Source: Planctomycetota bacterium (GTDB lineage: Bacteria; Planctomycetota; B15-G4). Taken from it: 64,000 bases of DNA. The position numbers were made by a program, and so were the translations under genes. The stretch is from NCBI GenBank assembly GCA_029259725.1, contig JAJDER010000013.1, positions 8,623 to 72,622 on the forward strand, written 5' to 3'. Under the pieces are notes generated by a model, which saw only the letters and a list, made by a program, of their open reading frames with translations, was not told the origin of the DNA and searched no databases. How positions within the stretch are numbered: position 1 is the first letter of the stretch; each line of letters begins with the position of its first letter. Below are positions 1 to 64,000 of the stretch, one piece after another.

Positions 1-305
1 TTGGAGGCTTGGACTTCGGTGTCTACGGGACCGGGGCTCCGGGCCTGAGCCTGGGCTTGCTGCTCGTCGGCCGCCCGCTTCCCCTCCCCCTCGTCGCGCA
101 AGGTGTGTCCGTCTGGGTCGACCCGACGCAGCCGATCGTTTTGTCCGTCTGGAGCGATGAAGCCGGCTACGCAGAGCTGCCGCTGCCGCTCGCCGACGAC
201 CCGCGCCTGCTGGACCTCGAGGCCGTCGCGCAACTGTTCTGGCCGGAGGCCTGTGGCCGCGGTCTCGTGGCCACGGCCGCCCTGCGGATCCGCGTCCAGC
301 CCTGA
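1..305 (+). CDS. 3' fragment of a gene cut by the window edge; putative secreted-protein tail (divergent copy of the recurrent C-terminal module)
   Basis: The frame is open from the window edge (codon phase of nt 3) to TGA 303-305. The tail ..LPLPLADDPRLLDLEAVAQLFWPE..ATAALRIRVQP resembles the C-terminus of 11339-12907 (..VPNNPGLVGLVVYFQAVHF..SNGIEFTICN). The 'start' at nt 9 in the ORF track is only the first alternative start codon. Confidence 0.45.
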   Translation, partial: GGLDFGVYGTGAPGLSLGLLLVGRPLPLPLVAQGVSVWVDPTQPIVLSVWSDEAGYAELPLPLADDPRLLDLEAVAQLFWPEACGRGLVATAALRIRVQP

Positions 306-360
306 ACGCGCCGGGCGTTGCGCGGTTGGGTTGGCCGCACCCGTGCGCGCTCTGACCGCC

Positions 361-1668
361 TCACCCGCCGGCCACGACCCCCGCCGCCACGGCGCCCCCA
401 ACCACGATCACGGTCAGCGCGATCTTCCACCAGCTGTACGGCGCCTTGCCGACCACGCGACCGGTCTGCCCGTGCACGAGCACCGTGTAGGTCTTCTCGC
501 GGTACCTGTAGGCCAGCGACCAGATCGGCAGCAGCACGTGCTTCCAGTGCACGTCCGAGATCTGGTTGCGCACGGCGAGGCTGCGCTGCGTGTCGCCGGG
601 CACGTCGCCCGAGCAACGGCTGCGCTGCTGTTGCTCGATGCGCGCCTGGCCGCCCACCCAGCCCTGCTCGAGGTCCACCTGGTACTCCTCGGCGCGCCAG
701 CCGGCCAGGTAGTGCGGGCGGTAGGGCACCAGGCCCGAGGTGTCGAAGCTCCCGAGCTTCTGCAGCAGGTCCGCGTCGAGCCCCTTGCTGGCGGGCACGA
801 GCAGATCGTCGTAGACGTCGTCGCGCTCGCCCCAGGCGGGGACCCAGCGCACCTTCCGCACCCGGCGCGTGCGCGTGACCATGCGCCCGTTCACCCGGGT
901 GATGTAGGTCTGGTTGACGTAGTAGTAGTACCCGGCGTCGGCGGTCCAGTCGCTGTGCACGCTCGCGTCGAAGGTCCAGTAGGGCACGTAGACGCCCACC
1001 GAATCGAAGCGCTTGGTGTCCTTGAGGTCGTTCGGCCGGAACCAGAGTCCGCCGATCCACTTGGCGAACGCGGTCTCCACGCCGCCCTTGCCGATGTCCA
1101 GCGGGATCAGGGACTCGGGGCGGATCGCGTTGCGGTTGGCCTCCTGGCTGAGCACCGACGAGCTGCCGCAGTAGACGCAGCTCTTCGCGGTGGTCACCTC
1201 CTCGTGGGCGACGCGCGCGCCGCAGGTGTCGCACTGGAGCACGCGCAGGTCCACGCCCAGTCCGCGCGCGGCGGTGCCGGCCTCCGACAGCGGGCGCTCC
1301 AGGATCGTGCCCTCGCCCCGGTCGACGGCGCGCACGTGGCCGCAGTATTGACAGTGCATGGCGTCCTCGTCGGGATGCCACCGCATGCGCGCGCCGCAGT
1401 TGTCGCAGGGGAAGACCTCGCGGTCGCTCTCCTCGCGCATCAGCGCGTCGACCTCGGGGTTCTCGTCGAGGATCTCGGCCACGGCCGCGTCGCCCTTCAA
1501 GCGGGGCGCGTCGAGGGGCTCGTCCACGAACCCGCCAGCGCCGTGGCCGGTGTCCGCCGTGCCCTGCTCCGTCTCGCCGAGCATGCCGGGCGACGCGGAT
1601 CCCGTGCTCGACGGGCCGGTCTCGCGGCGCGGATCTCCCTCCGGCGTGTGGCTGATGATGTCGGCCAT
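361..1668 (-). CDS. Double zinc-ribbon protein with C-terminal membrane anchor (uncharacterised family)
   Basis: 435 aa. ATG 1668 is preceded by GGGAG. Two CxxC-x14-CxxC ribbons (CDNC..CQYC, CDTC..CVYC). C-terminal TM segment WWKIALTVIVVGGAVAAGVVAGG. Protein-like composition, unlike the overlapping Arg/Ala-rich ORFs 103-1851 and 167-1381. Confidence 0.75.
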   Translation of the reverse strand: MADIISHTPEGDPRRETGPSSTGSASPGMLGETEQGTADTGHGAGGFVDEPLDAPRLKGDAAVAEILDENPEVDALMREESDREVFPCDNCGARMRWHPDEDAMHCQYCGHVRAVDRGEGTILERPLSEAGTAARGLGVDLRVLQCDTCGARVAHEEVTTAKSCVYCGSSSVLSQEANRNAIRPESLIPLDIGKGGVETAFAKWIGGLWFRPNDLKDTKRFDSVGVYVPYWTFDASVHSDWTADAGYYYYVNQTYITRVNGRMVTRTRRVRKVRWVPAWGERDDVYDDLLVPASKGLDADLLQKLGSFDTSGLVPYRPHYLAGWRAEEYQVDLEQGWVGGQARIEQQQRSRCSGDVPGDTQRSLAVRNQISDVHWKHVLLPIWSLAYRYREKTYTVLVHGQTGRVVGKAPYSWWKIALTVIVVGGAVAAGVVAGG

Positions 1669-1945
1669 CGCTCCCGTTGCTTATCCTGTCCCGGCCGGCG
1701 ATGGAAGCCGGCGCGTCGTTTTCCCACCGATGCGGGTCCTCGGAGCACTCGGGCAGTCACGCTCCGATCCCCGTTCCCGATCGGCCACCGCTCGCGGTGC
1801 GTCGATGGTTGGGCGGCGAGGCGCCGGGCTTGCAGGCCGCGTCGGACGTGAAGAGCATTCCAGGCAACAGGACACCGGGGCGACATCCTGCTCCGCGCCG
1901 CAGGCACATCTGCGCGCGGGGCCCACACTCGTCGGAGGAGAACTC

Positions 1946-3076
1946 ATGGGCGTGATGGACTGGTTCAAGCGCGGCGTCGGCGAGATGATGGTCGCGCGCC
2001 CGGACGAGGCGAAGTCGCAGGTCGTCTGGAAGCACCCTGACTCGACCATCCCGATGAAGTCGCAGCTCACGGTCGAGGCCGACGAGCTCGCGGTGTTCTT
2101 CCGCGACGGCAAGGTGGTGCAGACGCTCGGCCCCGGCCGCCACACCCTCGACAGCAGCAACCTGCCCTTCCTCTCCGAGCTGGTGGACTCCTTCACCGGC
2201 GGCAACGTGTTCATCGCCGAGGTGTTCTTCGTGAACACGCGCGAGCACACGGGTCTGAAGTTCGGCGGCCGCGTGGGTCACGTCGAGGACCCCAAGAGCG
2301 GCATGCCGGTCGAGACCATGGTCCACGGCGAGTTCGCCTTCAAGGTGGACGACCCCGAGGAGCTGATCGTCGGCCTGGTGGGCATGGGCCGCGCCGAGGC
2401 CTTCCAGGTGCGCAGCTGGATGAAGGAGCAGGTGCTGAAAGTCATCCGCGACCGCATCGCCGAGTTGCTGGTGAAGAACAAGTGGCCGCTGCTGGACGTG
2501 ACCTCTGGCGCCTACACCGAGGAGATCGAGGCCGACGTGCTGGCGGGCGTGGGCAGGCACGTCGACGGCTACGGGGTGCGCATCCCGCGGCTGGGCAACT
2601 TCGTCATCGCCATCGACGAGGAGGACGCCGACAACCTCAAGAAGCTCTACACCGACGCGGCCTACCTGCGCACGGTCGGTGGCGTGGGCGCCTACCAGCA
2701 GTTCGCGGCGGGCAAGGCGCTCATGGGTGCCGGTGAAGGCATGGCCAAGGGCGGCGGTGGTGGCGGCGGCGAGGGCGGCAGCGGTGCCCAGGGCGGCCTG
2801 ATGGGCGGCGCGGGGCTCGGCGTCGGCTTCGGCCTGGCGCAGATGCTGGTGCAGGACCGGAGCGGCGGGCAGACCCTCGCACCGGCGGCGCCGGGCGTGC
2901 AGTGTCCCAAGTGCATGGCTTCGGTGTCGGCCGGCCGCTTCTGCGGCGCGTGCGGCGAGGAGCTGGCCATCAAGAAGGAGGAGGCGGCGACGGCGGCGGC
3001 GTACTGCACCGGCTGCGGCAGCCCCATGGCGGCCGACGCGAAGTTCTGCGGCCAGTGCGGGTCCAAGGCCGACTGA
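1946..3076 (+). CDS. SPFH/band-7 domain protein with C-terminal zinc ribbons (COG4260 / B. subtilis YdjI-like architecture)
   Basis: ATG 1946 has GGAGGAG 6 nt upstream; the 5' extension of ORF 1358-3076 is Arg/Ser-rich junk. SPFH-like body (VFFRDGKVVQTLGPGRHTLDSSNLPFL, GVRIPRLGNFVIAIDEED), poly-Gly linker (GGGGGGGEGG) and two terminal ribbons (CPKC..CGAC, CTGC..CGQC). Confidence 0.85.
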   Translation: MGVMDWFKRGVGEMMVARPDEAKSQVVWKHPDSTIPMKSQLTVEADELAVFFRDGKVVQTLGPGRHTLDSSNLPFLSELVDSFTGGNVFIAEVFFVNTREHTGLKFGGRVGHVEDPKSGMPVETMVHGEFAFKVDDPEELIVGLVGMGRAEAFQVRSWMKEQVLKVIRDRIAELLVKNKWPLLDVTSGAYTEEIEADVLAGVGRHVDGYGVRIPRLGNFVIAIDEEDADNLKKLYTDAAYLRTVGGVGAYQQFAAGKALMGAGEGMAKGGGGGGGEGGSGAQGGLMGGAGLGVGFGLAQMLVQDRSGGQTLAPAAPGVQCPKCMASVSAGRFCGACGEELAIKKEEAATAAAYCTGCGSPMAADAKFCGQCGSKAD

Positions 3077-3077
3077 G

Positions 3078-3698
3078 TTGACCGACCACCGAGCCTGCCC
3101 GGACTGCGGCGCGGTACCGAAGACCCTCGACGCGCGCTTCTGCGAGTTCTGCGGCACCGAACGGCCGCGCCCGGAAGCGTCGACGGCGGTCGTGGTCGGG
3201 CCGCACGGTGATCTGCCCGCGCGGTTCGCGGCGCTGCAGCGTCACGCCGAGCAGCCAGAGCTGATGCAGCACACGCCGGATGCCTCGAAGGCGCTGACGA
3301 AGCCCGGCTGCGCGCTCGCGGGAATGGTGCCGTTCGCCGTCGTGTCGGGGATCATGACCGTGGCGTTCCTCAACACGGCCCCGGGCCCGCTGGCGATCGT
3401 CCCCGGTGCCATGTTCCTGTTCGGGATCGCGATGGTGATCAAGCAGATGCGCTACATGAAGCGCGTGAACAGCGCGCCGCTGGAACGGCTTCCTTCCCTC
3501 GTCGTCGGGGAACGCACCGAGGTCACCGGCGGCGAGCACGCGACCACGACGTACTACCTCACGCTGCAGACCGAGGACGGCGCGCGCCGCGAGCTGAAGG
3601 TGGACGGCGCGACCGTCGGACGTCTCGGGCAGGGCGACCTCGGGCTGGCGTACCTGAAGCACGACCTGCTGCTGGACTTCGTGCGCGTCGACGTGTGA
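3078..3698 (+). CDS. Zinc-ribbon / two-TM protein with DUF2500-like C-terminal beta domain
   Basis: TTG 3078 lies 1 nt after the SPFH stop (TGA 3074-3076). N-terminal CPDC..CEFC ribbon. Two hydrophobic helices (MVPFAVVSGIMTVAFL, IVPGAMFLFGIAMVI). The C-terminus TTYYLTLQTEDGARRELKVDG..GDLGLAYLKHDLLLDF recalls DUF2500 (from memory, unverified). Confidence 0.7.
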   Translation: MTDHRACPDCGAVPKTLDARFCEFCGTERPRPEASTAVVVGPHGDLPARFAALQRHAEQPELMQHTPDASKALTKPGCALAGMVPFAVVSGIMTVAFLNTAPGPLAIVPGAMFLFGIAMVIKQMRYMKRVNSAPLERLPSLVVGERTEVTGGEHATTTYYLTLQTEDGARRELKVDGATVGRLGQGDLGLAYLKHDLLLDFVRVDV

Positions 3699-3905
3699 GC
3701 TGGGGCCGATCGGCTCTGGCATCCGTCGCGGCGCTGTGGCACGGCATCGCTCTGCTTCGGCCTTCGCCTCACGGCTGCGCCCCGCTGTAGGCACGTGACC
3801 GGCGGGGCGTCGGCGCCCGGATCGCGGAATCGAGGTCCACGGCAGCGCTCGCGCCGGTAACCTCTGCGAGCCGGCAGGATTCCCCCGCCAACCCAGGAGA
3901 TGGGC

Positions 3906-4559
3906 ATGCCTCCCTTCAGCGGACTCGCCCGCGTCGTGGTCACGCCCGACGCCTCCGACCCCAGCGCGACCGTCTCGGTCACGCTCACGTCCAGCGCCGG
4001 CTCGACGCAGAAGGACTTCACGGCGCGCGTGGACGGCACGCCCACCGGCCCGAGCAAGCTCAACCTGAGCGCGCCCTACACGAGCGGGTCGCCCTTCGGC
4101 GTCACGCTGACGTTCCTCGACGGAACCACGTCGCAGACCCTGGACCTCGCGCTGGACGGTTCGCAGACCACCGGTGGCCAGGTCTCGGCCCTGCTCACGT
4201 TCGCGGAGGAGGAGGACCCGGGCGGCCCCGCGCGCGAGCAGATGACGCTCAACACGGACATGGACTTCGGCACCGACGGCAACGTGACGCTGGTCATCCA
4301 CATGACGCCGCTCGAGCAGAGCGCCGACGTCACCTCCATCGGGGTCACCACGAACATCGACGGGGGCGCGGCATCGGAGGCCTCCTGGAGCTCGTACACC
4401 GGCAAGACCGACTGGACCGGGGCGGACAGCGTGCACGTCGTCCTCGAGTACACCGAACTCAACGGCGGCCAGAGCCAGAGCATGAACGGCGACATGGTCA
4501 TCTCGGGCCTGGCCGCCTCCACCGCCGGCATCGGCGACATCACCACGAGCGGGAGCTGA
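3906..4559 (+). CDS. Orphan Thr/Ser/Gly/Asp-rich beta-type protein, paralogue A of a tandem pair; no signal peptide
   Basis: ATG 3906 has AGGAG 6 nt upstream (ATG 3900 is also possible). 217 aa. Shares blocks with the next gene (SAGSTQKDFT/TAGSTQNDVT; LNTDMDFGTDGNVTLVIHMTPLEQ/FNTSMDFQADGNVLVTIDLQPLEEQ; GLAASTAGIGDITTSG/GLAAQTIRSATITASG). No family recognised. Confidence 0.6.
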   Translation: MPPFSGLARVVVTPDASDPSATVSVTLTSSAGSTQKDFTARVDGTPTGPSKLNLSAPYTSGSPFGVTLTFLDGTTSQTLDLALDGSQTTGGQVSALLTFAEEEDPGGPAREQMTLNTDMDFGTDGNVTLVIHMTPLEQSADVTSIGVTTNIDGGAASEASWSSYTGKTDWTGADSVHVVLEYTELNGGQSQSMNGDMVISGLAASTAGIGDITTSGS

Positions 4560-4563
4560 GCAC

Positions 4564-5211
4564 ATGCCTACCGAATACAGCGAGAACGTCACCGCCGAGG
4601 TGATCATCAACGAACCACTGGGCGGGCCGCAGGGCATCGCCTTCACCTTCCCGCAGACCGCCGGCAGCACGCAGAACGACGTGACCGGGGCCATCGCGAC
4701 CAGCCCGATCCGGCCGACGGAGATCTCCGGGCGCTCGCCCTACACGCTGAACCAGGAGTTCACCCTCCATCTCGGCTACGAGATCGGCGGGGCCCCGGTG
4801 GCGGGGAGCTGCAGCGTCACGCCGGTCAGGACCGGGGTGCTTCCCGGCACGATCATGATCGACGACTCGCGGCGCGAGGTGAAGACCTTCAACACCTCCA
4901 TGGACTTCCAGGCCGACGGCAACGTGCTCGTCACGATCGACCTGCAGCCGCTGGAGGAGCAGCAATTCGTCACGCTGATCGTGGTCAAGGCGCAGGTCGG
5001 CTCGGGCTCGGAGACGGGTCTGGCGCTGACCGGCCTGGCGGGCAACATCGACTGGGATGGCTCGCCCTCGCTCGAGGCCTCGATCGCCTACATGGAGTCT
5101 CGCACCGGCCTGAGCGGGCAGATCCATCTGACGGGGCAGGTCACGGTCACCGGGCTCGCCGCACAGACGATCCGCTCGGCGACGATCACTGCCAGCGGGT
5201 ACGCGGAGTGA
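4564..5211 (+). CDS. Orphan beta-type protein, paralogue B of the tandem pair
   Basis: ATG 4564 lies 4 nt after the stop of paralogue A, with GGGAG 8 nt upstream. 215 aa. Collinear similarity to 3906-4559. Both start with Met-Pro. Confidence 0.6.
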   Translation: MPTEYSENVTAEVIINEPLGGPQGIAFTFPQTAGSTQNDVTGAIATSPIRPTEISGRSPYTLNQEFTLHLGYEIGGAPVAGSCSVTPVRTGVLPGTIMIDDSRREVKTFNTSMDFQADGNVLVTIDLQPLEEQQFVTLIVVKAQVGSGSETGLALTGLAGNIDWDGSPSLEASIAYMESRTGLSGQIHLTGQVTVTGLAAQTIRSATITASGYAE

Positions 5212-5224
5212 GCGACCGGGGCCG

Positions 5225-8200
5225 TCAGCGCGCGAGTCCGTCGTAGACGAACGCGGCCCAGGCGTAGGGGTGGGCGGTGGTGCGCTCGGGGTCGCCGCGA
5301 CGTGACCGGTCTCCGAGTCCGCCGCCGCGCTCGTCCACCTCGGCCAGGGCTTCGTCGCCGCGTAGCAGGGACAGGCGCGCGCGACGCAGGGCCTCGGCCG
5401 GGGGGCGGCCTTCGGTCAGCAGGCCGCGATAGAACACCGCCATGAGCTCGGCGGTGGCCAGGTCGTCCACGCGCCAGAGGCTGGCGATCACCGCGCGCGA
5501 GCCGGCGTGCAGGAAGGCGCGGGCCAACGACTGCACGCCCTCGGCGCGCTGCAACTCGCCGCGCGCGGTCTCGCAGGCCGAGAGCACGGTCAGGTCGGCG
5601 TCCAGGTCCAGTTCCAGCAGGTCGGCCAGGGGGACGAAGCCGTCGTCGTCGCCCTCGGGCGACAGCACGAGCCCGGAGCGACGCGCGTCCTCGGCGTCCA
5701 GCAGGGCGTGGGTCGCGAAGTGCAGGATGCGGTGGCGGCGCAGGTCCCCGGACAGGGCGGAGGGGCTGGCGTCGGCGCCGATGCGCAGGTCGAGGCGTTC
5801 GTCCACGAACGCGCCGCTGCGTACCTCGTCGTCCAGCGCCTCGATGCCCAGGTCGCGGGCGATGGCGCGCGCCTCGGTGCGCGTGCCGAACAGCCGAGGC
5901 AGCCGGCCCAGGTCCACGGTGGTGCGTTGGGCGGCCACGTGCGCGGGCAGCTCCACCTCGGAGATGTAGGTCGGGTCCGCCAGCACCAGCGCCGAACCGT
6001 CGCCGGCCCGTGGCGGCGTCGCGGCCAGCAGCGCGAGCACCGAAGACGACGGCCCGTACACGACGAGGTGCCGCTCCAGGACGAAGGTCAGCTGGTCGAA
6101 GCGCGTGGGCTTCGCGACGGAGGATTCGACCACCAGCGCGTCGAAGGACAGGCCGGCCAGCAGCGGGCAGGGCACGAGCACCAGCGGTCCGTCCTCGGCG
6201 AGCGGCGCGCCGTCGACCCCGAGGACCGGGCGCAGCAACAGCTCGTACAGCGCACGGCCCTGGGCGGCGACGTCCGCCACGTCGGACAGCGCGGCTCGGT
6301 CCGCCAGTCCGGCCACGAAGGCGTCGACCAGCTCGCCGATCTCCGCGCGGTCCCCCAGCGCGTGCCGCTCGATGCCGTCCGGCGAGATCACGTACGCGCC
6401 GAGACCGTGCTTGCCCTCCACGAACTCCACCAGTCGACCGCGCCTCCGGAGCACCGCGTCCACGAGCTGCTCCGGCGTGGGCGCACGGGGGACGTCCAGC
6501 ACAGCCTCGCGCGGTGCACGTTCGGCCAGCTCGGCCTGCAGCCCGGCCCGACGCGCGGCGAGGTCGTCCACCTCGTCGCGCAGCCGCGAGGCCTCGTCGC
6601 CCACCGCGTCGTCACGTACCGCGACCGCCAGCTGCTGCCGTGCGCCCTGGAGCGCGTTCTCGACATCGCGCAGATCCCGGCGCAACGGGGCGACGTCCGC
6701 CGAGCGCCCACCCGAGCGGTGCTCGGCGATGCCCGCCAGCAACGCCTGGCCCTTCCAGAGATCGGCGCGCGCGAAGCCTGCCCGGGCAGCGGCGTCGCGC
6801 GTCGCCGGATCGCGCGCCGCCGCCACGCGCCGCGCGGCCAGGTCCTGCGCGAACTCGCCGCACTCCGCCAGCGCCTTGACGGAGCGCAGCTGCGCCAGCG
6901 TCTCGGTCGGCAGGCCCAGCAGGGCTTCCGCGCGCAGGTGCTCCTCGGCGCGCACCAGCGACGATTCCGCGGTGGGCAGATCCCCGAGCTCCAGGGAGGC
7001 CTCGACGTGGACCAGCAGCGGGTAGAGCTCGGCGCGCCAGTCCCCGGTGACGCGCGCGGCCGCCATCGCTTCGGTGGCCCGAGCCTGCGCGGTCTCTGCG
7101 TCGCCAAGGCGCAGATGCAGGTCGGCCAGGTTGCTCGCCAGGCTCGCATCGTGCTCGGCGCCCACATCCTGCGCCAGCTCCTGCATCGAGGTGCCGAGAT
7201 CGAGCGCGCGAGCGAAGTCGCCGGCGTCGTACGCGAGCATGAACAGGCCTTGTCGGGCCTTGAACTCCACCTCGCCGGAACCGACGGACCGCGCCAGCTC
7301 CAGCGCGCGTTCGTAGCTCGCCCGGGCCGGCGCCGGATCGGTGTCCCGGCGCCCCGCGTTGCCCAGCTCCACGAGCAGCTCGGCGCGGAACGCCGGTTCG
7401 AAGTCCTCGGGCAGCAGGGCCAGCGCCTGCGCCAGGGCGGCCGCGCCGTCGGTGCGCTCGCCGAGCTGGATGAGCAGGCTGCCCAGGTTGCCGAGGGCCG
7501 TGGCCTCGACGCGCAGGTCTCCGATCTCGCGGGCCAGGGCGAGGCAGGCGTCGTAGCTGGCGAGCGCGTCGCCGTAGCGTCCACGCGTCACCTCGATGTT
7601 GCCGAGTTGACCGAGCGCGGCCGCCTTCAGCTCGGGTAGCGGGGCGGCGTCCAGCGCCCGCTCGTACAACCGCTCGGCTTCGAAGAAGTGTGCGCAGGAC
7701 TGCTCGAACTGCCCGGCCGCCAGCAGCGCGCTCGTGGTGGCGCCCGGCTCCTCCACCTGCTCGGCCAGCGCCAGTGCCGCCTCGTGCCCCGCGCGCGCGG
7801 CCGCGATGTCCCCGCGCGCGGCGTCGAGGCGCGCGAGCTGCGACAGGTTGGCGATCCGGTTGCGGTCGTCGCCGGCGGCGAGCATGAGCTCCTGCGCGAC
7901 GAGATACCAGGCGCGGGCATCGTCCAGGCGACCCAGCGCGCGGTAGGCGTCGCCCAGGCGTGAGGCGCCCAGCAGGCGCAGCTGTGCGTGGCCGAGCTGT
8001 TCGGACTCGGCCAGCCCCTGCTCCAGCAGCGCGATCGCCGCGTCCAGCTCGCCGTCGCGCGAGAGCACCGAGCCGAGGTAGACGTGTCCGGCCGCGAGGA
8101 TCACCGGGTGGCCCAGCTCGTCGGCCAACGGCTGGAGCCTCTCGAAGCACTGTCGTGCCGGCGCGAACAGGCGCGCGTTGAAGAAGACCTGCCCCGCGTT

Positions 8201-8386
8201 GAAGTAGCCCAGGGCGGCATTCTGGACGTCACCCTGCTCGGCGGCCGTCCGGGCCTGCTCCATCAGCGCGCGGCCCTGGGCCTCCGGGTCGTCCTGCGCC
8301 ACGGCCCCGCCGACCGCGAGGAGCACGGCGAGCGCGAGCGGCTGGAGCGGGGCGGCGACGTCGGCGAGGACTGGCCGGGGCGACAT
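5225..8386 (-). CDS. Secreted TPR-repeat / coiled-coil / CHAT-domain (caspase-like clan CD) protein
   Basis: ATG 8386 (MSPRPVLADVAAPLQPLALAVLLAVGGAVA|QDD, a signal-peptide-like N-terminus). About 600 aa of TPR-like helical repeats. C-terminal CHAT with a His/Cys dyad context (ILHFATHALLD ... LTVLSACETARG) and the typical end HPYAWAAFVYDG. Upstream of 8386, the 2535-aa ORF 5225-12832 is antisense shadow. Confidence 0.85.
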   Translation of the reverse strand: MSPRPVLADVAAPLQPLALAVLLAVGGAVAQDDPEAQGRALMEQARTAAEQGDVQNAALGYFNAGQVFFNARLFAPARQCFERLQPLADELGHPVILAAGHVYLGSVLSRDGELDAAIALLEQGLAESEQLGHAQLRLLGASRLGDAYRALGRLDDARAWYLVAQELMLAAGDDRNRIANLSQLARLDAARGDIAAARAGHEAALALAEQVEEPGATTSALLAAGQFEQSCAHFFEAERLYERALDAAPLPELKAAALGQLGNIEVTRGRYGDALASYDACLALAREIGDLRVEATALGNLGSLLIQLGERTDGAAALAQALALLPEDFEPAFRAELLVELGNAGRRDTDPAPARASYERALELARSVGSGEVEFKARQGLFMLAYDAGDFARALDLGTSMQELAQDVGAEHDASLASNLADLHLRLGDAETAQARATEAMAAARVTGDWRAELYPLLVHVEASLELGDLPTAESSLVRAEEHLRAEALLGLPTETLAQLRSVKALAECGEFAQDLAARRVAAARDPATRDAAARAGFARADLWKGQALLAGIAEHRSGGRSADVAPLRRDLRDVENALQGARQQLAVAVRDDAVGDEASRLRDEVDDLAARRAGLQAELAERAPREAVLDVPRAPTPEQLVDAVLRRRGRLVEFVEGKHGLGAYVISPDGIERHALGDRAEIGELVDAFVAGLADRAALSDVADVAAQGRALYELLLRPVLGVDGAPLAEDGPLVLVPCPLLAGLSFDALVVESSVAKPTRFDQLTFVLERHLVVYGPSSSVLALLAATPPRAGDGSALVLADPTYISEVELPAHVAAQRTTVDLGRLPRLFGTRTEARAIARDLGIEALDDEVRSGAFVDERLDLRIGADASPSALSGDLRRHRILHFATHALLDAEDARRSGLVLSPEGDDDGFVPLADLLELDLDADLTVLSACETARGELQRAEGVQSLARAFLHAGSRAVIASLWRVDDLATAELMAVFYRGLLTEGRPPAEALRRARLSLLRGDEALAEVDERGGGLGDRSRRGDPERTTAHPYAWAAFVYDGLAR

Positions 8387-8518
8387 GCAGGCTCCGTCAC
8401 GGGGACACGTCGGCAGGGAGTATGCCAGAGGGGCAGCGGACTCCGCAGTCGAGGTGAAGGCCGGCGCGCTATCATCCGGCGCCCGCGACGGCCGCGGGTC
8501 GCGAAGGCGGGAGGCGCG

Positions 8519-11107
8519 ATGGCAGATCCGGACGGCACGACGAGCGACGCGGCGACCGGACCGGCGGGTGGCGCAGCCCCGGCCGCACGCGCGATCACCC
8601 TGGCCGCCCTGCTCGGCACGGCGACCGCCGTCGGGCTCCAGGTCCTGCTCCCGCGGGTGTTCTCGGTGGTGCTCTGGTACCACCTCGGGTTCTTCGCCGT
8701 CAGCCTCGGCATGCTCGGCTTTGCGGCCGGCGGCGCGCTGGTGGAGCGGCGCACCGCGCGCGGCGGCCGCTGGAACCCGGCCGGCGTGGCGCTCTTCGCA
8801 GCCCTCAGCTGGGTCGTTGCCGTGACGGTCGTGGTGCACCTGCCCCTGGAGGCCTCGGGCCTGATCGACTCGCGCGGAGACCGCGTGCGGCTCGTGATCC
8901 TGGGTCTGGTGCTCGCCGTGCCCTTCTCGGCCCTGGGCACGCTCGTGTGCCAGGCGCTGCACGACGGTCGCGAGCAGCTTGGGCGCACCTACGGGCTCAC
9001 CTTCCTCGGCGGCGCCCTCGGCGCTGCCGGCGCGGTGGGGGTCATGCAGCTCGCGGGCCTGCGTCGCACGGCCGCCGTGCTCGCGGCGCTGCCCCTGCTC
9101 GTCGCGCTGCTCGCCGGCCGCCGCTGGCAACGCGTCCTGGCCGGCGTGCTCGTCCTGGCTGCCGGCGGACTGTTCGTCGAGGACGACCTCTGGCTCTCGC
9201 TCGAGAGTCGCAAGCACTTCCCGCGCGTGCCGCCCTCGGCGGTGCTGGCCGAAGCCGACGACGCGACCAGTCACGTGCTCTTCTACGACAACCCGGACCA
9301 CCACGGGCTGTGGCCCTCGGTCGACACCGACCCGGCGACGCTGCCCGAGACCGTCGGTGTGGCCATCGACACCTGGGCGATCACCTTCCTCACCGCGTGG
9401 GATCCCCACGCGACCGGCGCCGCGGGAACCGGCGCCGCGGGAACCGACGCCGCGGGAACCGACGCCGCCGGCGACAACACGCTGGCCGCCGACACCCCGG
9501 CCGCCACGCGCACGGTCATCGCCGCGAACGGCGAGGCCTACCCGGCGTTCATCGACGAGCACCAGGCCGGGCTCGCCTTCGTCGGTGCCGCCCCCGGCTT
9601 CTCGTCGCTGATCATCGGCGCGGGCGGGGGCTGGGACGTGCTCACCGCGCTGCGCGAGGGCGCCGGCCACGTGACGGCCGTGGAGCTCAACCCGCACATC
9701 GTCGACGCGGTGAAGGGCCCGTGGGCCGAGTTCACCGGACACCTCTACAGCGACCCGCGCGTGGAGGTGCACGCCGCCGAGGGCCGCCACTTCGCGGAGC
9801 ACGACGAGCGCACCTATGACCGCGTGGTGCTCGCGGGCGTCGACACCTTCGCGTCCACCCAGGCCGGCGCCATGGCCCTGGCCGAGAACGACCTCTACAC
9901 GATCGAGGCCTTCGACACCTGGCTCGAACGACTCGCGCCCGGCGGCGTGCTGTGCCTCACGCGCTGGTGGTTCGAGCCTCCACGCCAGACGCCGCGGCTG
10001 GTCCTGACCGCGGCCGAGGGTCTGCGCCGCGCGGGCATCCGGGATCCCGGCGCGCACATCGTGGTCGGGCGCGGCGAGCAGAACTCGCTCACCTTCGTGA
10101 AGCGCAGCGAGCCCTTCACCGACGCCGAGCGCCGCGAACTGGCGGCGGCGTTCCAGCAGCGCAACGCGGCGCTCGTCTACGCGCGCGGGCTGCCGGGCCA
10201 CCCGCTGCTCTCGGCGCTGCTCGACGTGGGCGGCTACGAGGGCTGGACGCTGGAGGGCCTGGCGCCCGTGGTCGAGGGCTATCCCTATCGCATCGACCCG
10301 TGCACCGACGACCGGCCCTTCTTCTTCGAGACCGCGCGGCTCGCGACCCTGTTCCGCAGCGAGGGTGACTGGATCCACGACCGACTCGGCGGTCACGAGG
10401 TCCTCGCGGCCACGCTGGCGGTCCTGCTCGTGCTGGTCCTGCCCCTGCTGTTCGCCGGCGGACGCGCGACGCGACAGGCGACAGGCCAGGCTGCGGGCGC
10501 GCCGCCTGAATCCCGCGGCGCGCGGGCGCGGAGCTTGTTGCCGTTCCTGCTGCTCGGCTTCGCCTACATGTTCGTCGAGATCCCGTTGCTGCAGCGCCTG
10601 ACCCTGGTGCTCGGTCACCCGGTCTACGCGGTGGCGGTCGTGCTCGTCGCGCTGCTCGTGTTCTCGGGCCTCGGCTCGGTGCTCGCCGGTCGGCAGCGGA
10701 CGCCGCGACCGGCGACCGCGATGCTGCTCGCCGCGGTCACCATCCCGGCCGTGCTGCTCGGCCTGCACGCGCTGCTCGTCCCGGTGATCTCGGGCTGGCC
10801 GTTGTGGCCGCGCATCGGCGGGGTCCTGCTCCTGCTGGCCGCGCCGGCGCTGGTCATGGGCGCCTGCTTCCCGCTCGCCGTGCGGCGGCTCGGTGTCGAG
10901 CGCGTGCCGTCGGCGTTCCTGTGGAACGGGCTCGCGTCGGTGCTCGCGGGCCCGCTCGCGGTGCTCGTCGCGCTCGAAGTCGGCTTCACGGCGACCCTGC
11001 TCACCGGTGCGGGCGCATACCTGCTCGCGGCCGCGTGCCTCGTGACGGCGAAGGCGACGACCGGAAACACCGCGGGCGACCCGGTGGAAACCGGATTCCC
11101 GGCTTGA
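8519..11107 (+). CDS. Polytopic membrane protein with central spermidine-synthase-like (SpeE-fold) domain
   Basis: ATG 8519 with GGGAGG 5 nt upstream. N- and C-terminal multi-TM regions flank a Rossmann-like core (LIIGAGGGWDVLTALREGAGHVTAVELNPHIV .. YDRVVLAGVD). This architecture is usually annotated as fused MFS/spermidine synthase. Confidence 0.7.
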   Translation: MADPDGTTSDAATGPAGGAAPAARAITLAALLGTATAVGLQVLLPRVFSVVLWYHLGFFAVSLGMLGFAAGGALVERRTARGGRWNPAGVALFAALSWVVAVTVVVHLPLEASGLIDSRGDRVRLVILGLVLAVPFSALGTLVCQALHDGREQLGRTYGLTFLGGALGAAGAVGVMQLAGLRRTAAVLAALPLLVALLAGRRWQRVLAGVLVLAAGGLFVEDDLWLSLESRKHFPRVPPSAVLAEADDATSHVLFYDNPDHHGLWPSVDTDPATLPETVGVAIDTWAITFLTAWDPHATGAAGTGAAGTDAAGTDAAGDNTLAADTPAATRTVIAANGEAYPAFIDEHQAGLAFVGAAPGFSSLIIGAGGGWDVLTALREGAGHVTAVELNPHIVDAVKGPWAEFTGHLYSDPRVEVHAAEGRHFAEHDERTYDRVVLAGVDTFASTQAGAMALAENDLYTIEAFDTWLERLAPGGVLCLTRWWFEPPRQTPRLVLTAAEGLRRAGIRDPGAHIVVGRGEQNSLTFVKRSEPFTDAERRELAAAFQQRNAALVYARGLPGHPLLSALLDVGGYEGWTLEGLAPVVEGYPYRIDPCTDDRPFFFETARLATLFRSEGDWIHDRLGGHEVLAATLAVLLVLVLPLLFAGGRATRQATGQAAGAPPESRGARARSLLPFLLLGFAYMFVEIPLLQRLTLVLGHPVYAVAVVLVALLVFSGLGSVLAGRQRTPRPATAMLLAAVTIPAVLLGLHALLVPVISGWPLWPRIGGVLLLLAAPALVMGACFPLAVRRLGVERVPSAFLWNGLASVLAGPLAVLVALEVGFTATLLTGAGAYLLAAACLVTAKATTGNTAGDPVETGFPA
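9413..9472 (+). repeat. In-frame 15-bp tandem repeat (4 units) encoding (T-G/D-A-A-G)n linker inside the SpeE-like gene
   Basis: accggcgccgcggga x2, accgacgccgcggga, accgacgccgccggc. Codon-phased (9413 is a codon start). The protein reads TGAAGTGAAGTDAAGTDAAG. Confidence 0.9.
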
Positions 11108-11338
11108 TGTCGCGCTGACGCGGCGGCGCGCGGCGCATATGCATCGGCCCGCCCTGACCGCCGCGCGCGGAGTGGGGTGTTTGCGGAAACGCGCACGACC
11201 TTCTGGGATTCGGAACCCGTGATAGGTTGGCGGTCCCCCCGAAGGAGCCGCGTCTCTCTCCCAAGACCCGGCGGCTCCGCACGCTGGATGTCCGGCGTGC
11301 TTCGTTCCACCCAGCGATCCCGAAACCCGGAGACGGCC

Positions 11339-12907
11339 ATGACCAGGCTGCGTCTGTTCGCGGCGGCGGTGTGTACTGCCACGCTTGCTGTTCCTTCCTT
11401 CGCCCAGATCTCGCCCGCCCAGGCCCTGCTGGACGACACCGCGGTGCTGACCGCGCTGCGCGTCGGCGAGGCGTCCGTGCAGTCCCTTGAGGTGCCGGAC
11501 ACCGCCGGCCTCGCCTTCATCGTGGACGTGGCCCTCGACGGCGTCGATCACGAGCTGATCCTCTCGCCCTACGAGCTGCGCGGCTCCGGGTACCAGTTGC
11601 TCGTGCAGGGCGCGGACGGCGCGATCGACCTGTTCGAGTCCGGCGCCAACACCACCTACCGCGGCTTCGTCGCCGGTCACGAGGACAGCGTCGTGGCCGG
11701 CTCGCTCTTCAAGGGCCAGCTCACGGCGCTCGTGTCCCTGGGCGATGAGATCTACGGCATCCAGCCCGTGAACGGCGTGCTGCCCGACGCGGCCCCCGAC
11801 CGTCACGTGGTCTACGCCGAGAGCGCGGTCCAGCCCCACAGCGGCCGCTGCGTGGCCCTGCCCAACCCGCTCGCCCAGCCGTCGCCCCCGGTGGCCGGTT
11901 CCCCCGACGGCGGCCCGGCGCCGCTCAAGGTGGTCGAGCTCGCCTGCGACGCGGACGTGCAGTTCTACCAGGACAACGGCAGCTCGGTGTCCGCCACCGA
12001 GGCCGACATCACCAACGTGATCAACGCCATGGGCGCGATCTACCTGGACGACACCGGCGTCATCTACGAGATCACCACGATCATCGTGCGCACGTCCGAG
12101 CCGGACCCGTACACCAGCAGCAGCGCCTTCACGCTGCTCGACCAGTTCGTCGCGGAGTGGACCACCAACCAGGCGGCGATCCCGCGCGACCACGCGCAGC
12201 TCTTCACCGGACGCAACATCGACGGCGGCATCATCGGCATCGCGTACCTCGACGTGATCTGCAACTTCGGCTTCGGCTACGGTCTGGTCGAGTCGAACTT
12301 CACCAATGACTTCACGACGCGCGTGGGCCTCTCGGCGCACGAGGCCGGCCACAACTGGGGCGCGGGCCACTGCGACGGCCAGGGTGACTGCAAGATCATG
12401 TGCTCGTTCATCGGCGGTTGCGCGGGGGACGTGACCTCGTTCGGCAACAGCTCGATCAACGCGATCACCTCGACCAAGAACAGCGCGCCGTGCCTCTCCG
12501 ACCCGGTCGGTCCGGGTTGCGGTCCGGTCTCCTTCGGCGACGGCAACGACACGACGCTGACGGGGACCGGCACCGGCTCCATCGGTGACGCGGTCACGCT
12601 GACCTACTCGGACCCGTCGGTGGCGCCCAGCAACGCGTTCGTCGTCGTGGCGGGGAGTCAGGGCAACCAGCCCTTCGGCGGCGTGGGCACGCTGTTCTTC
12701 ACCCCGGCGTCGATCCTGTTCTTCACGGCGGGCGTGAGCTTCGGCAGCACCGGTGACACACCCAGCGAGGTGATCAACGTGCCCAACAACCCCGGGCTCG
12801 TCGGGCTCGTGGTCTACTTCCAGGCGGTGCACTTCAACGGCGTGTTCGGGGGCCCCGGCACGATCACCGAACTCAGCAACGGCATCGAGTTCACCATCTG
12901 CAACTGA
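11339..12907 (+). CDS. Secreted metzincin zinc metalloprotease (reprolysin/M12B-like) with divergent shared C-terminal module
   Basis: ATG 11339. Signal peptide MTRLRLFAAAVCTATLAVPSFA|Q. Extended zinc motif HEAGHNWGAGHCDG (HExxHxxGxxH) followed by the Met-turn candidate KIMC. C-terminal ~90 aa beta module. Confidence 0.8.
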   Translation: MTRLRLFAAAVCTATLAVPSFAQISPAQALLDDTAVLTALRVGEASVQSLEVPDTAGLAFIVDVALDGVDHELILSPYELRGSGYQLLVQGADGAIDLFESGANTTYRGFVAGHEDSVVAGSLFKGQLTALVSLGDEIYGIQPVNGVLPDAAPDRHVVYAESAVQPHSGRCVALPNPLAQPSPPVAGSPDGGPAPLKVVELACDADVQFYQDNGSSVSATEADITNVINAMGAIYLDDTGVIYEITTIIVRTSEPDPYTSSSAFTLLDQFVAEWTTNQAAIPRDHAQLFTGRNIDGGIIGIAYLDVICNFGFGYGLVESNFTNDFTTRVGLSAHEAGHNWGAGHCDGQGDCKIMCSFIGGCAGDVTSFGNSSINAITSTKNSAPCLSDPVGPGCGPVSFGDGNDTTLTGTGTGSIGDAVTLTYSDPSVAPSNAFVVVAGSQGNQPFGGVGTLFFTPASILFFTAGVSFGSTGDTPSEVINVPNNPGLVGLVVYFQAVHFNGVFGGPGTITELSNGIEFTICN

Positions 12908-12929
12908 GCGGGGGACGGCAGACCCGAGT

Positions 12930-12965
12930 GCGGGCCGGGGCGGCGAGTGAGCCGTCCCGGCCCGC
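12930..12965. terminator. GC-rich hairpin between convergent genes (possible bidirectional terminator)
   Basis: 10-bp perfect stem gcgggccggg/cccggcccgc (12930-12939 / 12956-12965) with a 16-nt loop. An alternative pairing is gggacggc (12912-12919) with gccgtccc (12951-12958). No U-tract. Confidence 0.35.
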
Positions 12966-13006
12966 GTCGTGTCCGGAGCCGCTCCGAGAGCACCACTCCG
13001 AACGCG

Positions 13007-15343
13007 TCAGTCCGAGGCCGTGACTGCCACCGCGTTGCTGGCGATGAAGCCGGCCGGTCCGCCGGGGTCGCGGATCCAGGCCTGCAGCACGAGCTGGAAG
13101 CCCACCGGCACGCCTCCGGGCGCGAGCGCCGCGAGGGCCAGGTGCCCGTCCGGCCCGGTGGGCAGCGCGGGGACGAAGGCGAGCGGCGCGGGGACGAGGC
13201 GGCCGCCGCGGAATGGTGCGCGCGCGATCTCGGCGCCGATGATGAGCGTGGCCGTGGTGTCCGCGGGCGCGTCGCCGAGCAGGATCAGGAGCGGTTCATC
13301 GAAGACGAGGCGGCCGCGGCCGCGGAGCGTGGGCGCTCGGCCGTCCGCGCCGGGCAGGGCGTCGCCCAGGTCGGTCCAGGCGTCGTCGGGCAGGGCCAGG
13401 AACACCGACAACTGCTCGGCGGCGAACCGACCGAGCACGCGTTCGGTCGCGCCGTCGCCATCGACATCGAGGATCGCGAGCCGCAGGCCGCCGAACGCGG
13501 GCGGCGGGGCCGGGCGCCCGGTCGCGGCGTCCGGCGAGAGCGGGGTTGCCGAGAGCGGGGTTGCCGACAGCCGGGTTGCCGACAGTGGCGTTGCGGACAG
13601 TGGCGTTGCGGACATCGGCGCGGGCGACATCGATGCTGGCAACGAGGCCGGTGGCCGGAACGCGTCCAGCTCCTCCGGCGACGCGAGCCTCTCCAGTCCG
13701 GCCCAGGCGCGCGGCGTCGAGACCCAGATCTCGATCGGCGGCCCGCACCGCGACGCGCGCCAGAGATCGAGCGCGAGCCGGTCCGGGCAATCCGGGAGGA
13801 AGAGCCGCCCGACGGGACCTCCGGCCAGCGTTCCGTAGGGCCTGAAGCCGAGGGCGTGCAGGTTCATCGCGTCGAGCTGGGTGCGTGACCAGCGGGCGCC
13901 GGTGCTGCGCATGAAGACCTCGGCGCCGCCGTCCCTTAGGGCCCGTCGCGGATCGAAGGGGCCCTGGCTCCACTGCGCGAGGTCGCCGTAGGGCGGGAAC
14001 TCGCGCACGCCGTGCTTGAACCGCGTCCGGTCCACGACGAGGCGATCCTCGAGGGCGACGGGGTGCTCCGGCGTGGCGAGCGCCGCCGCCAGGGCCGCTG
14101 CCGAGAAGCGCGTGTCGGCGCTGTCGAGCAGGCTCAGGTAGCGCATCGACCCGGCCAACGGCAGGAGCACGAGCACGACCGCGGCGGAGGTGGCCACCGC
14201 GCGCGGACGCAGGCTGAGTGCCGCGGCGGCGGCCAGCGGGGCGACGAAGGGCAACACGGCCACGGCGTAGCGCACCTTGGCGCCGAGCAACATGCCCATC
14301 ACCACGACGATGACGGCCGGGAAGATCAGGTAGGCGACCGCGTCGCGAGCGCGGAGCGGCCCGCGGCGACGGGTGAGCATCCCCAGGCCGAGCAGCGCGA
14401 ACGCGAAGGCCGCCGGCGCGGCGCTGAACCAGGACAGGGCCACGTCCGGCAGCTCGGCGAAGAAGCGTTGCAGGAAACCGAGTTCGAGCAGCTTGGTCAG
14501 CAGGCCGAGGGAGCTGTTGTCCTCGGCCGCGCTGGTCGGCAGGGCCCGGACCCAGGCCGGGTTCCGCGCCAGGCCGTCCAGCAGCGCGAGCGTCGCGGTG
14601 AACGTGACGGCGTAGACGGCCGCGAGGGTGAGCGCGCGCCGCCACGGTCGCACCAGCAGCAGCATCGACACGAGCGCGGCGCCGGCCAGCAACAGTCCGA
14701 GCTGGAACAGGGCCGCCACCGCCCCGGCGCCGACCCCGGCGAGGAGTGCGCGCCTCGGTGTCGCCCCGTGGTCGTGGAGCACCACTTGCAGCCACGGCAC
14801 GGCGGCGAAGACCAGCAGCGTGGTGACCGGCACGTGCGGCCGGACCTGGTGCGCGTGCAACACCAGCAGGGGCGCGACGGCCACCATCGCCGCGGCGAGC
14901 AGCGCGGCACGGCGGTCCAAGGTCACGCGCGCGAGCAGGTAGACCGCCAGCGGGAGCAGCGCGCCGAGCAGCCCGCCGTAGATGCGGCCGAGGGCGTGGT
15001 GGCGGGTCGGATCGGCGAGGCTGTCCAGCCACGCGGGCCAGCTCGCCGCGTCCGCATCCCCGATCAGCCGCCCGACCGCGTAGGCCACGACATCCGTCGC
15101 CGCGTACAGGTACACCTGCGCCGCGGGGTAGATGCTCTCGTCCGCGAACCAGCCCTGCCGCAACAGGTCCACGGCCTGCTCCGCCTGCACGTAGTCGCTG
15201 TGCAGCGGGTGGGGCAGATAGGCATCGACGTGCCAGAGTCGCAGCAACGCGGCGAGGAGCACGAGCGCCACGAGCACCAGGCGCACCCGGCGCGCCGGTG
15301 GTACCGCGGGTGGAGTCGGCGTGAGCGAGGCGGAGTCGGCCAT
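13007..15343 (-). CDS. Polytopic GT-C-type glycosyltransferase-like protein (family 39/ArnT/PMT_2-like) fused to a repeat linker and the shared C-terminal module
   Basis: ATG 15343. About 450 aa with >=10 hydrophobic helices and an N-terminal pattern typical of GT39-like enzymes (LLAALLRLWHVDAYLP..SDYVQAEQAVDLL). A soluble ~300-aa C-terminal part contains (SATPL)n and ends APFRGGRLVPAPL..VPVGFQLVLQAWIRDPGGPAGFIASNAVAVTASD. Confidence 0.65.
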   Translation of the reverse strand: MADSASLTPTPPAVPPARRVRLVLVALVLLAALLRLWHVDAYLPHPLHSDYVQAEQAVDLLRQGWFADESIYPAAQVYLYAATDVVAYAVGRLIGDADAASWPAWLDSLADPTRHHALGRIYGGLLGALLPLAVYLLARVTLDRRAALLAAAMVAVAPLLVLHAHQVRPHVPVTTLLVFAAVPWLQVVLHDHGATPRRALLAGVGAGAVAALFQLGLLLAGAALVSMLLLVRPWRRALTLAAVYAVTFTATLALLDGLARNPAWVRALPTSAAEDNSSLGLLTKLLELGFLQRFFAELPDVALSWFSAAPAAFAFALLGLGMLTRRRGPLRARDAVAYLIFPAVIVVVMGMLLGAKVRYAVAVLPFVAPLAAAAALSLRPRAVATSAAVVLVLLPLAGSMRYLSLLDSADTRFSAAALAAALATPEHPVALEDRLVVDRTRFKHGVREFPPYGDLAQWSQGPFDPRRALRDGGAEVFMRSTGARWSRTQLDAMNLHALGFRPYGTLAGGPVGRLFLPDCPDRLALDLWRASRCGPPIEIWVSTPRAWAGLERLASPEELDAFRPPASLPASMSPAPMSATPLSATPLSATRLSATPLSATPLSPDAATGRPAPPPAFGGLRLAILDVDGDGATERVLGRFAAEQLSVFLALPDDAWTDLGDALPGADGRAPTLRGRGRLVFDEPLLILLGDAPADTTATLIIGAEIARAPFRGGRLVPAPLAFVPALPTGPDGHLALAALAPGGVPVGFQLVLQAWIRDPGGPAGFIASNAVAVTASD
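13536..13640 (-). repeat. In-frame 15-bp tandem repeat (~7 decaying units) encoding (L/M-S-A-T-P)n linker in the GT-C gene
   Basis: The plus strand reads gagagcggggttgcc x2, gacagccgggttgcc, gacagtggcgttgcg x2, gacatcggcgcgggc, gacatcgatgctggc. The protein reads ASMSPAPMSATPLSATPLSATRLSATPLSATPLSP. Confidence 0.9.
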
Positions 15344-15652
15344 GGGAGACGCGCCGGCGCGGCGGGGCCGGTGGGCGCGTCGATCGACTCTATCCCCCTC
15401 GCGCCGGAAATGGCGCGAGGAGCCGCCGAAGCCCGTCTCCCCTTGGGCTTCAACGACCCCCCGCAACCGGAAAGGGTTCCTTCATGCCGGGGCTCGAGGA
15501 CGCGGTGGATAGCCGGCGTGATCTCGCCCTTCCCTCGTTCCCTGTCTCTGAGTGTGTGCTTGCGCGGCGGGCGGTCTCTCTTCCTCCCGCGGCGTGAAGA
15601 GAGTGTCCTCCGGTCTCGCGGATCCGGCCAACACGACGCGGGTGTAAGGCAG

Positions 15653-15686
15653 AGAACCCCGCACTCGACATCGAGTGCGGGGTTCT
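15653..15686 (-). terminator. Perfect 15-bp stem / 4-nt loop hairpin 35 nt downstream of the 15721-16131 gene (intrinsic-terminator-like)
   Basis: agaaccccgcactcg-acat-cgagtgcggggttct. All 15 pairs are Watson-Crick. On the minus strand it is followed by CUCUGCCUUAC (pyrimidine-rich, not a clean U-tract). Confidence 0.5.
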
Positions 15687-15720
15687 TGTCGGTGGCCCGT
15701 GCGGACGGACGCGGCCCGGT

Positions 15721-16131
15721 TCAGTCGCCGAGCTGGATCACCACGAGCTCCAGGCGGTCGCGCAGGGCCGCGGGCGGCGCCGGGAGGATGACCGTCGACT
15801 CGGCGTCGAGCACGTGGTGCCCGAGGGGCACGGCCACGGCCCCGTCGAGCACGATCCACAGCACGAGCGTGTCGCCCGGCGCGCCGGAGGTCTCGATCAC
15901 GAGCGTGTCGCGGGTTCGACCCTCGGTGGCCGGGAGCACGAAGACGCGCGGGCCCTGGGCCCCGGTGAGGGCGGCGGGCGGTCCGGCGTGCGCCTTGGCG
16001 ATCGGTCGCGTGTGCAGGCCCGGGATCTGCTCCTCGCCGTCGCTCAGAGCGGTCGTGCCACCGGTGGCGGCGGCCGACGTGGCGAGGATCAGGGCGGTCA
16101 GGGCACTCAACAGCGTCATGCGGAGAGTCAT
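15721..16131 (-). CDS. Small secreted protein (136 aa), function unknown
   Basis: ATG 16131 overlaps the stop of the upstream HTH gene by 4 nt (ATGA). Signal peptide MTLRMTLLSALTALILATSAAA|T. The C-terminus (VILPAPPAALRDRLELVVIQLGD) loosely resembles the core of the recurrent C-terminal module. Confidence 0.55.
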   Translation of the reverse strand: MTLRMTLLSALTALILATSAAATGGTTALSDGEEQIPGLHTRPIAKAHAGPPAALTGAQGPRVFVLPATEGRTRDTLVIETSGAPGDTLVLWIVLDGAVAVPLGHHVLDAESTVILPAPPAALRDRLELVVIQLGD

Positions 16132-17108
16132 CTCTCGACCCCCTTCTGCAGGGCGGACGGGTCGCGCGGCAGCAGTTCCGGCGCGGTGTGGGACCAGTGG
16201 GTCGTCAGGTGGGGCAGGTCGCCGTGGCTCCAGGCCCGGTCGAACTCCTCGCCGCGGTGTTGCCTGGTCACGAGCGCGAGGCGTTCGGCTTCAGCGGGCG
16301 CACAGGCGTCGCCCAGGCCGAGGGCGTGGTCGACGGTCTTCAACGCGTTCGGCCACACGCCGCTGGAGCTGGTGTGGGGCAGGGCGATGCCGTCGTACAG
16401 CCGGCCGAAGCCCGCGGTGGTCAACTCCCGGTCCCCGAGCAGCAGTCCGGCCCGGGCCAACACGTAACCGGCATAGGACCGCGCGTTGCCCGGCAGGAAG
16501 GTCGAGATGGCCGCCGCGGTGGTGGCCTGGGCCTCGTCGTCCAGACGCCGCGCCATGAGGCTCGTGGCGCGCAGGGCCGGCGGGCGCAGGCGCCGCGACT
16601 CGGGCTTGTCGACCATGGTGGTGAAGGTCAGCAGCAGGTTGTTGCACATGAAGGGGCGCACGCTCGGCGGCGCGTGGATCGCTTCCAGGTACAGCACCTG
16701 CGTGTCGATGTCGGAACGCAGCAGCGGGTTCGTGCCGCGTTGCGCCCGGGCGCGCTTGGCGTGCAGTAGCGAGAAGCGTCTCGCCTCGGTGTCGGCGTCG
16801 TCGCCCAGCAGCTCTTCGAGCCGGGAGTCGACGTTGCGCTCCACGATCACGTCCGGGCGTCCCTCCAGACCCTCGATGATCGCGAGGATGCCCATCATCT
16901 TGGACCGGGTCCGCCGCGGCTCGTAGCCCGGCTTGCGGTTCAGGAAGTTGGTGATGCTCGAGCAGCTGACGCCGACCTGGTCGGCGAGCCACTGGTTGTT
17001 GCAGCCCGTGAGCTCCTTGAATTCGACGAAGCTCGCGATGGCCGCGAAGTACCGTTCTTCGAGTCCCGGCCCCTCGGGGAGGGACCTGACTGCGTCGGCG
17101 CCTGACAT
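16128..17108 (-). CDS. XRE-like helix-turn-helix protein with ~250-aa uncharacterised helical C-terminal domain
   Basis: 326 aa. N-terminal HTH candidate FKELTGCNNQWLADQVGVSCSSITNFLNRK. The remainder is helical with no family recognised. Translationally coupled to 15721-16131. Confidence 0.65.
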   Translation of the reverse strand: MSGADAVRSLPEGPGLEERYFAAIASFVEFKELTGCNNQWLADQVGVSCSSITNFLNRKPGYEPRRTRSKMMGILAIIEGLEGRPDVIVERNVDSRLEELLGDDADTEARRFSLLHAKRARAQRGTNPLLRSDIDTQVLYLEAIHAPPSVRPFMCNNLLLTFTTMVDKPESRRLRPPALRATSLMARRLDDEAQATTAAAISTFLPGNARSYAGYVLARAGLLLGDRELTTAGFGRLYDGIALPHTSSSGVWPNALKTVDHALGLGDACAPAEAERLALVTRQHRGEEFDRAWSHGDLPHLTTHWSHTAPELLPRDPSALQKGVER

Positions 17109-17259
17109 CCGCGCTCTCCATGAACCCCACCCACCGCCATTCCCGCGTTGCGCTGAGTCTATCCCGACCCTGGAAGCGCGACGGGCCTACACCTGGATCG
17201 TGTAGGGACCGGGGAATGCGCTTTCCCATACGTCGTCGAGGCAGCGACGGTGACCGGCC

Positions 17260-19419
17260 TCAGGGCGTGGTCGCGCGCAGGGCCCCGGTGGCGGCCAGGC
17301 CGTGCGGCGCGGCGAAGTCGGGCGCCCAGCCCTGGAACCACAGCGAGATGCCCGAGGGCACGCCTGAGGGCCAGATCGTGGGCAGCACGACCTGCCCGAG
17401 CCCGTTGGTCGGCAGGCCGACGACGAGGTCGGGCGCGGGCACGAGCACGCCGCCCTTGAACGGCGCGTTCACGTCGGAGAATCCGACCACCAGGGAGAGC
17501 GTGGAGAAGGGGAAGGTGTCGCACGCGGCGAGGCGCAGGTCCGAGAGCGGCTCGAGCGTGCCCGACCCGGAGAGCTTCGGCGCGAAGAGACCGGGCAGGC
17601 CGTTGCCGAGTTCGGTCCACGGATCGTGGTCGACGTGCTCGAGCCGGAAGGTGTCCAGGATCACGCCGGTCGCATCGAGGAACGACACGTCGAGCTGCCG
17701 GTCGTCCACGTCGAGCACCAGCGAGCCCAGGGTGAGCAGGCTGGTGACCATGACGGGGTGGTTGAGCGGTCCCTCGTCGGTGAGCTTGCCCGAGCTGCCG
17801 GCCACGGCGTAGACGGTGCCGTTGTGCGGGCCGACGGGCGTGCGGTAGGCGCCGTCGCCGGCCGGGTCGCCGTCGCCGTCGTCCACGACCATGCACGGCT
17901 CGAAGGTGAAGCCGCCCTCGTAGTGACCGTCGATGAGCATCGACCGCTCATAGCTGTGGCTGTGCCCGTTGAGCACCAGGTCCACGCCGTGATCCTCGAG
18001 CAGCGGCAGGATGTTCTCGCGCATGTCGATCAGGTCGTCTTCCAGGTCGCTGTCGTGGCTGCCCTTGCTGTACGGCGGGTGGTGCCAGTAGGCGACGATC
18101 CACTCCTGCGTGGTGGCCAGCAGATCGGCCTCGGCCCAGCTCCACATGACGCCGCCGGGCGCGCTGCTGCTGCCCTCGCTGTCGAGGCACAGGAAGTGCA
18201 CGTTGCCCCAGTCGAACGAGTAGTAGCTCTCGGTGTTGCTGGCGACGCCGCCGGCCTCGCCCAGCGTCGGCAGCGTGAACAGCGTCCAGTAGGTGAACAG
18301 GCTGTCGTCGTGGTTGCCGCGGGTGGGCCACGCGGGGGAGGCCTGCAGCACGTCGGCGTACTGGTCGAAGAGCGCCGACTCGTACTCGGCGTCGCTGCCC
18401 GCGTCGTAGGCGTTGTCGCCGAGCATCAGCCAGAAGTCGGGGACGCCGCCGTTGAAGGCCAGGAAGGCGTCGCGCACCGACGCGGCCAGCGAGTCGGAGC
18501 TGCCCGAGTCCCCGACGACCCACACGCGGAAGGGGTCGGTGCTGCCGATCGGCGGCGCCGTGGTGAAGGTGTGCGCGACATCGCCGCCCTCGAAGACGTG
18601 GGTCGGCGTGCCGATGTCGTAGTAGTACTGCGTGGCGGGCGACAGGCCGGTGAGCGTGATCTCGTGGTCGAAGGTGTCGACGTTGTCGTCGACCGTGTTG
18701 GTCAGCGAGCCGGGGGCGGCGCCCCAGCGCAGCCGCCCGAGGGTCTGGCTGTCGGTGCGCCAGCGGAGCGTGACCGCGTCGGGGCGCGTGCGCTGGAGGT
18801 AGGGCCCGCGGATCACGATCTCGTTCTCGGCCATGGTCAGCTCCAGGTCGAAGCTGATGTCCGAGCTGTCCGGCGCGCGCTGGTGCACTTCGGCGGCGAG
18901 CGTGTTCGTGCCGGTCACGAGCAGCGCAGGGTCCACGCTGAAGATGACCACCACGTCCTCCTCGCTGCCGTTCGCGGTCGAGGTCGCGAGGCTCAGGTAG
19001 TCCACGCCGAGGGCCGCCATCTCCGAGCGCGCGATCTCGGTGCCGTTGAGGTAGACGATGGCGCCGTCGTCGCGCACCAGCTCCAGCCGGCCGTTGGTGT
19101 AGGGCGACGGGTCGGCGACCTCGAAGGTCGTGCGGAAGTAGGTGGTTGGGAACTTGTCGGTGGAGCTGGGACCGAAGCCGACCTCGGTGGCCTCGTCGCC
19201 GTCGCCGTAGCCGAGGTGCGCCGGCCCGCTGAGCCAGACCGAATCGTCGAAGCCGGGGAGGATCCAGGCGGTGCCCTGATCGCTGCCGTCGTCGAGGTAC
19301 TTCCAGGTCGAGTGTCGCGGGAGCACCACGTCGGTGAGCGTGGTCTGCGCGGCGGGCGCGGGGACGAGCAGCGCGAGCAGCGCGACGCAGGGGAGCGGGA
19401 GCAACACGGTGCGGATCAC
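17260..19419 (-). CDS. Secreted purple-acid-phosphatase-like metallophosphoesterase with N-terminal lectin-like domain and shared C-terminal module
   Basis: GTG 19419 (GGAG 7 nt upstream) overlaps the upstream stop (GTGA). Signal peptide VIRTVLLPLPCVALLALLVPAPAAQ. Metallophosphatase motifs GDSG, GDNAY, GNHD, HHPPYS and GHSHSYER. C-terminal APFKGGVLVPAPD..WPSGVPSGISLWFQGW..ALRATTP. Confidence 0.85.
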   Translation of the reverse strand: MIRTVLLPLPCVALLALLVPAPAAQTTLTDVVLPRHSTWKYLDDGSDQGTAWILPGFDDSVWLSGPAHLGYGDGDEATEVGFGPSSTDKFPTTYFRTTFEVADPSPYTNGRLELVRDDGAIVYLNGTEIARSEMAALGVDYLSLATSTANGSEEDVVVIFSVDPALLVTGTNTLAAEVHQRAPDSSDISFDLELTMAENEIVIRGPYLQRTRPDAVTLRWRTDSQTLGRLRWGAAPGSLTNTVDDNVDTFDHEITLTGLSPATQYYYDIGTPTHVFEGGDVAHTFTTAPPIGSTDPFRVWVVGDSGSSDSLAASVRDAFLAFNGGVPDFWLMLGDNAYDAGSDAEYESALFDQYADVLQASPAWPTRGNHDDSLFTYWTLFTLPTLGEAGGVASNTESYYSFDWGNVHFLCLDSEGSSSAPGGVMWSWAEADLLATTQEWIVAYWHHPPYSKGSHDSDLEDDLIDMRENILPLLEDHGVDLVLNGHSHSYERSMLIDGHYEGGFTFEPCMVVDDGDGDPAGDGAYRTPVGPHNGTVYAVAGSSGKLTDEGPLNHPVMVTSLLTLGSLVLDVDDRQLDVSFLDATGVILDTFRLEHVDHDPWTELGNGLPGLFAPKLSGSGTLEPLSDLRLAACDTFPFSTLSLVVGFSDVNAPFKGGVLVPAPDLVVGLPTNGLGQVVLPTIWPSGVPSGISLWFQGWAPDFAAPHGLAATGALRATTP

Positions 19420-20507
19420 GGGGAGTCTCCGGGTGTCGGCGCGACGCAGGGCGGGTGCGAGGCCTGCGCGGGCGGCGGCGCGGCGCAGGCGGCGAGTCCG
19501 TCGCGCGCGCGCTGGCGCAGGGTGAGCAGGGCGGCGCTCTGGCGTCGGCGCGCGGGCAGGCGTTCCCAGGCGGCGAGGCACGCGCGGTAGGCGTCGGCGC
19601 CTTCACGCGGGCGGCCCGCGGCGAGCAACAGGTCGCCCTGCGTGACCCACCAGCTCTCGAGGCGCGCTGCCGGGGGCCCGACGGGGGCGGGCCCCGCCGC
19701 AGGTTCTGCCGCAGGTCCCGCTGCGGGTCCCGCTGCGGAGGCGACGGGCGCAGGCCTCGCGGCGGCGTGACGCGCCAGGGCGGCGTCGTGGCGGCCGAGG
19801 CGTTGCTCGAGCACCAGCGCCTCGCGGACCAGGGCGGGGGACGGGCCGGCCGCGGCCAGGGCCTCGTCGAGCGCGGCCAGCGCCGCCTCGGCGTCGGGCT
19901 CCGCCAGCAGCCGCGCCCGCCGCAGGGACAGCTCGGCCGACGGGCCGCCGTGAGCGAGGGCCCGCGCGAGGTCGTCGGCGGCCTCCCACGACCGCCCGAG
20001 TTCCTCGAACAGGTCCGCGCGCAACAGCCACGCCGCGGCGAGGTCCGGCGCGCGGCCGAGCAGGGTGTCGAGCTGGTCCTCGGCCGTGTCGTGCCAGCCC
20101 AGCGCGACGTGCAGGCGGGCCCGCAGCAGCGCGGCGTCGGCGCGACCGGCCTGCAGCGTCTCGGCGTGGTCGAGGGCCGTAAGCGTGCCGGCCCAGTCGT
20201 CGAGGTCGAGGCGCAGCTCGGCCAGGTCGATCCAGGCCGCGACGTCTCCGGGAGCTTCGGTCGCGCGCTCCTCGGCCCGGACGAGCCGCGCCGGCAGGCC
20301 GTCGTGGGCGGGCCGGGTCGCGGCGGGCGGCGCCGCGCGGGGTGACGGCGCGAGGGGCGACGCCGCGAGGGGCGCCGCGGCAACAGGTGACGCTGCAACG
20401 GTTGACGCCGCGACGGGCGACGCGGCCCCCGAGGAGAGCAGGCACGACACGAGCGCGACGGCTCGCAGCCGCGCGGGGCTCACGGCGAGTCCACGACCGC
20501 GCCTCAT
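19416..20507 (-). CDS. Secreted Ala-rich TPR-like helical-repeat protein
   Basis: ATG 20507 overlaps the upstream stop (ATGA). Signal-like N-terminus MRRGRGLAVSPARLRAVALVSCLLSSG. Ala/Pro repeat linkers. TPR-like helices (AAWIDLAELRLDLDDWAGTLTALDHAE, AAAWLLRADLFEELGRSWEAADDLARAL). Confidence 0.6.
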   Translation of the reverse strand: MRRGRGLAVSPARLRAVALVSCLLSSGAASPVAASTVAASPVAAAPLAASPLAPSPRAAPPAATRPAHDGLPARLVRAEERATEAPGDVAAWIDLAELRLDLDDWAGTLTALDHAETLQAGRADAALLRARLHVALGWHDTAEDQLDTLLGRAPDLAAAWLLRADLFEELGRSWEAADDLARALAHGGPSAELSLRRARLLAEPDAEAALAALDEALAAAGPSPALVREALVLEQRLGRHDAALARHAAARPAPVASAAGPAAGPAAEPAAGPAPVGPPAARLESWWVTQGDLLLAAGRPREGADAYRACLAAWERLPARRRQSAALLTLRQRARDGLAACAAPPPAQASHPPCVAPTPGDSP

Positions 20508-21454
20508 CCCTTGTCCGGGTGATCCAGGAACACGAGCGTCGCGCCGACCACGCCGAAGGGCGCGAGCACCGGGACCAGGTTGACGGGCACGCCCAGGCCG
20601 AGCAGCAGGTCCCAGTGCCGACGTCCCCACGCGGCGCGCACGCGACCGGGGTAGCGCTTGCGCGACAGCGTGATGTCGAGCAGGGCGGCGCCCGAGTAGA
20701 ACGCGCCGGCGATCACCAGGAACGGCGCGCCGATGGCCGTGAAGCTGAGCACGAAGAGGATCGACATGACCAGCAGCTGCCGCGCGAGCAGGTACAGCGC
20801 GGCCTTCAGCGCGCGCAGGCTGTCGGGGATCATCGCGCGCAGCGGCCGCCCGGGGTCCTTCAGGCCGAAGCGCTCGTTCTCGGTCTTCTCGCTCAGGAAA
20901 TCGTAGAAGGGCGCGTTGAACACGCCCTGCAGCATGACCGCGAGCACCAGCGCGACGAGCACCACGAGCACGCCGAAGATCGGGGCGAGGATCCAGTCGA
21001 TGGCCACGCGCAGCCAGTCGATCCACGCCGGCCAGGCCTCGGTCAGGTCCGGCGTCAGCGCGTCGAGCCAGGTCAGCCCGGCGGTGATCATGACGCCGGT
21101 GACGAGCACGTTCAGGATCAAGGGGGCGATGATCCACGACCACAGCCGCGGGTGGTCCAGCACGAAGCGGATGCCGCGCAGCGTCGCGCCGAGACCGCGC
21201 ACGAAGCTGGGCAGCCGGCTGGGCATGGGTGGCGGCGTGGCCTCGTTGAGGCAGCGCGTGCAGGGGCGCATCGACTGCCCGGGGTCGGGCAGGAAGCCGC
21301 AGTTCCAGCAGCGCGTGCCCGCCGGGCGGGGCTGGTGGCGGCCGCCCGCCGCCCTGGACGAGCCCCCCGGCACGAACCCCGGGGGCGGTGACGGAGGGCG
21401 CTCGCCGGGGCCGGGCGGAGAGGGCTGACTCGAGGGCGGAGGCGGGGGCGACAT
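20504..21454 (-). CDS. EI24/CysZ-like polytopic membrane protein with Pro-rich N-terminus and zinc ribbon
   Basis: ATG 21454. The N-terminus is PPPPPSSQPSPPGPG with CWNC..CTRC. The body has 4-5 TM helices and motifs of the EI24/CysZ (DUF540) type (GLGATLRGIRFVLDHPRLW.., FNAPFYDFLSEKTE). It is the first gene of a three-gene, overlap-coupled operon. Confidence 0.65.
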   Translation of the reverse strand: MSPPPPPSSQPSPPGPGERPPSPPPGFVPGGSSRAAGGRHQPRPAGTRCWNCGFLPDPGQSMRPCTRCLNEATPPPMPSRLPSFVRGLGATLRGIRFVLDHPRLWSWIIAPLILNVLVTGVMITAGLTWLDALTPDLTEAWPAWIDWLRVAIDWILAPIFGVLVVLVALVLAVMLQGVFNAPFYDFLSEKTENERFGLKDPGRPLRAMIPDSLRALKAALYLLARQLLVMSILFVLSFTAIGAPFLVIAGAFYSGAALLDITLSRKRYPGRVRAAWGRRHWDLLLGLGVPVNLVPVLAPFGVVGATLVFLDHPDKG

Positions 21455-21686
21455 GGTCCCTTGCGTACCACAGGACCGGCGCCGCGTCCCGCCCGTCTGC
21501 TAGGATCCGGCGTTCCGCGGCGGCCGCGAAAGCGCCACTCCCGGGGCGCCTCGACCTGGACGTTTCCCGCGCGCCTCGCTAGCCCCTCGCTGTTGCCCCG
21601 AGCTGTCGCCCCGACCTGTCGCTCTCACTCGCAGCCCTCCTCAAGAGCTGGTCCCCACGCACCGGACCGGCGCCCGGATCACCGCC

Positions 21687-22853
<1,167 letters not shown>

Positions 22854-22875
22854 CGGGCGCGGGCGGAGCGGAGCG

Positions 22876-23892
22876 TTGACGGACGGCGCGGAGGAGCGCG
22901 GGGCGGGCGGAGGCGCTGGTCGAGCGGCGTCCGGTGCTCGTGGTGCAGCGGAAGCGCCCTTCGACTTCGCGTCGATGCATCCATGCTTCGTGTGCGGGGT
23001 CGCGCGGTCCGGCACGTCGTTGCTCAAGGGCCTGCTCGACGGGCATCCGCAGGTGATGCTGCTGCCGGGCGAGTCCTTCGCCGCGGACTGGCACGACGCG
23101 GCGGATCCGGTGGCGGGCTTCCTCGCGGGCAGCAACTTCACCAAGTTCTTCGAGCCGGGCAGCGGGATCTATCTCGCGCTGGAACAGAAGCTGCGCGCCA
23201 GGCTCACCGGCCCGACCGATCTGCGCGGCGCGCTGATCGCGCTCTACGAGGCCGGCGCCGAGCTGTGGCCGCCGCCGCCCGGCTCGCGGGTGTGGGTCGA
23301 GAAGACGCCGCGCCACCTGCGCGTGCTCCCGGCGCTGCTGTCCACGTTCGGCGACCGCGCGCGCGGCGTGGTCGTGGTGCGCGATCCGCGCGGCACCATG
23401 TCCAGCCAGCAGAAACGCTGGAGCCGGGGCGGCGCCGCCGCCGTCCGCACCTTCGCGCGGCGCTGGGCCACGGCCGATCGGCTGGTCGCGCAGTACCAGG
23501 CCGAGCTGCCCGCCGCGCTGGTCGTGCGCTACGAGGACCTGGTGCTCGACACCGAACCGCACATGCGCCGCATCGCCGACGCGCTCGGCCTCGACTGGGA
23601 CCCGATCCTGGTCACGCCCACCCGCGGCGGCGAGCCCTGGGGCGGCAACTCCTCCTTCGGCGACAAGGCCGCCGGCATCAGCGACCACTCGCTGCGGCGC
23701 TGGGAGCAGTCGCTGGACCCGGCGGACGTCGCGCTGCTGGAGTCACTGCTCGGCAAGCGCATGGCTGCGTGGGGCTACGAGTTGTCGACGGACGCGGGTG
23801 GCGGCGGGTTGCGCAGGCTGGCGATGGAGGCCAACGCGGCGCGGCATGCGCGGCGTGAGCGGAAGCGTGCGCGGGGGCTGGGGCGCGGCTGA
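22876..23892 (+). CDS. Sulfotransferase-family protein (P-loop-like PAPS-binding motif)
   Basis: 5'-PSB-like CGVARSGTSLLKGLL and 3'-PB-like VVVVRDPRGTMSS. The start is uncertain: TTG 22876 (GGAGCGGAGCG upstream) or ATG 22975 (MHPCFVCGVARSGTSLL). Confidence 0.7.
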   Translation: MTDGAEERGAGGGAGRAASGARGAAEAPFDFASMHPCFVCGVARSGTSLLKGLLDGHPQVMLLPGESFAADWHDAADPVAGFLAGSNFTKFFEPGSGIYLALEQKLRARLTGPTDLRGALIALYEAGAELWPPPPGSRVWVEKTPRHLRVLPALLSTFGDRARGVVVVRDPRGTMSSQQKRWSRGGAAAVRTFARRWATADRLVAQYQAELPAALVVRYEDLVLDTEPHMRRIADALGLDWDPILVTPTRGGEPWGGNSSFGDKAAGISDHSLRRWEQSLDPADVALLESLLGKRMAAWGYELSTDAGGGGLRRLAMEANAARHARRERKRARGLGRG

Positions 23893-24000
23893 GAGGGGCT
23901 GAGAGTGCCGGTTGCGCTTCGCACTCCCCGAATCCGAGGGGAGGGGTACGCTGGTTTCAGCGCCCTCGGTCCACGGTGCGGCGCGCCATGGAGGGAAGCC

Positions 24001-26076
24001 ATGCGCCAGATCGCTCTCGCACTCGTGCCCGTGTTCCTGCTCGCGTCGGTTGTCCCATCGCACGCGCAGTTCACCGACCTGCAGCCCGGCCCCAACTTCG
24101 CGCCGCCCACGCATGAGTTCGGCAAGAACCGTTCCGAGAACATCGACGTCGGCGATGTGGACAACGATGGCGACCTCGACGTGATCGTCGCCAACGGCGG
24201 CGACTTCGGCAACGAGCCCAACCGCATCTTCATCAACGCGGGCGGACTCCAGGGCGGGACCGTCGGCGTGTTCAACGAGGAGACCGCGACGCGTTTCGCA
24301 GGCGTGCCCGACGACGCGAGTCGCGACATCGACTTCGCGGACATCGACGGTGACGGCGATCTCGACGTCTTCGTGGCCAACCGGGGTCACAACAGCGCCG
24401 GGCAGGTCAGCCGCTTCTACGTGAACCAGGGTGGGCTCCAGGCGGGTGCACTCGGGTTCTTTGGCGAGGACACGAACAACCGTTGGGGCGCGCTGCTGGA
24501 CGTTCCGCAAGCTGACCAGGTGTTCGGAGGCGACGCCGGTCCCTGGGAGGACTGGTCCTGCGAGTGTGAGTTCGCCGACCTCGACAACGACGGCGACCTG
24601 GACCTCTTCCACAGCTCGTACGGGCCCTCGATGAATGGGAGCCGACCGAGTCGCATCTTCCTCAACGACGGGGCCGGGGTCTTCGACGAGCTGTTTCCGT
24701 GGGTGGACCCCGGCGCCGACATCATGCTGCACACACGGGAGCTGGCGCTGATGGACCTGGACGGCGACTTCGATCTCGACATCGTCAACGCGAGTCGCGA
24801 CAGCCAGGCCCGCATCTTCATCAGCAACCTCTACAGCCCGACGACCGGCTCGACGCAGCTCTACACGGACACGACGGAAGCGTCGCTCTTCGCGACGGGA
24901 TCGACCGCAAGCGGATTCTCCAACTACGAGACCGAGGTCGCGGACTTCGACGGCGACGGCGACTTCGACGCCTGGATGGGCGACTACTTCGGGGACTATC
25001 GCGACAAGATCCTCCTGAACAAGGGCCTCGATGCGAACGGGGCCGTGGTGTTCCAGGAGTCGAACGGTCCCGGGCCCGTCCTGATCCACGGCGATCCCTT
25101 CAGCCTCGACTTGGAGGTGAACGCCATCGACTTCGATGGAGACGGTGACCTGGACGTGATGGCCGCGAACTTCAGCGGCACGAACCATGTCTACGTGGGT
25201 GGGAACGCGCAGGGCTTGGCGGGCCAGTACCACAACACGACCGGGCAGGGGACCAGCCTCTATCCGCAGATCGAGACTCCGGGCTTTGGGAACAGCGGGA
25301 CGGCGAGGGACGGTGAAGCCGGCGACCTCGACAACGACGGTGACACCGACTACCTGATCGCGAATGACGCCAACCAGGACAACGACCGCTGGGACAACGT
25401 CCTGGGCGTCCCCGACACCCACGCCCCCGAGGCGCTGGACGAGCGCATCGCGGTCGGTCTCGCGGTCGGGTCCGGCGGCGGCGTCGTGGTCAACGTGCAG
25501 CTGCGCGACAACGCCCCGAGCGATCTGATCCGCCTCTACGACGTCGTGCTCGTGCACCAGCCGGGCGACGTCTCCGTCGACATGTTCAGCCAGGGCAGCC
25601 AGCAGTTCCGCGCCGAGATCCCCGCGAGCGCGACCAGCTTCGTGATCCACGCGACGGACCTGGCCGGCAACATCGGCATCTCGAACGTGCAGGACCTCGG
25701 CGGTGCGTTCACGGAACTCGGGTGCGCCGACGCCGGGGTGACGGGAGCCCCGCTCTTCTCGGGGGCCGGCCCGCTCACGGCGGGCTCGGCGGCGAGCTTG
25801 CTCCTGTCGAGCGCCGCACCCTCCGCGCCGGCGATGTTCTTCGTCGCGTTCGGCCCGGGTGGAGCCGGCGCACCGTTCAAGGGAGGCACGCTCAAGGCGG
25901 TGCCGGTGCTGTTCGGGGTCGCGCTCACGACCGACGCCACCGGCAGCGCGGCCATCCCGTTCGTCACGCCGGGCGGTCTCAGCGGTGGCAGCGTGGTCGG
26001 CCAGTGGGCCATCAGCGACGCCGTGGCCAGCGCGAACGCGTCGCTGAGCAACGCGCTGCAGTTCGGCTTCCCGTAG
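24001..26076 (+). CDS. Secreted FG-GAP/VCBS-repeat (integrin-alpha-like beta-propeller) protein with shared C-terminal module
   Basis: ATG 24001 (GGAGGGA upstream). Signal peptide MRQIALALVPVFLLASVVPSHA|Q. At least 7 Ca-binding-type repeats (DVDNDGDLD, DIDGDGDLD, DLDNDGDLD, DLDGDFDLD, DFDGDGDFD, DFDGDGDLD, DLDNDGDTD). C-terminal APFKGGTLKAVPV..SLSNALQFGFP. Confidence 0.85.
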   Translation: MRQIALALVPVFLLASVVPSHAQFTDLQPGPNFAPPTHEFGKNRSENIDVGDVDNDGDLDVIVANGGDFGNEPNRIFINAGGLQGGTVGVFNEETATRFAGVPDDASRDIDFADIDGDGDLDVFVANRGHNSAGQVSRFYVNQGGLQAGALGFFGEDTNNRWGALLDVPQADQVFGGDAGPWEDWSCECEFADLDNDGDLDLFHSSYGPSMNGSRPSRIFLNDGAGVFDELFPWVDPGADIMLHTRELALMDLDGDFDLDIVNASRDSQARIFISNLYSPTTGSTQLYTDTTEASLFATGSTASGFSNYETEVADFDGDGDFDAWMGDYFGDYRDKILLNKGLDANGAVVFQESNGPGPVLIHGDPFSLDLEVNAIDFDGDGDLDVMAANFSGTNHVYVGGNAQGLAGQYHNTTGQGTSLYPQIETPGFGNSGTARDGEAGDLDNDGDTDYLIANDANQDNDRWDNVLGVPDTHAPEALDERIAVGLAVGSGGGVVVNVQLRDNAPSDLIRLYDVVLVHQPGDVSVDMFSQGSQQFRAEIPASATSFVIHATDLAGNIGISNVQDLGGAFTELGCADAGVTGAPLFSGAGPLTAGSAASLLLSSAAPSAPAMFFVAFGPGGAGAPFKGGTLKAVPVLFGVALTTDATGSAAIPFVTPGGLSGGSVVGQWAISDAVASANASLSNALQFGFP

Positions 26077-26137
26077 AGGTCGGGGCTGGCGTGAGCCGTG
26101 CGGGTGACACGCCGCGACGGCCGCGACGATCGAGTGC

Positions 26138-26653
26138 CTAGAGCGGCTCGATCACGATCTGCACGTCGGCCGCGGTGCCCACGTCGCCCCAGGTGAGGCC
26201 CTCCGCGGGCTGCACCTTCACCACGAAGCTGATCGTCGTGGCGCGCCCTTTGGGCTGCTCCTGACCGAGGAGTAGCGCGGCGAAGAACCTGGCGTTCTCG
26301 AGGTGGATGTCCGACGCCGTCTGTACGACGGGCTCGGTGGACCCGAGTTCCCGCGTCTGGTGGGTCCACAGCGTGCCGAGCACGACCTGACCGAGCTTCA
26401 CCGAGTGGACGACGGACACGATGCGCGCGGGGCCCGGCGACAGGTCCGGCATGCACGGCTCGGTCACCGAGATGAACGACTCGACCACGGCGCCTTTCGG
26501 CGCGGGGGAGAGGCGGTGCTTCGTGACCCACGGTTGCGGGTCGTTGCCCGCGGGCTGCGCGGGCGTCGGCGTGGGTGTGTCCTGGATCGCGGTGAGGGCG
26601 GACACGCCCGTCAGCATCAGTGCGACCGCAGTGAGCCTCAGCGTCTTCATCAT
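26138..26653 (-). CDS. Small secreted protein (171 aa), unknown function; last gene of the STK-sigma operon
   Basis: ATG 26653 with GGAGGAG upstream. Signal peptide MMKTLRLTAVALMLTGVSALTA|IQD followed by a Pro/Thr linker. No family recognised. Confidence 0.5.
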   Translation of the reverse strand: MMKTLRLTAVALMLTGVSALTAIQDTPTPTPAQPAGNDPQPWVTKHRLSPAPKGAVVESFISVTEPCMPDLSPGPARIVSVVHSVKLGQVVLGTLWTHQTRELGSTEPVVQTASDIHLENARFFAALLLGQEQPKGRATTISFVVKVQPAEGLTWGDVGTAADVQIVIEPL

Positions 26654-26694
26654 GGGGTTCTCCTCCGCGCATCCGGGTTCGAGCACACGCCAGC

Positions 26695-28527
26695 TCACGG
26701 CGTCGTGCCGCTCAGCGCGTTGCTCGCCGCGAAGCCCGCCGGGCCCGTCGCGTCGGCGATCCACACCTGGTAGTGGAGCGTCAGCGCGGCCGGCACGCCG
26801 GACGGCCAGGGGGCCGAGAGTTGCCAGCCACCGGCGGCGTCCGTCATCAGGCCGCCGACGACGATGTCCGGCGACGGGGTCAGGATGCCGCCCTTGAACG
26901 GCAGCGCGGCCACCGAGGACCCGATCACCATCCAGGCGGCGCTCGACGCCGCGGCGGACGCGAGCGCGAAGTTCACCGGGTCGTCGGCCAGCAGCGTGCC
27001 GTCCGCTCCGAGCACGGGCTCGCCGGTCGCGCCCGCCAGCGCGTTGCCGAGGTCGACCCAGGGATCCAGCCCGGCCGCGAAACGCAGCTTGTGCACCCGG
27101 CCGATGCCGCCACCGTCGTAGATGACGACGCAGTGGACGTCACCCGTGACGGGGTGGCTCTCCAGCGCGACGAGGAAGCCCAGGCCCGACGCGAAGTCCT
27201 GCGCCGCCGTCGCCGATCCGCCGGCGAACTCGACCGTCTTGATCCAGCCGCCGGTCCAGTCGCCGATGAACAGGCGGCCGTCGTGCTCCGCCGGATAGCT
27301 GCCGCCCGGATAGAACGTCCCGCCCACCGCGCAGGATCCGACGAAACCGTTGCCCGGCGCGCCGTTGGTGTCGAGGTGGACGCCGGCCGGCTTCAGGTCC
27401 GAGGCCTGGAAGTGGTGCCACGCGAGTGCCGGGTTCGTCGGCGTGCCTGCCTGCGCCGTGTTGCAGTTGGGGAAGGTCGGGCCCGGCGGGTTGAAGCCCT
27501 GGTAGGACCCGACCTGCGCGAAGCCTTCCTGGCACGGCCAGCCGAAGTTCTCGCCGCCCTGGCAGAGGTTGAGCTCCTCGCGCAGGAACCAGCCCACGTC
27601 GCCGATGGCGAGCACGTCCGAGCTGCCGTCCAGCGTGCCGGCCGGCGCGAGCGCCACGCGGAACGGGTTGCGCAGGCCCAGCGCCCACACACGGCTCGGG
27701 TTGCTGGCCGGGTCCCCGTCGTAGAACGGATTGCCCGGCAGGCCGAGTCCGGTCGCGGGATCGATGCGCAGCACCTTGCCGGCCATGCTCTCGAGCTGCT
27801 GCGAGCGGAACGCGCCGGCGTCCTGCGCGGCGGGTGTCGGCCCCTTCTGGCCCGAGACCGGGTGCACGAAGTCGTCGAAGCCGGCGTCGTCGTTCCCGCC
27901 ATTGTCGGTCAGGTCCCAGTGCGCGCCGTCGCCGGCGGTGACGAACAGCGTGCCGTCCGACGCGAAGATCAACGAACCGTTGCTGTGGCTGTTGTGCAGC
28001 GAGGCGATCGCGTCCGGGACGGCGCCGTCCGGCAGTGGGTGCCCGATGAGCACCTCACGGCTGGCGAGGTCCGCGACGAGCTGGCCGGCGGACAGCGTCG
28101 CCTTGTAGCGCGCGAGGCGCGAGAAGCCGAACGAGTTCGAGGGCCCGTAGGCCGGGTCGTTGCCCGGCTGCGACGACACCGGGTAGAGCAGGTAGACCCA
28201 GCTCGTGGCTCCGTCGTCCGCCGCCCACCCGGGATGGAAGGCCAAGCCGAGCAGGCCGCGATCCCAGTCGCTGTTGATCTCGGTGGACAGGTCGATGAAC
28301 GGCAGCGGCTGCACCGCGCTGCCGTCGTGCACCAGGACGACGCCGCCCTTCTGCAGGATCAGCATGGTGCCGTCCGGCGCGAACTTCATCCCGGTGGGAT
28401 CGTCGAACGCGCCGGGCACGGGCACGAGTTCGAACCCCGGGGGAAGCGTCTGGGCACTCGCCGGTACGTCGAGACCGCAGACGGCGGCGAGCATGAGCAC
28501 GAGCGACAAGCTGCTGGCGCGGAACAT
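26695..28527 (-). CDS. Secreted PQQ-dependent sugar dehydrogenase-like beta-propeller (glucose/sorbosone dehydrogenase family) with shared C-terminal module
   Basis: ATG 28527 (GGGAGGA upstream). Signal peptide MFRASSLSLVLMLAAVCGLDVPASA|Q. GSDH-family blocks (LPPGFELVPV..FDDPTGMKFAPDG, DRGLLGLAFHP, HNGGSL-like HSNGSLIFASDGTLFV, GLRNPFR, GKVLRIDP). C-terminal LPFKGGILTPSPD..SNALSGTTP. Confidence 0.8.
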   Translation of the reverse strand: MFRASSLSLVLMLAAVCGLDVPASAQTLPPGFELVPVPGAFDDPTGMKFAPDGTMLILQKGGVVLVHDGSAVQPLPFIDLSTEINSDWDRGLLGLAFHPGWAADDGATSWVYLLYPVSSQPGNDPAYGPSNSFGFSRLARYKATLSAGQLVADLASREVLIGHPLPDGAVPDAIASLHNSHSNGSLIFASDGTLFVTAGDGAHWDLTDNGGNDDAGFDDFVHPVSGQKGPTPAAQDAGAFRSQQLESMAGKVLRIDPATGLGLPGNPFYDGDPASNPSRVWALGLRNPFRVALAPAGTLDGSSDVLAIGDVGWFLREELNLCQGGENFGWPCQEGFAQVGSYQGFNPPGPTFPNCNTAQAGTPTNPALAWHHFQASDLKPAGVHLDTNGAPGNGFVGSCAVGGTFYPGGSYPAEHDGRLFIGDWTGGWIKTVEFAGGSATAAQDFASGLGFLVALESHPVTGDVHCVVIYDGGGIGRVHKLRFAAGLDPWVDLGNALAGATGEPVLGADGTLLADDPVNFALASAAASSAAWMVIGSSVAALPFKGGILTPSPDIVVGGLMTDAAGGWQLSAPWPSGVPAALTLHYQVWIADATGPAGFAASNALSGTTP

Positions 28528-28569
28528 GCGTTGTCCTCCCGGGACCCGAATGAGGACCAACGGTATCAC

Positions 28570-29187
28570 TCATCCCGGCGCCTGCCTCCGGCGGAGGACC
28601 TTGCCCAGTTCGACCAGGGCCTGGGCGTGCATCATGCGCGCGGCGTCCGAACTCGGGCGGCCGGTCTGCTCGGCGATGGACGCCCAGGACTCGCCCACGT
28701 AGAGCCGCATCACGATCAGGTCGCGATGTTCGGCCGTGAGTTCGTCGAGTGCCGCCTCCAGGAGTGCCGCCTGTTCGTCCGCGGCGGCTCGCTCGACGGG
28801 GAGAGTCACGTTCGCGGTCGGATCCACGCCGATGGTCCCGCTGGCTCCGGGCGCGACCAGGCGCTGCTCGCGCCGGGCGTCCCGCTTGGCTGCCCCGTGC
28901 CGATCCGCGGCCGCGTAGACCTGTCGCTCGGCCAGCGTCGCGAGCCACTTGATCAGGCTGGCTTCATCCCGGACTTCGAATCGCTCGAAGGACCGGACCG
29001 CCTCCAGGAAGGTCTCCTGCAGGATGTCGGCACTGTCCACCCGGCGTCGGAGTGCGGCACCGAGCCGCGCACGCACGACCTTGCGCACGCGTTCGTAGTA
29101 GCGGGCGCAGAGCGCGTCGAGGGCGGCCGCGTCCCCGGCCTGGGCGCGTTGCACGAGATCGAGCGAGCGGGTGACGTCTGCGTCCAT
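28570..29187 (-). CDS. ECF-type sigma-70 family factor (STK-linked type)
   Basis: 205 aa. Region 2 (DSADILQETFLEAVRSFERF..SLIKWLATLAERQV), a long sigma2-sigma4 linker, and region 4 HTH (LIVMRLYVGESWASIAEQTGRPSSDAARMMHAQAL). It lies 33 nt downstream of the kinase gene on the same strand. Confidence 0.85.
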   Translation of the reverse strand: MDADVTRSLDLVQRAQAGDAAALDALCARYYERVRKVVRARLGAALRRRVDSADILQETFLEAVRSFERFEVRDEASLIKWLATLAERQVYAAADRHGAAKRDARREQRLVAPGASGTIGVDPTANVTLPVERAAADEQAALLEAALDELTAEHRDLIVMRLYVGESWASIAEQTGRPSSDAARMMHAQALVELGKVLRRRQAPG

Positions 29188-29220
29188 GGCTGAGAGAGCG
29201 GCGTGGCCGCTGGGAACCCA

Positions 29221-31215
29221 TCATACGTCGTCCTCCGCTCCGTCCTCCGCTCCGTCCAACGCGGGCTCTGCCGGGGCGGGCTGGACCGCGAACCAGCACA
29301 CGAAGCGATGCAGGTCCTCGGGCCACGCATCGTGCTCGGGAGCGGAGGCTTCCGTGGCCAGGGCCTCGGCCAGGTTCCGGCGCTGCGTGTCCGTGACGGC
29401 GACGGCGCCACCGCGATTCGATGGGGCGGCTTCGAGCAGTTCGCGAGCCCGGTCGATCCCGACACCGGGCGATCCGGCTGGAAGGAGATACGCCTCGCGC
29501 GCCAGGGCGTCCAGCCACTCCGCCAGCTCCGCTGCGGGTCTGGCGGTGGCGAAGACCCAGAGCCCTTCGTAGCCGACCTCGGCCACGGGCTCGCCCACCG
29601 TCGCGCCCCCGACATGCACCGCACCGGCTGCGGGTTCCACGAGCAGGTCCCAGTCCGACGCCTCCGGCGCTTCGGTCGGCAGCAGCAGGACCGGCTTGCG
29701 GGGCAGGATCCAGTCGGCGCTGCGCTGTCGACCGAGGACCGAGAGGACGTAGACGTGGACCGGGGCCTCGGCCTGGATGCGGACACCCAGGATGTCGCCG
29801 GCGCGAGCGATGTCGTCCAGCTCGGTATCGAGAGGCACGAGTCGATGGCCGTCGTACCGCGCAGCCGTGAGCAGGACCGCGGCACCGGGCGTCCGGGTGT
29901 TCATCCACCAGGCCACCACCACGAGCAGCCCTGCGGCCAGTGCAGCGAAGACGTGACGGCGTCGCCGCGCCAGTGCCACGAGCCGCGTGAGCGGACCCGC
30001 ACCGCGCTCCAGGAGCGCGACCGGGACTTCTGTCCCGCCGAGGTATCGATCCAGATCGTCACGCAGGTCGCGTGCGCTGGCATAGCGCCGGGTGGTGTCG
30101 GCGTGCATGGCCTTGAGGCAGATGGCGTCGAGGGCGGCCGGCACCGTCGGATCGACTTCGCTCGGCGTGCGCAGGTCTCCGGCCACGATCCGATCCATGA
30201 CGACGCTGACGCTGTCCCCGGAGTAGGCCCGATCCAGTGTCAGCAACTCGTAGAGGATCACGCCGAGCTGGTACACATCGGTTCTCGGGTCGGCCCCGAC
30301 AGTCTTGCGGCGCACCTGTTCCGGCGACAGGTACGGGGGTGTGCCGACCAGGCCCCGGGTCACGGCGCCCACGCCGCTGCCGAAGGTGGCGGCCAGACCG
30401 AAGTCGAGGACGACGGGCGTGCCGTCTCCGCGCACCAGCACGTTGGACGGCTTCAGGTCGCGGTGCAGGATGCCGGCACCGTGCGTGGCCTCGAGTGTTG
30501 CCGCCAGACCGCGCGCGAAGCCGGAAACGGTGCACCACCACGAGCCGCTGTCGACCGGGTGCTCGTGACCCTTCGGCAACGGCTTGTCCACGGCGGCCAG
30601 CAGGGCCCTTCCCGACGTGGGTGCTCGCCGCCGCCCGTCGGCCGAGGTCTTGAGCGACGCGCGCACGCGCTCGAGCACTTCGTCCAATCCTCGGCCCTCG
30701 ATCAGGTCCATGACCAGGAAGGGGCCGAACGCGCTCCAGCCGGCCTCGTGGATGGCCACCACGCCGGGGTGCTGAAGCGATGCGAGCGCACGACACTCCT
30801 GTTGGAAACGCTCCTGCGGGGAGAACGCGCTGCCCTCGGCTTGTTCCGCCGTCACGATCTTCAGGGCGACGAGCCGGTCGAGCTGCAGGTCGTGCGCTTC
30901 GAAGACGCGGCCCATGCCGCCGGCACCGATCTCGCGGACGAGGCGATACCGATCCACGAGGATCGCACCGGGACCGGCCGCGGGCCGGAGTGGGTGCGGG
31001 GTCGGCGCGGTCACGACGGAGGACTCGATCAGGGCGCGCGCACCCTGCGCGTCGGCGACCAGCTGCCGGAAGACGACGGCCTCGTCGAGACCGAGCCTCG
31101 CGGCCCAGACGTCCATGTCCCCGGGATCACCACCCTCGAGCGCTTTCAGGTAGAGCGCAGCGAGCCGGTCGGGCGAGCCGGCACCCGCGGGGTCGGGGAG
31201 AGTCGGATTCGTCAT
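29221..31215 (-). CDS. Hanks-type Ser/Thr protein kinase with one TM helix and an extracytoplasmic DUF4384-like domain
   Basis: ATG 31215 (GGAGGCG upstream). GAGGMGRV, VALK, HRDLKPSNVL, DFGLA, GTPPYLSPE. TM segment HVFAALAAGLLVVVAWW. The external domain has the pattern GDILGVRIQAEAPVHVYVLSV (DUF4384-like, from memory). Confidence 0.9.
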   Translation of the reverse strand: MTNPTLPDPAGAGSPDRLAALYLKALEGGDPGDMDVWAARLGLDEAVVFRQLVADAQGARALIESSVVTAPTPHPLRPAAGPGAILVDRYRLVREIGAGGMGRVFEAHDLQLDRLVALKIVTAEQAEGSAFSPQERFQQECRALASLQHPGVVAIHEAGWSAFGPFLVMDLIEGRGLDEVLERVRASLKTSADGRRRAPTSGRALLAAVDKPLPKGHEHPVDSGSWWCTVSGFARGLAATLEATHGAGILHRDLKPSNVLVRGDGTPVVLDFGLAATFGSGVGAVTRGLVGTPPYLSPEQVRRKTVGADPRTDVYQLGVILYELLTLDRAYSGDSVSVVMDRIVAGDLRTPSEVDPTVPAALDAICLKAMHADTTRRYASARDLRDDLDRYLGGTEVPVALLERGAGPLTRLVALARRRRHVFAALAAGLLVVVAWWMNTRTPGAAVLLTAARYDGHRLVPLDTELDDIARAGDILGVRIQAEAPVHVYVLSVLGRQRSADWILPRKPVLLLPTEAPEASDWDLLVEPAAGAVHVGGATVGEPVAEVGYEGLWVFATARPAAELAEWLDALAREAYLLPAGSPGVGIDRARELLEAAPSNRGGAVAVTDTQRRNLAEALATEASAPEHDAWPEDLHRFVCWFAVQPAPAEPALDGAEDGAEDDV

Positions 31216-31414
31216 CGCGTCTGCGCCTCCAGGCGCCGGGTTGCGGCTTCCCATCCTATGGGCACCGCCAGCCGTGAGCGAAGGTAGCCGGAGCGGTCGG
31301 GCCTGGATCCCGGGTTTTCTGGAGGTCGTCCCTTCGGTCGAGCGGCCCGCCTCCCATGTCGGGGGCGAGCGGAGCCACGAGGGCTTCCTCGGCCACGAAC
31401 CGGAGGAAACGAAG

Positions 31415-33160
31415 ATGTTCACCAGGACCCTGATCAACGCCGGCCTCGTTCTCGCCAGCCTGGCCGCCCCCGCGGCCCCCCAGCTGCTCTCCGACGAACA
31501 GGTCTGGGACTTCGAGAACAAGAAGCACCTCTCCCGGATGCCGACCACCCAGACGGAGGTCGACTCCCGCATCCGCGTCACCTGGATCGACAAGGACTGC
31601 AAGCAACTCGGGAGAGGCATCGCCTTCGAGGGCAAGCAGGAAGGGGGCTGGGGTTCGCTGCTGCTGAACCACTTCTCCGAAGGACTCGGGACGTTCCGTT
31701 CCCGCTGTTACCTGGTCGGAGACGACGACTCGCTGCTCGCCCTCGAGACCCGCGGCGCGATTCGCATCGCCACGGTCGACCACGACTACTACCTGTTCGC
31801 GGTGAAGACGCCCGGCGGAATCGGAGCGTTCCTCGCGGCCGACAGCGAGGCCGTCTCTCCGCTCTTTGATCTGGGTCTCCCCGGTGCGAGCGCGTGTGAC
31901 CTGGAGCTCGTCCTGTTCGAGACCGAAGTGGCGGCACGGGCGCGGGCGGTCGGACCCTGCAACGGAGACGCCGAGCCGGTCCTGGGAGCCTGGGTTGACA
32001 TCGGGACCTACCCGCTGGACGCCGGCGCCGACGGGAGCGCCGACGGGGACGACGACGACCTCGATGAGGAGACCGAGGAGGAACTCCACCAGCTCTCGAA
32101 GCTGCTCCAGGGTCAGTTCGCCTACCTGGTGGGGGCCTCCGGCCTGAGCAAGAAGGAGACGCGGGTGGTCTTCAACCAGCTGTGGACCGAAGCGGATTTG
32201 CTGAGCGGGTTGTTCCAGCATGACTTCTTCACCGAGGTCACCGCGATCCAGGCCGACCTCCGTGACCTGCAGACGCAGGCCGCTGACGCGAACGACGCTC
32301 CGGGGCAGCAGGTCGCCCTGGCGGACGGCGCCGCCCAGATCGGCGACCTCCGCGATCGCACCGAGGCCCTGCTGCTGGCTCTCGATGGGTCCACGGTTTC
32401 GGGTGCGTCCGGCGTCGGCGGGGCGGATGTGGCGCCCGGGCCGCTCGCCGAGACGGTCCAGAAGAAGCTCGCGATGAAGAACCTGAAGGTCGTGTCCAAG
32501 AACCTCGTTGCCGCCCAGAAGGGCGCGGACAAGGGCAGCGTGAAGTTCATCAAGAAGTACGTGTGCCTGCTGCAAAAAGCGCTCGAGCGGCTCACGGCGA
32601 CCGGCTACAACTTTCGCGGCTTCAAGGCCACGCGCATCGCGCACCTCCCGCTGCCAGCCCTGGTCAAGCCCGACGTGACCCCGTCCGGTGGCGGCGGCGG
32701 TGGCGGCACGGGGAACGCCACGCTCCAGGCCGACTTCGTCTACGGCACGGGCTTCACCGAGAGCCTGAGCGCGTCGGGCGCCGACGTGACGGCCGAGTAC
32801 CAGGTGTCCTCGGGCTTCACCTTCATCTCGGCCACGGGCCCGAACGGCGTGCTCAGCATGCAACTGGGGTACGACCCGTTGACCGAGGGTGCCCAGGTGT
32901 TCAACAGCAAGGTGTTCGCGGCGCCCTTCACGGGCAGCCTGCACAGCTTCAACTGGCAACCCCTGGGCGCCCCGGGTGGCTTCCTGCCGCCGCCCTTCAG
33001 CATGGGTGGATCCACGGCGGCCCTCTCGGTCGAGGTGGAGATCACGCAGAACGCCGGCGGTGAATTCGACCTCACCTTCTCCGGGACGCTGTTCGGCATC
33101 AACGGCTCCACGGCCCAGATCGACGGCTCGGGCTCGATGGCCTGGACCGTCACGAACTGA
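31415..33160 (+). CDS. Secreted 581-aa orphan protein (N-domain, acidic linker, helical Lys-rich region, poly-Gly, C-terminal beta domain)
   Basis: ATG 31415 (GGAGGA 8 nt upstream). Signal peptide MFTRTLINAGLVLASLAAPAA|PQ. DGDDDDLDEETEEE, KKLAMKNLKVVSKNLVAAQKGADKGSVKFIKKY, SGGGGGGGTG. No family recognised. Divergent from the kinase gene. Confidence 0.6.
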   Translation: MFTRTLINAGLVLASLAAPAAPQLLSDEQVWDFENKKHLSRMPTTQTEVDSRIRVTWIDKDCKQLGRGIAFEGKQEGGWGSLLLNHFSEGLGTFRSRCYLVGDDDSLLALETRGAIRIATVDHDYYLFAVKTPGGIGAFLAADSEAVSPLFDLGLPGASACDLELVLFETEVAARARAVGPCNGDAEPVLGAWVDIGTYPLDAGADGSADGDDDDLDEETEEELHQLSKLLQGQFAYLVGASGLSKKETRVVFNQLWTEADLLSGLFQHDFFTEVTAIQADLRDLQTQAADANDAPGQQVALADGAAQIGDLRDRTEALLLALDGSTVSGASGVGGADVAPGPLAETVQKKLAMKNLKVVSKNLVAAQKGADKGSVKFIKKYVCLLQKALERLTATGYNFRGFKATRIAHLPLPALVKPDVTPSGGGGGGGTGNATLQADFVYGTGFTESLSASGADVTAEYQVSSGFTFISATGPNGVLSMQLGYDPLTEGAQVFNSKVFAAPFTGSLHSFNWQPLGAPGGFLPPPFSMGGSTAALSVEVEITQNAGGEFDLTFSGTLFGINGSTAQIDGSGSMAWTVTN

Positions 33161-33170
33161 GTCTCCGCGC

Positions 33171-33221
33171 CGACGACGATGCCAGGCCCGGTCGGGTTGC
33201 AACCCGACCGGGCCGTCGTCG
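33171..33221. terminator. Long GC-rich hairpin between convergent genes (likely bidirectional terminator)
   Basis: Palindrome ggcccggtcgggtt-gc-aacccgaccgggcc (33185-33214), extended by cgacgac (33171-33177) pairing with gtcgtcg (33215-33221). It lies 11 nt after the stop of 31415-33160. Confidence 0.5.
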
Positions 33222-33262
33222 TACCGGGCCACTCTCGGCGCGCATGACTTCCGCCACGAACG

Positions 33263-36200
33263 CTAGGACCACGCACCACTCAACACGAAGGCAGCCCAGG
33301 TCGCCGGCCGACCCTCGCCGTGGCGGCGCCGCTGGAGCTCGAGCATCTCGAGTTGCGCTCGACGCAGGGCTTCGGCGCGACCGAGCCCGTCGATCCAGAG
33401 GGCTCGATAGAAGCGCTCCATCAACGCGGCGGTCGAGCCGTCATCCACGGCCCACAGCGACGCGATCAGGGTCCGGGCACCAGCGAGGTGGAAGGCCCGC
33501 CGCAGTCCGATCAGCCCCTCGCCGGCGCGTGGCTCGCCGAGACCCGTTCCGCACGCGCTGAGCACGACGAGTTCGGTCGCGGACAGATCGAGCCAGGCCA
33601 CCTCTGCGGCCGTGAGGTGGGCGTCGGGATCAGCGTTGGCACCGGCGCACACGAGCCCCGCGGCCAGGCCGGGGAAACGGTGGCGCAGCAGGTCAGCGGC
33701 GTTCGCGTCGGCGGCGCTCACGTCGGTCTCGATCGGAGGCTCGAAGAACGCGTGCGTCGCGAGGTGCAACACCTTCGCGCGCGACATCTCGTCCCGGACG
33801 CGGGCCTTCGTGGCGCCAGCCCCCGTCAACAGCACGCGTGGGGCCTGCTCTCCGAACTTCTCGGCATGAAGGTCGAGCACCACCCGGGATTCGTAGGCCG
33901 TGGCTGGCAGGGGAGCCCAACGCTTGCCTCCCCCTCCACCGGGGGTACGGGGCGTCGCCTCTCCGGTGCCATCGAAGCGCACGTCCCCCACGCTGACCAG
34001 CGACGAAGAACCGGAGGAGGGCAGGGGCTCCTTGGTAGCGGGGTCGACGAGCACGACGTCATGGGACTCCAGCAGGTAGCGCTCATCCTCGAGCAGGATG
34101 GCGCCCCAGGGCACCATGCCCACGATTCCGTCGGGAGAGATCTGGAGGCGCCCCACCCCGTCCAGGTGTGATGCGAGAGGTTCCCACAGACTTGCGCGCA
34201 GTCGATTGTTGGCCGGCCCTGTCCGACCCGTTGCTCGATCGACGGACAGGATCTCGGCGAGGAAGTCCCGGACGTCGGCTTCCAGTACGGAGAGGTCCCC
34301 GAGATCGATCCGGCGCACGCCATCGCGACCGCCCCGGCGGATCCAGGCGCTGACGCGCGGTGAAGCCCAGTGGCCGGGTCCGGCTGCCGCCCGGTCGGTG
34401 TCGTAGGGTCGCCAGATCAGGAGATCCGCGAGCGCGGTCCCTTCCGGAAGCGTGGGCGTCGGCAGCCGATTCCGAGGTGTCGGCAAGCCGGTCGCCCCCA
34501 GTCTCCGCTCCAGCTCGTCGCGTTCTCGCGTCAGCGCTTCGAGCTGCTCCGGTGACGCCGACATCCGAGTCGCCATGACCGAGAGGCCCGCCTGGACCTC
34601 GCGCAGCCGGTCGAGGGATGGCGTCAGGTCTTCGTCCTGCTGGTCATGGAGCGCCCGACGGCCCGCGAGCTGGTAGCGGGCGAGCCTCCCCTTCCACAGC
34701 AGGATCGCCCGGTGCACCTCGTCCTCCCGGTCGAGCTCCGACGACAGTCCGATCAACAGGTCGAGATGGGACCGGTAGGCCCCGATGAAGTCGAGCGCCT
34801 CGGGCTCGGAGAACGCCGCGAGGGTCAACTCGAGGTGCCTGTCGAGCGGCTCGATCGTTGACCACGTGAGGTCCCAGGCCTGCTCGGATTGCCCGAGCTC
34901 GATGAACCGTTGGGCCAGGTTGCCGACACGCTCGAGCGTGAGCGGATGATCGGCACCGACAGTCGCCCGCGACATGTCGACGGAGCGCCGGAGCAGAGCC
35001 ACGGCGGCTTCCGGATCACCGCTCTCGGCGAGAGTGACGGCCAGGTTGTTGAGGGCCAGTGCGATGTCGGGATGGTCTCCCGCATGGGCGGCTTCGACGA
35101 TCGACAGGGCGCGCCTGAGGTCATCGACCGCCTCGGCGTGACGCCCTGCCTGCCCCAGGGCCCGCGCACGCCGGCCGAGGTCCTTGGCGAGCACGGGGTG
35201 GTCGGGTCCGGCTTGCAGGACGCGTGCAGAGACGACACCGTCGAGAAGCTCCAGGGAAGCCGTGGTCTCGCCCAGCCGACTCAACACTCCCGCCAGGGCG
35301 GCCTGGGTGTCCAGCAACGCGGGAGTCCCCGGAGCGAGAGCGGTCGACTGGATCTCCAGGGCCCGCTGGTGATAGGTGCGCGCCACCGTGTCCTGCCCCA
35401 CGCCCTCGTGGAACTGTCCGAGGTGGAACAGGGCGAGCCCCACGCGGGGATGGCGACCGCCCAGCTCGTCCTGGATGACGGCCAGGGCCTGTTCTCGATG
35501 ATGCCGCGCTTCCGGAATCCGGCCGACCTCTTCCAGAGCGGCGGCGAGGCTCGTTGCCGCCCGGGCGGTGTCGAGGTGGTCGGCGCCGTGGACGTCCACG
35601 AACATCGTCCATGAGCGTTCCAACAGACGCAGCGCACCCTTCGCGTCCCCGCCCGCTCGCCGCGCTCGTGCGAGGTTGGCCAGCGAGGCCGCCGTGAGCG
35701 CGCTCGCCCCGGTGAGGTCCTCTCTCAGCTCGAGAGCCGCCTGCAGTCTCTCCCGTGCCCGTGCGAGGTCGCCGGTGTCCGTGAGCAGGATGCCGAGGTT
35801 CGTGAGGGTGGCGGCGAGCTTCATGGGATCGCGAGGCTCCGCGGACTCACGGATCGCGAGCGCCCGTTCGTACATGCTTCGCGCTTCGGCCCAGGCACCG
35901 CCCTGGTGCAGCATGGTGGCGAGGTCGTTGGCCCGGCCGGCGATGATGCCTGCGTCCGGATCCGTTCCCGCTTCGGCCAGTTCGAGGGACAGACGGCCGA
36001 GGACCGCGGCCGAGATCAGGTCTCCCCGCTGCAGCGCCATCCGCGCGAAGTCGTTGGCGCGCAGGGAGCGATCACGCTGTTGAGCGTTGCTCGCGTCGAT
36101 GCGCGTGGCGATCACGACCATCGTCTCCCGAGCGACGTCCGAGCGTCCTGCCTGAGCGGCTCGACCATGGAGCTGGCCGAGCGCGTCGAGCGCCTCGTCG

Positions 36201-36337
36201 CCGGGGATCTCGGAGAGGAGCTCGAGCGCGCGCCGCAACTCGTCCGGTGGCGGATCGTCCGGCGCGCGCGTACCCACGGTCGCCAACGCGACCATCAGCA
36301 CGGGCGTCAGGAGCCGGTGAGCGCTCATCCAGTGCAT
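33263..36337 (-). CDS. Secreted TPR-repeat / CHAT-domain (caspase-like) protein, second copy of this architecture
   Basis: ATG 36337 or 36328 (MSAHRLLTPVLMVALATVGTRA, signal-like). About 12 TPR_12-like repeats (NLGILLTDTGDLARARERLQAAL, LNNLAVTLAESGDPEAAVALLRRSV ..). CHAT dyad context VLHLATHAFFE ... LVVLSACGTGLG, ending RPATWAAFVLSGAW. Confidence 0.85.
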   Translation of the reverse strand: MHWMSAHRLLTPVLMVALATVGTRAPDDPPPDELRRALELLSEIPGDEALDALGQLHGRAAQAGRSDVARETMVVIATRIDASNAQQRDRSLRANDFARMALQRGDLISAAVLGRLSLELAEAGTDPDAGIIAGRANDLATMLHQGGAWAEARSMYERALAIRESAEPRDPMKLAATLTNLGILLTDTGDLARARERLQAALELREDLTGASALTAASLANLARARRAGGDAKGALRLLERSWTMFVDVHGADHLDTARAATSLAAALEEVGRIPEARHHREQALAVIQDELGGRHPRVGLALFHLGQFHEGVGQDTVARTYHQRALEIQSTALAPGTPALLDTQAALAGVLSRLGETTASLELLDGVVSARVLQAGPDHPVLAKDLGRRARALGQAGRHAEAVDDLRRALSIVEAAHAGDHPDIALALNNLAVTLAESGDPEAAVALLRRSVDMSRATVGADHPLTLERVGNLAQRFIELGQSEQAWDLTWSTIEPLDRHLELTLAAFSEPEALDFIGAYRSHLDLLIGLSSELDREDEVHRAILLWKGRLARYQLAGRRALHDQQDEDLTPSLDRLREVQAGLSVMATRMSASPEQLEALTRERDELERRLGATGLPTPRNRLPTPTLPEGTALADLLIWRPYDTDRAAAGPGHWASPRVSAWIRRGGRDGVRRIDLGDLSVLEADVRDFLAEILSVDRATGRTGPANNRLRASLWEPLASHLDGVGRLQISPDGIVGMVPWGAILLEDERYLLESHDVVLVDPATKEPLPSSGSSSLVSVGDVRFDGTGEATPRTPGGGGGKRWAPLPATAYESRVVLDLHAEKFGEQAPRVLLTGAGATKARVRDEMSRAKVLHLATHAFFEPPIETDVSAADANAADLLRHRFPGLAAGLVCAGANADPDAHLTAAEVAWLDLSATELVVLSACGTGLGEPRAGEGLIGLRRAFHLAGARTLIASLWAVDDGSTAALMERFYRALWIDGLGRAEALRRAQLEMLELQRRRHGEGRPATWAAFVLSGAWS

Positions 36338-36518
36338 CCCCCATCAGGACACGGCTGCCTTCGCCCGGATCCCAGAGAGCCAGGGCGACCCCCGCGAGCC
36401 CGAGCGTCCTGATCATCAGGCGTCCTCCTGGGGTGCCGGGCTCGATGATACGCCCGTGCTGGGCGAGCGGGCAGCCACCCGTGACGGAACGACGCGCTCG
36501 AGGAACGCGGGCCCTCGA

Positions 36519-37577
36519 TCACGCCCCGAAGGCGGCCTCATACGTCGCCCGCAGCGTGCGCCCGTCGGTTGCGCACTCCGTCAGCGTCGTCCAGCGCCCC
36601 GGCCGCGTGTCCGGCGCCTGACGCGCGGCGTCGAGGAACGTCGCGCGATCGATGCCGAGTCCCTCGGGCATGGTGATCATCCCGATCGCCTCGCCGAAGC
36701 TCCGCAGCGGTGCCGGGTCCTCACCCTGCAGCGCGGTGCAGAAGATCGTGGCGACGCCGACCTGCTCGCCGTGGAGGCCACCCTCGATGTCCATGCGGTC
36801 GAGCTGGTGGCTGATCAGGTGTTCGCTGCCGCTGCACGGGCGGCTGTTGCCGCTGATCTCCATGGCCACGCCGCTGAGCAGCAGGCCCTCGACCACGCGC
36901 TCCAGGAACGCGGGGTCGTCGATGTCGGGCTTCGGCGCATCGACCACCTGACGCGCGGCGCCCAGCGCGAAGGTGCGCGCCATGCCGTCCACCAGGGCCT
37001 TGTCGGCAGCGGCGGCGCGATCCCAGTCGCGGCAGGCCGTGAGATTGCTGAGCAGGTCGCCGACGCCGGCCAGACGCAGGCGCCTGGGCGCGCCCGCGAG
37101 CACGTCGAGGTCGATGATCACGCCCGACGGCATGGTCGCGCCCACGCTGCGGCGCTTGCCGTCGGTGGCGAGCACGGCGACGGGGGAACCGAAGCCGTCG
37201 TTGCTCGCCGCCGTCGGCAGCGAGATCCACGGCAGACGCTTCTCGGACGCGGCGAGCTTGGCCACGTCGATCACCGAGCCCCCGCCCACGGCGAGCACCA
37301 CCTGCGGGAAGAAGCCCTCGATCAGCGCGTTCTTCACGCGGTCCGCCTCGGCGAAGGTGCCGCCGAACACCTCCTCGACGCGCACGGTCACGCCGGCGGC
37401 CTCGAGCGCGGTGGCCACGCGGTGCGCCGGCGGCTGCGTGGGCCCGTCGCCCATGATCACGAGCGCGCGGGCGAAGGAGAGGTTGCAGGCGGCGAGCGCC
37501 TCGGGCACGTCGTCGAAGGCCCCCGCGCTCACGCGGGTCACCAGCGGCAAGTGGACGGTCTGGAGCAGCGTGCCCAT
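36519..37577 (-). CDS. sn-Glycerol-1-phosphate dehydrogenase-family protein (EgsA/AraM-like, iron-ADH superfamily)
   Basis: 352 aa, with GGGGAG 5 nt before ATG 37577. GGGSVIDVAK nucleotide loop. LPTAASNDGFGSPVAVL and SGSEHLISHQLD match the G1PDH-type substrate/metal motifs as I remember them (archaeal PTxASHDGIASP / GSEHxxSH). Confidence 0.7.
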   Translation of the reverse strand: MGTLLQTVHLPLVTRVSAGAFDDVPEALAACNLSFARALVIMGDGPTQPPAHRVATALEAAGVTVRVEEVFGGTFAEADRVKNALIEGFFPQVVLAVGGGSVIDVAKLAASEKRLPWISLPTAASNDGFGSPVAVLATDGKRRSVGATMPSGVIIDLDVLAGAPRRLRLAGVGDLLSNLTACRDWDRAAAADKALVDGMARTFALGAARQVVDAPKPDIDDPAFLERVVEGLLLSGVAMEISGNSRPCSGSEHLISHQLDRMDIEGGLHGEQVGVATIFCTALQGEDPAPLRSFGEAIGMITMPEGLGIDRATFLDAARQAPDTRPGRWTTLTECATDGRTLRATYEAAFGA

Positions 37578-37592
37578 GGTCGTCTCCCCGTG

Positions 37593-38453
37593 CTACCCGG
37601 CGTTCCCGCACGTCGGCGCGGCGCCCGCGCTGCCCGCGCTGTTCGCGCCGCCCGCAACCGCCGCGGCGTCGAAGCCCGCGGCGATCCTCCCGGCCTCGGC
37701 CAGGTCCTCCGGCGTGTCGACCTCGGTCCAGGGCCGGCCGCCCGTGGAGCACTTGCCGATCACCACCTCGTCGACGATGCCGTTCAACGCGCCCTCGTAC
37801 CAGTCGTCGGTCTGGCCCGCGTCGATCATGCGCGCGAGGCTGCGGTAGTATGCCGCCAGCGCGGCGCCGCGGAAACGCAGCATGCCGATGTACTCGCCGT
37901 GGCTCGCCGCCGGGTCGAGATCCTTGCCGATGCGGCGCAGGCGTCCATCGGCGTAGACGACTTTCATCTGCTCCTCGGCCAGGGCGCAGGTGTCGTCGAT
38001 GGTGAGCAGGGCGTCGCCGTCGGTGGACAGGAGCGTGGTGAGGATCTGCGGGTGGAAGAGCGTGTCGCCGTTGATCAACAGCAGGTCGTCGGGCACGTGG
38101 CCTGCCAGCAGGTGCACCGAATAGACGTTGTTGTGCACGTCCCACAGCGGGTTGTGGATGCGCGCGACGTCGGGGTGCTCGCGCTCCAGCGCCTCGACGG
38201 CGTGGCCGCTGACCACGCGGATGTCGCGGCCCGGGATGCCGGCGGCGGCGAGCGCGTCGAGCTGGCGCGACAGGATCGAGCGGCCGGCCACCTGCAGCAG
38301 GCTCTTGGGCAACGCGTCCGTCAAGGATCCCAGCCGCGACCCGCGCCCGGCAGCGAGGATGCACACGACCGGGTGCGTCGCGGACGTCGCGGGCGGGGTG
38401 TCGGGCGCGGTGTCGGGCGCGGTGCCGGGCGAGCTGTCTTCGGTGGGCGTCAT
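37593..38453 (-). CDS. Nucleotidyltransferase (LicC/COG1213-like cytidylyltransferase)
   Basis: ATG 38453 overlaps the upstream stop (ATGA). After a Pro/Thr-rich leader comes the signature ILAAGRGSRLGSLTDALPKSLLQVAGRSIL. GDTLF. The 712-aa ORF 37593-39731 is an out-of-phase extension across the upstream gene. Confidence 0.7.
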   Translation of the reverse strand: MTPTEDSSPGTAPDTAPDTPPATSATHPVVCILAAGRGSRLGSLTDALPKSLLQVAGRSILSRQLDALAAAGIPGRDIRVVSGHAVEALEREHPDVARIHNPLWDVHNNVYSVHLLAGHVPDDLLLINGDTLFHPQILTTLLSTDGDALLTIDDTCALAEEQMKVVYADGRLRRIGKDLDPAASHGEYIGMLRFRGAALAAYYRSLARMIDAGQTDDWYEGALNGIVDEVVIGKCSTGGRPWTEVDTPEDLAEAGRIAAGFDAAAVAGGANSAGSAGAAPTCGNAG

Positions 38454-39574
38454 GGAGGGCGGGTCAGCGAGACGTCGGATCGCACGGCCGGCTCGGGCAG
38501 CCCCGCGATGCGGTGCAGCGCGGCCAGCGCAGCCGCGGTGGCGTGGCCCGGATGGTAGTAGACGTCGTGCAGCGCCGCTCGTCGATCTTCGCTCCGGGCC
38601 TCCGGATCGGCCAGTTCGGCGGCGATCAGCTCGGGCAGGGCGCGGGGATCGCTGCAAGCGGTGCCGATGCGCGTGCGCCAGGTGGTCACGTCGGCCTCGC
38701 CGGCGCGCTGGTCGAGCTGGCCCTCGAAGGTCATGAAGATCGCCGGGCGGTCGAGGTGCAGCCACTCGAAGGCCACCGACGACAGATCGGTGATGAGCAG
38801 GTCCGCGGCGTGCATGAGCGGGACCACGTCCCAGACCGCGGGCGTGGCGAAGTGCGCGTGCGACCGCGCGTGCGCGTCCAGCACCGAGCGCCAGTCGAGA
38901 CGGCCGTAGCGCGGGTCGAGCGAGTTGTCGTGGGGCTTGCAGATCACGTTGAGGTCGAGGCCGGTCCGCGTGCCGGCCTCGCCCGACGCCGTGAGCCCGG
39001 ACAGCGCCGCGAGGATCTCCTCGCCCATCTTCTCGAGCGACGACTCGTGGCCCCAGGTCGGCGCGTAGAGCACGGTGGGCTTGTCCGGATCGAGGCCGTG
39101 CTCGCGCAGGGTCGCGGTGCGGTCGAGGGAACCGTCGGTGAGCCGATCGGTCTTCGGGAACCCGATCTCGTGCAGGCCCGGGTCGCCCGCTTGCACGAGG
39201 CCGCGCTCGATCAGCCGGCGCCGCAGCCACGGGCCGATCAGGAACACGTGGTCGTAGTCGGCCACGCGCCGGTTCATGTTGTGGCCCTTGCCCGAGATGC
39301 CGTGGAAGATCTGCACCGTCGCCTTGGCGTGGCGCGTGGCCAGGATCCAGTCGGCGGACACGAGCACGTCCGGCCGCGCGAACTTGGCGCGCCAGTTGGG
39401 GCGTCGTTTGGCGGGGAGCGCGCCGACCTTGTCGAACAGCGTCGTGCTCGAGGACCCGTGCTCCTTGCCGTACAGGTGCACGTCCCAGCCGCCGGCCGCC
39501 AGCAGCCCGCGATGGAGCGGCCGGAAGACCTCGTAGTTCATGGGACGCTTGGCGCGGAAGGCGACGACCGGCAT
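38450..39574 (-). CDS. CDP-glycerol glycerophosphotransferase-family protein (TagB/TagF-like)
   Basis: 374 aa. Blocks typical of Glyphos_transf: KPTVLYAPTWG, a HP..-type motif (VICKPHDNS), and DLLITDLSSVAFEWLHLDRPAIF. Confidence 0.7.
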   Translation of the reverse strand: MPVVAFRAKRPMNYEVFRPLHRGLLAAGGWDVHLYGKEHGSSSTTLFDKVGALPAKRRPNWRAKFARPDVLVSADWILATRHAKATVQIFHGISGKGHNMNRRVADYDHVFLIGPWLRRRLIERGLVQAGDPGLHEIGFPKTDRLTDGSLDRTATLREHGLDPDKPTVLYAPTWGHESSLEKMGEEILAALSGLTASGEAGTRTGLDLNVICKPHDNSLDPRYGRLDWRSVLDAHARSHAHFATPAVWDVVPLMHAADLLITDLSSVAFEWLHLDRPAIFMTFEGQLDQRAGEADVTTWRTRIGTACSDPRALPELIAAELADPEARSEDRRAALHDVYYHPGHATAAALAALHRIAGLPEPAVRSDVSLTRPP

Positions 39575-39729
39575 GCGGCCATCGTAGAGAACGCCCCCGG
39601 CAGTGTCGTGAGCGCGCGGGACGGCCCGCCGAGACCCGGCGACGGCGAACCGCTAGTATCCTGAACCGTGATCCGTGGGCCCCCGCGGCCCGCGCACGCT
39701 TCTCCGGCCCTCCGGACCCTGCTCCCGCC

Positions 39730-40779
39730 ATGGCCGCTCCCGGCTCCGACGCTCCCGTCTTCGTGGTCGGTCACCCGCGCTCGGGGACCACGCTGCTGCG
39801 GCTGATCCTCAACGCCCACCCGCGCATCGTGATCCCGCCGGAGGGGCACGTGGTCAGCTTCCTGCGTCGCTGCGAGCAGAAGTACGGCCCGATGAGTGAC
39901 GACGACGCCTTCGAGCGGGCCATCGACCGGCTCGCCCACAAGGACCGCCAGAAGGAGTGGGGCTTCACGCCGGACCAGATCATCGACGTCTGCCTGCAGG
40001 GCGAGCACAGCCCGGCCGGCATCTTCGCCTCGCTCATGTCGCTCTGGACCGAGCAGTCGGGCAAGCCGCGCTGGGGCGAGAAGACGCCGGGCAACTACCG
40101 CTACATCGAGGACGTGACCGGCTGGTTCCCGAAGGCGCAGGTCGTGCACATCGTGCGCGACGCGCGGGACGTGGCCGTGAGCTGCCTGACGCCACCCTTC
40201 TCGGATCGGTACGACAAGGGCAACGAGTACGAGGTCGCCCTGCGCTGGCGCGACGCCGTGCACCGCGGCCGCAGGGCGGCCCAGGCGCTGGGCCCGCAGC
40301 GCTACACGGAGTTCCGCTACGAGGACCTGACCGCCGAGCCCGAGCGGCTGGTCCACGCGCTGTGCGACTTCCTGCACGAGGACTTCGTGCCCGAGATGAT
40401 GGACTTCCACCGCGGCGCCCAGGGCAAGCTTTCGCGCGGCGAGCAGTCGTTCCACAAGCGCACCCACGGCGAGGTCGACCGCAAGCGCGTCGAACGCTGG
40501 CGCCGCGACGTGCCGCGCGAGTTCGTGATGCGGGTCGAGGGCATGGCGGGCAAGGAGCTTGCTGAACTCGGGTACGAGCTCTCGGGGTTCGAGCCGACGC
40601 TGGGGTTGCGGGCCGAGTTCCTGGCGCAGAAGCTCAAGCCGCGCAAGCTGACCCGGACCTTCAAGCCCAAGGGCGGGGGCTCGAGCGACAAGCAGAGTCG
40701 CTCGGCATCCGGCACCGGTGGGCCCGACGCCGGGGGGCCCGACGCCGCGGTGGCGCCGGACGACGCGCAGGCCGACTGA
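39730..40779 (+). CDS. Sulfotransferase-family protein
   Basis: VFVVGHPRSGTTLLRLIL (5'-PSB), VVHIVRDARDVAVS (3'-PB), YEDL. 349 aa with a Gly/Ser/Asp-rich tail. The sigma gene starts 19 nt downstream. Confidence 0.8.
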   Translation: MAAPGSDAPVFVVGHPRSGTTLLRLILNAHPRIVIPPEGHVVSFLRRCEQKYGPMSDDDAFERAIDRLAHKDRQKEWGFTPDQIIDVCLQGEHSPAGIFASLMSLWTEQSGKPRWGEKTPGNYRYIEDVTGWFPKAQVVHIVRDARDVAVSCLTPPFSDRYDKGNEYEVALRWRDAVHRGRRAAQALGPQRYTEFRYEDLTAEPERLVHALCDFLHEDFVPEMMDFHRGAQGKLSRGEQSFHKRTHGEVDRKRVERWRRDVPREFVMRVEGMAGKELAELGYELSGFEPTLGLRAEFLAQKLKPRKLTRTFKPKGGGSSDKQSRSASGTGGPDAGGPDAAVAPDDAQAD

Positions 40780-40798
40780 GCGCGGCGGGGGAGCCCAC

Positions 40799-41476
40799 AT
40801 GGACACGGACGCCCGCCCCCCCGACCCCACTCCCGCGGACCCGCCGCCCCCTGACCCGGACGACGAGTCGGTCACGCGTCACCTCGCCCGCGGTGCCCAG
40901 GCCGGCGACGAGGCGCGCTTCTCCGCGCTGTGCGAACGCCTCGCCCCGGCGCTCTACGGCTGGTCGGTGCTGCGCATCCCGCCCGAGCTGCGCGCGCGCC
41001 TGCAGCCCGAGGACCTGATGCAGGACGTGTGGCTGCGCGCGTTGTCGGCCTTCGGGAGCTACGACGCCGATCGCGGACCGCTGCGCCCGTGGTTGTTCCA
41101 GGTGGCCAAGTACACGCTGCTCGATGCGCTGCGTCGAGGGCGCGTGCGCGTGCAGCCGCGCCAGGAGCCCGCGCCCGACGGAGGTTCGGACGCCGGCGGC
41201 GGCGCGCGGCTCTCCCAGGTTCCCGACGACGCCACCGCGGTCAGCCAGCGCGTGGCCCGCCGCGACGACGTGGCCGCGTTCCTCGCGCACGTCGAGACCC
41301 TGCCCGAGGAGGACCGCGACCTGCTCGTGCACCACGGACTCGAGGGTCTCAGCCTGGGCCAGGCCGCCGAGCGCCTCGGTCTGGAGAAGGCCGCCGCGCA
41401 GAAGCGCTGGCAACGATTGCGCGCGCGGCTTGCGGAGCACGGCTGGCCCGAGGGCATGTTCGAGCCGGGCGCATGA
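40799..41476 (+). CDS. ECF-type sigma-70 family factor
   Basis: ATG 40799 (GGGGGAG upstream). Pro-rich N-terminus. Region 2 PEDLMQDVWLRALSAFGSYD..LRPWLFQVAKYTLLDALRR. Region 4 LLVHHGLEGLSLGQAAERLGLEKAAAQKRWQRL. Confidence 0.8.
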   Translation: MDTDARPPDPTPADPPPPDPDDESVTRHLARGAQAGDEARFSALCERLAPALYGWSVLRIPPELRARLQPEDLMQDVWLRALSAFGSYDADRGPLRPWLFQVAKYTLLDALRRGRVRVQPRQEPAPDGGSDAGGGARLSQVPDDATAVSQRVARRDDVAAFLAHVETLPEEDRDLLVHHGLEGLSLGQAAERLGLEKAAAQKRWQRLRARLAEHGWPEGMFEPGA

Positions 41477-41489
41477 GGCCGGGCGGCAC

Positions 41490-44400
41490 TCAGCGTCCGT
41501 ACGCGTCGACCCAGTCCGGCAGCTCGTCGATGGCAGCGCGCTCGCGGGCCACGCTCACCAGGTCCACCGGCCAGACCCGTGCTGTTCCGTCCTGACCGGC
41601 GGTCACGACGAAGCGCCCGTCTGGGCTGAACCGCGCGCGATGCACCGGACCCTCATGCCCGGTCAGGCGCACGATGAAGCGTTTGTCCCGCGGCTCCCAG
41701 ATCAGCGCCGAACCGTCGTAGCTCGCGGTGACGTACAGGTCTCCGCCCGGCTGGCGATCGAGGGTCGTCGTGCGGTCACTGTGGTGGCCGGCGCTGTTGT
41801 AGATGTTGTTCGACGCGGGGTCCTGCAAGAGCACGGTCGGGTTCCAGCGCGCGGTGACCAGCACCTCGCGCCCACGACCCGTGAAGCGCACCGTGCCGAG
41901 AGTGGTCGTCGGCTGCTCGGCCAGCAGGGAACCGTCGTCGAGATTCCACCAGCGGATCTTGGTGTCCTGGCTCACGGCGACCAGGACCTGGCCATCCGCG
42001 GAGACGTCGACGTCGTAGATCGTGTGCTGCGCGTGCGAAACGGCGGTCTCCGCCCAGCGTTCGAGGACGTGGCGTGCGTCTCCGCTGGCCGTGTCCCAGA
42101 CGCGGATGCTGCGGTCGGAGGCGCCGGTCACGACCAGGCGGCTGTCGGGCGTCCAGGCCACGCAGGCGATGTCCGCGCCGTGGCCCGTGAGCTCCCGACG
42201 GACCGCTCCCGTCGAAGCGTCCCGCAGCAGCAGCCCGCCGGCCAGGTCACCGCTGAGCAACCAGCGCCCGTCGGGGGATGCGCTGAGGACCGTGACCTCG
42301 GCGTCGTGAGACCGCGCGGGCGGGCGGGGTGCTCCGGTGGACGTGTCCCACAGCCTGACGGCCCCGTCGGCCGAGGCCGTGGTCACCGAGGCGCCGCCGT
42401 CGACGTAGACGCCGGCGACCACCCGGCTCTGGTGATCGAGCGTCGCGCGCGGCGAGCCATCGGCCGTATTCCACAACCTCGCCGTACCGTCGGACGATGC
42501 GGTCAGCACGGACCGCCCGTCGGGTGCGAAGGCGACATCCCGGACCGGACCGGTGTGCCCCCGGAGCTCGAGCAGGCCGGGGCGGTCGGGGAGGTACCAC
42601 ACGTCCGCCCAGCTATCACCGCCCTGGCTGATCAGGCGCGTGCCGTCGCCGGTCCAGTGCACTCCGAAGATCATGCCGGAGGAGCCGCGCAGGACCTCGA
42701 CCAGCTCACCGGTGACGGCATCGTGGATGCGCACGACGCGGTCGTAGCTGCCGGTCGCGAGACGGCTTCCATCGGGTGAGTAGTCCGCGCAGTACACGGC
42801 GCGCGAACCCTGGTCGGGCAACTCGATCAGGCGCTCGCCCGTGTGGGCATCCCAGACCGACGACGGCGAAGGATGCGGTGTGGTGATGTCGCCCGGGTCG
42901 CAGGTGGTCACGATCCGGGTGCCGGTCGGGTCGAAGGTCACCGAGTGCACGATGCCCGTGTGTTCCAGGACGAACCGGGTCGTGCCGTCCGACAGGTCGT
43001 GCATGGCCACCGTGCCGTCGCGCGAGGCGGTGGCGAGGCGGGTTCCGTCCGGAGCGAAGGCGGCGGTGGTGATGAGGTCCGCGTGGCCGCCGAACGAGGC
43101 CAGGAGGGTGCCCTCGGGAACGGACCAGAGGCCGGCGCCAGCGGTGGCGGGTGCGTCGTCGCTGCCCGGTGTGCCCGAGATGGTGACGAGGAGATCACCG
43201 GTCTCGTCGAACAGCACGTCGCTCACGGCGCCCAGGTGGTCGGACAGGAGCAGGCCGAGGCCGTCGCCGCCGCTGGTCCACAGGCGCGCGGTGCCGTCGT
43301 TGCCGGCGGTGGCGAAGTGCTCGCCATCCGGAGCGAAGGCCACGTCGCGTACGGAGTCCTCGTGGGCCTCGTATTCGAAGGCGACGTCGCCGGTCGACGC
43401 GCGGTGCAGTCGCACCACGCCACTCTCGTCGCCGGTCACGATCCAGCTGCCGGTCGGGTCGAGGTCGGCCTTCCGGGCACCCGAGAATTCCAGAGAGAAC
43501 ACCGACTCGCCCGAAGCCAGGTCGTACAGGTTCAGGCCGTTGCGACAGACCAGCATGCGCTCACCGAACAGGGACAGGTCCATCCCCCGTCCAGGAGAGC
43601 CGCGGACCTTGATCCGGTGCTCGAGTCGGCTTCGCTGCAGCGCGGCGAGCAGGGCGTTGTTGGACTCGAATCCCGGGCTCAGCGACGCGGCCTCCAGCGC
43701 CATCGTCAAGGCCGCCGTCGGGTTGTCCTCGGCCACGATCATGGCCAGGTTGGCGATGGCCTGCCCGCGAGCGCGAGACAGCGCCTGCTCCTTCTCGTCG
43801 CTCTCGGTGCGCACGTCGGCGAGCAGCGCGAGCGTCACTCCGAGCCCGATGCCGAGCACGACGACGAGCAACAGCCCGGACATCGCCAGGGCGGGATTGC
43901 GCTGGACCCAACGCCGCAGATGCACGAGGGGACCCGAGCGGCGCGCGGTGATCGGTTCGTACAGACGCACGCGACGCAGGTCTTCGGCCAGCTCGAGCGC
44001 GTTGCCGTAGCGGCGCTGGCGGTCCTTGTCCATGGCCACGGCGAGGACGACGACGAGGTCCGCGGGCGCCGCCGGGCTCAGGCGCGCGGGTGAGACGGGC
44101 TCCTCGTTGCAGATGGCCTGCTCGAGCCGGTTTCCCGAACCGGAGAAGGGACGCTGGAGCGTGAGGCACTCGTAGAGCGTGACCGCGAGCGAGTAGACGT
44201 CGGTGCGCGCATCGAGCTCGCGACCATCGCCGAGGATCTGCTCGGGGCTCATGTACGCGGGCGTGCCGAAGGCCTCCCCGGAGCGGGTCAGCGTCGGGGT
44301 GCCGTCCTCGGTAGGGCGTGCCAGCCCGAAGTCGAGGATCACGGGCTCCCCGCGCTGGTCGACCATCAGGTTGGCGGGTTTGACGTCGCGGTGGATGACG

Positions 44401-45131
44401 CCGGCTTCGTGAGCGGCGTGCAGCGCCCGGGCGGCACGTTCGAACACGGCCAGCAGGCGACGCACGCCGACGGGATCGCCCGGACCGCAGACGACGCCGC
44501 CCGGCGTGTCCGCGGCGACGGTCGATCCGGGGCCTCCGCCCGCGATGCTGGTGGATGCTGGCGTCGAAGACTCGGTCGCCGAATCCGCCGCCGGGTGGTG
44601 ACCCTGCTGGGCGCGTCGGGCACGCTTGACGAGTTCGGCGAGGGTCTCGCCCTCGACCGCGCGCATGGCCACCCAGGGCGGGTCCGCATGCAGGTCGGCG
44701 CGATGCACGGCGCACAGCCCCGGGTGGTCGAGTCGTGCGACGATCTCGACTTCTCGCCGCAGCCGTGCACGCCGCGCGCTCGACAGGACGCCGGCCGGCG
44801 TGCGGATGATCTTGAGCGCCACGTCACGTCCGAGGGCCGTCTCTCGCGCCAGGTACACGGTGCCCTGGCCACCGCGGCCCAGTTCGCGCTCGATCGTGAA
44901 CCCGGGAATCTCCGGCGGCGTCGGAGGCTCGATGTCGGCGCTCTCCGGGAACATCGACGCGCTCTCGGCCGCGAGCAGCCGCACGTGCTCGGCGGCCACG
45001 TCGTCCTCGTATCCGGGGAAGCGCGCGAGGTAGTCCTGCAGCGTGCGCTGCCGCCCTTCGCGCCGGTCCCTCAGGAACAGCTCGACGAAGTCGAAGACGT
45101 GCGACGCCGTGTCGAGTTCGGCGGGATCCAC
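41490..45131 (-). CDS. Ser/Thr protein kinase - TM - WD40 beta-propeller protein (1213 aa)
   Basis: GRGGQGTVY, VALK, HRDVKPANLM, DFGLA, GTPAYMSPE. TM segment ALAMSGLLLVVVLGIGLGVTLALL. At least 12 WD40-type repeats (DGTARLW, DGTVAMHD, DRVVRIHD, DGAVRLWD, DRSIRVWD, DGTARVWP ..). Confidence 0.9.
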   Translation of the reverse strand: MDPAELDTASHVFDFVELFLRDRREGRQRTLQDYLARFPGYEDDVAAEHVRLLAAESASMFPESADIEPPTPPEIPGFTIERELGRGGQGTVYLARETALGRDVALKIIRTPAGVLSSARRARLRREVEIVARLDHPGLCAVHRADLHADPPWVAMRAVEGETLAELVKRARRAQQGHHPAADSATESSTPASTSIAGGGPGSTVAADTPGGVVCGPGDPVGVRRLLAVFERAARALHAAHEAGVIHRDVKPANLMVDQRGEPVILDFGLARPTEDGTPTLTRSGEAFGTPAYMSPEQILGDGRELDARTDVYSLAVTLYECLTLQRPFSGSGNRLEQAICNEEPVSPARLSPAAPADLVVVLAVAMDKDRQRRYGNALELAEDLRRVRLYEPITARRSGPLVHLRRWVQRNPALAMSGLLLVVVLGIGLGVTLALLADVRTESDEKEQALSRARGQAIANLAMIVAEDNPTAALTMALEAASLSPGFESNNALLAALQRSRLEHRIKVRGSPGRGMDLSLFGERMLVCRNGLNLYDLASGESVFSLEFSGARKADLDPTGSWIVTGDESGVVRLHRASTGDVAFEYEAHEDSVRDVAFAPDGEHFATAGNDGTARLWTSGGDGLGLLLSDHLGAVSDVLFDETGDLLVTISGTPGSDDAPATAGAGLWSVPEGTLLASFGGHADLITTAAFAPDGTRLATASRDGTVAMHDLSDGTTRFVLEHTGIVHSVTFDPTGTRIVTTCDPGDITTPHPSPSSVWDAHTGERLIELPDQGSRAVYCADYSPDGSRLATGSYDRVVRIHDAVTGELVEVLRGSSGMIFGVHWTGDGTRLISQGGDSWADVWYLPDRPGLLELRGHTGPVRDVAFAPDGRSVLTASSDGTARLWNTADGSPRATLDHQSRVVAGVYVDGGASVTTASADGAVRLWDTSTGAPRPPARSHDAEVTVLSASPDGRWLLSGDLAGGLLLRDASTGAVRRELTGHGADIACVAWTPDSRLVVTGASDRSIRVWDTASGDARHVLERWAETAVSHAQHTIYDVDVSADGQVLVAVSQDTKIRWWNLDDGSLLAEQPTTTLGTVRFTGRGREVLVTARWNPTVLLQDPASNNIYNSAGHHSDRTTTLDRQPGGDLYVTASYDGSALIWEPRDKRFIVRLTGHEGPVHRARFSPDGRFVVTAGQDGTARVWPVDLVSVARERAAIDELPDWVDAYGR

Positions 45132-45290
45132 GGGCTCACCTTATGCGGGCCGGGGCGGGGGCGCCATCGAGGCCGATCGAGAGTGCGGGGGACAAGAGGC
45201 CCCCGGGCCCATCGTCGGACCCGGGGGCTCCCCCACGAGACCGCCGGGAAGCTCGGGGGCTCCGGGCGGGGAACAGAAGCACGTCGAGCG

Positions 45291-47165
45291 TCAGGGTGCC
45301 GTGATCTGCAGCGTGTTGCTGAGCCACACACCCTGCGGCGCGAGCGCGTCGGCCACCGCCGACTGCATGAACAGCTCGAAGCCGGCGGGGATGCCCGCGG
45401 GCCACAGGTACGGCAGGTCGATCGAACCTTCGGCGTTGGTGAACAGACCGACCTGGAGCAGCACCGGCACGGGCGCGAGCTCGCCGCCCTTGAACGGCAC
45501 CGGGTCGTACGTCAGGCCGATGAACAGGACGGCCGTGCTCAGTGGCGGCGAGTCGCGCAGCATGAGCAAAGCCGGCGCGGTGGGCAGGACCAGCGGCCCG
45601 CCGCCCGACAAGGGCTCCTTGATCAGCGTGACGTGGCCGACGTAGTTGCCCTTGTTCTTGTCGCCCTTGTTCGTGTACGGTGTGGGTTCGTCGGTCGTGG
45701 CCGTGATGAACATCTCCGGGATGCCTTCGCAGGTGAAGGTCAGGCCCGGGCGGTCGCTCACCTGCGCCGAGTCGAGCGCCGGTGCCAGCAGACGCAGCTC
45801 ATCGATGGTGTGGGCCGTGGGACCGACGGTGAACGTCGTGGGCTGCGAGAACTGCACCGCGATGCCGGTGCTGCCCGGATCGGAGTGTCCGCCTCCGGTC
45901 GTGCGGTATTCCCAGCAGTGCGAGACGTCGAAGAACGAGTCGATGCCGTACGGGCCACCGAAGCTCGGATCGCCGGTGACCACGACGCTGCCGGCCACGC
46001 AGCCTTCGTAGTACCAGATCGTGCCGAGCATCTTGGGATCGCAGCCGAAGTCGATCGAGGCCGGCAGGCCCGGCCCGTTGTCCGTGGCCGTGATCGTGGC
46101 GAAGTCCTCGTGCAGCTCGCCGCCGACGATCGCCTGGCCGCTCACGGTGAGCGTGGGGGGCGCGCCCGCGCCGCCGCCTCCGCTGCCGGGCGGATCCACG
46201 GCGACCGAGCCGCTTTGGATGTGTGTGCCGTGGTCACCGCCGAGATCGACCGAGAAGCCGTCGCAGCCGGACGAGCCCAGGTTGCTGATCTTGAGCTTGC
46301 CGCCCTGCTTCTCGACCCGCGCGTCGTCGGTGCCGGTCACGCTGGCACCGAGCGCCATCTGACCGAGGTGCACGATCGACACGTCGCCGGTGTCGCCGAA
46401 CATGAGCTCCATGCGGGTCACGACCACGTCGCCGGTCGCGCCGACGGGAAGCAGCTCGATCAGGTCGCAGGCGGGGATCGGATCGGGGCCGCCGCCCGGC
46501 CCGCTGATGCCGACGATCTCGAAGACCGGGAAGAATCCCAGGCAGCAGTACACCGGCTCGTCGGTGTCGATGCCTTCGACGTAGTAGATGTACTTGGGGC
46601 CGAAGGGCAGGATGATGTCGTCGTCGTCCGGGTCGAGCACGGCCGGGTAGAGGTACGGCGTGGCCGCGTCGAAGGCGCGGAAGGTGTAGCCGGTCGCCCC
46701 GATCGGTGAGTAGTCCGCGCTGACCAGGGCCACCGCGCCGTGGACCGGGTCGAAGGCCTGCTCGACGGAGAGGGTGCCGAGCAGCTGGGACACGCCACCG
46801 TCCACCGTGCCGTAGACCTTGCCGGTCATGGTCGCGCCCGGTGCACCGAGCGGGAACGCTTCCTCGAGTTCCAGCTCGACACCGTCGGTGCCTTCGCCGA
46901 GATCGATGCTGAACCCGTCGCATCCGGACGAGCCGAGGTTGCTGATGATCAGCTTGTTCTTGCCTTCGGGCGTGAGCCCCTCGGTGAGCACGGCGTTGTC
47001 GATCGACGCCGCGTCGATGCCGAAGATGCGCACGGGCGGCGGCGGCGTGCCGTCGGCCTGGGCTGCGGTGGGCGCGCCGAGGGCGCAGGTCAGGGCTGCA
47101 GCGAGGCCACAGGCCGCGAACGTGTGGTGCCGGCGTGGGGCCGGGTCGGAACGGTGGATCCGCAT
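45291..47165 (-). CDS. Secreted Cys-containing orphan protein (624 aa) with an internal duplicated motif and shared C-terminal module
   Basis: ATG 47165 (GGAGGA upstream). The signal region is RRHHTFAACGLAAALTCALGAPTAAQA. Duplicated K(L)xISNLGSSGCDGFS[IV]DLG. C-terminal VPFKGGELAPVPV..WPAGIPAGFELFMQ..SNTLQITAP. Confidence 0.65.
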   Translation of the reverse strand: MRIHRSDPAPRRHHTFAACGLAAALTCALGAPTAAQADGTPPPPVRIFGIDAASIDNAVLTEGLTPEGKNKLIISNLGSSGCDGFSIDLGEGTDGVELELEEAFPLGAPGATMTGKVYGTVDGGVSQLLGTLSVEQAFDPVHGAVALVSADYSPIGATGYTFRAFDAATPYLYPAVLDPDDDDIILPFGPKYIYYVEGIDTDEPVYCCLGFFPVFEIVGISGPGGGPDPIPACDLIELLPVGATGDVVVTRMELMFGDTGDVSIVHLGQMALGASVTGTDDARVEKQGGKLKISNLGSSGCDGFSVDLGGDHGTHIQSGSVAVDPPGSGGGGAGAPPTLTVSGQAIVGGELHEDFATITATDNGPGLPASIDFGCDPKMLGTIWYYEGCVAGSVVVTGDPSFGGPYGIDSFFDVSHCWEYRTTGGGHSDPGSTGIAVQFSQPTTFTVGPTAHTIDELRLLAPALDSAQVSDRPGLTFTCEGIPEMFITATTDEPTPYTNKGDKNKGNYVGHVTLIKEPLSGGGPLVLPTAPALLMLRDSPPLSTAVLFIGLTYDPVPFKGGELAPVPVLLQVGLFTNAEGSIDLPYLWPAGIPAGFELFMQSAVADALAPQGVWLSNTLQITAP

Positions 47166-47401
47166 CTCTCTTCCTCCAGGCGGGGCGGTGGGCCCCGCGG
47201 GTCTCGTGGTGGACACGGGTTCGCAGCCCGGTCGGCACCGTGGACACCGGGAGGAAGAAAAGGGAGCGCCGGAGTGGGCGCCGGAACGGCCACGACCCGC
47301 GAGCGCCGGAGCGATCGCGGGTCGGGGAGGGGGCGGCGGGGGGGGGCTCCGCCCGAGGCGGATGCGGGGGCGCGGTGCCGGTCAGCCGGCGGCGCGGGCG
47401 C

Positions 47402-49630
47402 TCACTTCACCTTGAAGACCAGCTTGTAGCGCCCGCCGTTCGCATCGACGTTCGAGAGGCTCAGCGTGTACACGTCGGCCACGGCCACCTCGATCTTGGT
47501 CTGGCTGGCCAGCGTACCCTTGGCGTTCACCTTCTTGTCCTTGCCGTAGACGAAGTCGTCCAGGTCGTCGTCGAAGGCGAAGTCCACCTGGGTGGCGTCC
47601 TGCTTGTCGCCCTTGATCGAGACGCTGAGCTGCTGGCCGGCGGCGAGCTCGAACTCGATCTGGTGTTCGTCCAGGCTGCCCAGGAACTCGGAGTTGAAGG
47701 CCAGGGCCAGCTTCTCGCCCTCGAGCACCGTGAAGCGATGGTTGCCGGTCTCGGGCGCGCCCTTGAGTCCGTGGGCCATGGCGGCGCCGAGCAGCTTGCC
47801 CGCGTTCTTGGTGTTCTTCTTCAGGTTGCCCGGCGCGGTCAGGATGCCGGCCAGGATCGAGTCGACGCAGGCGGAGTAGAAGGCCTCGTAGGCGGCCTGG
47901 ATGTTGCCCGCGTTGAGGACCGGGAAGCCGACCTCGGCGCTGCTCTGCGGCCAGTCGAGCATGTCGACCAGGAAGAGCGGGTCGGTGAACTTGTTCTTCA
48001 GCGCCGTGCGCGAGCGCCAGGTGAACGCGCCGAAGATCTCGCCGGCGTCGTGCTCCTCGGGCCACCCGGGCAGGAAGCCGGGCGTGTCGAACAGGTTGTC
48101 CTGCAGGGTGACCGCGGATTCGAGGTCGCGCAGGGCCTCGTCGAAGAGGGCGATGTCCGGGCCCGAATGGAACGCGAACACCTCGCCCACGAGCGGGTCG
48201 CGCAGCAGCGTGGACGCGCCGTAGTCCGCCAGGGCCTCGTTGACCGCGCGCTCGGGCGAGTCGAGGTCGCCGGCGCCGAACACGCCGCCCGCGCCATGCA
48301 CCAGCGCGTGGGTGTACTCGTGGATCACGACGCTCGGGTCGCGGGACAGGTCGTCCATGACGTCGAACGAGATCTCGGTGAACTCGCCGAACAGCAGGTA
48401 GCCGGGCGGGAACCCCGTGTCGCCCTCGTCGGCATCGACGCTGGTGAAGAAGGCGTTCACGTAGCCGTCGCCCGCGTCGTCGAAGTTCACGAACACCGGC
48501 ATCGAGTAGTCGATCGGGCTGCTGCCGTAGACCTTGCCCATGTACCGGCCGGCGGCCTGCACCCAGTAGTAGGTGTTGGTGTGGTCGAACAGGTTGTAGA
48601 CCTCGATGAGGCCGGTGGTCGTCGGGTCGTCGTCGCCGTACTCGAACACGTAGTCCGGTGCGAAGGCGACCGGGATCGGGCCGCCGTCGGGCGCGTCGAC
48701 GACCTGGCCCCAGCGACCGTTGAGCATGCCGTCGATGGCGATGCCGGGGACGATGTCGCTCTTGCCCAGGTCCTTGAACGAGGTCAGGCCGTCCTTCGCG
48801 GCGAGCGCAGCCGCGGGGTTCTTGTAGGCGCTGCCCTTGCCCGTGCCGGTCTTGAACTCGTGCTCGAGCGGCAGCGGCCCGGCGCCGTCCTCGTCGTAGA
48901 GGAAGGTGCCGCTGCCGTGGGTCACGTTCTCGAAGACGCGCACGACCGAGCCGTCGGCGGCGTCGACCTCGACGCTGATCGGGACCATGCTCCCGGCGGG
49001 AATGGCGTCGATGCGGTAGAGCAGGCGCGGGCTGCCGTCCACCAGGCGGCCGACGCGGTTCAGGACCGGGTCGGTGCGGAACTCGGTCAGGCCCAGGGCG
49101 CCGAGGCCCGCGAGGGCGGCGGTCCGGCCGGCGCCCTCGTCGAGCACGGGCGGGGGCAGGCGCGCGGCGTCGTCGGAGACGAAACCGCGGGCCGAGAGGA
49201 TGTCGCCTTGCTCGTCGTAACGCAGGGTCATGCCGTGACCCTCGAACTCGAAGCCGTGCACGCGCTGGCCCATGCGCGCGTGGCGCGTGCTGCCATCAGC
49301 ACGGCGGCTGAGGTCCCGCGCATCGTCCAACTCGACGTCGCGAGTCACGCCGAACGCCTCACCGAAGGCATCCAGGAAGGCGCGGCTGCGCGCGCGCGCA
49401 TCGTCACCGGGCATGCGCACACGACCGCGCATGGAGCGCGCGAGCTCCTCGCCGTCACCCTGCTGCACGATCAGACCCGCGGCCTTGGCTCGAGCGACGG
49501 CCTGACGCGAGCGCTCGAAGCGGTCGTCGTCCGGCGCTCCGACGGGGCCTCCTCCGGCACGGCCGGTCTGGGCAGCGGGGGAGGCGGACAAGAGGACCAG
49601 GGTGGCGACGACGAGGCACAGGCGCGGCAT
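47402..49630 (-). CDS. Secreted thermolysin-like (M4/M36-type gluzincin) metalloprotease with FTP/PepSY-like propeptide and C-terminal PPC-like beta domain
   Basis: ATG 49630. Signal peptide MPRLCLVVATLVLLSASPAA|Q. The zinc site is VIHEYTHALVHG with the downstream third ligand NEALADYG. C-terminal ~110 aa Lys-rich beta domain (..YTLSLSNVDANGGRYKLVFKVK). Confidence 0.8.
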   Translation of the reverse strand: MPRLCLVVATLVLLSASPAAQTGRAGGGPVGAPDDDRFERSRQAVARAKAAGLIVQQGDGEELARSMRGRVRMPGDDARARSRAFLDAFGEAFGVTRDVELDDARDLSRRADGSTRHARMGQRVHGFEFEGHGMTLRYDEQGDILSARGFVSDDAARLPPPVLDEGAGRTAALAGLGALGLTEFRTDPVLNRVGRLVDGSPRLLYRIDAIPAGSMVPISVEVDAADGSVVRVFENVTHGSGTFLYDEDGAGPLPLEHEFKTGTGKGSAYKNPAAALAAKDGLTSFKDLGKSDIVPGIAIDGMLNGRWGQVVDAPDGGPIPVAFAPDYVFEYGDDDPTTTGLIEVYNLFDHTNTYYWVQAAGRYMGKVYGSSPIDYSMPVFVNFDDAGDGYVNAFFTSVDADEGDTGFPPGYLLFGEFTEISFDVMDDLSRDPSVVIHEYTHALVHGAGGVFGAGDLDSPERAVNEALADYGASTLLRDPLVGEVFAFHSGPDIALFDEALRDLESAVTLQDNLFDTPGFLPGWPEEHDAGEIFGAFTWRSRTALKNKFTDPLFLVDMLDWPQSSAEVGFPVLNAGNIQAAYEAFYSACVDSILAGILTAPGNLKKNTKNAGKLLGAAMAHGLKGAPETGNHRFTVLEGEKLALAFNSEFLGSLDEHQIEFELAAGQQLSVSIKGDKQDATQVDFAFDDDLDDFVYGKDKKVNAKGTLASQTKIEVAVADVYTLSLSNVDANGGRYKLVFKVK

Positions 49631-49783
49631 GGGGAGACGCTCCGGGGACGGGGCAGGCGGCAAGGCCAGCGGCCCTTGCACCCGAAGTCGCCTATCGACA
49701 CACCACCGGGGTGGGTTGAGCCTCGGATCCGGCGCGCCGTGCAGGCCCGGACCGGTGGCGTGGAACCCGCGTTTCCACCTCGG

Positions 49784-50380
49784 TCAGCTGTCCTCGTAGG
49801 ACTTGGCCAGCTCGGCGATGCGCTTCGTGATGCGGTGCTTCACGTTGTAGACCTTGCCTCGAGCGACGCCGAACTCCTCGGCCACCTCTTCGCCGGACCG
49901 ATCGCCGAAGGCCATGGCGGAGAAGATCGCGAACTGCTCCTCGTCCACTTCCGCCTGGACCCGCTTCAGGCAGCGCTCGAAGACGGCGCGGCGCCACTCC
50001 TGTTCCCACCACTGCTCGAGTTCGTCGTCGCTCACCGCGAGCTGCTCGAACAGCGACGCGGCGGTCTCCATCCCCGCCGGCGAGCGCTCACCGCGCTTCA
50101 GGATGCGACGGCGCGCGTTGAGGATCTGGCGATTGGCGATGCCGAAGAGCCAGCTCTTCATGCGGCCCTTGCTCGGGTCGTAGCGTCCTTGCCGGAAGGC
50201 CTGCGCGAAGGCGATCAACGTCTCCTGCGCGGCGTCGTCGGCGTCCGCGGCGTTCAGTCCCCGGCGGCGTCCGAAGCGCACGATCGGCTCCCGGTAGTGC
50301 TCGGCGAGCAGTTCCCAGGCGGTGTTCTCGGCGAAGTCGTGCAGCTTCTCGAGAACGGTGGAGGTGGTGACCCACTCCAT
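49784..50380 (-). CDS. ECF-like sigma-70 family factor
   Basis: ATG 50380 (GAGGAAGGA upstream). 198 aa. Region 2 DADDAAQETLIAFAQAFRQGRYDPSKGRMKSWLFGIANRQILNARR. Region 4 FGDRSGEEVAEEFGVARGKVYNVKHRITKRI. Confidence 0.8.
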   Translation of the reverse strand: MEWVTTSTVLEKLHDFAENTAWELLAEHYREPIVRFGRRRGLNAADADDAAQETLIAFAQAFRQGRYDPSKGRMKSWLFGIANRQILNARRRILKRGERSPAGMETAASLFEQLAVSDDELEQWWEQEWRRAVFERCLKRVQAEVDEEQFAIFSAMAFGDRSGEEVAEEFGVARGKVYNVKHRITKRIAELAKSYEDS

Positions 50381-50502
50381 GTCGGCTTCCTTCCTCGGCA
50401 ACCCTTCGGGGCGGCCCACTGTACAGAAGACAAGCCGGCCCGCCACGGTGTGCGCGTGGCGGGCCGGCTGGGGTTGTCCGTGTGCGTCTCGGAGCGGGCG
50501 GC

Positions 50503-51057
50503 TCAGTACGCGCCGGCCGAGGTGGAGGCGGTGGTGTTGTTGGCCAGAGAGAAGCGCTGGAGCGACACCTCGATGTCGGCCAGGCTCCCGATGATGGCGA
50601 CACTCACGGCGGTGAGCGTGTTCTGCTTCTTCGAGCCCGGCAGCTCCTGCAGCTTGACGGCGCGCTTGACCATCACGTCGGGGCTCGCCGTGAAGTTGCC
50701 CGGGCCCATGCCCAGGGCGGTGTCGAGGATCGTGATGCTGGCGTTGCCCTGGCCGTTGTCGTTGCCGCCGCCGCTGATGGTACCGACCACCGCGGACAGG
50801 CCGCCGGCGCTGAACGTCACGGCGCCGGACTTGAGGTCGGCCTTCACCTTGCCCTTGCTCGTGGTCACGGTGACTTCTCCCTCGCCCCACTTGACGTCAC
50901 GGCCGTAGGGCATGACGTAGGGACGCAGGACGTCGACGATGATGATGGGGTCGGGGGAACCACCCTGGGTGGCACTGGAACCCGACATGTTCTGGGCGTC
51001 GGCGGAAGCGGCGAACAGGCTGGCGATCACGATCGTGCTGGCGATGGTCTTGAACAT
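50503..51057 (-). CDS. Small secreted Gly/Ser/Thr/Lys-rich protein (184 aa), unknown function; first gene of the sigma-protease cluster
   Basis: ATG 51057 (GGGGAG upstream). Signal peptide MFKTIASTIVIASLFAASADA|Q. Its codon usage is visibly less GC-biased than that of its neighbours. No family recognised. Confidence 0.55.
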   Translation of the reverse strand: MFKTIASTIVIASLFAASADAQNMSGSSATQGGSPDPIIIVDVLRPYVMPYGRDVKWGEGEVTVTTSKGKVKADLKSGAVTFSAGGLSAVVGTISGGGNDNGQGNASITILDTALGMGPGNFTASPDVMVKRAVKLQELPGSKKQNTLTAVSVAIIGSLADIEVSLQRFSLANNTTASTSAGAY

Positions 51058-51190
51058 GGGTCTACTCCCCTTTGTGGTGTACCTGGTTCTTGTTAGGGCC
51101 ACTGCGGCCCGAGTGGTTCTTGCGAGCGCCGTTCAAGTGCGTCTCGGACGTGCGCTCCGAGTGTGTTTGGCACGACGTCGCCGCGGTCTC

Positions 51191-51218
51191 TGACCCGAAC
51201 TGAAAAGACTTCGTTCCC
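51191..51218 (-). promoter_or_regulatory. Candidate ECF-type promoter (GGAAC-N17-GGTC) ~135 nt upstream of 50503-51057
   Basis: The minus strand reads tcGGGAACgaagtcttttcagttcgGGTCAgag. This is a local AT-richer patch in a GC-rich spacer. Pattern resemblance only. Confidence 0.2.
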
Positions 51219-51813
51219 GACCTGCGCTGCGCGCTTCACCCCGCGTGCGGCTTCGCCGTCTCGTCTTCTCCCTTAAGGGGCGAAGGCCAACGGGCCGCAG
51301 CAAGAGACGGGCGGGTCACATCCAGGTCACCCAGGCCGTCGCCTGGTCCCAGGACGGCGCGCTGCACGGCGGTGCGTCGGCAGTGCGCGCGTGGCGTGCC
51401 ATGCCTACAGGCGTTGCACGGTGCGGCACGTGCGTGGCACGGCACGGCGCGGCACGTGCGCGAGGGGGCCGCGAGGCGCGTGAGAAAAGAGGGAGGGCGG
51501 CCGAGGGCTCTCCAGCCTCGACCGCCCTCGGTGGGCGGGCCCGTGGGGGGGCGTCCGTCGTCTCTCTCTCTCTTCCCTTCTTCCCCGCGGTCGCCGAACG
51601 GAGGGGCGCCTCCGTCGGATGCTCCGGCGACCGCAGTCCTCGCTGCGCTCACCCCCGAGCGAGCGTTGGTCAGCGTGGACACAGGTGATTGGCCCCACGG
51701 AGGTGGATCTCTGCGAAGACCTGGAAACAATTCCGCGGCGCGGTGCGCACAGGCCTACCCTCGGCGCGCGAGGGCGGGTGGGCCCCGTCGGGCGGAAACG
51801 CGCGGAGGTCGGC

Positions 51814-52923
51814 TCAGCGAGCTCCGAGAGCCTCGCGCAGGACGGCCAGGGTCCGGCGAGCCACCTGCTCCCAGCCGTACTCGGCCCGGACCCGTTCGGG
51901 ACCCCTTCTCCGCAGGGCTTCGAGGCGGTGGGTGTCTCCGACCAGGCGCGCCAGGGTCGCGGCGAAGTCGTCGAGGTCCTCGGGATCGAAGAAGTCGGCT
52001 GCGTCTCCACCGGTTTCGGGCAGGGCGCCGCGGTTGCTGCTGAGCACGGGCGCGCCGCATCCCTGGGCCTCGAGCACGGGCAGGCCGAAGCCCTCGTGGA
52101 ACGAGGCGCACACATACAGGCCCGCGCCGGTGAGGAGCGCGGGGTAGAGCTCGTCATCGACCCAGCCGGGAAGCAGCACGCGCTCGGCGGGCAGGCCCAA
52201 CTCGTCGGCGCGGGCGGCGAGGCGTGCGGCGTCGTCGTCGCGCGGGCCGCCGAGGACCAGGACCCACTCCTCGGGAAGCGCCGCGCGCACGAAGGCCTCG
52301 AGCAGCCCGTCCTGGTTCTTGCGCCTGCTGTAGCCCCCGACGTGGAGCACGTAGGGTCGCTCCCCGAGCCCGAGGACCGCGCGTGCCGCCGCGATCTGTT
52401 CGGGGCCGCGCGGCGCGAACCGCGCGACGTCCACGCCCAGGGGCACGACCCGGAGCCGCTCCGCGGGCAGATCGAGGTGTTCTTCCGCGGCCTGTCCGCC
52501 CTGTCGGCTGGAGACGATGATCAGGTCGGCGCGCGCGATGGTCTGCCGGATGCGGGCGCGGCGCGTCCGGCGCCACGCCTCGGTGGACAGCTCGGGGAAC
52601 TCGAAGACGTTGATGTCGTGCAGCGCGAAGGTCTTGGCGAAGCGGCCGCCACGCGGAAGCCGGGTGCCCGTGCCGTGGAAGGCGTCGAGCGGTCCCAGGG
52701 TCCACTCCGGCCGCGCTTCGAACATCACCCGCGCCGAATGCCCCGGGAGGATGTCCTCCACGAGCGAGCGCTTGAAGACCCGACCCGGGCGCAGCGCCAT
52801 GACGATGTCGAGGTCCGGCTCGACGACGGCGCAGGCACGGATCAGCTCCGCGCCGTAGTTGCCGATGCCGCCACGCTGCGGTTTGGCGCAGCTGGTGACG
52901 TCGAAGCCGATCCTCGGTGTCAC
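51814..52923 (-). CDS. Glycosyltransferase family 4 (GT-B, Glycos_transf_1)
   Basis: GTG 52923 overlaps the DUF1844 stop (GTGA). N-terminus VTPRIGFDVTSCAKPQRGGIGNYG. C-terminal signature ASFHEGFGLPVLEAQGCGAPVLSSN. Confidence 0.8.
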   Translation of the reverse strand: MTPRIGFDVTSCAKPQRGGIGNYGAELIRACAVVEPDLDIVMALRPGRVFKRSLVEDILPGHSARVMFEARPEWTLGPLDAFHGTGTRLPRGGRFAKTFALHDINVFEFPELSTEAWRRTRRARIRQTIARADLIIVSSRQGGQAAEEHLDLPAERLRVVPLGVDVARFAPRGPEQIAAARAVLGLGERPYVLHVGGYSRRKNQDGLLEAFVRAALPEEWVLVLGGPRDDDAARLAARADELGLPAERVLLPGWVDDELYPALLTGAGLYVCASFHEGFGLPVLEAQGCGAPVLSSNRGALPETGGDAADFFDPEDLDDFAATLARLVGDTHRLEALRRRGPERVRAEYGWEQVARRTLAVLREALGAR

Positions 52924-53237
52924 GACGACGCGCTGACCACCTTCATGCGCAGGTCCGCGAGAACGCCCGTGACGTAGGTGTCTTCCTCGTCGGTGCGGTT
53001 GCCACGGGTCTTCTGCTCGAGCATCGCGAGGGTGTCGACCAGGAAGCGCGCCGCGCGCAGGTCGAGTTCCTTCTTGCCGGTGATCGGGTTGTCGACGTGT
53101 CCGAGGGACATGGCCACCTGGGAAGCGAGGTGGAACACGTGCGTCTGGAGCGTCGGCGCCGGCATGGGCGGCAGCTGCGCATCGGAGTCGGCGTCCGAAC
53201 TCGGCGTCGGGGCTTCGGCGGGATCGATGTCGGACAC
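52920..53237 (-). CDS. DUF1844-family small acidic protein
   Basis: 105 aa. FHLASQVAMSLGHVDNPITGKKELDLRAARFLVDTLAMLEQKTRGNRTDEE matches the DUF1844 pattern (..LG...NP.tGk...dL..A...ID.L.mL..KT.GN...eE) as I recall it. Confidence 0.65.
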   Translation of the reverse strand: MSDIDPAEAPTPSSDADSDAQLPPMPAPTLQTHVFHLASQVAMSLGHVDNPITGKKELDLRAARFLVDTLAMLEQKTRGNRTDEEDTYVTGVLADLRMKVVSASS

Positions 53238-53294
53238 GTGCGGTTCTCCTGGGGGCGGTGCGCGACGTCGCCGGCGCGCTTCGGTGCCGCCGGT

Positions 53295-54938
53295 CTAGCT
53301 GGCCTGGCCGGCGCGGACCGGCGTCCGTGTCGGGAACGGATCGTCGCCGCCGCCTGAAGCCGCCTTCACGAAGTCGCGGAAGAGCGGGTGCGCCCTGGTC
53401 GGCTTGCTCTTGAACTCGGGGTGGAACTGCACCGCCACGTACCACGGGTGACCCGGGATCTCCACGATCTCGACCAGGTCCTTGTCCAGCGACAGGCCGG
53501 TGAAGGTCATGCCGTGCTGCTCGAACGTGGCGCGGTACTCGTTGTTGAACTCCCACCGGTGACGGTGGCGCTCCTGGATCTGGTCGGTTCCGTACGCGCT
53601 CCGGGCGCGGCCCTCGCGCAGCCTGCAGACCTGGGCGCCGAGGCGCATGGTGCCGCCCTTGTCGGTGACCTTGAGTTGCGCGTCGAGGAGGCTGAGCACG
53701 GGATGCGGCGTGGTCGGATCGACCTCGGTGCTGTTGGCGTCCTCGAGGCCGCACACGTTGCGGGCGAACTCGATCACCGCCATGTGCAGGCCGTAGCAGA
53801 GGCCCAGGTAGGGGATGCCGTGCTCGCGCGCGAACTTCGCGGCGAGCACCTTGCCCTCGATGCCGCGGCCGCCGAAACCGCCCGGCACGCAGATGCCCTG
53901 CACGCCGCCGAGCGTGGCGTCCACGTTGCTCGTGTCGATGTCGTCGCTGGACACCTTGCGCAGCTTGATCTTCACCTCGTTGGCGATGCCCGCGTGCGCG
54001 ATGGCTTCGTAGACCGACTTGTAGGCGTCGTGCAGGTCCATGTACTTGCCGACGACGGCGATCTCCACCTCGCGGGTCGCGCGCACGACGGTGTCGACGA
54101 TGGCCTCCCAGTCGGACAGGTCCGGCTCGGGCATCGACAGGCCGAGGTGTTGACCGATCAGCGCGTGCAGGCCCTGACGCCGCAGCATGAGCGGCACCTC
54201 GTAGATCGAGTGCTCGACGTCACGCTCCTCGATCACGCCCTCGGGGCGCACGTTGCAGAACATCGAGATCTTGCGGCCCATCTCCTCGGTCATCGGTTCC
54301 GTGGTGCGGCAGATGAGCAGGTCGGGCTGGATGCCGATCTCGCGCAGCTTGCCCACCGACTGCTGCGTGGGCTTGGTCTTCAGCTCGCCGCTCGCCGCCA
54401 GGTACACGAGCAGCGTGAGGTGGATGAACAGGCAATCGCCGGCGGGGTGCTGGATGCCGTACTGCCGGATCGCCTCGAGGAACGGCAGTGACTCGATGTC
54501 GCCCACCGTGCCGCCGATCTCGGTGATGACCACGTCCACGTCGGGCGTCGACAGCTTGTCGATGGCCGCCTTGATCTCGTCGGTGACGTGCGGGATGACC
54601 TGCACCGTCTGGCCCAGGTACTCGCCGGCGCGCTCCTTGGCGATGATCGACTGGTAGATCTTCCCGGTCGTGTAGTTGCAGTCCGCGGTGAGCGGCGCGT
54701 CCGTGAAGCGCTCGTAGTGGCCGAGGTCGAGGTCCATCTCGGACCCGTCGTCGAGCACGTACACCTCGCCGTGCTGATACGGGTTCATCGTGCCCGGATC
54801 GACGTTGATGTACGGATCCAGCTTCTGCATGCGCACGGACAGGCCGCTCTTCTCGAGCAGGCAGCCGATGCTGGCGGCCGTGAGGCCCTTGCCCAGAGAG
54901 CTGACCACGCCACCGGTCACGAAGATGTGCTTGGTCAA
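53295..54938 (-). CDS. pyrG: CTP synthase
   Basis: 547 aa, TTG start 54938. [44 protein letters not shown], and the GATase part [16 protein letters not shown] .. HRHRWEFN. Confidence 0.95.
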
Positions 54939-55687
54939 GACTCGCTCTCCGCCCGGATGCGCTCCACGAAGCGAGCGTAGTCGTCGGGTGTATCGATTCC
55001 CAGGGCATCATGATCCGTCAGGACCACGGCGATGGACAGCCCCAGTTCCAGCGCGCGCAGTTGCTCGAGGCGCTCCCGGCCTTCCAGCGCGGTGGGCGCC
55101 GTCGCGGTGAAGCGCTCGAGCGCGTCGCGACGCCAGCCGTACACGCCGATGTGCAGGTGTGCGCCGAGCGGCTCGCTCCCGTGCGGGATCGGAGCCCGGC
55201 TGAAGTAGAGCGCGCGCAGGCTCTCGGGCGTCGTGCCGCCGGGGACCACCTTGACGTTGTTCTGGTCCAGGTACGCCGCCTGCTCCTCGGCGCGGAAGGG
55301 CCGGGCGAGCGTCGCCAGGTCCTCGTCGCCGGCCTCGAGGCGGGCGATGAGCCGATCGAGGTCGGCCGGGTCCACCTCCGGCTCGTCGCCCTGCACGTTG
55401 AGCAGGACGTCGATGCCGGGCAGGCCGCGGCCCACCTCGGCCACGCGGTCCGAGCCGGAACGGTGGTTCTCGGAAGTCATGGCCGCCTCACCGCCGAAGG
55501 CCACCACGGCGTCGTGGATGCGGATGTCGTCGGTGGCCACGATCACGCGCTCGAGGCGCTGGGCGCGGGAGACCTGCTCCCAGACGTGCCGGATCAGGGG
55601 TCTGCCCGTGTCCGCCAGGAGCGGCTTGCCGGGCAGGCGGGAGCTGGCGAAGCGTGCGGGCAGGACGGCGACGGCCCGAAGGCTCAC
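54935..55687 (-). CDS. kdsB: 3-deoxy-manno-octulosonate cytidylyltransferase (CMP-Kdo synthetase)
   Basis: GTG 55687 overlaps the upstream stop (GTGA). [40 protein letters not shown](R)LEQLRALE. The stop overlaps the pyrG TTG (TTGA). Confidence 0.9.
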
Positions 55688-56256
55688 GGCCGCCCCCCGC
55701 CCACGATCCTCCGGGACGCGTTGCGCAGGGTCTGTGCTCCTCCCGGGTTCTCCACATACTGCAGCGCGCCGATGCCGCCGTAGTAGTCGTCGAGCAGCAG
55801 CTTCATGTCGGCGAACCGCATGATCTGGTCCGCGGTCGCGCCGGTGACCGGCACGACGAACGAGGCCTGGAGGTCTCCACGGCTCACGCTGACCCAGCCG
55901 CGGGCCAGTTGGGGGGGCGCGCCGGGCTGCGCCGTCTCCGCGAAGCCCAGCCGGTCGAGGTCCGAGAGCAGGGCCCCGATGACCTCGTCCCGGGCCAGCT
56001 TCAGCGTTGCATCGGCCCGCAGCCGCGACGACATGCCGGCGTGGTCCGGGTGGCTCTCGTTCGCCAGGGCGAGGTGCAGGTCGTTCTGGGAGTCGTAGAG
56101 TTCCACGACGACGCGGTCGGTGCCCAGCGTCCCGGTCGACGCGCAGCTTGCCAGCAGCGGCAGGGTGACGGCGGTGAGCAGGATGAAGACGGCACGTAGA
56201 CCGGCAGATCGGGGTGTGACGGTAGCCGAGCGGGGCGGAGCTGGATGGCCGAGCAC
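55684..56256 (-). CDS. Putative lipoprotein, unknown function
   Basis: Lipobox LPLLAS|C after a hydrophobic segment (LRAVFILLTAVTLPLLASCAST). The most plausible start is GTG 56256 (GGAGAG upstream); the longer ORF to 56400 has an Arg/Pro-rich extension. The start is uncertain. Confidence 0.5.
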   Translation of the reverse strand: MLGHPAPPRSATVTPRSAGLRAVFILLTAVTLPLLASCASTGTLGTDRVVVELYDSQNDLHLALANESHPDHAGMSSRLRADATLKLARDEVIGALLSDLDRLGFAETAQPGAPPQLARGWVSVSRGDLQASFVVPVTGATADQIMRFADMKLLLDDYYGGIGALQYVENPGGAQTLRNASRRIVGGGRP

Positions 56257-56385
56257 GAGACTCTCCGGGAGCTGGTGACGCGGGTGGAGTCGGTAGGATG
56301 GGGCCGGCCAAGGCGCGGCTCCCGGTGGACCGGAGGCGCCCCAGGAGTGGGTCTTGCCGGGCTTCCGGCCCAAGCCGTCGAGCCT

Positions 56386-57144
56386 ATGAAAGGCGTTCAA
56401 ACCCTGTCAAGACAAGCAGATACGCTCGATGCGCCGCCGCCGGGGCCGGCTCCGGGTGGCCCGCTGCCCCTGTCCGCGGAAGAGCTCGCCGAGCTGCCGC
56501 GGGAGGTGCTGAAGGACGAGGGTGATCGCAATCCGCTCGTGTCACGGATCGAGGCGCCCGAGGGCCCGCTGGTGTTCAAGACCTGGGAGCCGGAGCGCGG
56601 CGGCCTGCTGCGCTGGTGGGCCGACCTCAATCAGCGCCGCGAGCGCCGTCACTACCTCCTGTTGGCGGACGTGCCCGGCATCCCACGCCTGCACCGGATC
56701 GGGCCCGGAAACGCCTTCGCGGTGGCTTTCATCGAGGGCCAGGATCTCGGTCGGCAGGTCGAGGCGGCCCGACTGGCCGCGGGCTTGGACAGTTTCGAGC
56801 GGCGCCTCGCCGGGATGCACGCCCGCCGTTTCGCCCACCTGGACCTGCATCAGAAGCGCAACGTGCTGATCGACGCAGCCGGTGAGGCCTGGATCATCGA
56901 TCTCGGGCAGGGCCTCGACTGTTCACGCTGGTGGTGCCGCCCGCTGTTCCCGCTGCTGGCCTGGATCGATCGACGCGCGATCGACAAGTTCCGGGCTCGC
57001 TATGCGCCGCAGACCCTCGACCCGGCACGCCGCGATGCTCTCGTCGCTCGCTACGGCGGTCGCCGCCGTCGCCCGGTGCTGCTCTGGATCCGTCGACTGC
57101 TCCGCCGTTACGTCGTCGGGGAAGACCCGCACGCGCGCGATTGA
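56386..57144 (+). CDS. Atypical kinase-fold protein (Kdo/WaaP/RIO-like)
   Basis: ATG 56386. Catalytic-loop-like FAHLDLHQKRNVLID and DFG-like IIDLGQG. Basic C-terminus. Divergent from the lipoprotein-kdsB-pyrG operon. Confidence 0.5.
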   Translation: MKGVQTLSRQADTLDAPPPGPAPGGPLPLSAEELAELPREVLKDEGDRNPLVSRIEAPEGPLVFKTWEPERGGLLRWWADLNQRRERRHYLLLADVPGIPRLHRIGPGNAFAVAFIEGQDLGRQVEAARLAAGLDSFERRLAGMHARRFAHLDLHQKRNVLIDAAGEAWIIDLGQGLDCSRWWCRPLFPLLAWIDRRAIDKFRARYAPQTLDPARRDALVARYGGRRRRPVLLWIRRLLRRYVVGEDPHARD

Positions 57145-57213
57145 ATCGCGCGGGCCCCGCGCATACGATCGCCCCCAGTTGGTTTCGAAGCCTGTGGCGG
57201 TGCTTCGGGGAGG

Positions 57214-58230
57214 GTGAGTTTGACTCGGACAGGGTCTGTCGAGAACGCGATTGTCGTCGGCATCTTTGCGGTCATCGTTGCGATCCTCGGGATCGCGGTG
57301 TGGGGCGCAGGAGGTGACGGAATGCTGGGCCCGGCTGATGGCGGCGGGCTGAGCGACACGGTGTCGGCGCGCGATGTGTCCGGGCCGACGGTCATTCCCC
57401 CTGGTGTGGATGACAAGCTCGCCGAAGCGCAGGCGCGACGTGATGACATCGCGATGCGTCAGCGCGAGGGAGTCGACGAGCTGCTGCGTGACCGTGGTCC
57501 CGGCGGTGGCATGGGCCGCCCGTCGGGACCTGCCGCAGACGGTCGCGGGGGTCAGCCCGGTTCGGAGCGCGGAGCTCTCGCGCAGGGCACCGACCGCGCC
57601 GATCCGCGCGGGCCGGCTGCCGGCGCCGGCGCTTTCCGCGCGGGCAACCCCTCGCTGAGCAACGACGTCCCGGTCCAGGGGCGCGGGCAGGTGCCTCAGG
57701 GGCCCGCCGAGGTCAGCCAGGCCCCGCCTCAGCCCGCCGGGCCCGCCTTCAACCAGGCCGTCGTCAAGGAGGGCGACACGCTCTGGAAGATCGCCAAGCA
57801 GGCGTACGGCGATGGCGATGTCGGCCGCATGGTCGATCTGATCCTCGAGGCCAACCCCGAGGTCGCCGCCGATCTGATCCAGCCGGGGCAGGTGCTGAAG
57901 CTCCCCTCGGCGCTGCCCGCCGGCGTGGTCACCAGGCCGCTGCTCGCGCCCACCGATCCGGTCACCAAGCCGCAGCCCGCGGCCGGCACGCAGCCGGGTG
58001 CGTCGCTGGACGGCACCGTGAAGCCCAGCGGCGAAGCGCCGACGCAGGCGACGACGGGTGACTTCCGCTTCTACGAGGTCCGCGAGGGTGACACGCTCGA
58101 TGCGATCGCCAAGCGCGAGATCGGATCGGACGCCACGTTCCATGACATCTGGGTCCTGAACCGCGAGCGTCTCGAATCGCCCGAGCGGATCTACCCGGGC
58201 CAGACGTTGCGCCTCCCGGCGAAGCGCTGA
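57214..58230 (+). CDS. Membrane-anchored protein with two LysM peptidoglycan-binding domains
   Basis: GTG 57214. N-terminal TM AIVVGIFAVIVAILGIAVW. Low-complexity Gly/Pro region. LysM 1 is VVKEGDTLWKIAKQAYG..QPGQVLKLP and LysM 2 is YEVREGDTLDAIAKREIG..YPGQTLRLP. Confidence 0.8.
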   Translation: MSLTRTGSVENAIVVGIFAVIVAILGIAVWGAGGDGMLGPADGGGLSDTVSARDVSGPTVIPPGVDDKLAEAQARRDDIAMRQREGVDELLRDRGPGGGMGRPSGPAADGRGGQPGSERGALAQGTDRADPRGPAAGAGAFRAGNPSLSNDVPVQGRGQVPQGPAEVSQAPPQPAGPAFNQAVVKEGDTLWKIAKQAYGDGDVGRMVDLILEANPEVAADLIQPGQVLKLPSALPAGVVTRPLLAPTDPVTKPQPAAGTQPGASLDGTVKPSGEAPTQATTGDFRFYEVREGDTLDAIAKREIGSDATFHDIWVLNRERLESPERIYPGQTLRLPAKR

Positions 58231-58245
58231 CGCGAGGAGCAGCCC

Positions 58246-59424
58246 GTGGACGACGAACGCGTCGTCATCGGGCTCATGTCCGGGACTTCCGCTGACGGCA
58301 TCGACGCGGTCGCCGTGTTCCTCGCCGGTGACGACCCGCCGAGCTTGCGTGTCGGTCGGCTGTGTAAGCTCCCGTTCGACGAGGCGTTCCGCGCACGCGT
58401 ACTCGCCGCGCCGGACGCGCGCGCGCCCGAGCTGGCCCTGCTCCACGTCGAACTCGGGCGGCGCTTCGGTGACGCGGCGCGCGCGGCCATGGGCGCCGAG
58501 GGACTCTCGCCCGGCGACGTGCACGCGGTGGCCTGCGCGGGCGTGACCGTCGTGCACCTGCCTCCCGATCCCGACGCGCGCGGTCCCGATGCCGAGGGCG
58601 CGACCCTGGCCCTCGGCGACGGCGACGTGATCGCCGAGCGCAGCGGCTGCCGCGTGGTCTCCGACCTGCGCGCGCGGGACCGGGCGGCGGGGGGGCAGGG
58701 CGCCCCGCTGGTGCCGTTCGCGGACCGGTTGCTGTTGCACGATGCCACCCGGATCCGCGCGGCGCTGAACCTGGGAGGCATCGCCAACCTGACCGTGGTG
58801 CCGCCCGAGGGCGATGTGATCGCTTTCGACACCGGGCCCGGCAACATGCTCATGGACGGCGCGCTCGCGCACCTGAGCGGAGGTAGCCGGCGCTTCGACG
58901 ACGGCGGAGCCCTGGCCCTCGCCGGCCGGATCGACGAGGGCTGGCTGGCTGCGCTGCTGGCCGCCGACGGATTCCTGCGCCTGTCGCCGCCCAAGTCCAC
59001 CGGACGCGAGCGCTACGGCCGGGCCTGGATCGAAGCGCACGCCACCGACCTGGCTGCGCGCGAGTTGCCCGATGTGCTCGCCACGCTGGCCGCCTACACC
59101 GTGCGGACCGTGGCCGAAGCCCTTCAGCGCTGGGCGCCACCTGCCCACCCGTCGGAGTCGCTCGCCTCGTCCCGGCCCGCCGACCTGGTCGTCTCCGGCG
59201 GCGGCGCCCTCAACCACGCGCTGATGCGGGGCCTGCGCCAAGCCCTCCCCGACATCGACGTGACCGACAGCGAGACCACCCTCGGCCTCCCGGTGCTGGC
59301 CAAGGAGGCGGTGGCCTTCGCGCTGCTGGCTGACGCGACCCTGGCCGGCGTGCCCTCCGCGCTGCCCTCCGTCACCGGGGCGCGTCGCGCGGCCGTGCTG
59401 GGAAAGATCAGCCCGGCGCCCTAG
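58246..59424 (+). CDS. anmK: Anhydro-N-acetylmuramic acid kinase
   Basis: GTG 58246. VIGLMSGTSADGIDAV, GQGAPLVPF, LNLGGIANLT, FDTGPGNMLMD, SGGGALN. Confidence 0.9.
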   Translation: MDDERVVIGLMSGTSADGIDAVAVFLAGDDPPSLRVGRLCKLPFDEAFRARVLAAPDARAPELALLHVELGRRFGDAARAAMGAEGLSPGDVHAVACAGVTVVHLPPDPDARGPDAEGATLALGDGDVIAERSGCRVVSDLRARDRAAGGQGAPLVPFADRLLLHDATRIRAALNLGGIANLTVVPPEGDVIAFDTGPGNMLMDGALAHLSGGSRRFDDGGALALAGRIDEGWLAALLAADGFLRLSPPKSTGRERYGRAWIEAHATDLAARELPDVLATLAAYTVRTVAEALQRWAPPAHPSESLASSRPADLVVSGGGALNHALMRGLRQALPDIDVTDSETTLGLPVLAKEAVAFALLADATLAGVPSALPSVTGARRAAVLGKISPAP

Positions 59425-59530
59425 CGGCGTCGCCCTACCGGCGTCGCGGTTGCGCACTCGCCCGGAGCCGGTCATGCTCGCGCGCCGCGCGTCCCCAGCG
59501 CGCACCCACCAGCAGCTTCGGAGCGACGGC

Positions 59531-60391
59531 ATGGACCCGGTGAGCATCGGCGTGATCGGCGGTAGCGGCCTGTACGAGGTCGACGGCCTCACCGACGTGC
59601 AGGAGGTCTTCCCCGACACGCCCTTCGGCAAGCCGTCGGACTCGATCGTGGTCGCGTCGCTGGATGGCGTGCGCCTGGCGTTCCTGCCGCGGCACGGTCG
59701 CGGACACCGCCTGCTGCCGACCGAGGTGCCGAGCCGCGCGAACATCGCCGCGCTCAAGCTCATGGGCGTGCGGAAGATCATCAGCTTCAGCGCCGTGGGC
59801 AGCCTGTGCGAGGAGATGGCGCCGCGCCACTTCGCGGTGCCGACGCAGCTGATCGACCGCACGCGGCACCGGCCCGACACGTTCTTCGGCGAGGGCATCG
59901 TCGGGCACGTGGCCTTCGCCGACCCCTTCGCCAACGACATCGGGCGGATCCTCTACGACTCCATGGGTGAGCTGGACATCACGCGGCATCACGGCGGCAC
60001 GCTGGTGTGCATGGAGGGGCCGCTGTTCAGCACGCGCGCCGAGTCGGAGCTGTACCGCAGCTGGGGCGCGCAGCTGATCAACATGTCGGCCATCCCCGAG
60101 TCCAAGCTCGCGCGCGAGGCCGGCATCGAGTACGGGCTGGTGTGCATGGTCACCGACTACGACTGCTGGCACACCGATCACGAGGACGTCGACATCCAGA
60201 TGGTGCTCGAGACGCTCTCGCTCAACGGGGACCACGCCAAGCACCTGCTCAAGGCCGCGCTGCCGCGGGTGGCGGCGGCTCCGCGCGACGAGGCGATCGC
60301 CAACGCGACGCAGTTCGCGGTGATCACCGCGCCCGAGAAGCGGCCCGCCGAGACCGTCGCGAAGCTCACGGGCATCATCGACGGGCTGTAG
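59531..60391 (+). CDS. mtnP: S-methyl-5'-thioadenosine phosphorylase
   Basis: ATG 59531. IGVIGGSGLY, FLPRHGRGH, SAVGSL, CMEGPLFSTRAES, INMSAIPESKLAREAGI.Y..V..VTDYDCW. Confidence 0.9.
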   Translation: MDPVSIGVIGGSGLYEVDGLTDVQEVFPDTPFGKPSDSIVVASLDGVRLAFLPRHGRGHRLLPTEVPSRANIAALKLMGVRKIISFSAVGSLCEEMAPRHFAVPTQLIDRTRHRPDTFFGEGIVGHVAFADPFANDIGRILYDSMGELDITRHHGGTLVCMEGPLFSTRAESELYRSWGAQLINMSAIPESKLAREAGIEYGLVCMVTDYDCWHTDHEDVDIQMVLETLSLNGDHAKHLLKAALPRVAAAPRDEAIANATQFAVITAPEKRPAETVAKLTGIIDGL

Positions 60392-60554
60392 GGCGCGCGG
60401 AGGGTCGCGGGGCGGTCCACGCGGGGGCCACCCGGCCGGCGGTGCGGCCGGCGGTGCGGTCCGCGGCGCGGGTGGGTCGCGGATTGGCGGGTTGGTGACG
60501 GCGGGTTCGCGCGGACGTCGAGGCGTTACGGTGGGGCTGTTCCGGAGGGCGCCC

Positions 60555-61112
60555 ATGAAGCGACGCGTGGTCCTACTGCTCCTGGCCGCCGTGGCCATCG
60601 CGGTGTCCGTCGACTTCGTCGGCGAGGGACGCGCCGCGGATTCGGCTGAGTCCAGTGCGGACCTGGCGCTGGGCGGTCCTTCCGTCCAAGCGCTGCCCGC
60701 GGACGCCCTGCCCGTGGACGCCCGGCCCGTCGCGGCGGTCGCACCGGTCCGCCCGATCCCGCGCCGGTGGGAGGGCAGCTGGAGCTCGAGCCTGGCCGGC
60801 CTCTTCCACGGCACGCTGCAGACCGAGCTGCCCGATCCCTTCCCGGTCGGCGAGAGCTTCAGCTGCACCGCCACCGTGCGCTACGCCGAGGACAGCCTCT
60901 ATCACCCGGGCAAGTACGACATCTACCGCGTCGAGGGCCGCTACGACCCGGAGGCGAAGGCGGACGCGACCCTGGTGCTCACCGCCGCCAAGGGCGATCA
61001 GGTGCTCACGTTCACGGGCCGGCTGTCGGCCGCCGGCGACACCATCGAGGGGCGCTACTCGTCGAAGGGGCCCTTCGACCGCGGCAGCTTCGAGGCGCGG
61101 CGCGAGCCCTGA
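60555..61112 (+). CDS. Secreted/anchored small protein (185 aa), unknown function
   Basis: ATG 60555 (GGAGGG upstream). N-terminal MKRRVVLLLLAAVAIAVSV. No family recognised. Confidence 0.5.
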   Translation: MKRRVVLLLLAAVAIAVSVDFVGEGRAADSAESSADLALGGPSVQALPADALPVDARPVAAVAPVRPIPRRWEGSWSSSLAGLFHGTLQTELPDPFPVGESFSCTATVRYAEDSLYHPGKYDIYRVEGRYDPEAKADATLVLTAAKGDQVLTFTGRLSAAGDTIEGRYSSKGPFDRGSFEARREP

Positions 61113-61144
61113 ACGCGGCGCGAGCCCTGAACGCGGCGCGAGCC
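61097..61144 (+). repeat. 18-bp direct tandem repeat (2.7 copies) spanning the stop codon of 60555-61112
   Basis: gcggcgcgagccctgaac at 61097-61114 and 61115-61132, then gcggcgcgagcc at 61133-61144. Each full unit contains an in-frame TGA. Confidence 0.9.
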
Positions 61145-61165
61145 GCGGCGCCGCCCTGCGGGCGT

Positions 61166-61324
61166 CTACCTGCGCGCGACCTCGGCCTCACCCGGGGTGC
61201 CGTGGGCTTCGGCCCGACTGCGATCGGCGCCGAGGATCTGGAGCGCGCCGAGGCCCAGGAGCAAGGCCACGACCAGGCCGAGCAGAGGCAGGATCAGGCT
61301 TTCGCTCGTCGGACGGGACATCAT
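61166..61324 (-). CDS. Possible small single-TM protein (52 aa)
   Basis: ATG-ATG at 61324/61321 with GGAG 3-6 nt upstream. TM LILPLLGLVVALLLGLGALQIL. The longer ORF to 61399 starts inside the IS inverted repeat and is rejected. Short, with no homology signal. Confidence 0.25.
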   Translation of the reverse strand: MMSRPTSESLILPLLGLVVALLLGLGALQILGADRSRAEAHGTPGEAEVARR

Positions 61325-61392
61325 CGGCTCCGTGTGGGCGCTCTTCTTCTCGGCAGCGGGCGGGGGCGAGCTGGAGAGAAGGACGGTGCTAG

Positions 61393-63073
61393 CCCGCATC
61401 TCTCACGAGCTGTAGCGAGAGGGTGATTTTGGCGACTGGTCGAGGCTCGGGAGGCGCGGGGCCTCGGTTCGGGTGGGGTTTCAGGCGACTCGGCCGCGAG
61501 CACAGTGGGGCCGAGACCTCAGGCGGTCGAAAAAGCGTCGATCGAGACGGACCTCGCCTGCGACTTGCACCACACGGGGAGCCGGCCGCCTGCTGCGTCA
61601 GCCCGGCGGTCGCACCAGCTGGCCGTGGACGTGAGCGAAGAGGCTCTGATACGGGCAGCCGCTCGCCAGCGAGATCCAGATGCGTCGGGCCGTGATGCGG
61701 ATCCGCGCACCGATCTTCAGCAGCTTGCTGCGGATCGTGTGGCACTGTGCCCTGGCCATCGACGTGCCGGCCAGACCGATGCGGCGCATCGCCGACAGCA
61801 GCAGGTACGCGATCGACGAGAAGAGCAGCCGGTGCCGGTTGGCGCGCATCGTCGCGGCGCTCGTGCGATCGGCGAAGAGATAGTTTTGCTGCTCCTTGAT
61901 GCGGTTCTCCATGTCGCCGCGCGCACAGTAGACCTGCTCGTACAGCGTCTTGCCGTCGATCTCGGTGACGGGCTTGCTGGTCACGATGAAGCGCGGGTTG
62001 CTGCCCTTGTCCAGGTGCTCGGCCTTGGCCACGACACGCCGCGTGCGGCTCCAGCTGTCGAGCGTGCGGTAGCGCAGCTCACGGAAGAAACGGGCCGGCC
62101 TGTCCGTCAGCGCGTGCAGCACCGCGGCGTCCTCGAGCGATCGCTCGATCATGCCCGCAAGACGCGGATTGCGGGCGAGTCCCAGCACGTAGTGCACCTC
62201 GTGCTGCTCGCACCAGGACAGGATCGACTCCCGGCAGAAGCCCGAGTCGGCGCGGATCATGATGCTCGTCGTCGGCCACGCCGCGCGGATCTGACCCACG
62301 ATCCGCTCCAGCTCTTCGACCGAGCCCGCCGCGCCGTCGATGTCGCTGGTGCGCAGGCGCGCGCAGAGCAGGTGCTCGCCGCAGAAGATGTACAGCGGCA
62401 GGTAGCAGTACTCGTCGTAGTAGCCGTGGAAGAAGCGGCCTTCCTGATGACCGTGCAACGGATCGTCCGTTGCGTCGAGATCGAGGATGATCTCCTTCGG
62501 CGGCGCCTCGTGCGCTTCGAGGAAGACATCCACCAGCAAGCGGTCGACGGCGTCTTCGCCGAGCACGATCTTCTTGTAGCGGGCGGCTGCCGTCGCGTCG
62601 GCCGGCGTCAGCTCGAGCCGGTTCAGCGTGCTCTTGCCGGCCAGCGGACGCCGGCCCGGCTCGCTGCGGCCGAGCATCACACCCACCAGCGGGTCGTGGC
62701 GCCACTCGTCGTGATCGACGAGGTCCTCGTACCCGAGGGCCAGCCCGTACACGCGCTGCGAGACCAGCTCCTCGGCCGTGTGCGAGATCCGCGCCGGGTC
62801 GCGGTGATCGGTGAAGCAGGACGCGAATCGACGCAGGATCGATGTCCGTCGCTCGGTGGCCGAGAGCAGCAGCGCGCCGCCGTCGGACGTGATCGTCCCC
62901 CCGTCGAAACGGGCTTCGACCTGACGCCGACCCAGTCGATGAAACAGGTATCCCTGTGCGGTACACTCTGCGCTCAACAGGCTGCCCTCCGTGTGGCTGC
63001 GTAAACGTTGCTTGACACACCGTTTATGCCTACGGGAGCAGCCTGTTTCTATGTCCGTCGTGAGAGATGCGGG
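61393..63073 (-). mobile_element. Intact IS1380-family insertion sequence (1681 bp) with 16-bp perfect terminal IRs and 4-bp CTAG target-site duplication
   Basis: The IR is cccgcatctctcacga at 61393-61408, with its exact reverse complement tcgtgagagatgcggg at 63058-63073. It is flanked by ctag (61389-61392) and ctag (63074-63077). A single transposase ORF fills the element. Size, CC-starting IRs and the 4-bp duplication fit IS1380-family properties. Confidence 0.85.
61598..62977 (-). CDS. IS1380-family DDE transposase
   Basis: 459 aa. TTG 62977 with GGAGGG 7 nt upstream. The N-terminus ..VEARFDGGTITSDGGALLL.., LDLDATDDPLHGHQEG.FFHGYY, YLPLYIF, IRADSGF and YCARGDMENRIKEQ are blocks that I recognise from IS1380/ISEcp1-type transposases. 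Confidence 0.9.
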   Translation of the reverse strand: MSAECTAQGYLFHRLGRRQVEARFDGGTITSDGGALLLSATERRTSILRRFASCFTDHRDPARISHTAEELVSQRVYGLALGYEDLVDHDEWRHDPLVGVMLGRSEPGRRPLAGKSTLNRLELTPADATAAARYKKIVLGEDAVDRLLVDVFLEAHEAPPKEIILDLDATDDPLHGHQEGRFFHGYYDEYCYLPLYIFCGEHLLCARLRTSDIDGAAGSVEELERIVGQIRAAWPTTSIMIRADSGFCRESILSWCEQHEVHYVLGLARNPRLAGMIERSLEDAAVLHALTDRPARFFRELRYRTLDSWSRTRRVVAKAEHLDKGSNPRFIVTSKPVTEIDGKTLYEQVYCARGDMENRIKEQQNYLFADRTSAATMRANRHRLLFSSIAYLLLSAMRRIGLAGTSMARAQCHTIRSKLLKIGARIRITARRIWISLASGCPYQSLFAHVHGQLVRPPG

Positions 63074-63088
63074 CTAGAGTCGGGCGCC

Positions 63089-63505
63089 ATGACAACCGAC
63101 GACACGCCCGCCCGCGTCGACAAGAGCGAGGCCCAGTGGCGCGCCCAGCTCACGCCCGAGCAGTTCCAGGTCACCCGCAAGAGCGGCACCGAGCGCGCCT
63201 TCACGGGCGTGTACTGGGATGCCAAGGAGGCCGGGCTCTACCGCTGTATCTGCTGCGACGCGCCCCTGTTCCGCAGCGAGACCAAGTTCGACAGCGGCAC
63301 CGGCTGGCCCAGCTTCTGGGACATCGCCGAGGGCGGGGCCGTGGTCACCAAGACCGACCGCTCGTGGTTCATGAAGCGCACCGAGGTCCTGTGCGGGCGC
63401 TGTGACGCCCACCTGGGCCACCTCTTCGACGACGGTCCGCAGCCCACCGGGCAGCGCTACTGCATGAACTCGGCGGCGCTGAGGCTGGAGCGGGACGAGG
63501 TCTGA
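63089..63505 (+). CDS. msrB: Peptide-methionine (R)-S-oxide reductase
   Basis: ATG 63089. 138 aa. [10 protein letters not shown], two CxxC zinc pairs (CICC, CGRC), GTGWPSF, and [10 protein letters not shown]...RYCMNS containing the catalytic Cys. Confidence 0.9.
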
Positions 63506-63609
63506 GGCCGCGGCAGGACCCGGGCCTGAAGCGGGCCGGGGCCGCGTTCCCGTTGCCCCGGGACCCCGCCACGCGGCACCATGCCGGGCCGCCCCAGGAG
63601 AGCCCGGCC

Positions 63610-64000
63610 ATGTCCGAGTCCGCCACCCGCTGGCCCAGCGACATCGAGATCGCCCAGGCCGCCGTGCTGCAGCCCATTCGCGACATCGCGGCCCGGCTCG
63701 ACATCGACGAGGCGGACCTCGTCCCCTACGGGCATGACAAGGCCAAGGTCTCGCGGAGTCTGTTCACGCGCCTGGCCGACAAGCCCGACGGCAAGCTGGT
63801 GCTGGTCACGGCGATCAACCCGACCAAGGCGGGCGAGGGCAAGACGACGACCACGGTGGGGCTCGGCGACGCGCTCGCCCGGCTCGACCACCGCACGATG
63901 ATCTGCCTGCGCGAGCCGTCCCTGGGTCCGTGCTTCGGCATGAAGGGCGGCGCGGCGGGCGGCGGGCGCGCGCAGGTCGTGCCCATGGAGGACATCAACC
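63610..64000 (+). CDS. fhs: Formate--tetrahydrofolate ligase, 5' part (runs off the window)
   Basis: ATG 63610 (AGGAGAG 8 nt upstream). It is absent from the ORF track because the frame has no stop. My translation is [74 protein letters not shown], which are classic FTHFS motifs. Confidence 0.9.

Follow-up and report, generated by a model that had tools for sequence, protein, structure and literature searches.

The domain reported here was compared with described tags and modules of exported proteins. [quoted passage not shown] After transport this CTD is removed and the cargo is linked to anionic LPS. Type I dockerins contain a duplicated Ca-binding F-hand motif. Outer-membrane beta-barrel and autotransporter C-terminal domains contain 8 or more long amphipathic strands and close with an aromatic beta-signal. 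How proteins are sorted to, and held at, the unusual envelope of Planctomycetota is poorly understood. To our knowledge no T9SS is known from this phylum; the literature searched held no report of one, and neither that literature nor the domain libraries contained a large-domain C-terminal tag like the T9SS CTD for Planctomycetota.

Domain limits and copies in the window

A first-pass annotation of a 64-kb stretch of planctomycetotal DNA (the window, meaning the whole stretch) had described a module of 70–90 aa closing seven proteins, five of them with clearly alignable tails. These five tails were found at the extreme C-terminus as described, all finishing 0–2 residues before the stop codon, and they matched an HMM built from 48 sequences outside the window at E-values of 1e-27 to 3e-41 (Table 1). 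A six-frame translation of the window searched with the same HMM gave nothing beyond these five below E 1e-3. The size had to be corrected to about 122 aa (about 120–125), because the conserved unit begins ~40 residues further upstream than annotated. It opens at W-x-D-L-G-x-x-L-A-G and closes, in the window proteins, in ...SNAL-x-x-T-P; the tail of the orphan protein lacks the W-x-D-L-G first strand, its match opening at HMM position 21.

Table 1. Copies of the C-terminal domain and related features in the window.
Feature	Position (nt)	Strand	Evidence	Gene and remarks
FG-GAP protein, domain	25702..26073	+	HMM E 1e-27	gene about 24001-26076; ORF residues 604-724
FG-GAP protein, body			FG-GAP_3 and FG-GAP Pfam matches	signal peptide ...SHA↓QF
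GSDH/PQQ-type beta-propeller dehydrogenase, domain	26698..27066	-	HMM E 3e-41	gene 26695-28527
Purple-acid-type metallophosphatase, domain	17263..17628	-	HMM E 2e-38	gene 17260-19419
624-aa orphan protein, domain	45294..45656	-	HMM E 2e-30	gene 45291-47165
GT-C (PMT_2-like) membrane glycosyltransferase, domain	13016..13384	-	HMM E 2e-34	gene about 13007-15343
Reprolysin-type metzincin C-terminus, probable diverged copy	12536..12904	+	profile comparison	gene about 11339-12907
Edge-cut gene 3' end, possible remote relative	3..305	+	coding-like GC3 0.87	

The bodies of the tailed proteins are unrelated, as had been noted: FG-GAP, GSDH, Metallophos/purple acid phosphatase, a PMT_2-type GT-C, Reprolysin and one protein without a Pfam match. 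The GSDH/PQQ gene call was backed by an exact database match, and its body is GSDH by Pfam; the phosphatase matched Metallophos and Pur_ac_phosph_N, and the GT-C enzyme, with ~11 TM helices, matched PMT_2, while the body of the 624-aa orphan gave no match in Pfam or NCBIfam. Signal peptides were recognized by eye on all proteins but the GT-C, in agreement with the annotation. By a manual reading of the positive-inside rule, the C-terminal part of the GT-C is probably periplasmic; its domain is preceded by a Pro/Ser/Thr linker with a PLSAT repeat (five copies, nt 13487–13651).

The two remaining copies of the original seven fared differently. The metzincin tail alone scored E 0.003 with the HMM and 8e-4 with hhalign; combined with its OFTM221 (L082) orthologue, it aligned colinearly with the family profile over 88 columns (hhalign 83%, E 1e-5), and in L032 and L094, reprolysin relatives end in canonical tails that score significantly and sit at the corresponding place. 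Because of the alignment with the orthologue and these canonical tails, we regard the metzincin tail as a probable, diverged member of the family. The edge fragment aligned in the right register at non-significant scores (HMM E 4.3, hhalign E 0.38) and jackhmmer gave no relatives for it, leaving its kinship to the domain unproven. The window therefore holds five certain copies and one probable copy. The tail-bearing genes are clustered, with 5–6 of them within 35 kb.

Family size, position and passengers

An exhaustive search returned 8,896 cluster representatives (50% identity) at E ≤ 1e-3, 2,055 of them at E ≤ 1e-30. Nearly all matching genomes are uncultured Planctomycetota MAGs with 64–74% GC and many copies each; the module had been called lineage-specific, and its spread is indeed almost confined to uncultured high-GC Planctomycetota. 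Motif-matched loci per recurring MAG ranged from at least 3 to at least 16 (ten MAGs, all values being lower bounds). Members with a name in their source are called "hypothetical protein" or are named for the passenger only. Some 14 positions are nearly invariant, though paralogous tails are only ~39% identical. Tails within a genome are no closer to each other than tails between genomes (39.5 vs 38.3% identity), so there is no sign of homogenization toward a genome-specific receptor.

A census of C-terminal position and export enrichment, proposed along with the annotation, was run. Across 103 loci, 124 of 128 complete copies (~97%) reach to within 7 aa of the stop codon, with no tandem copies; among 246 database proteins, all 244 complete copies finish within 12 aa of the C-terminus. 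The domain is thus strictly C-terminal, and signal peptides co-occur with it: an N-terminal hydrophobic signal region was present in 119 of 160 M-start proteins by a simple heuristic. An exception in position comes from MAG DHS20C15, where two adjoining FG-GAP genes carry the domain right after the signal peptide, i.e. N-terminally, and a free C-terminus is therefore not absolutely needed. The predicted cleavage site is typically A-x-A↓Q, with Gln at +1, a habit described for the signal peptides of Bacteroidetes, the T9SS phylum (PMC5837995). A lipobox-like motif was found in 0 of 196 proteins; proteins thus seem not to combine the tail with lipid anchoring.

The passengers are diverse. Among 91 members, 39 Pfam families were counted, mostly beta-propellers (FG-GAP, GSDH, NHL, SBBP), together with phosphatases, metalloproteases, lectins and others. 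A conserved group of proteins (P0011, P0012, P0019, P0020, P0028, P0036 and P0046) consists of a signal peptide and the domain; their mature form is exactly the domain, and their genes adjoin FG-GAP genes.

Fold and relation to described domains

The AF2 model of the GSDH/PQQ protein tail is an 11-strand beta sandwich of 125 residues with strands 3–9 residues long (pLDDT 96.9, pTM 0.89). The annotation had assigned the module to no named family and had suggested a library search and an AlphaFold/Foldseek comparison; both were run and gave no confident match to a characterized domain. When 53 family tails were compared with Pfam and NCBIfam, no model touched the tail even at E ≤ 10. Nothing significant was found in a PDB sequence search (E > 1), with Foldseek against the PDB (best E 3e-3, TM 0.42) or in a BFVD fold search (best E 4e-3). 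The tail represents a new, uncharacterized family of autonomous all-beta domains. Its weak, non-significant fold neighbours in the PDB are the ML-domain proteins NPC2, MD-1 and Der p 2 as well as CBM56 and CBM21 (TM 0.36–0.52); TapA, the anchor of TasA fibres, is also among the non-significant Foldseek matches, and the equally non-significant BFVD neighbours are galactose-binding/FN3-like viral domains.

Like the tail, the T9SS CTD is a beta-sandwich that closes many unrelated proteins per genome, each bearing a signal peptide, at the extreme C-terminus, and its phylum shares the Gln at +1. The tail differs in its ~122 aa and 11 modelled strands, in standing, rarely, at the N-terminus and in having one copy on an inner-membrane enzyme. 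Identity with the T9SS CTD was rejected, as the curated models matched neither the window proteins nor the 53 tails (E ≤ 10); hhalign of the tail against a real T9SS CTD gave a probability of 0.07%, and no T9SS CTD structure was among the 50 PDB Foldseek matches listed.

Like the tail, type I dockerin is a single-copy, usually C-terminal handle, which joins diverse enzymes to a common partner; dockerin, however, is a Ca-binding helical module of ~60–70 aa, whereas the tail is a beta sandwich, and a dockerin identity was dismissed because Dockerin_1 does not match the tail and the model is all-beta. CBMs and ML (MD-2-related lipid-recognition) domains share an Ig-like or E-set beta-sandwich and stand-alone secreted forms with the tail, but the tail is strictly terminal and never tandem; with no Pfam match and only non-significant Foldseek, BFVD and PDB sequence results, it could be placed in no known CBM, lectin or ML family. 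LPXTG/sortase, PEP-CTERM/exosortase and GlyGly-CTERM/rhombosortase signals are likewise restricted to lineages and mark the C-terminus of exported proteins in multiple copies, and the passenger of one family member is "choice-of-anchor C", whose definition rests on its pairing with such alternative anchors. In those signals a short motif precedes a TM helix and a basic end, in contrast to a folded domain of 122 aa. As the annotation had stated, the tails show neither a TM helix nor a basic patch at their end, nor an LPXTG or PEP motif; no NCBIfam CTERM model matched, and a signal of this kind was rejected. An outer-membrane barrel or autotransporter domain was rejected as well, since the strands of the 125-aa sandwich are short and the last residue of the tail is not aromatic (endings are T-P, A-S or similar).

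A link to two of these systems came from the window phosphatase. Among its best 120 homologues, 20 keep the same tail. Two others of these 120, from other lineages, have a real Por_Secre_tail (P0334, residues 974–1041 of 1042) or a Dockerin_1 (P0237, residues 781–827 of 834) in its place, and all three modules follow the same conserved D-x-F-T-[IL] motif, with which the catalytic body ends. The tail is in this respect positionally equivalent to the T9SS CTD and to dockerin. Body and tail of the OFTM49 orthologue are 53% and 41% identical, respectively, and judged from this comparison the phosphatase–tail fusion is stable across genomes. Many phosphatase homologues in other phyla have Ig-like, fn3, PKD or Calx-beta domains after the catalytic domain.

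Proposed role and competing explanations

Tentatively, with a probability of roughly 0.45, we read the tail as a handle that extracytoplasmic proteins share and by which they are sorted or retained at the envelope; it would be an analogue and not a homologue of the T9SS CTD and dockerin. An uncultured high-GC lineage of Planctomycetota attaches it to many Sec-exported proteins per genome, with a single copy per protein that forms the extreme C-terminus. The precursor would pass the inner membrane via Sec and lose its signal peptide, typically at A-x-A↓Q, and passenger and tail would fold once in the periplasm. The tail would next be bound by a shared partner (an envelope component, or else a translocon/receptor), which would keep the passenger at the cell envelope or display it there. 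In this way the tail would be a functional analogue of the T9SS CTD, dockerin or SLH-type anchors and a homologue of none of them. The annotation had proposed a lineage-specific cargo tag, surface anchor or ligand-binding module, and the testable parts of that proposal hold.

Several observations stand against a shared handle. The GT-C is an inner-membrane enzyme, whose release would require cleavage; stand-alone domain proteins and the N-terminal copies of DHS20C15 exist, and the tails are not homogenized within genomes. Pfam scans of the larger likely genes of the 64-kb window detected no T9SS, sortase or exosortase genes, in line with the annotation, which had seen no por/T9SS genes there. 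The search for a partner, receptor or processing enzyme for the tail, a cohesin-like partner included, returned none; the only large "neighbour family" was in fact the tail's own antisense translation.

A serious rival, to which we give a smaller though still appreciable chance, is that the tail simply binds a ligand, as a CBM, a lectin or a lipid-binding module does; it would then direct the passenger to an external substrate or surface and have no sorting or retention role. The beta-sandwich fold with its lipid- and glycan-binding neighbours (TM about 0.4–0.5) would fit such a module too, and so would the stand-alone secreted copies, the tolerance of N-terminal placement and of an inner-membrane enzyme, the Ig-like, fn3, PKD and Calx-beta domains on phosphatase homologues of other phyla, and the envelope-glycopolymer genes near the tail genes (sulfotransferases, Glyphos_transf, GT-C). 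CBMs, however, are often tandem or internal and normally not confined to the last residues, where ~97% of the tails lie; moreover, the passengers are mostly not carbohydrate-active enzymes, and no CBM or lectin profile matched even weakly.

The shared-handle reading has a bolder form, in which the tail would be the address label of an unrecognized sorting or surface-display system: an independent counterpart, in the PVC group, of the T9SS and its CTD, served by a receptor or translocon of its own and accompanied by a Gln+1 (pyroglutamate) rule for signal peptidase I substrates like that of Bacteroidetes, in a deep lineage of uncultured high-GC Planctomycetota. We consider this rather doubtful. 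If the partner were indeed a dedicated sorting system, CTD-style cargo tagging would have been invented independently outside the FCB group. Once the family is named, thousands of metagenomic proteins would gain a better annotation, and the exported (probably surface) proteome of the lineage would be defined; the family also gives a concrete handle for finding partner machinery.

Less likely again, the tail would work exactly as the T9SS CTD does, as a genuine secretion signal that a dedicated outer-membrane translocon recognizes in the periplasm and that is cleaved after transport. Its strict C-terminal position, the numerous copies per genome, the Sec-dependent cargo, the T9SS CTD in the tail's place on a homologous phosphatase and the Gln at +1, otherwise described for Bacteroidetes (PMC5837995), would fit. 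Yet the tail has no sequence or profile similarity to Por_Secre_tail and differs in length and strand number, T9SS genes are absent from the window scans and from reports on Planctomycetota in the literature searched, and both the N-terminal copies and the copy on the integral inner-membrane GT-C misfit a translocation signal.

It is quite improbable that the tail is a self-association module, with tails binding each other or the stand-alone copies into a lattice, fibre or multi-enzyme coat. The conserved stand-alone group beside FG-GAP genes, the clustering of tail genes and the weak TapA match point that way, but the fold matches are non-significant. Finally, we give next to no probability to an artefact of chance or composition (the genome has 71% GC), or to the trace of a DNA element, repeated or mobile, in place of a protein domain. 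Spurious ORFs abound in this very GC-rich genome, and antisense ORFs of the tail cluster together. The tails, however, are about 35–45% identical as proteins with diverged DNA, and the explanation is refuted by the very confident AF2 model, by independent-profile E-values reaching 1e-41 and by the exhaustive search, whose thousands of relatives are always in frame with the passenger and finish at the stop codon.

Extent, copies and fold of the C-terminal domain

The C-terminal tails quoted in the first-pass annotation were reproduced exactly by translating the open reading frames, each tail ending at a stop codon; genes were chosen by codon-position GC in this window of 70–74% GC, where spurious ORFs are abundant. 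Alignment of the C-terminal 125 residues from all five clear cases (the FG-GAP protein, the GSDH dehydrogenase, the phosphatase, the orphan 624-aa protein and the GT-C glycosyltransferase) revealed that similarity begins about 40 residues upstream of the boundaries drawn at first, where a W-x-D-L-G-x-x-L-A-G...G-x-P-x-L-x-G-x-G-x-L block forms the upstream part of the tail. The shared C-terminal unit is therefore about 120–125 aa long and not, as originally proposed, 70–90 aa.

Against circularity, an HMM was built from 48 metagenomic relatives only, leaving out the window sequences. The five window tails matched this outside-only model with E-values of 3e-41, 2e-38, 2e-34, 2e-30, and 1e-27, and the six-frame translation held no other window match below E 1e-3. 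While seven copies had been claimed, five are certain and the metzincin tail is a probable sixth; the edge fragment (3–305, plus strand), a gene cut by the window start, is unproven. The metzincin tail alone reached E 0.003 (hhalign, E 8e-4), and a homologue search with it as sole query was empty. Its orthologue in the MAG OFTM221 (locus L082) shares this unusual tail, less closely related reprolysins in two other loci (L032 and L094) carry canonical tails at the same position (E 4e-18 and 5e-21), and a two-sequence alignment of the metzincin and OFTM221 tails was colinear with the outside profile over 88 columns (hhalign probability 83%, E 1e-5). Together, these observations argue for the metzincin tail being a probable, diverged member of the family. 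The edge fragment is in the right register without reaching significance (HMM E 4.3; hhalign E 0.38); jackhmmer searches of the loci with both sequences were uninformative, the edge fragment having no relatives.

An AlphaFold2 model from a 53-sequence alignment (pLDDT 96.9, pTM 0.89) predicts that the tail is an all-beta sandwich of 11 short strands. With this model, Foldseek found no match in the PDB at E ≤ 1e-3; the top neighbours were the ML lipid-binding domains NPC2, MD-1 and Der p 2, as well as CBM56, CBM21, FN3 and generic Ig-like sandwiches (TM 0.36–0.52). A structure search of BFVD gave no better match, and a profile search of PDB sequences returned nothing below E 1. Neither Pfam-A (2025) nor NCBIfam 20.0 (2026) placed a model on the tail in the window proteins, in 53 tails at E ≤ 10 or in 91 full-length members, in line with the earlier statement that no named family could be assigned. 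Unnamed lineage-specific domains are common.

Size, position and distribution of the family

The domain forms a genuine family of very large size, and no description of it was found in Pfam, NCBIfam, the PDB, BFVD or the literature searched. A word-indexed search returned 73 short relatives; HMMER, run exhaustively on 1.84 billion cluster representatives, matched 8,896 at E ≤ 1e-3, of which 5,152 remained at E ≤ 1e-10 and 2,055 at E ≤ 1e-30. Source names of members, where given, are "hypothetical protein" or describe the passenger (the protein part ahead of the tail) only. Literature searches on the motif, on planctomycetal C-terminal sorting domains and on T9SS in Planctomycetota found nothing relevant.

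The strict C-terminal position described for the window holds throughout the family. In each of the best 150 of the 8,896 representatives the domain reaches the protein end or stops at most 12 residues from it. Complete copies lie within 7 residues of the stop codon in 124 of 128 cases (103 loci) and within 12 residues of the C-terminus in 244 of 244 cases among 246 database proteins, with 166 of these running through to the final residue; no ORF in the loci held two copies. The only real exceptions among the 128 are two adjacent paralogous FG-GAP genes, in which the domain is N-terminal, directly behind the signal peptide; the remaining two look like frameshifts. Stand-alone secreted copies also exist. 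One conserved group of them consists, once mature, of precisely the domain (...VQA/QWVDLG...), and these copies adjoin FG-GAP genes.

One genome per GTDB species was scanned with a degenerate DNA pattern for PFKGGxLxPxP, which catches three of the five window copies, so that locus counts are lower bounds. At least 99 stretches match, and the domain is present in 97 of the 99 listed; L056 and L075 are chance pattern matches with no HMM hit. Among the matches listed, carriers are nearly all uncultured Planctomycetota MAGs, some labelled Phycisphaerales; they include OFTM221, OFTM49, HK-STAS-PLAN-21, Co_metawrap_1940, SMAG_U1375, DHS20C15 and SAW251. Ten recurring MAGs have from at least 3 to at least 16 pattern-matched loci each, and the GC content of all carrier loci is 64–74%. 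Seven domain copies were found on six contigs (L019, L034, L038, L048, L086, L092; GC ~64%) of the MAG JBLIMM01, labelled as a gammaproteobacterium (Pseudohongiellaceae), which suggests mislabelling or mixing of the bin and not real presence outside Planctomycetota. A tagged phosphatase (P0257) is named "Pseudohongiellaceae bacterium" in another source. In L001 (GCA_037975565.1, contig JBBCBH010002184.1) many gene calls are very short and the database relative P0055, carried there, appears frameshifted within the domain; this assembly is probably error-rich.

The orthologue of the window phosphatase in OFTM49, 53% identical in the body, still has the tail (41% identical), and the fusions therefore are old and stable. 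Tails of one genome have not evolved in concert, as identity is alike within and between genomes (39.5% vs 38.3%); the nearest relative was in the same genome for 32 of 113 tails. About 14 near-invariant positions (W7, G9, G14, P19, L21, G25, F59-K60-G61-G62, G81, Q102, D107, G113, N118) suggest that all tails are constrained by a common structure or interaction.

Passengers, export signals and possible function of the tail

The passengers are unrelated to each other, as had been noted for the window. Pfam assigned FG-GAP repeats, GSDH (a PQQ-type beta-propeller dehydrogenase), Metallophos with Pur_ac_phosph_N, a PMT_2-type GT-C glycosyltransferase and Reprolysin; the 624-aa protein matched nothing in Pfam or NCBIfam. 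Family-wide, 39 Pfam families were found in 91 proteins, dominated by beta-propellers (FG-GAP, SBBP, NHL, PD40, GSDH, SGL), besides beta-helix, PA-IL lectin, phosphatases, nucleases and reprolysin. One member has a "choice-of-anchor C" passenger.

Typical signal peptides begin every tagged window protein except the GT-C enzyme, as first read, and the association extends to the family: a simple heuristic detected an N-terminal hydrophobic signal region in 119 of 160 M-start members, and a lipobox-like motif occurred in 0 of 196 M-start members. Signal peptides of the A-x-A/Q type were observed in tagged window proteins, in one untagged TPR-CHAT protein and also among the database relatives P0011–P0120. 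A [AGSTV]-x-[AGS]/Q site was present in 60 of the 119 members with a signal-type hydrophobic region, compared to 6.5% of control windows. The Gln+1 "Q-rule" has been described as Bacteroidetes-specific, with no mention of Planctomycetes (PMC5837995).

The GT-C enzyme has about 11 hydrophobic helices. Its C-terminal 370 residues are probably periplasmic, with strongly basic loops placed in the cytoplasm; a periplasmic C-terminal part is usual for GT-C enzymes. Across the window and the 103 loci, with 136 domain hits in all, this fusion occurs in the window only, and it was found in 0 of 217 database proteins.

The window phosphatase has thousands of homologues, and the same tail is present in 20 of the best 120 (~695–750 aa, plus one of 953 aa); organism names for these 20 come from two NCBI titles only, "Planctomycetota bacterium" and "Pseudohongiellaceae bacterium". 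The remaining 100 carry other modules behind the catalytic body. P0334 ends in a bona fide T9SS Por_Secre_tail (residues 974–1041 of 1042) and P0237 in a type I dockerin (residues 781–827 of 834); like the tail, each begins right behind the conserved D-x-F-T-[IL] end of the phosphatase body. Of all indirect evidence, such a "choice of anchor" speaks most strongly for the tail as a sorting or anchoring handle.

With a probability of roughly 45%, we favor the reading that the tail may serve many proteins as a handle which one common partner recognises, in the manner of T9SS CTDs, dockerins and SLH domains. It is based on the strict terminal position, the single copy per protein and the many copies per genome, on the association with export signals, the lack of a lipobox-like motif in all 196 M-start members and the unrelated passengers, and on the positional interchange with T9SS CTD and dockerin. 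If so, retention or anchoring at the envelope is more plausible than a secretion signal that is cleaved off, since an N-terminal position is tolerated, a free secreted form exists and one copy belongs to an inner-membrane enzyme that probably faces the periplasm, from which a long flexible linker separates it.

A plain ligand-binding module would be compatible with the fold class and the stand-alone copies, but the positional rigidity of the tail speaks against it, and we consider it a less likely but serious alternative. A true T9SS-like cleaved signal seems improbable. A genuine T9SS CTD showed no similarity to the family profile, the relation therefore being analogy and not homology. No T9SS, sortase or exosortase components were found among the window genes scanned, the lack of T9SS genes having been noticed before. 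Self-assembly through the tail is the least likely function, and an artefact as source of the tail similarity is excluded.

Beta-sandwich tags at the C-terminus of exported proteins are already known as a concept; new is a putative tag of unrelated fold in Planctomycetota that goes with a Gln+1 signal-peptide habit. This solid and useful finding raises a testable question on planctomycetal envelope sorting.

Gene neighborhood

Clustering of all coding-like ORFs of the 103 loci revealed no conserved partner gene. The largest tail-less cluster (58 ORFs, 52 loci) was an artefact, namely antisense translation of the tail, and the second consisted of Ser/Thr kinases, of which these genomes have many.

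Features in the window and in locus L103 (last row)
Feature	Position	Strand	Remark
Signal-peptide end SHA/QF	24001-24070	+	FG-GAP protein
Signal-peptide end ASA/QT	28450-28527	-	GSDH
Signal-peptide end PAA/QT	19340-19419	-	Phosphatase
Signal-peptide end TAA/QA	47050-47165	-	624-aa protein
Signal-peptide end SFA/QI	11339-11410	+	Metzincin
Signal-peptide end AVA/QD	~8300-8392	-	Untagged TPR-CHAT protein
TPR-CHAT gene with signal peptide	5225 to ~8392	-	Real 3' third of 2,535-aa ORF 5225-12832
Spermidine-synthase-like membrane protein	starts near 8606	+
GT-C	13007-15343	-	Interspersed with tagged genes
Pro/Ser/Thr-rich linker	13487-13651	-	Between GT-C periplasmic part and its FG-GAP-like repeat and tail
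Tandem repeat in GT-C linker	13535-13618	-	Five 15-nt repeats encoding PLSAT
Sulfotransferase	22813-23892	+	Interspersed with tagged genes
Tagged GSDH, ECF sigma factor, Ser/Thr kinase	26695-31707	-	Same strand, no gaps; sigma 28570-29220, kinase 29221-31707
Second TPR-CHAT gene	33263-36343
Sulfotransferase	36519-37592	-	Interspersed with tagged genes
Fe-ADH_2-type dehydrogenase	38450-39652	-	Interspersed with tagged genes
CDP-glycerol glycerophosphotransferase	39730-40779	+	Interspersed with tagged genes
Second ECF sigma	40652-41476	+	Flanks tagged orphan gene, with kinase-WD40 gene
Kinase-WD40 gene	41490-45140	-	Flanks tagged orphan gene, with second ECF sigma
IS-type DDE transposase	61598-63073	-	DDE_Tnp_1_4, E 2e-152; near right window end
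FG-GAP pair with N-terminal domain	L103:1239-6491		MAG DHS20C15, contig BQJR01000003.1

The window also encodes Ser/Thr kinases with WD40 or TPR, CHAT-TPR proteins, ECF sigma factors, sulfotransferases, a CDP-glycerol glycerophosphotransferase, CTP synthase, AnmK and an IS transposase. The plus-strand ORF 5366-7639 was rejected as antisense of the minus-strand TPR-CHAT gene. The tagged GSDH gene, the adjoining ECF sigma factor and the kinase look like an operon, and their order recurs in locus L104. The sulfotransferase, Fe-ADH_2, glycerophosphotransferase and GT-C genes suggest synthesis of an envelope glycopolymer, which, speculatively, could be a candidate ligand of the tail. The GSDH protein has an exact match in sequencing run SRR15505516, and the OFTM221 orthologue stems from the neighbouring run SRR15505515; the window, which coincides with none of the MAG loci retrieved, is therefore probably part of a sister MAG in that project. 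No paper was found that mentions these MAGs. The Saltatorellus clade has a GC content of ~70% and expanded Ser/Thr kinases (PMC11032199; bioRxiv 10.1101/817700), and the high GC and kinase expansion of the window recall that clade.

Follow-up and report, generated by a model that had tools for sequence, protein, structure and literature searches.

Two genes in a 64,000-nt stretch of the genome of an uncultured Planctomycetota bacterium (GTDB lineage B15-G4; contig JAJDER010000013.1, positions 8,623 to 72,622; hereafter the window) encode caspase-like TPR-CHAT proteins with intact His/Cys dyads and signal-like N-termini, here named CHAT-A and CHAT-B. They fall into a very large class of exported TPR-CHAT proteins that evolves fast and has a patchy distribution. 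As relatives repeatedly lie beside membrane kinase/sigma-factor switches, signalling across the cell envelope is the most likely role. It is proposed, with slightly less than even confidence, that these proteins act as periplasmic sensor-proteases controlling an ECF sigma factor. We know of no exported TPR-CHAT protein for which cleavage of any substrate has been demonstrated.

Gene architecture, catalytic dyad and fold

CHAT-A (5225..8386, minus strand, 1053 aa) and CHAT-B (33263..36337, minus strand, 1024 aa) are real genes with the positions and lengths originally predicted. Codon statistics place the start of CHAT-A at 8386; a longer open frame, 5225-12832, was rejected as a high-GC artefact. 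GC3 is 0.92 for CHAT-A and 0.83 for CHAT-B. CHAT-A consists of a signal-like N-terminus (residues 1-31, nt 8294-8386), a TPR solenoid (residues ~34-490, nt 6917-8287), a long-helix spacer (residues 494-646, nt 6449-6907), and a CHAT domain (residues 709-1050, nt 5237-6262) with catalytic His893 (nt 5708-5710) and Cys938 (nt 5573-5575). CHAT-B has a hydrophobic N-terminus (residues 1-25, nt 36263-36337), a TPR_12/TPR_10 solenoid (residues ~104-505), and a CHAT domain (residues 711-1022, nt 33272-34207) with catalytic His862 (nt 33752-33754) and Cys929 (nt 33551-33553). The CHAT domains score 206 and 205 bits in Pfam (cut-off 24), respectively, and several TPR families match upstream of both. 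The predicted motif contexts, HFATHA...LSACET in CHAT-A and HLATHA...LSACGT in CHAT-B, were seen, and in a 38-sequence alignment the catalytic Cys is invariant and the His nearly so. The profile and alignment checks proposed with the original prediction thus bear out the dyad.

AlphaFold models of CHAT-A and CHAT-B (pLDDT 86 and 84, pTM 0.82) share a layout of a detached N-terminal helix, a TPR solenoid, four long helices, and an alpha/beta CHAT domain. The four helices correspond to the coiled-coil-like spacer that had been described, and the TPR solenoid is ~450 aa long. The two proteins are only 24% identical, indicating old paralogues and not a recent duplication. Their nearest relatives reach at best 35-41% identity and neither has a conserved orthologue.

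Foldseek matches both models to separase, Csx29, and DdvA with E values of 1e-12 to 1e-14. Separase, the top structural match, likewise places helical repeats ahead of a CHAT/caspase-like domain; however, it is a eukaryotic clan-CD cell-cycle protease that is not exported and shares 12-14% sequence identity with CHAT-A and CHAT-B. Csx29 of the type III-E CRISPR Craspase (e.g. PDB 8EEY) shares both the TPR-CHAT architecture and the fold (E 1e-13), and is a protease gated by a partner that cuts a sigma-factor-linked regulator. It is cytoplasmic, Cas7-11-bound, and RNA-activated, whereas CHAT-A and CHAT-B carry predicted export signals and the window holds no cas genes. As anticipated, neither cas nor NTPase partners were found among the window genes scanned with Pfam.

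A close parallel is offered by DdvA of Myxococcus xanthus, the anti-sigma factor of the ECF sigma factor DdvS (PDB 8ROT/8RW5; PMC11506125), which combines a TPR solenoid with a CHAT domain bearing a His/Cys dyad and matches both models with E 3e-13 to 1e-12. Its TPR-CHAT portion lies outside the cytoplasmic membrane, as predicted for CHAT-A and CHAT-B, and all are members of a class linked with ECF sigma signalling. DdvA is, however, a single polypeptide in which a zinc-binding anti-sigma domain in the cytoplasm and a TM helix precede the TPR-CHAT region. CHAT-A and CHAT-B instead start with a signal-like segment of just 25-31 aa, and no cognate sigma factor adjoins them. DdvA itself lacks the three-helix motif. 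Autoproteolysis of DdvA is a hypothesis of its authors (PMC11506125). The periplasmic location of its TPR-CHAT region (PMC11506125) means that the earlier statement that bacterial CHAT roles are mostly cytoplasmic needs updating. In the favoured reading taken as a whole, which falls a little short of an even chance, CHAT-A and CHAT-B would be catalytically competent proteases of the separase/Csx29/DdvA type.

Evidence for export

By hydropathy heuristics and comparison with relatives, the N-termini of both proteins are signal-like, although the hydropathy-based heuristic has little discriminating power against the Ala-rich background of this genome. In a 10-residue N-terminal window, 39% of called genes reach a hydropathy of 2.0 and 27% reach 2.5, which is the score of CHAT-B, so a hydrophobic N-terminus is weak evidence taken alone. 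This background would suit an improbable reading in which such stretches arise by chance in an Ala/Leu/Val-rich proteome, and the proteins are cytoplasmic scaffolds or pseudo-enzymes, either not exported or not proteases. The best Ala-X-Ala-like site of CHAT-B is also followed by Pro. Of the eight CHAT proteins that the genome encodes, four begin with a hydrophobic stretch and a subsequent small-residue site (e.g. AVA↓Q); the other four have no such N-terminus, which favours this non-export reading.

Comparison with relatives argues the other way. The hydrophobic N-terminus is kept in relatives at 35-40% identity, including B-like proteins at 38-40%, and the signal is unambiguous in relatives from low-GC phyla. 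Among 68 complete relatives from other phyla, 82% have hydrophobic N-termini compared to 44% of neighbouring genes (odds ratio 4.1), many being textbook signal peptides or lipoboxes. The AlphaFold models place the N-terminus off the fold, at low confidence, and conservation of the dyad and surrounding motifs argues against pseudo-enzymes. From these sequence comparisons we infer that CHAT-A and CHAT-B are probably secreted, with a Sec-type signal that would take both proteases across the cytoplasmic membrane.

Association with ECF sigma factors and membrane kinases

The window contains a transmembrane Ser/Thr kinase gene (29221..31215, minus strand, 664 aa), encoding a cytoplasmic kinase domain, a single TM helix (residues 421-437, nt 29905-29955), and a 224-aa extracytoplasmic C-terminal domain. 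An ECF sigma factor gene (28570..29187, minus strand) lies 33 nt downstream and no recognisable anti-sigma gene is found beside the pair (28570-31215). The same strand continues, with gaps of 42 and 8 nt, into genes for a tail-bearing glucose/sorbosone-dehydrogenase-like protein (26695-28527) and a 182-aa exported protein (26138-26686), which probably share an operon with the kinase and sigma genes. The nearby sigma factor is paired with a Ser/Thr kinase, whereas DdvS is paired with an anti-sigma. STK-regulated ECF43-type systems (EcfP-PknT of Vibrio parahaemolyticus and EcfK-PknS of Xanthomonas citri; PMC8103513, PMC8999054) likewise have an adjacent kinase and ECF gene. Shared features extend to a single-pass kinase, no recognisable anti-sigma alongside, and alteration of the region 2.2 DAED motif, here to the Ser-containing DSAD. 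STK-linked ECFs without DAED are activated by phosphorylation (PMC8103513); DSAD in the window sigma is what would be expected of a phosphorylation-dependent ECF. No protease partner is described for ECF43-type systems in PMC8103513 and PMC8999054, whereas pairs of the window type have a recurrent exported TPR-CHAT neighbour, an addition to the described kinase/ECF systems.

As predicted, tail-bearing and STK/ECF genes do occur near the CHAT genes of the window. CHAT-B is 2 kb from the kinase/ECF pair, separated by one opposite-strand gene (31415..33160, plus strand), which is divergent from the kinase gene and convergent with CHAT-B. It encodes a secreted protein of unknown family with no homologue in the loci of relatives. 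CHAT-A has no ECF or kinase gene within 10 kb and is regarded as an orphan copy, an unlinked paralogue.

Across 37 CHAT loci of the order, 16 have an ECF sigma or Ser/Thr kinase gene within 1.5 kb, and densities near versus far from CHAT genes are 9.3 vs 2.4 per 100 kb for ECFs and 7.4 vs 1.9 for STKs. A permutation within the window's own genome found no ECF/kinase enrichment near CHAT genes. Full-length orthologues of the window kinase, extracytoplasmic domain included, occur in three other genera (G014, G007, G008), each adjoining an exported TPR-CHAT gene in a different arrangement. The window ECF is the sister of the G014 sigma, itself beside an exported TPR-CHAT. These neighbours are A-like, whereas CHAT-B is of the B subtype, which counts against pairing of CHAT-B with the kinase. 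Searching from the kinase, 4/14 family members have a CHAT gene within ~2 kb, compared to a chance rate of ~1.5% estimated, not simulated, from 8 CHAT genes in 4.8 Mb. Nine of the 14 have none within 9 kb (one more is on a contig too short to tell), indicating that the protease is not an obligatory partner. A-like CHAT genes and the kinase subfamily are both present in nine relatives, both absent in five, and discordant in one. Genome size (5.1 vs 3.3 Mb) is a confounder of the joint loss, and related genomes are not independent.

In other phyla, an ECF gene lies within 1.5 kb at 22/80 exported TPR-CHAT loci (10.6 vs 0.9 per 100 kb), typically with a gene for a 225-330-aa single-TM protein in between. 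Eight such intervening genes were tested; an HxxxCxxC motif is present in 5/8 and the zf-HC2 cut-off is reached in 3/8. By sequence they look like single-pass anti-sigmas, giving a split form of DdvA. Two acidobacterial loci have the order ECF, TM-kinase, small gene, TPR-CHAT. Linkage to CHAT genes is also conserved near ECF54 sigmas, alongside subtilase and carboxypeptidase genes, and has been interpreted as proteolytic control (PMC8999054); ECF54 is a different ECF group, likened here for its gene linkage. The earlier idea of periplasmic signalling proteases feeding anti-sigma-less ECFs therefore gains comparative support at family level, but is loose for the window genes themselves, with CHAT-B 2 kb off and CHAT-A unlinked.

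The proposed mechanism has a protein ligand or partner binding to the TPR solenoid and the CHAT domain cutting a regulator that spans the envelope and governs an ECF sigma factor. Among Acidobacteriota, Bacteroidota and others this regulator would be the zinc-finger single-pass anti-sigma encoded next door, equivalent to a two-gene version of DdvA. For the planctomycete order of the window it would be the single-pass Ser/Thr kinase, whose partner sigma, lacking DAED, probably needs phosphorylation. CHAT-B is a candidate partner of the pair at 28570-31215, while CHAT-A may act in trans or upon another target.

Adjacency alone cannot separate a sensor from a sigma-controlled output. That the TPR-CHATs belong to the regulon of neighbouring ECF pairs, as effector proteases secreted upon sigma activation, is considered unlikely. 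Neighbouring genes are usually included in ECF regulons, ECF, kinase, and CHAT genes are co-directional in several relatives with gaps of 300-460 nt (L109, L115), and the DdvS regulon includes peptidase genes (PMC11506125). Proximity is nonetheless kept across divergent, convergent, and co-directional layouts, suiting a protein-protein partnership better than co-transcription, and in DdvA the TPR-CHAT is a physical part of the sensor. No shared promoter motif was found, in a search of low power.

A stand-alone role in conflict or defence, without a dedicated sigma link, is somewhat more plausible than a regulon output, at roughly one chance in four by our estimate. Here the proteins would sense a foreign protein (phage, predator, or competitor) in the periplasm and cut host or foreign envelope proteins. 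Patchy distribution, low nearest-relative identity, and lineage bursts (15, 24, and 29 copies in G012, G026, and G027) resemble conflict genes, and DdvA, the one studied periplasmic TPR-CHAT, controls an anti-phage island (PMC11506125). Most exported-type CHAT genes of the family also have small convergent genes of variable sequence at their 3' end, which could encode cognate partners or inhibitors. At CHAT-A these are two paralogous genes (3900..5211, plus strand; 219 and 215 aa) whose products match no family and lack a signal peptide; 13 nt separate the end of the second gene from the stop codon of CHAT-A, which lies on the opposite strand. However, PADLOC models match neither the CHAT parts of CHAT-A and CHAT-B nor the small partner genes, the Pfam scan of window genes found no defence genes nearby, and enrichment of ECF, anti-sigma, and kinase genes beside the family suggests that a large fraction of its members work in transcriptional signalling. 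The defence and signalling readings are compatible, as a foreign protein could serve as the signal and a sigma regulon as the output.

Relationship to the C-terminal tail module

It had also been suggested that exported CHATs process the tail-bearing secreted enzymes by removing or attaching the 75-aa C-terminal module they share, by analogy with PorU, the gingipain-like C-terminal signal peptidase of the T9SS. PorU is a clan-CD cysteine peptidase that works outside the cytoplasm, but belongs to peptidase family C25, not CHAT, and is conserved together with its CTD cargo. This idea is favoured by the clan-CD fold, by the probable export of both proteins, by the presence of several tail-bearing genes in the window, and by a positive association of tail and CHAT presence across 121 genomes of the phylum (odds ratio 6.7). 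However, the tail is carried by ~130 proteins with genes scattered across the genome (expectation 0.5 per 20 kb anywhere), so tails near CHAT genes are expected by chance. Permutation in the same genome found no tail enrichment near CHAT genes (P 0.28-0.46). Of the neighbours that were to be checked for co-occurrence, ECF/STK genes are enriched at the 37 loci of the order while the tail is not (1.9 vs 1.7 per 100 kb near versus far, P 0.59), and it is absent from all 80 cross-phylum CHAT loci.

Distribution likewise separates the two. In G020 (95% complete) 46 tails occur without any CHAT; G002 combines 73 tails with a sole CHAT that is short and signal-less; and G005, G009, and G013 have 86-133 tails without an A-like CHAT. 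Conversely, tail/CHAT counts are 0/5 in G018, 0/4 in G031, and 1/7 in G025, and tails are missing from 38 of the 49 CHAT-bearing genomes sampled across the phylum. A housekeeping sortase for 130 substrates would be expected as one conserved orthologue per genome, and CHAT-A and CHAT-B have none above 41% identity. The tail module itself matches no T9SS CTD model, nor any other model. With neither co-localisation nor co-distribution, the latter a ground on which the original prediction said it would fall, the idea is close to refuted; that either protein is the sorting peptidase of tail-bearing proteins is not supported and is considered very improbable. Within the order, tail and CHAT counts are uncorrelated (rho 0.23, P 0.15), and CHAT number instead tracks genome size (rho 0.57).

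Gene structure, predicted fold and probable export of CHAT-A and CHAT-B

By profile match, catalytic dyad and predicted fold, CHAT-A (5225-8386, reverse strand, 1053 aa) and CHAT-B (33263-36337, reverse strand, 1024 aa) are ordinary members of the CHAT family (PF12770, clan CD), and are predicted to be peptidases. The window has a G+C content of 71% and comes from a 4.79 Mb assembly that is 84% complete. The nearest CTP synthases with a name attached, at 76-80% identity, belong to uncultured Planctomycetota. As high G+C yields many spurious open frames, genes were called with a codon model trained on the window's own genome (G000) and then annotated with Pfam. Coordinates, codon model and GC3 (0.92 for CHAT-A, 0.83 for CHAT-B) bear out both open reading frames as real genes, and a 2535-aa frame at CHAT-A was rejected, its extension beyond the ATG at 8386 being spurious. 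CHAT-A is monocistronic; the gene on one side of it, for a membrane protein, is divergent, and the two small paralogous genes on the other side are convergent. Scanning the surroundings of CHAT-A and CHAT-B for consensus promoters and terminators was uninformative.

PF12770 matches the C-terminal part of CHAT-A at 206.1 bits and of CHAT-B at 204.9 bits (cut-off 24), with nearly the whole model covered, and many Pfam TPR matches lie N-terminal to it. The motifs quoted in the original prediction as an intact His/Cys context are present, and the dyad (H893/C938 in CHAT-A, H862/C929 in CHAT-B) is kept in an alignment of 38 sequences, comprising the two proteins and 36 database relatives, where the Cys never varies and the His is kept in at least 90%. 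AlphaFold models (pLDDT 86.4 for CHAT-A and 84.4 for CHAT-B, pTM 0.82) consist of a detached low-confidence N-terminal helix, a TPR solenoid, four long helices and an alpha/beta CHAT domain. Foldseek searches of the PDB place separase, Csx29 and DdvA at the top for both models (E 3e-14 to 1e-12). This kinship is seen by fold alone, with only TPR proteins matched when the PDB was searched by sequence. At 24% identity the two proteins are old paralogues, and a recent duplication was rejected on that ground.

Both proteins are likely exported, judging by N-terminus heuristics and conservation. The N-termini are MSPRPVLADVAAPLQPLALAVLLAVGGAVA/QDD in CHAT-A and MHWMSAHRLLTPVLMVALATVG/TRAPDD in CHAT-B. 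G000 contains eight CHAT matches, of which four have a signal-like N-terminus (CHAT-A, CHAT-B and the copies on contigs C172 and C28) and four do not. The starts of the C172 and C28 copies are clearly signal-like (…WLAAPAVARA/DPG and …LLLALPPARA/QDA). A hydropathy signal score calibrated on the tail-bearing proteins of G000 discriminates poorly (76% vs 39% at a score of 2.0) because the proteome is rich in Ala, Leu and Val, hence the argument for export leans on conservation in relatives. A hydrophobic N-terminus is kept in relatives of the CHAT-B subtype at 38-40% identity, and among the first 70 CHAT-A relatives from the database the majority have a signal-like start. A scan of one genome per species, with a four-sequence CHAT-domain alignment as query, gave 68 complete relatives, and 82% of these have a hydrophobic N-terminus vs 44% of neighbouring genes (odds ratio 4.1; P 4e-7, stricter threshold). 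Many of these N-termini are textbook signal peptides or lipoboxes from low-GC phyla. Of the relatives sampled in several phyla, most are of this stand-alone, putatively exported form.

Distribution of CHAT genes and the C-terminal tail

The original prediction speculated that exported CHAT proteins process or attach secreted proteins with a shared C-terminal tail, by analogy with PorU. The 75-aa tail module (…PFKGGxLxPxP…Q.w..D…SNAL…P-stop) has no matching model in the Pfam and NCBIfam libraries, so no known sorting system can be assigned to it. With an HMM made from five of the window's copies, G000 has 129-139 tails, or ~1 per 37 kb, which makes several tails in any 64-kb window unremarkable. 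Within 10 kb of the four exported-type CHAT genes of G000 there are three tails vs 1.8 expected (P 0.28), and across 37 CHAT loci of the window's order tail density is 1.9 near vs 1.7 far per 100 kb. Over 41 genomes of the order, the number of tails does not correlate with that of CHAT genes (rho 0.23, P 0.15), and the CHAT number instead tracks genome size (rho 0.57).

Individual genomes of the order depart from the proposed pairing in both directions. G020 (95% complete) carries 46 tails but no CHAT, G002 (89% complete) carries 73 tails with a 494-aa signal-less protein as its sole CHAT, and G005, G009 and G013 have 86-133 tails and no CHAT of the CHAT-A subtype. Conversely, G018 has five CHAT genes and G031 four with no tails, and G025 has seven with one tail. 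In a phylum sample of 121 genomes the tail occurs in 14, nearly confined to the window's order, where relatives carry it in up to at least 141 proteins per genome, and CHAT occurs in 49. The presence of the two is positively associated across these genomes (odds ratio 6.7). This association was rejected as support for tail processing, as it comes from the order itself and from large genomes whose 1-8 tail hits are marginal and which hold at least 18 CHAT copies. The tail is absent from all 80 CHAT loci of other phyla.

Conservation of the CHAT genes points the same way. No conserved orthologue of CHAT-A or CHAT-B was found in 15 genomes of the family, where the best matches are patchy and share 35-41% identity, and the CHAT family shows paralogue bursts, such as 15 CHAT genes in G012. 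A housekeeping sortase with 130 substrates would not be expected to behave in this way. PorU has a Peptidase_C25 catalytic domain, whereas CHAT-A and CHAT-B match only CHAT and TPR families in Pfam. A sorting peptidase of the T9SS PorU type would also be expected to show co-distribution and one-to-one conservation with its sorting domain, and neither is seen between the two proteins and the tail. With no correlation of counts, no neighbourhood enrichment, counter-examples both ways and no conserved orthologue, the comparative sequence evidence refutes the tail-sortase reading as far as genomics allows. This removes a tempting but wrong lead for the tail of ~130 secreted proteins, and the machinery that handles it is to be sought elsewhere.

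Association with ECF sigma factors and membrane kinases

Few caspase relatives are commoner in bacteria than TPR-CHAT proteins. To our knowledge, the only bacterial contexts studied are the CRISPR Craspase and DdvA, and we know of no signal or substrate for the latter. DdvA is a single-pass anti-sigma factor whose periplasmic part of ~900 residues is a TPR-CHAT with a His/Cys dyad (PMC11506125). Its authors propose that clipping of its own linker starts regulated intramembrane proteolysis and frees the ECF sigma factor DdvS (PMC11506125). A periplasmic TPR-CHAT tied to an ECF sigma factor is therefore already known. Conserved CHAT genes near ECF54 sigma factors have been reviewed and interpreted as proteolytic control (PMC8999054), and phosphorylation-dependent ECFs are also known (PMC8103513). 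The main text of the ECF classification paper does not mention CHAT.

CHAT-A and CHAT-B are neither DdvA-like anti-sigma factors, nor Csx29, nor PorU analogues. They share with DdvA the TPR-CHAT architecture and fold, and heuristics on their signal-like N-termini suggest an extracytoplasmic location. However, DdvA has an N-terminal cytoplasmic zinc-binding anti-sigma domain (HxxxCxxC), whereas CHAT-A and CHAT-B have 25-31 residues before the TPRs, with no zf-HC2 domain and no Cys motif. Both also lack the adjacent cognate ECF sigma gene that would mark a DdvA-like system. Csx29 of the type III-E Craspase is genetically associated with Cas7-11/gRAMP and Csx30/Csx31/RpoE, whereas no cas genes occur among the Pfam-scanned genes of the window, as originally predicted. 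PADLOC matched the CHAT parts of both proteins and the small partner genes to no defence system, returning only a TPR hit and generic kinase hits.

In other phyla, CHAT genes repeatedly lie close to sigma genes. An ECF sigma gene is found within 1.5 kb of the CHAT gene in 22 of 80 loci sampled from Acidobacteriota, Bacteroidota, Cyanobacteria, Myxococcota and others, none of the 22 being cyanobacterial, and ECF density is 10.6 near vs 0.9 far per 100 kb (P 8e-10). An ECF sigma factor, a zinc-finger single-pass anti-sigma-like protein and an exported TPR-CHAT recur as a module in several orders and orientations (loci L012, L014, L016, L018, L021, L024, L040, L049, L050, L059, L062 and L079, from Acidobacteriota, Bacteroidota and others). 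In 16 mapped loci of this triad type, the sigma gene is usually adjoined by a protein of 225-330 aa with one TM helix. Eight such proteins were scanned with Pfam; HxxxCxxC is found in five, three reach the zf-HC2 cut-off, and some have a weak Ig-like match C-terminal to the TM helix. From these domain matches, the triad looks like DdvA split into an anti-sigma factor and a separate exported protease. Two acidobacterial loci have the gene order ECF, TM-kinase, small gene, TPR-CHAT.

In the window's own order, kinase as well as sigma genes are enriched near CHAT genes. Forty CHAT loci were fetched from relatives and the CHAT gene was called in 37, of which 16 have an ECF or Ser/Thr kinase gene within 1.5 kb. 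ECFs reach 9.3 per 100 kb near the CHAT gene vs 2.4 far from it (P 0.003), and kinases 7.4 vs 1.9 (P 0.008); since related genomes are not independent, these P values make the case look stronger than it is. The genome-wide densities in G000 are ~1.0 and ~0.8 per 100 kb, respectively.

One Hanks-type Ser/Thr kinase of the window (29221-31215, reverse strand) has a cytoplasmic kinase domain, one TM helix (residues 421-437) and a 224-aa extracytoplasmic domain, and the gene for the ECF sigma factor (28570-29187, reverse strand) lies 33 nt downstream. The pair (28570-31215) is flanked by a dehydrogenase-like protein and a secreted protein without a family, with no anti-sigma factor beside it, and at least eight such kinase/ECF pairs occur in G000. 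Region 2.2 of the sigma factor reads DSAD vs the canonical DAED, having lost the Glu and gained a Ser. Its kinase-linked clade has D/E-S-x-D, and ECFs beside the cytoplasmic CHAT type keep DAED. DSAD fits phosphorylation-dependent ECFs, although two Asp remain, and the window sigma factor may be one of these. On the reverse strand, 26138-31215 encodes the kinase, the ECF, a tail-bearing glucose/sorbosone-dehydrogenase-like protein and a 182-aa exported protein. The tail-bearing enzyme is probably co-transcribed with the kinase/sigma pair because these same-strand genes are separated by just 33, 42 and 8 nt. A second ECF/kinase pair lies tail-to-tail, with an ECF at 40799-41476 (forward strand; region 2.2 QPED) and a 1213-aa Ser/Thr kinase at 41490-45131 (reverse strand) that has a TM helix at ~residue 412 and a C-terminal WD40 propeller.

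In G014, G007 and G008, full-length orthologues of the kinase at 29221-31215, outer domain included, are found next to exported TPR-CHAT genes, with a different arrangement in each. The order in G008 (CHAT, small convergent gene, kinase, sigma) is that of the window. In the ECF tree the window sigma factor is sister to that of G014, and both fall in a supported clade with those of G007 and G008. Of 14 members of the kinase subfamily in the family, four have a CHAT gene within ~2 kb, nine have none within 9 kb and one is on a contig too short to tell. The chance rate is roughly estimated at ~1.5% from 8 CHAT genes in 4.8 Mb. CHAT genes of the CHAT-A subtype and the kinase subfamily co-occur in nine relatives, are both missing in five and are discordant in one (P 0.002), but genome size (3.3 Mb where both are missing vs 5.1 Mb) confounds the comparison, because small genomes may have lost signalling genes in general. 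Thirteen orthologous kinase/sigma operons were searched for a common -35/-10-like motif in their upstream regions, and nothing exceeded shuffled controls.

The window's own CHAT genes are linked to sigma and kinase genes only loosely. A distance of 2 kb separates CHAT-B from the start of the kinase gene, and between them is an opposite-strand gene for a secreted protein (31415-33160), of which no homologue was found in the relatives' loci. CHAT-B is of its own subtype and the CHATs beside orthologous kinases are CHAT-A-like, although a CHAT-B-like copy in G014 lies 309 nt before another TM kinase. The sigma genes nearest to CHAT-B are ~4 kb away, and each adjoins a kinase gene. No ECF or kinase gene lies within 10 kb of CHAT-A. 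The earlier suggestion that the two are signalling proteases feeding ECFs without anti-sigma factors is hence supported in part: near/far enrichment and synteny with kinase orthologues favour it, but CHAT-A lacks such neighbours and CHAT-B is loosely linked.

What is new relative to the literature searched is that a stand-alone exported TPR-CHAT repeatedly accompanies sigma/anti-sigma pairs or, in planctomycetes, pairs of a membrane kinase and a putatively phospho-dependent sigma factor. Tentatively, CHAT-A and CHAT-B may belong to a class of sensor proteases whose best-supported job is acting on envelope-spanning regulators of ECF sigma factors, with CHAT-B a candidate partner of the kinase and sigma factor and CHAT-A unlinked. 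A more specific proposal, which we consider unlikely, is that exported TPR-CHATs act in trans in the periplasm to gate single-pass Ser/Thr kinases, which in turn activate phosphorylation-dependent ECFs. The TPR solenoid of CHAT-B would bind a ligand, upon which CHAT-B would cut the 224-aa extracytoplasmic domain of the kinase at 29221-31215, or an inhibitor bound there, and the cut would start sigma phosphorylation. If true, this would be a kinase-based counterpart of DdvA and of the split sigma/anti-sigma/TPR-CHAT systems, and a third way for caspase-like proteases to control bacterial sigma factors. The recurrent coupling of exported TPR-CHATs to sigma/anti-sigma or kinase/sigma pairs allows a hypothetical protease to be placed in a signalling hypothesis that can be tested, in which protease, membrane regulator and sigma factor are distinct proteins and so easier to assay than the fused DdvA.

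Small convergent genes and other CHAT types

In the family, a small convergent gene on the opposite strand ends no more than ~90 nt from the stop codon of most exported-type TPR-CHAT genes. These small genes encode proteins of 60-290 aa with no signal peptide and no family match. Beside CHAT-A the gene is duplicated (3900-4559 and 4564-5211, forward strand), and others are found on contig C28 of G000 (2672-3232, forward strand) and at loci L088, L089, L092, L095, L099, L101, L102 and L105-L107. The genes at CHAT 3' ends form several unrelated small clusters, with no common family detectable. They could encode cognate partners, inhibitors or substrates of CHAT.

A second TPR-CHAT type is signal-less, ~950-966 aa long and always 0.7-1 kb downstream of its own ECF sigma gene on the same strand. 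It is found in G000 on contigs C15 (CHAT at ~3950-6850) and C194, and at loci L090, L091, L094 and L096. The ECFs have the canonical DAED and form a clade with 100% support, and the two genes are a separate conserved sigma/CHAT cassette in the family. In the four relatives' loci the signal-less CHAT is followed by a signal-bearing protein of ~450 aa. A short CHAT type of 464-498 aa, without TPRs or a signal peptide, occurs on contig C22 of G000 (554-1324, reverse strand) and at loci L002, L003 and L004. It has clear orthologues in G002, G004 and G011, the three smallest family genomes checked, where it is the only strong CHAT match.

Follow-up and report, generated by a model that had tools for sequence, protein, structure and literature searches.

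Planctomycetota and Acidobacteriota have an abundance of ECF sigma factors that are linked to kinases. To our knowledge, only two such pairs have been studied, both of which belong to ECF43, and no member of ECF59-62 or ECF217 has been studied experimentally. [quoted passage not shown] The groups ECF59-ECF62 and ECF217 are planctomycete groups that are associated with kinases and have no anti-sigma factor (Casas-Pastor et al. 2021, PMC7826278; reviewed in PMC8999054). The sigma region 2.2 motif has a part in core binding (PMC13147305, PMC8999054), and the groups other than ECF43 keep a DAED-like acidic motif with a Ser or Thr in or beside it (PMC8999054). In PknS, the partner kinase of an ECF43 sigma factor, 81 N-terminal residues are predicted to form three to four helices (PMC13147305).

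The window analyzed here, which is the whole stretch of 64,000 nt, contains a kinase gene, a sigma factor gene, and the genes of two secreted proteins (Table 1). An earlier note on this DNA had described these genes as a minus-strand string with short gaps, and our analysis agreed with it: the four ORFs are co-directional, their coordinates are those first given, and the intergenic gaps are exactly 33, 42, and 41 nt. All four frames had a GC3 of 0.84-0.94 and a GC2 of approximately 0.5, from which the overlapping alternative frames differed, indicating a coding-type composition; a scan of the gene string found no terminator-like site between the genes. The neighbors of the locus are a divergent gene for a secreted 581-aa protein of unknown type, a gene for a TPR-CHAT protein, and a convergent gene for an FG-GAP protein. 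No anti-sigma gene adjoins the kinase-sigma pair, as the note had claimed, and the 64-kb window contained no zf-HC2 match. The intergenic region between the kinase gene and the divergent gene is the sole place from which one promoter could serve all four genes.

Table 1. Features of the kinase-sigma locus and its downstream genes (positions are those of the window).
Feature	Position	Strand	Evidence or remark
Small secreted protein, 171 aa, signal peptide	26138..26653	-	GC3 0.94
Secreted GSDH-type protein, 610 aa, signal peptide and C-terminal tail	26695..28527	-	PF07995, 79.5 bits (cut-off 25)
Dehydrogenase C-terminal tail domain, ~125 aa	26698..27087	-	118 tblastn copies in own genome
ECF sigma factor, 205 aa, planctomycete kinase-linked family	28570..29187	-	PF04542, PF07638, and PF08281 matches
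Sigma region 2.2 motif, D51-S52-A53-D54	29026..29037	-	Start of DxxDxxQE, beta-prime clamp helix contact
Hanks-type transmembrane Ser/Thr kinase, 664 aa	29221..31215	-	Pkinase, aa 90-378, E 1.5e-33
Kinase periplasmic sensor domain, aa 437-664	29224..29907	-	16-27% identity across 17 partner kinases
Kinase single TM helix, ~aa 421-438, VFAALAAGLLVVVAWWM	29902..29955	-	Read from translation
Kinase N-terminal extension, aa 1-88, helical core ~55-60 aa	30952..31215	-	Conserved in partner kinases
Kinase-to-divergent-gene intergenic region	31216..31414	.	199 nt; other flank is the secreted 581-aa gene

The kinase begins with a helical extension, which is followed by the kinase domain, a single TM helix, and a periplasmic domain. 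Its ATG is preceded by GGAGG at 9-10 nt, and its translation contains the G-loop GAGGMG as well as VALK, HRDLKPSN, DFG, and SPE, so that all catalytic motifs are intact; the nearest solved structures were those of PknB, StkP, and PknA. Extensions of about 90 aa had been reported for both kinases of the window, and we measured approximately 88 and 76 aa. The extension is common to the partner kinases of the sigma family, whatever the orientation of the genes. An HMM of this N-terminal module, run on the kinase's own genome, matched eight sigma-adjacent kinases, a further sigma-adjacent kinase (C14), and two others, and it matched none of the roughly 22 other kinases; the module is thus found almost only in kinases that adjoin a sigma factor. 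Its sole match in a PDB profile search was to 35 residues of the UPF0307/YjgA-like protein 2p0t (E 7e-5), which we judged to be a helical-hairpin resemblance. The C-terminal domain is predicted to lie outside the cytoplasm because RRRR precedes the TM helix (positive-inside rule). The TM helix and the external domain claimed in the earlier note were both found, but the likeness of that domain to DUF4384 (PF14326) was not borne out by HMMs: residues 401-664 had no Pfam match at E<=10, and the search of the own genome missed the region. The AlphaFold2 model of the periplasmic domain (pLDDT 82.6) comprises a beta-sandwich, three helices, and a returning strand, and Foldseek against the PDB returned just generic Ig-like matches (TM<=0.35). 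Since the model is a beta-sandwich, the domain may still be distantly related to DUF4384.

The sigma factor scored above the cut-off with PF04542 (31.2 bits, cut-off 24) and PF07638 (30.7 bits, cut-off 21.1) and slightly below it with r4_2 (24.0 bits, cut-off 25.7). With sigma2 and sigma4 domains only and a family-model score above the cut-off (TIGR02937, 62.1 bits, cut-off 42.9), it is an ECF (group 4) sigma-70 factor. The best specific NCBIfam model was TIGR02984 (Sig-70_plancto1), at 117.8 bits and below the cut-off of 183.75. The 243 homologues of the sigma factor came chiefly from Planctomycota MAGs. The DSAD that had been noted in the usual place of DAED occupies residues 51-54, and the Ser in it is conserved in the sigma family: the motif reads [DE]-S-G-D in 90 of 119 members, position 2 is Ser or Thr in 113, and the remaining members have Ser at position 3 (five) or Asp (one). 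Ser or Thr therefore occurs at position 2 or 3 in 118/119 homologues, the lone exception having Asp. D54 is invariant among the 119, D or E fills position 1 in 117, and 91 have Gly at position 3; a sister family, whose members are kinase-linked sigma factors of acidobacteria, has the motif D-T-x-D. From this conservation, the Ser of region 2.2 is a plausible candidate for a phospho-acceptor. The linker between regions 2 and 4 measures 47 aa between the Pfam matches and exceeds that of E. coli sigma-E by approximately 10 residues; it is long, but the claim that it is unusually long, made for a length of about 45 aa, did not hold.

Comparison with ECF59-62 and ECF217, which was made by their published description, revealed the same phylum, a neighboring Hanks kinase, no anti-sigma factor, and a DAED-like motif with Ser or Thr. 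The locus very probably encodes a kinase-associated ECF pair without an anti-sigma factor, of a kind known in planctomycetes, which supports the earlier note's reading of an STK-ECF pair with no adjacent anti-sigma factor. The kinase-sigma pair itself is an ordinary member of a known signaling class and leaves the picture of the field unchanged. As in EcfP/PknT of Vibrio parahaemolyticus and EcfK/PknS of Xanthomonas citri, a sigma factor is combined with a transmembrane Hanks kinase in the absence of an anti-sigma factor. Like ECF43 proteins, the sigma factor has a hydroxyl residue in the core-binding motif of region 2.2 and a long Ser/Thr-bearing linker between regions 2 and 4; in EcfK, T104, T106, S108, and S110 of this linker are phosphorylated. 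The kinase resembles PknS in having a helical stretch of about 80 aa ahead of the catalytic domain, although the N-terminal modules have no detectable sequence similarity, and its periplasmic domain differs from those of the ECF43 kinases. In ECF43, the acidic residues of the motif have been lost (STTA, QTTA, QATE), and the phosphorylated residue is the one at position 3, whereas the sigma factor of the window keeps D51 and D54, with Ser at position 2. Because DxxDxxQE retains its two acidic residues and the family has Ala or Gly, not Thr, at position 3, we rejected an ECF43 identity; the ECF43-type likeness suggested earlier holds for the linkage to a kinase without an anti-sigma factor. The nearest solved sigma factors, E. 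coli sigma-E (RpoE) and P. aeruginosa AlgU (E 1e-18), have the same sigma2-linker-sigma4 layout and also uncharged residues at motif positions 2 and 3 (DVPD). However, RseA and MucA, which are membrane anti-sigma factors, control them by way of regulated proteolysis; the locus has no such partner.

Of 32 close loci, 22 had a kinase beside the sigma homologue (22/29 when three short contigs were left out), as did three of the four homologous loci with called genes. In the genome of the window, which is a planctomycete MAG, all six paralogues of the sigma factor (36-53% identity) were linked to a kinase, as were further ECFs. The linkage was kept through three different gene orientations. Thus, a Hanks-type transmembrane kinase and an ECF sigma factor form a conserved module of two genes at the core of the locus, and a lack of co-conservation, named earlier as an outcome that would count against the pair, was not what we found (22/29 relatives, 6/6 paralogues). 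No kinase lay within 5 kb of seven of the 29 close homologues, yet the Ser was mostly retained in them. Loss of the Ser accompanied absence of the kinase in one locus (L001; E-D-G-D, no kinase) and a distance of 2 kb to the only kinase in another (L013; E-A-E-D); these cases are anecdotal, and we rejected a general trend because six other kinase-less loci keep the Ser.

The dehydrogenase and small protein genes, in contrast, were not co-conserved with the kinase-sigma pair. Other genes lay downstream in the four homologous sigma loci with called genes, and orthologues of the GSDH-type gene in four genomes of the same family had no sigma, kinase, or small protein gene nearby. The arrangement is specific to this locus, and the compact regulon of the earlier note is therefore locus-specific and unproven. 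Target genes encoded alongside an ECF regulator are common, in line with PMC7826278, and the arrangement, which had been called unusual, is commonplace in this respect. The note had proposed to look for an ECF promoter upstream of 31215, and none was found in the 199-nt region or in 16 regions upstream of homologous kinase-sigma operons. No sigma-70-like promoter was found in the 199-nt region either. For the 16 homologous regions, we used a crude enrichment search for two blocks (a 5-mer, N14-19, and a 4-mer) in comparison with shuffles; it gave no common ECF-type two-block motif, the best motif occurring in 7/16 regions compared with 6-10 in the shuffles. Five upstream regions of the window had no block pairs in common and no GGAAC/CGT-type matches.

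We consider it reasonably probable, as a whole, that the locus comprises a sigma module under kinase control and downstream genes reached by read-through. The single-pass Hanks-type receptor kinase would sense a periplasmic signal through its conserved beta-sandwich/helical domain and, without any part for an anti-sigma factor, would control the ECF sigma factor whose gene lies 33 nt downstream. Its N-terminal helical module may recruit the sigma factor, which the kinase domain would phosphorylate at one of two places, Ser52 where region 2.2 begins or the long linker between regions 2 and 4. Because region 2.2 and the linker both touch RNA polymerase beta-prime, phosphorylation would strengthen core binding, as for EcfP/PknT and EcfK/PknS. 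The secreted GSDH-type enzyme, with the common C-terminal surface domain of the lineage, and the small protein would probably be expressed by read-through on one transcript with the pair, and the sigma factor may target them; we infer both the co-transcription of the four genes and regulon membership. [quoted passage not shown] Ser52 as the site is a good deal more doubtful, and its position, one residue before that of the ECF43 phospho-threonine, counts against it. A need of the sigma factor for phosphorylation is unsupported by the motif because DxxDxxQE retains its two Asp residues and its Q-E and active sigma-E has DVPD. Of the three acidic residues in DAED, the family retains two, together with a near-invariant Ser at position 2, and it might represent a second kind of phospho-switch, in which the kinase docks through its N-terminal module and phosphorylation tunes rather than creates core binding. 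We put this forward as a rather unlikely variant; if it is true, the module would be a hitherto undescribed domain by which bacterial Hanks kinases recognize sigma factors.

The near-canonical core-binding motif also raises the possibility that the sigma factor needs restraint rather than activation. The N-terminal module could then be a zinc-free anti-sigma-like domain that holds the sigma factor at the membrane until activation of the kinase, by autophosphorylation or dimerization, releases it, so that control would be by sequestration and not by a charge switch on the sigma factor. The confinement of the module to sigma-adjacent kinases and its conservation across gene orientations would suit this role, and the N-terminus of another kinase of the same genome (C186) bears a genuine HxxxCxxC anti-sigma motif. 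However, residues 1-88 of the kinase contain no His or Cys ligands and hence no HxxxCxxC, which led us to reject a ZAS domain (PF13490). When the module was compared by hhalign with eight ZAS domains from its own genome, the probability was 0.9%; a PDB profile search matched no solved anti-sigma factor, and the structured part is short; release from such a domain is improbable. We assign a similarly small probability to the view that adjacency reflects an expression unit only, in which the sigma factor would be active once made and controlled transcriptionally, the kinase would have other substrates, and the Ser would be structural, at N1 of the region 2.2 helix. The retained D...D..QE and the function of sigma-E with DVPD argue for this view, as do the homologues that keep the Ser without a nearby kinase, and several ECF groups are under transcriptional control (PMC8999054). 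Linkage through three gene orientations and in six paralogues would nevertheless be difficult to account for if kinase and sigma factor had no direct functional connection, and the kinase bears a module specific to sigma-adjacent kinases.

Even if the kinase controls the sigma factor, as we prefer, the dehydrogenase and small protein genes may stand outside the regulon, having arrived by a local rearrangement and being served by their own promoter in the 3' end of the sigma gene. Their linkage to the pair was conserved in no relative examined, their GC3 is 0.94 compared with 0.85 for the kinase and sigma genes, and both have strong Shine-Dalgarno sequences (GGGAGG before the GSDH-type gene and GGAGGAG before the small protein gene). 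In contrast, the gaps are just 42 and 41 nt, the genes lie on the same strand with no terminator-like site, and no promoter was recognized upstream of the dehydrogenase gene; we regard independence of the two genes as possible, at somewhat less than even chances. The dehydrogenase link is in any case specific to this locus and should not be generalized. The locus offers a concrete testable case from the unstudied kinase-linked ECF groups, with a conserved Ser in an otherwise intact core-binding motif, an N-terminal helical module of the kinase that tracks sigma adjacency, and, on the same strand, two genes that are candidates for its output. If function is demonstrated for the Ser or the N-terminal module, the case would reveal how the non-ECF43 groups are switched.

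The small secreted protein belonged to no Pfam or NCBIfam family and matched only itself in a word-indexed search. A full HMMER scan found 14 remote homologues of 163-199 aa (26-33% identity); the three whose gene context was examined all lay on contigs of less than 2 kb.

The GSDH-type protein is a soluble glucose/sorbosone dehydrogenase-like beta-propeller, its PF07995 score being above the gathering threshold, and it scored far under the cut-off of TIGR03606. The nearest solved structures were 2ism and 3a9g. It shares a six-bladed beta-propeller signature and a signal peptide with soluble PQQ-dependent aldose sugar dehydrogenases (E. coli YliI, Pyrobaculum PaeASD 3a9g, and Thermus 2ism), but it is distant from them (53 bits to 2ism) and adds a C-terminal beta-sandwich tail of about 125 aa. 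PQQ is its putative cofactor. The 84%-complete genome had no PqqC match, in a search that was also silent in all control genomes, and for PqqE just weak radical-SAM matches, none at cut-off level. The tail domain matched nothing in Pfam or NCBIfam. Its AlphaFold2 model (pLDDT 94.4) is an 11-strand beta-sandwich, for which Foldseek against the PDB gave generic Ig-like matches and nothing specific. Almost all of the tail copies in the genome end at a stop codon.

The window carries a minus-strand string of four genes encoding a Hanks-type kinase, an ECF sigma factor, a glucose/sorbosone dehydrogenase (GSDH)-type protein and a small secreted protein, separated by gaps of 33, 42 and 41 nt. An earlier note, read from the sequence alone, had given the same strand, coordinates and gaps; its observation of the string was confirmed, and its interpretation was partly supported. 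In all four frames, GC is distributed over the codon positions as in real genes (GC3 of 0.84-0.94 and GC2 of approximately 0.5 in a genome of 71% G+C), a pattern that is absent from the alternative frames overlapping them. Ribosome-binding sites of the GGAGG type precede the kinase, dehydrogenase and small genes, and no terminator-like hairpin was found within the string. Upstream, 199 nt of intergenic sequence separate the string from a divergent gene for a secreted 581-aa protein; its downstream neighbour is a convergent gene for an FG-GAP protein. The four genes are real and could constitute one unit. The source MAG is 4.79 Mb in size and 84% complete, and its relatives are Planctomycetota MAGs. 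GC3 was 0.94 in the two secreted-protein genes (26138-28527) versus 0.85 in the kinase and sigma genes (28570-31215); nearby, it was 0.90 in other secreted-protein genes (FG-GAP and the 581-aa protein) and 0.83 in a cytoplasmic CHAT-TPR gene. Features of the 581-aa protein, which belongs to no family, include a signal peptide, a run of GGGGGG and an acidic stretch, DGDDDDLDEETEEE.

Features of the four-gene string, its surroundings and the C-terminal tail domain in the window
Feature	Position	Strand	Length
Ser/Thr kinase	29221-31215	minus	664 aa
ECF sigma factor	28570-29187	minus	205 aa
GSDH-type protein	26695-28527	minus	610 aa
Small protein	26138-26653	minus	171 aa
Secreted protein without family	31415-33160	plus	581 aa
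ECF sigma factor of second pair	40718-41476	plus	
Ser/Thr kinase with WD40 beta-propellers, second pair	41490-45131	minus	1213 aa
Tail domain (in GSDH-type protein)	26698-27087	minus	~120 aa
Tail domain	13019-13384	minus	~120 aa
Tail domain	17263-17625	minus	~120 aa
Tail domain	45294-45656	minus	~120 aa
Tail domain	C-terminus of 23905-26076	plus	~120 aa

The kinase and sigma factor form a unit. Homologues of the sigma factor number in the hundreds at 50-62% identity, and a kinase adjoins the sigma gene in 22 of the 32 close loci from species-representative genomes; three of the other 10 lie on contigs too short to judge. The kinase-linked loci mostly read kinase-then-sigma on the same strand, with some sigma-then-kinase and some divergent. 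Among four further loci with called-gene tables, the kinase precedes the sigma gene in two (with a 9-nt gap in one and a 4-nt overlap in the other) and follows it in a third; the fourth has no kinase. Within the same genome, all six paralogues of the sigma factor (36-53% identity) have a kinase next to them, the same is true of several more distantly related ECF factors, and the window itself holds a second, convergent pair. No zinc-type anti-sigma domain was detected within the window, and the operon has no room for another gene. Because the pair is linked in relatives and paralogues and the window is devoid of such a domain, the central observation of the earlier note, a kinase-sigma pair with no adjacent anti-sigma gene, holds. 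The kinase of the second pair has an N-terminal extension of approximately 76 aa, which the sigma-linked N-terminal HMM matched only weakly (E 1e-3). In one relative (locus L001, 8001-8603), a sigma homologue of 55% identity lacks any kinase within 5 kb and reads E-D-G-D, with Asp replacing a conserved Ser.

The sigma factor comprises sigma2 and sigma4 domains and exceeded the cut-off of the ECF superfamily model; of the specific models, that of the planctomycete subfamily TIGR02984 fitted best, but the score fell under its cut-off. A kinase-linked class has been predicted from genomics (ECF43, ECF59-62, ECF217 and ECF283; PMC7826278, PMC8999054), and the locus pair matches it. ECF43 is defined by a region 2.2 core-binding motif (DxxDxxQE) that has lost its acidic residues and by a conserved Thr at position 3 (PMC13147305, PMC8999054), the phosphorylated Thr lying in STTA in EcfP, QTTA in the consensus and QATE in EcfK (PMC13147305, PMC8999054). 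In contrast, the locus sigma factor reads D51-S52-A53-D54-I-L-Q-E, and its family keeps the acidic ends (D or E at position 1 in 117/119 members, D at position 4 in 119/119), with Gly mostly at position 3 (91/119). Since this defining feature of ECF43 is absent from the 119-member family, we rejected ECF43 membership. Position 2 is Ser in 108 members and Thr in five; the six others have Ser (five) or Asp (one) at position 3. This pattern fits the other kinase-linked groups, described in a review as keeping a DAED-like motif with Ser/Thr in or near it (PMC8999054). A sister family, made up of kinase-linked sigma factors from acidobacteria, carries D-T-x-D; this motif and the near-invariance of the hydroxyl residue both argue that the residue is important. 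E. coli sigma-E aligns DVPD at this position, so the sequence gives no ground for regarding the unphosphorylated locus sigma factor as inactive. The linker (47 aa between the Pfam matches), described earlier as unusually long, is indeed longer than that of sigma-E, but by only approximately 10 residues, and its Ser/Thr positions are not conserved.

The catalytic domain of the kinase is of the Hanks type and complete (Pkinase, E 1.5e-33), with PknB, StkP and PknA as the nearest solved kinases. Ahead of this domain lies a helical module of approximately 60 residues (LAAEYL.R...GE..DL....ARL.....R.EFR.LV..A.R....LP), which our alignment shows to be common to the partner kinases of the sigma family in any gene orientation. 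In the same genome, the module HMM matched eight sigma-adjacent kinases, one further kinase separately shown to be sigma-adjacent, and two others, and none of the approximately 22 remaining kinases, several of which bear another N-terminal motif. PknS, an ECF43 partner, likewise has N-terminal helices: 81 residues with three to four predicted helices, of unknown role (PMC13147305). The simplest reading is that the module would be a docking site for the sigma factor. A test for a degenerate anti-sigma domain was negative: the zinc-binding anti-sigma domains of the same genome are dissimilar (hhalign probability 0.9%), and the module resembles no solved anti-sigma factor. Elsewhere in the genome (C186:20804-21011, minus strand), a kinase bears a genuine zinc anti-sigma motif (HxxxCxxC) immediately ahead of its catalytic domain; no sigma gene was found adjoining this anti-sigma-kinase fusion. 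A single hydrophobic helix (approximately aa 421-438, preceded by RRRR) is followed by an external domain of approximately 228 residues. Its former label, DUF4384-like, received no HMM support; the AlphaFold2 model (18 homologues, pLDDT 82.6) consists of a beta-sandwich, then three helices and a returning strand, for which Foldseek returned only generic matches in the PDB. The locus pair belongs to an already known class, to which the [DE]-S-G-D motif, the module tracking sigma adjacency and the conserved sensor domain are modest additions.

The third protein is a secreted beta-propeller member of the GSDH family (PF07995; nearest structures 2ism and 3a9g). PqqC was not found in the genome (84% complete), nor PqqE at cut-off level; therefore, the name "PQQ dehydrogenase" reflects family membership, and the activity is putative. 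A signal peptide is present in the small protein, to which no family is assigned; only 14 remote homologues, of the same size, turned up among 1.8 billion representative proteins, and it therefore belongs to a sparse secreted family of unknown function. Neither gene is co-conserved with the kinase-sigma pair. What comes after homologous sigma genes varies: an opposite-strand radical-SAM gene, a PMT_2 glycosyltransferase gene, genes of no known family or the kinase gene itself; only one of the 32 loci has a GSDH gene, a distant one 2.5 kb off. Around GSDH orthologues (53-58% identity) in four same-family genomes, neither the tail nor a sigma, kinase or small-protein gene was found within 5-7 kb. 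No shared promoter motif was found. Co-transcription is plausible from spacing alone, and membership of the dehydrogenase and small protein in a putative regulon is unproven; the "compact regulon" proposed earlier is not borne out in relatives, and the four-gene arrangement is specific to this lineage. On another contig (C185:35641-44876), approximately 7 kb separate a paralogous sigma gene (37% identity) with a divergent kinase from a GSDH paralogue (34% identity), which may be coincidence.

The C-terminal tail of the dehydrogenase (the last ~125 residues) is a finding separate from the kinase-sigma pair. With tblastn, 118 matches to it were found across the 4.79 Mb of the genome, nearly every copy ending at a stop codon, with the consensus ...APFKGG.LVP.PD....GL.TD..G...WP.G.P.G..L..Q.W..D.AGP.G.AASNGL..TTP. 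Carriers span many enzyme classes (GSDH, FG-GAP, PMT_2 glycosyltransferase-like and purple-acid phosphatase-like proteins; metagenomic carriers include reprolysin, beta-helix and peroxidase proteins, among others). The tail is covered by no model in Pfam or NCBIfam, and no specific PDB relative of its fold was found; the AlphaFold2 model is an 11-strand beta-sandwich (pLDDT 94.4). At L001, the ORF 107-1862 nt downstream of the sigma gene encodes a secreted, trypsin-like protease, and the C-terminal end of this protein is similar to the tail domain (AFQGGVLCVAPP...VQCWSRDP...LSDGLRFTIGP).
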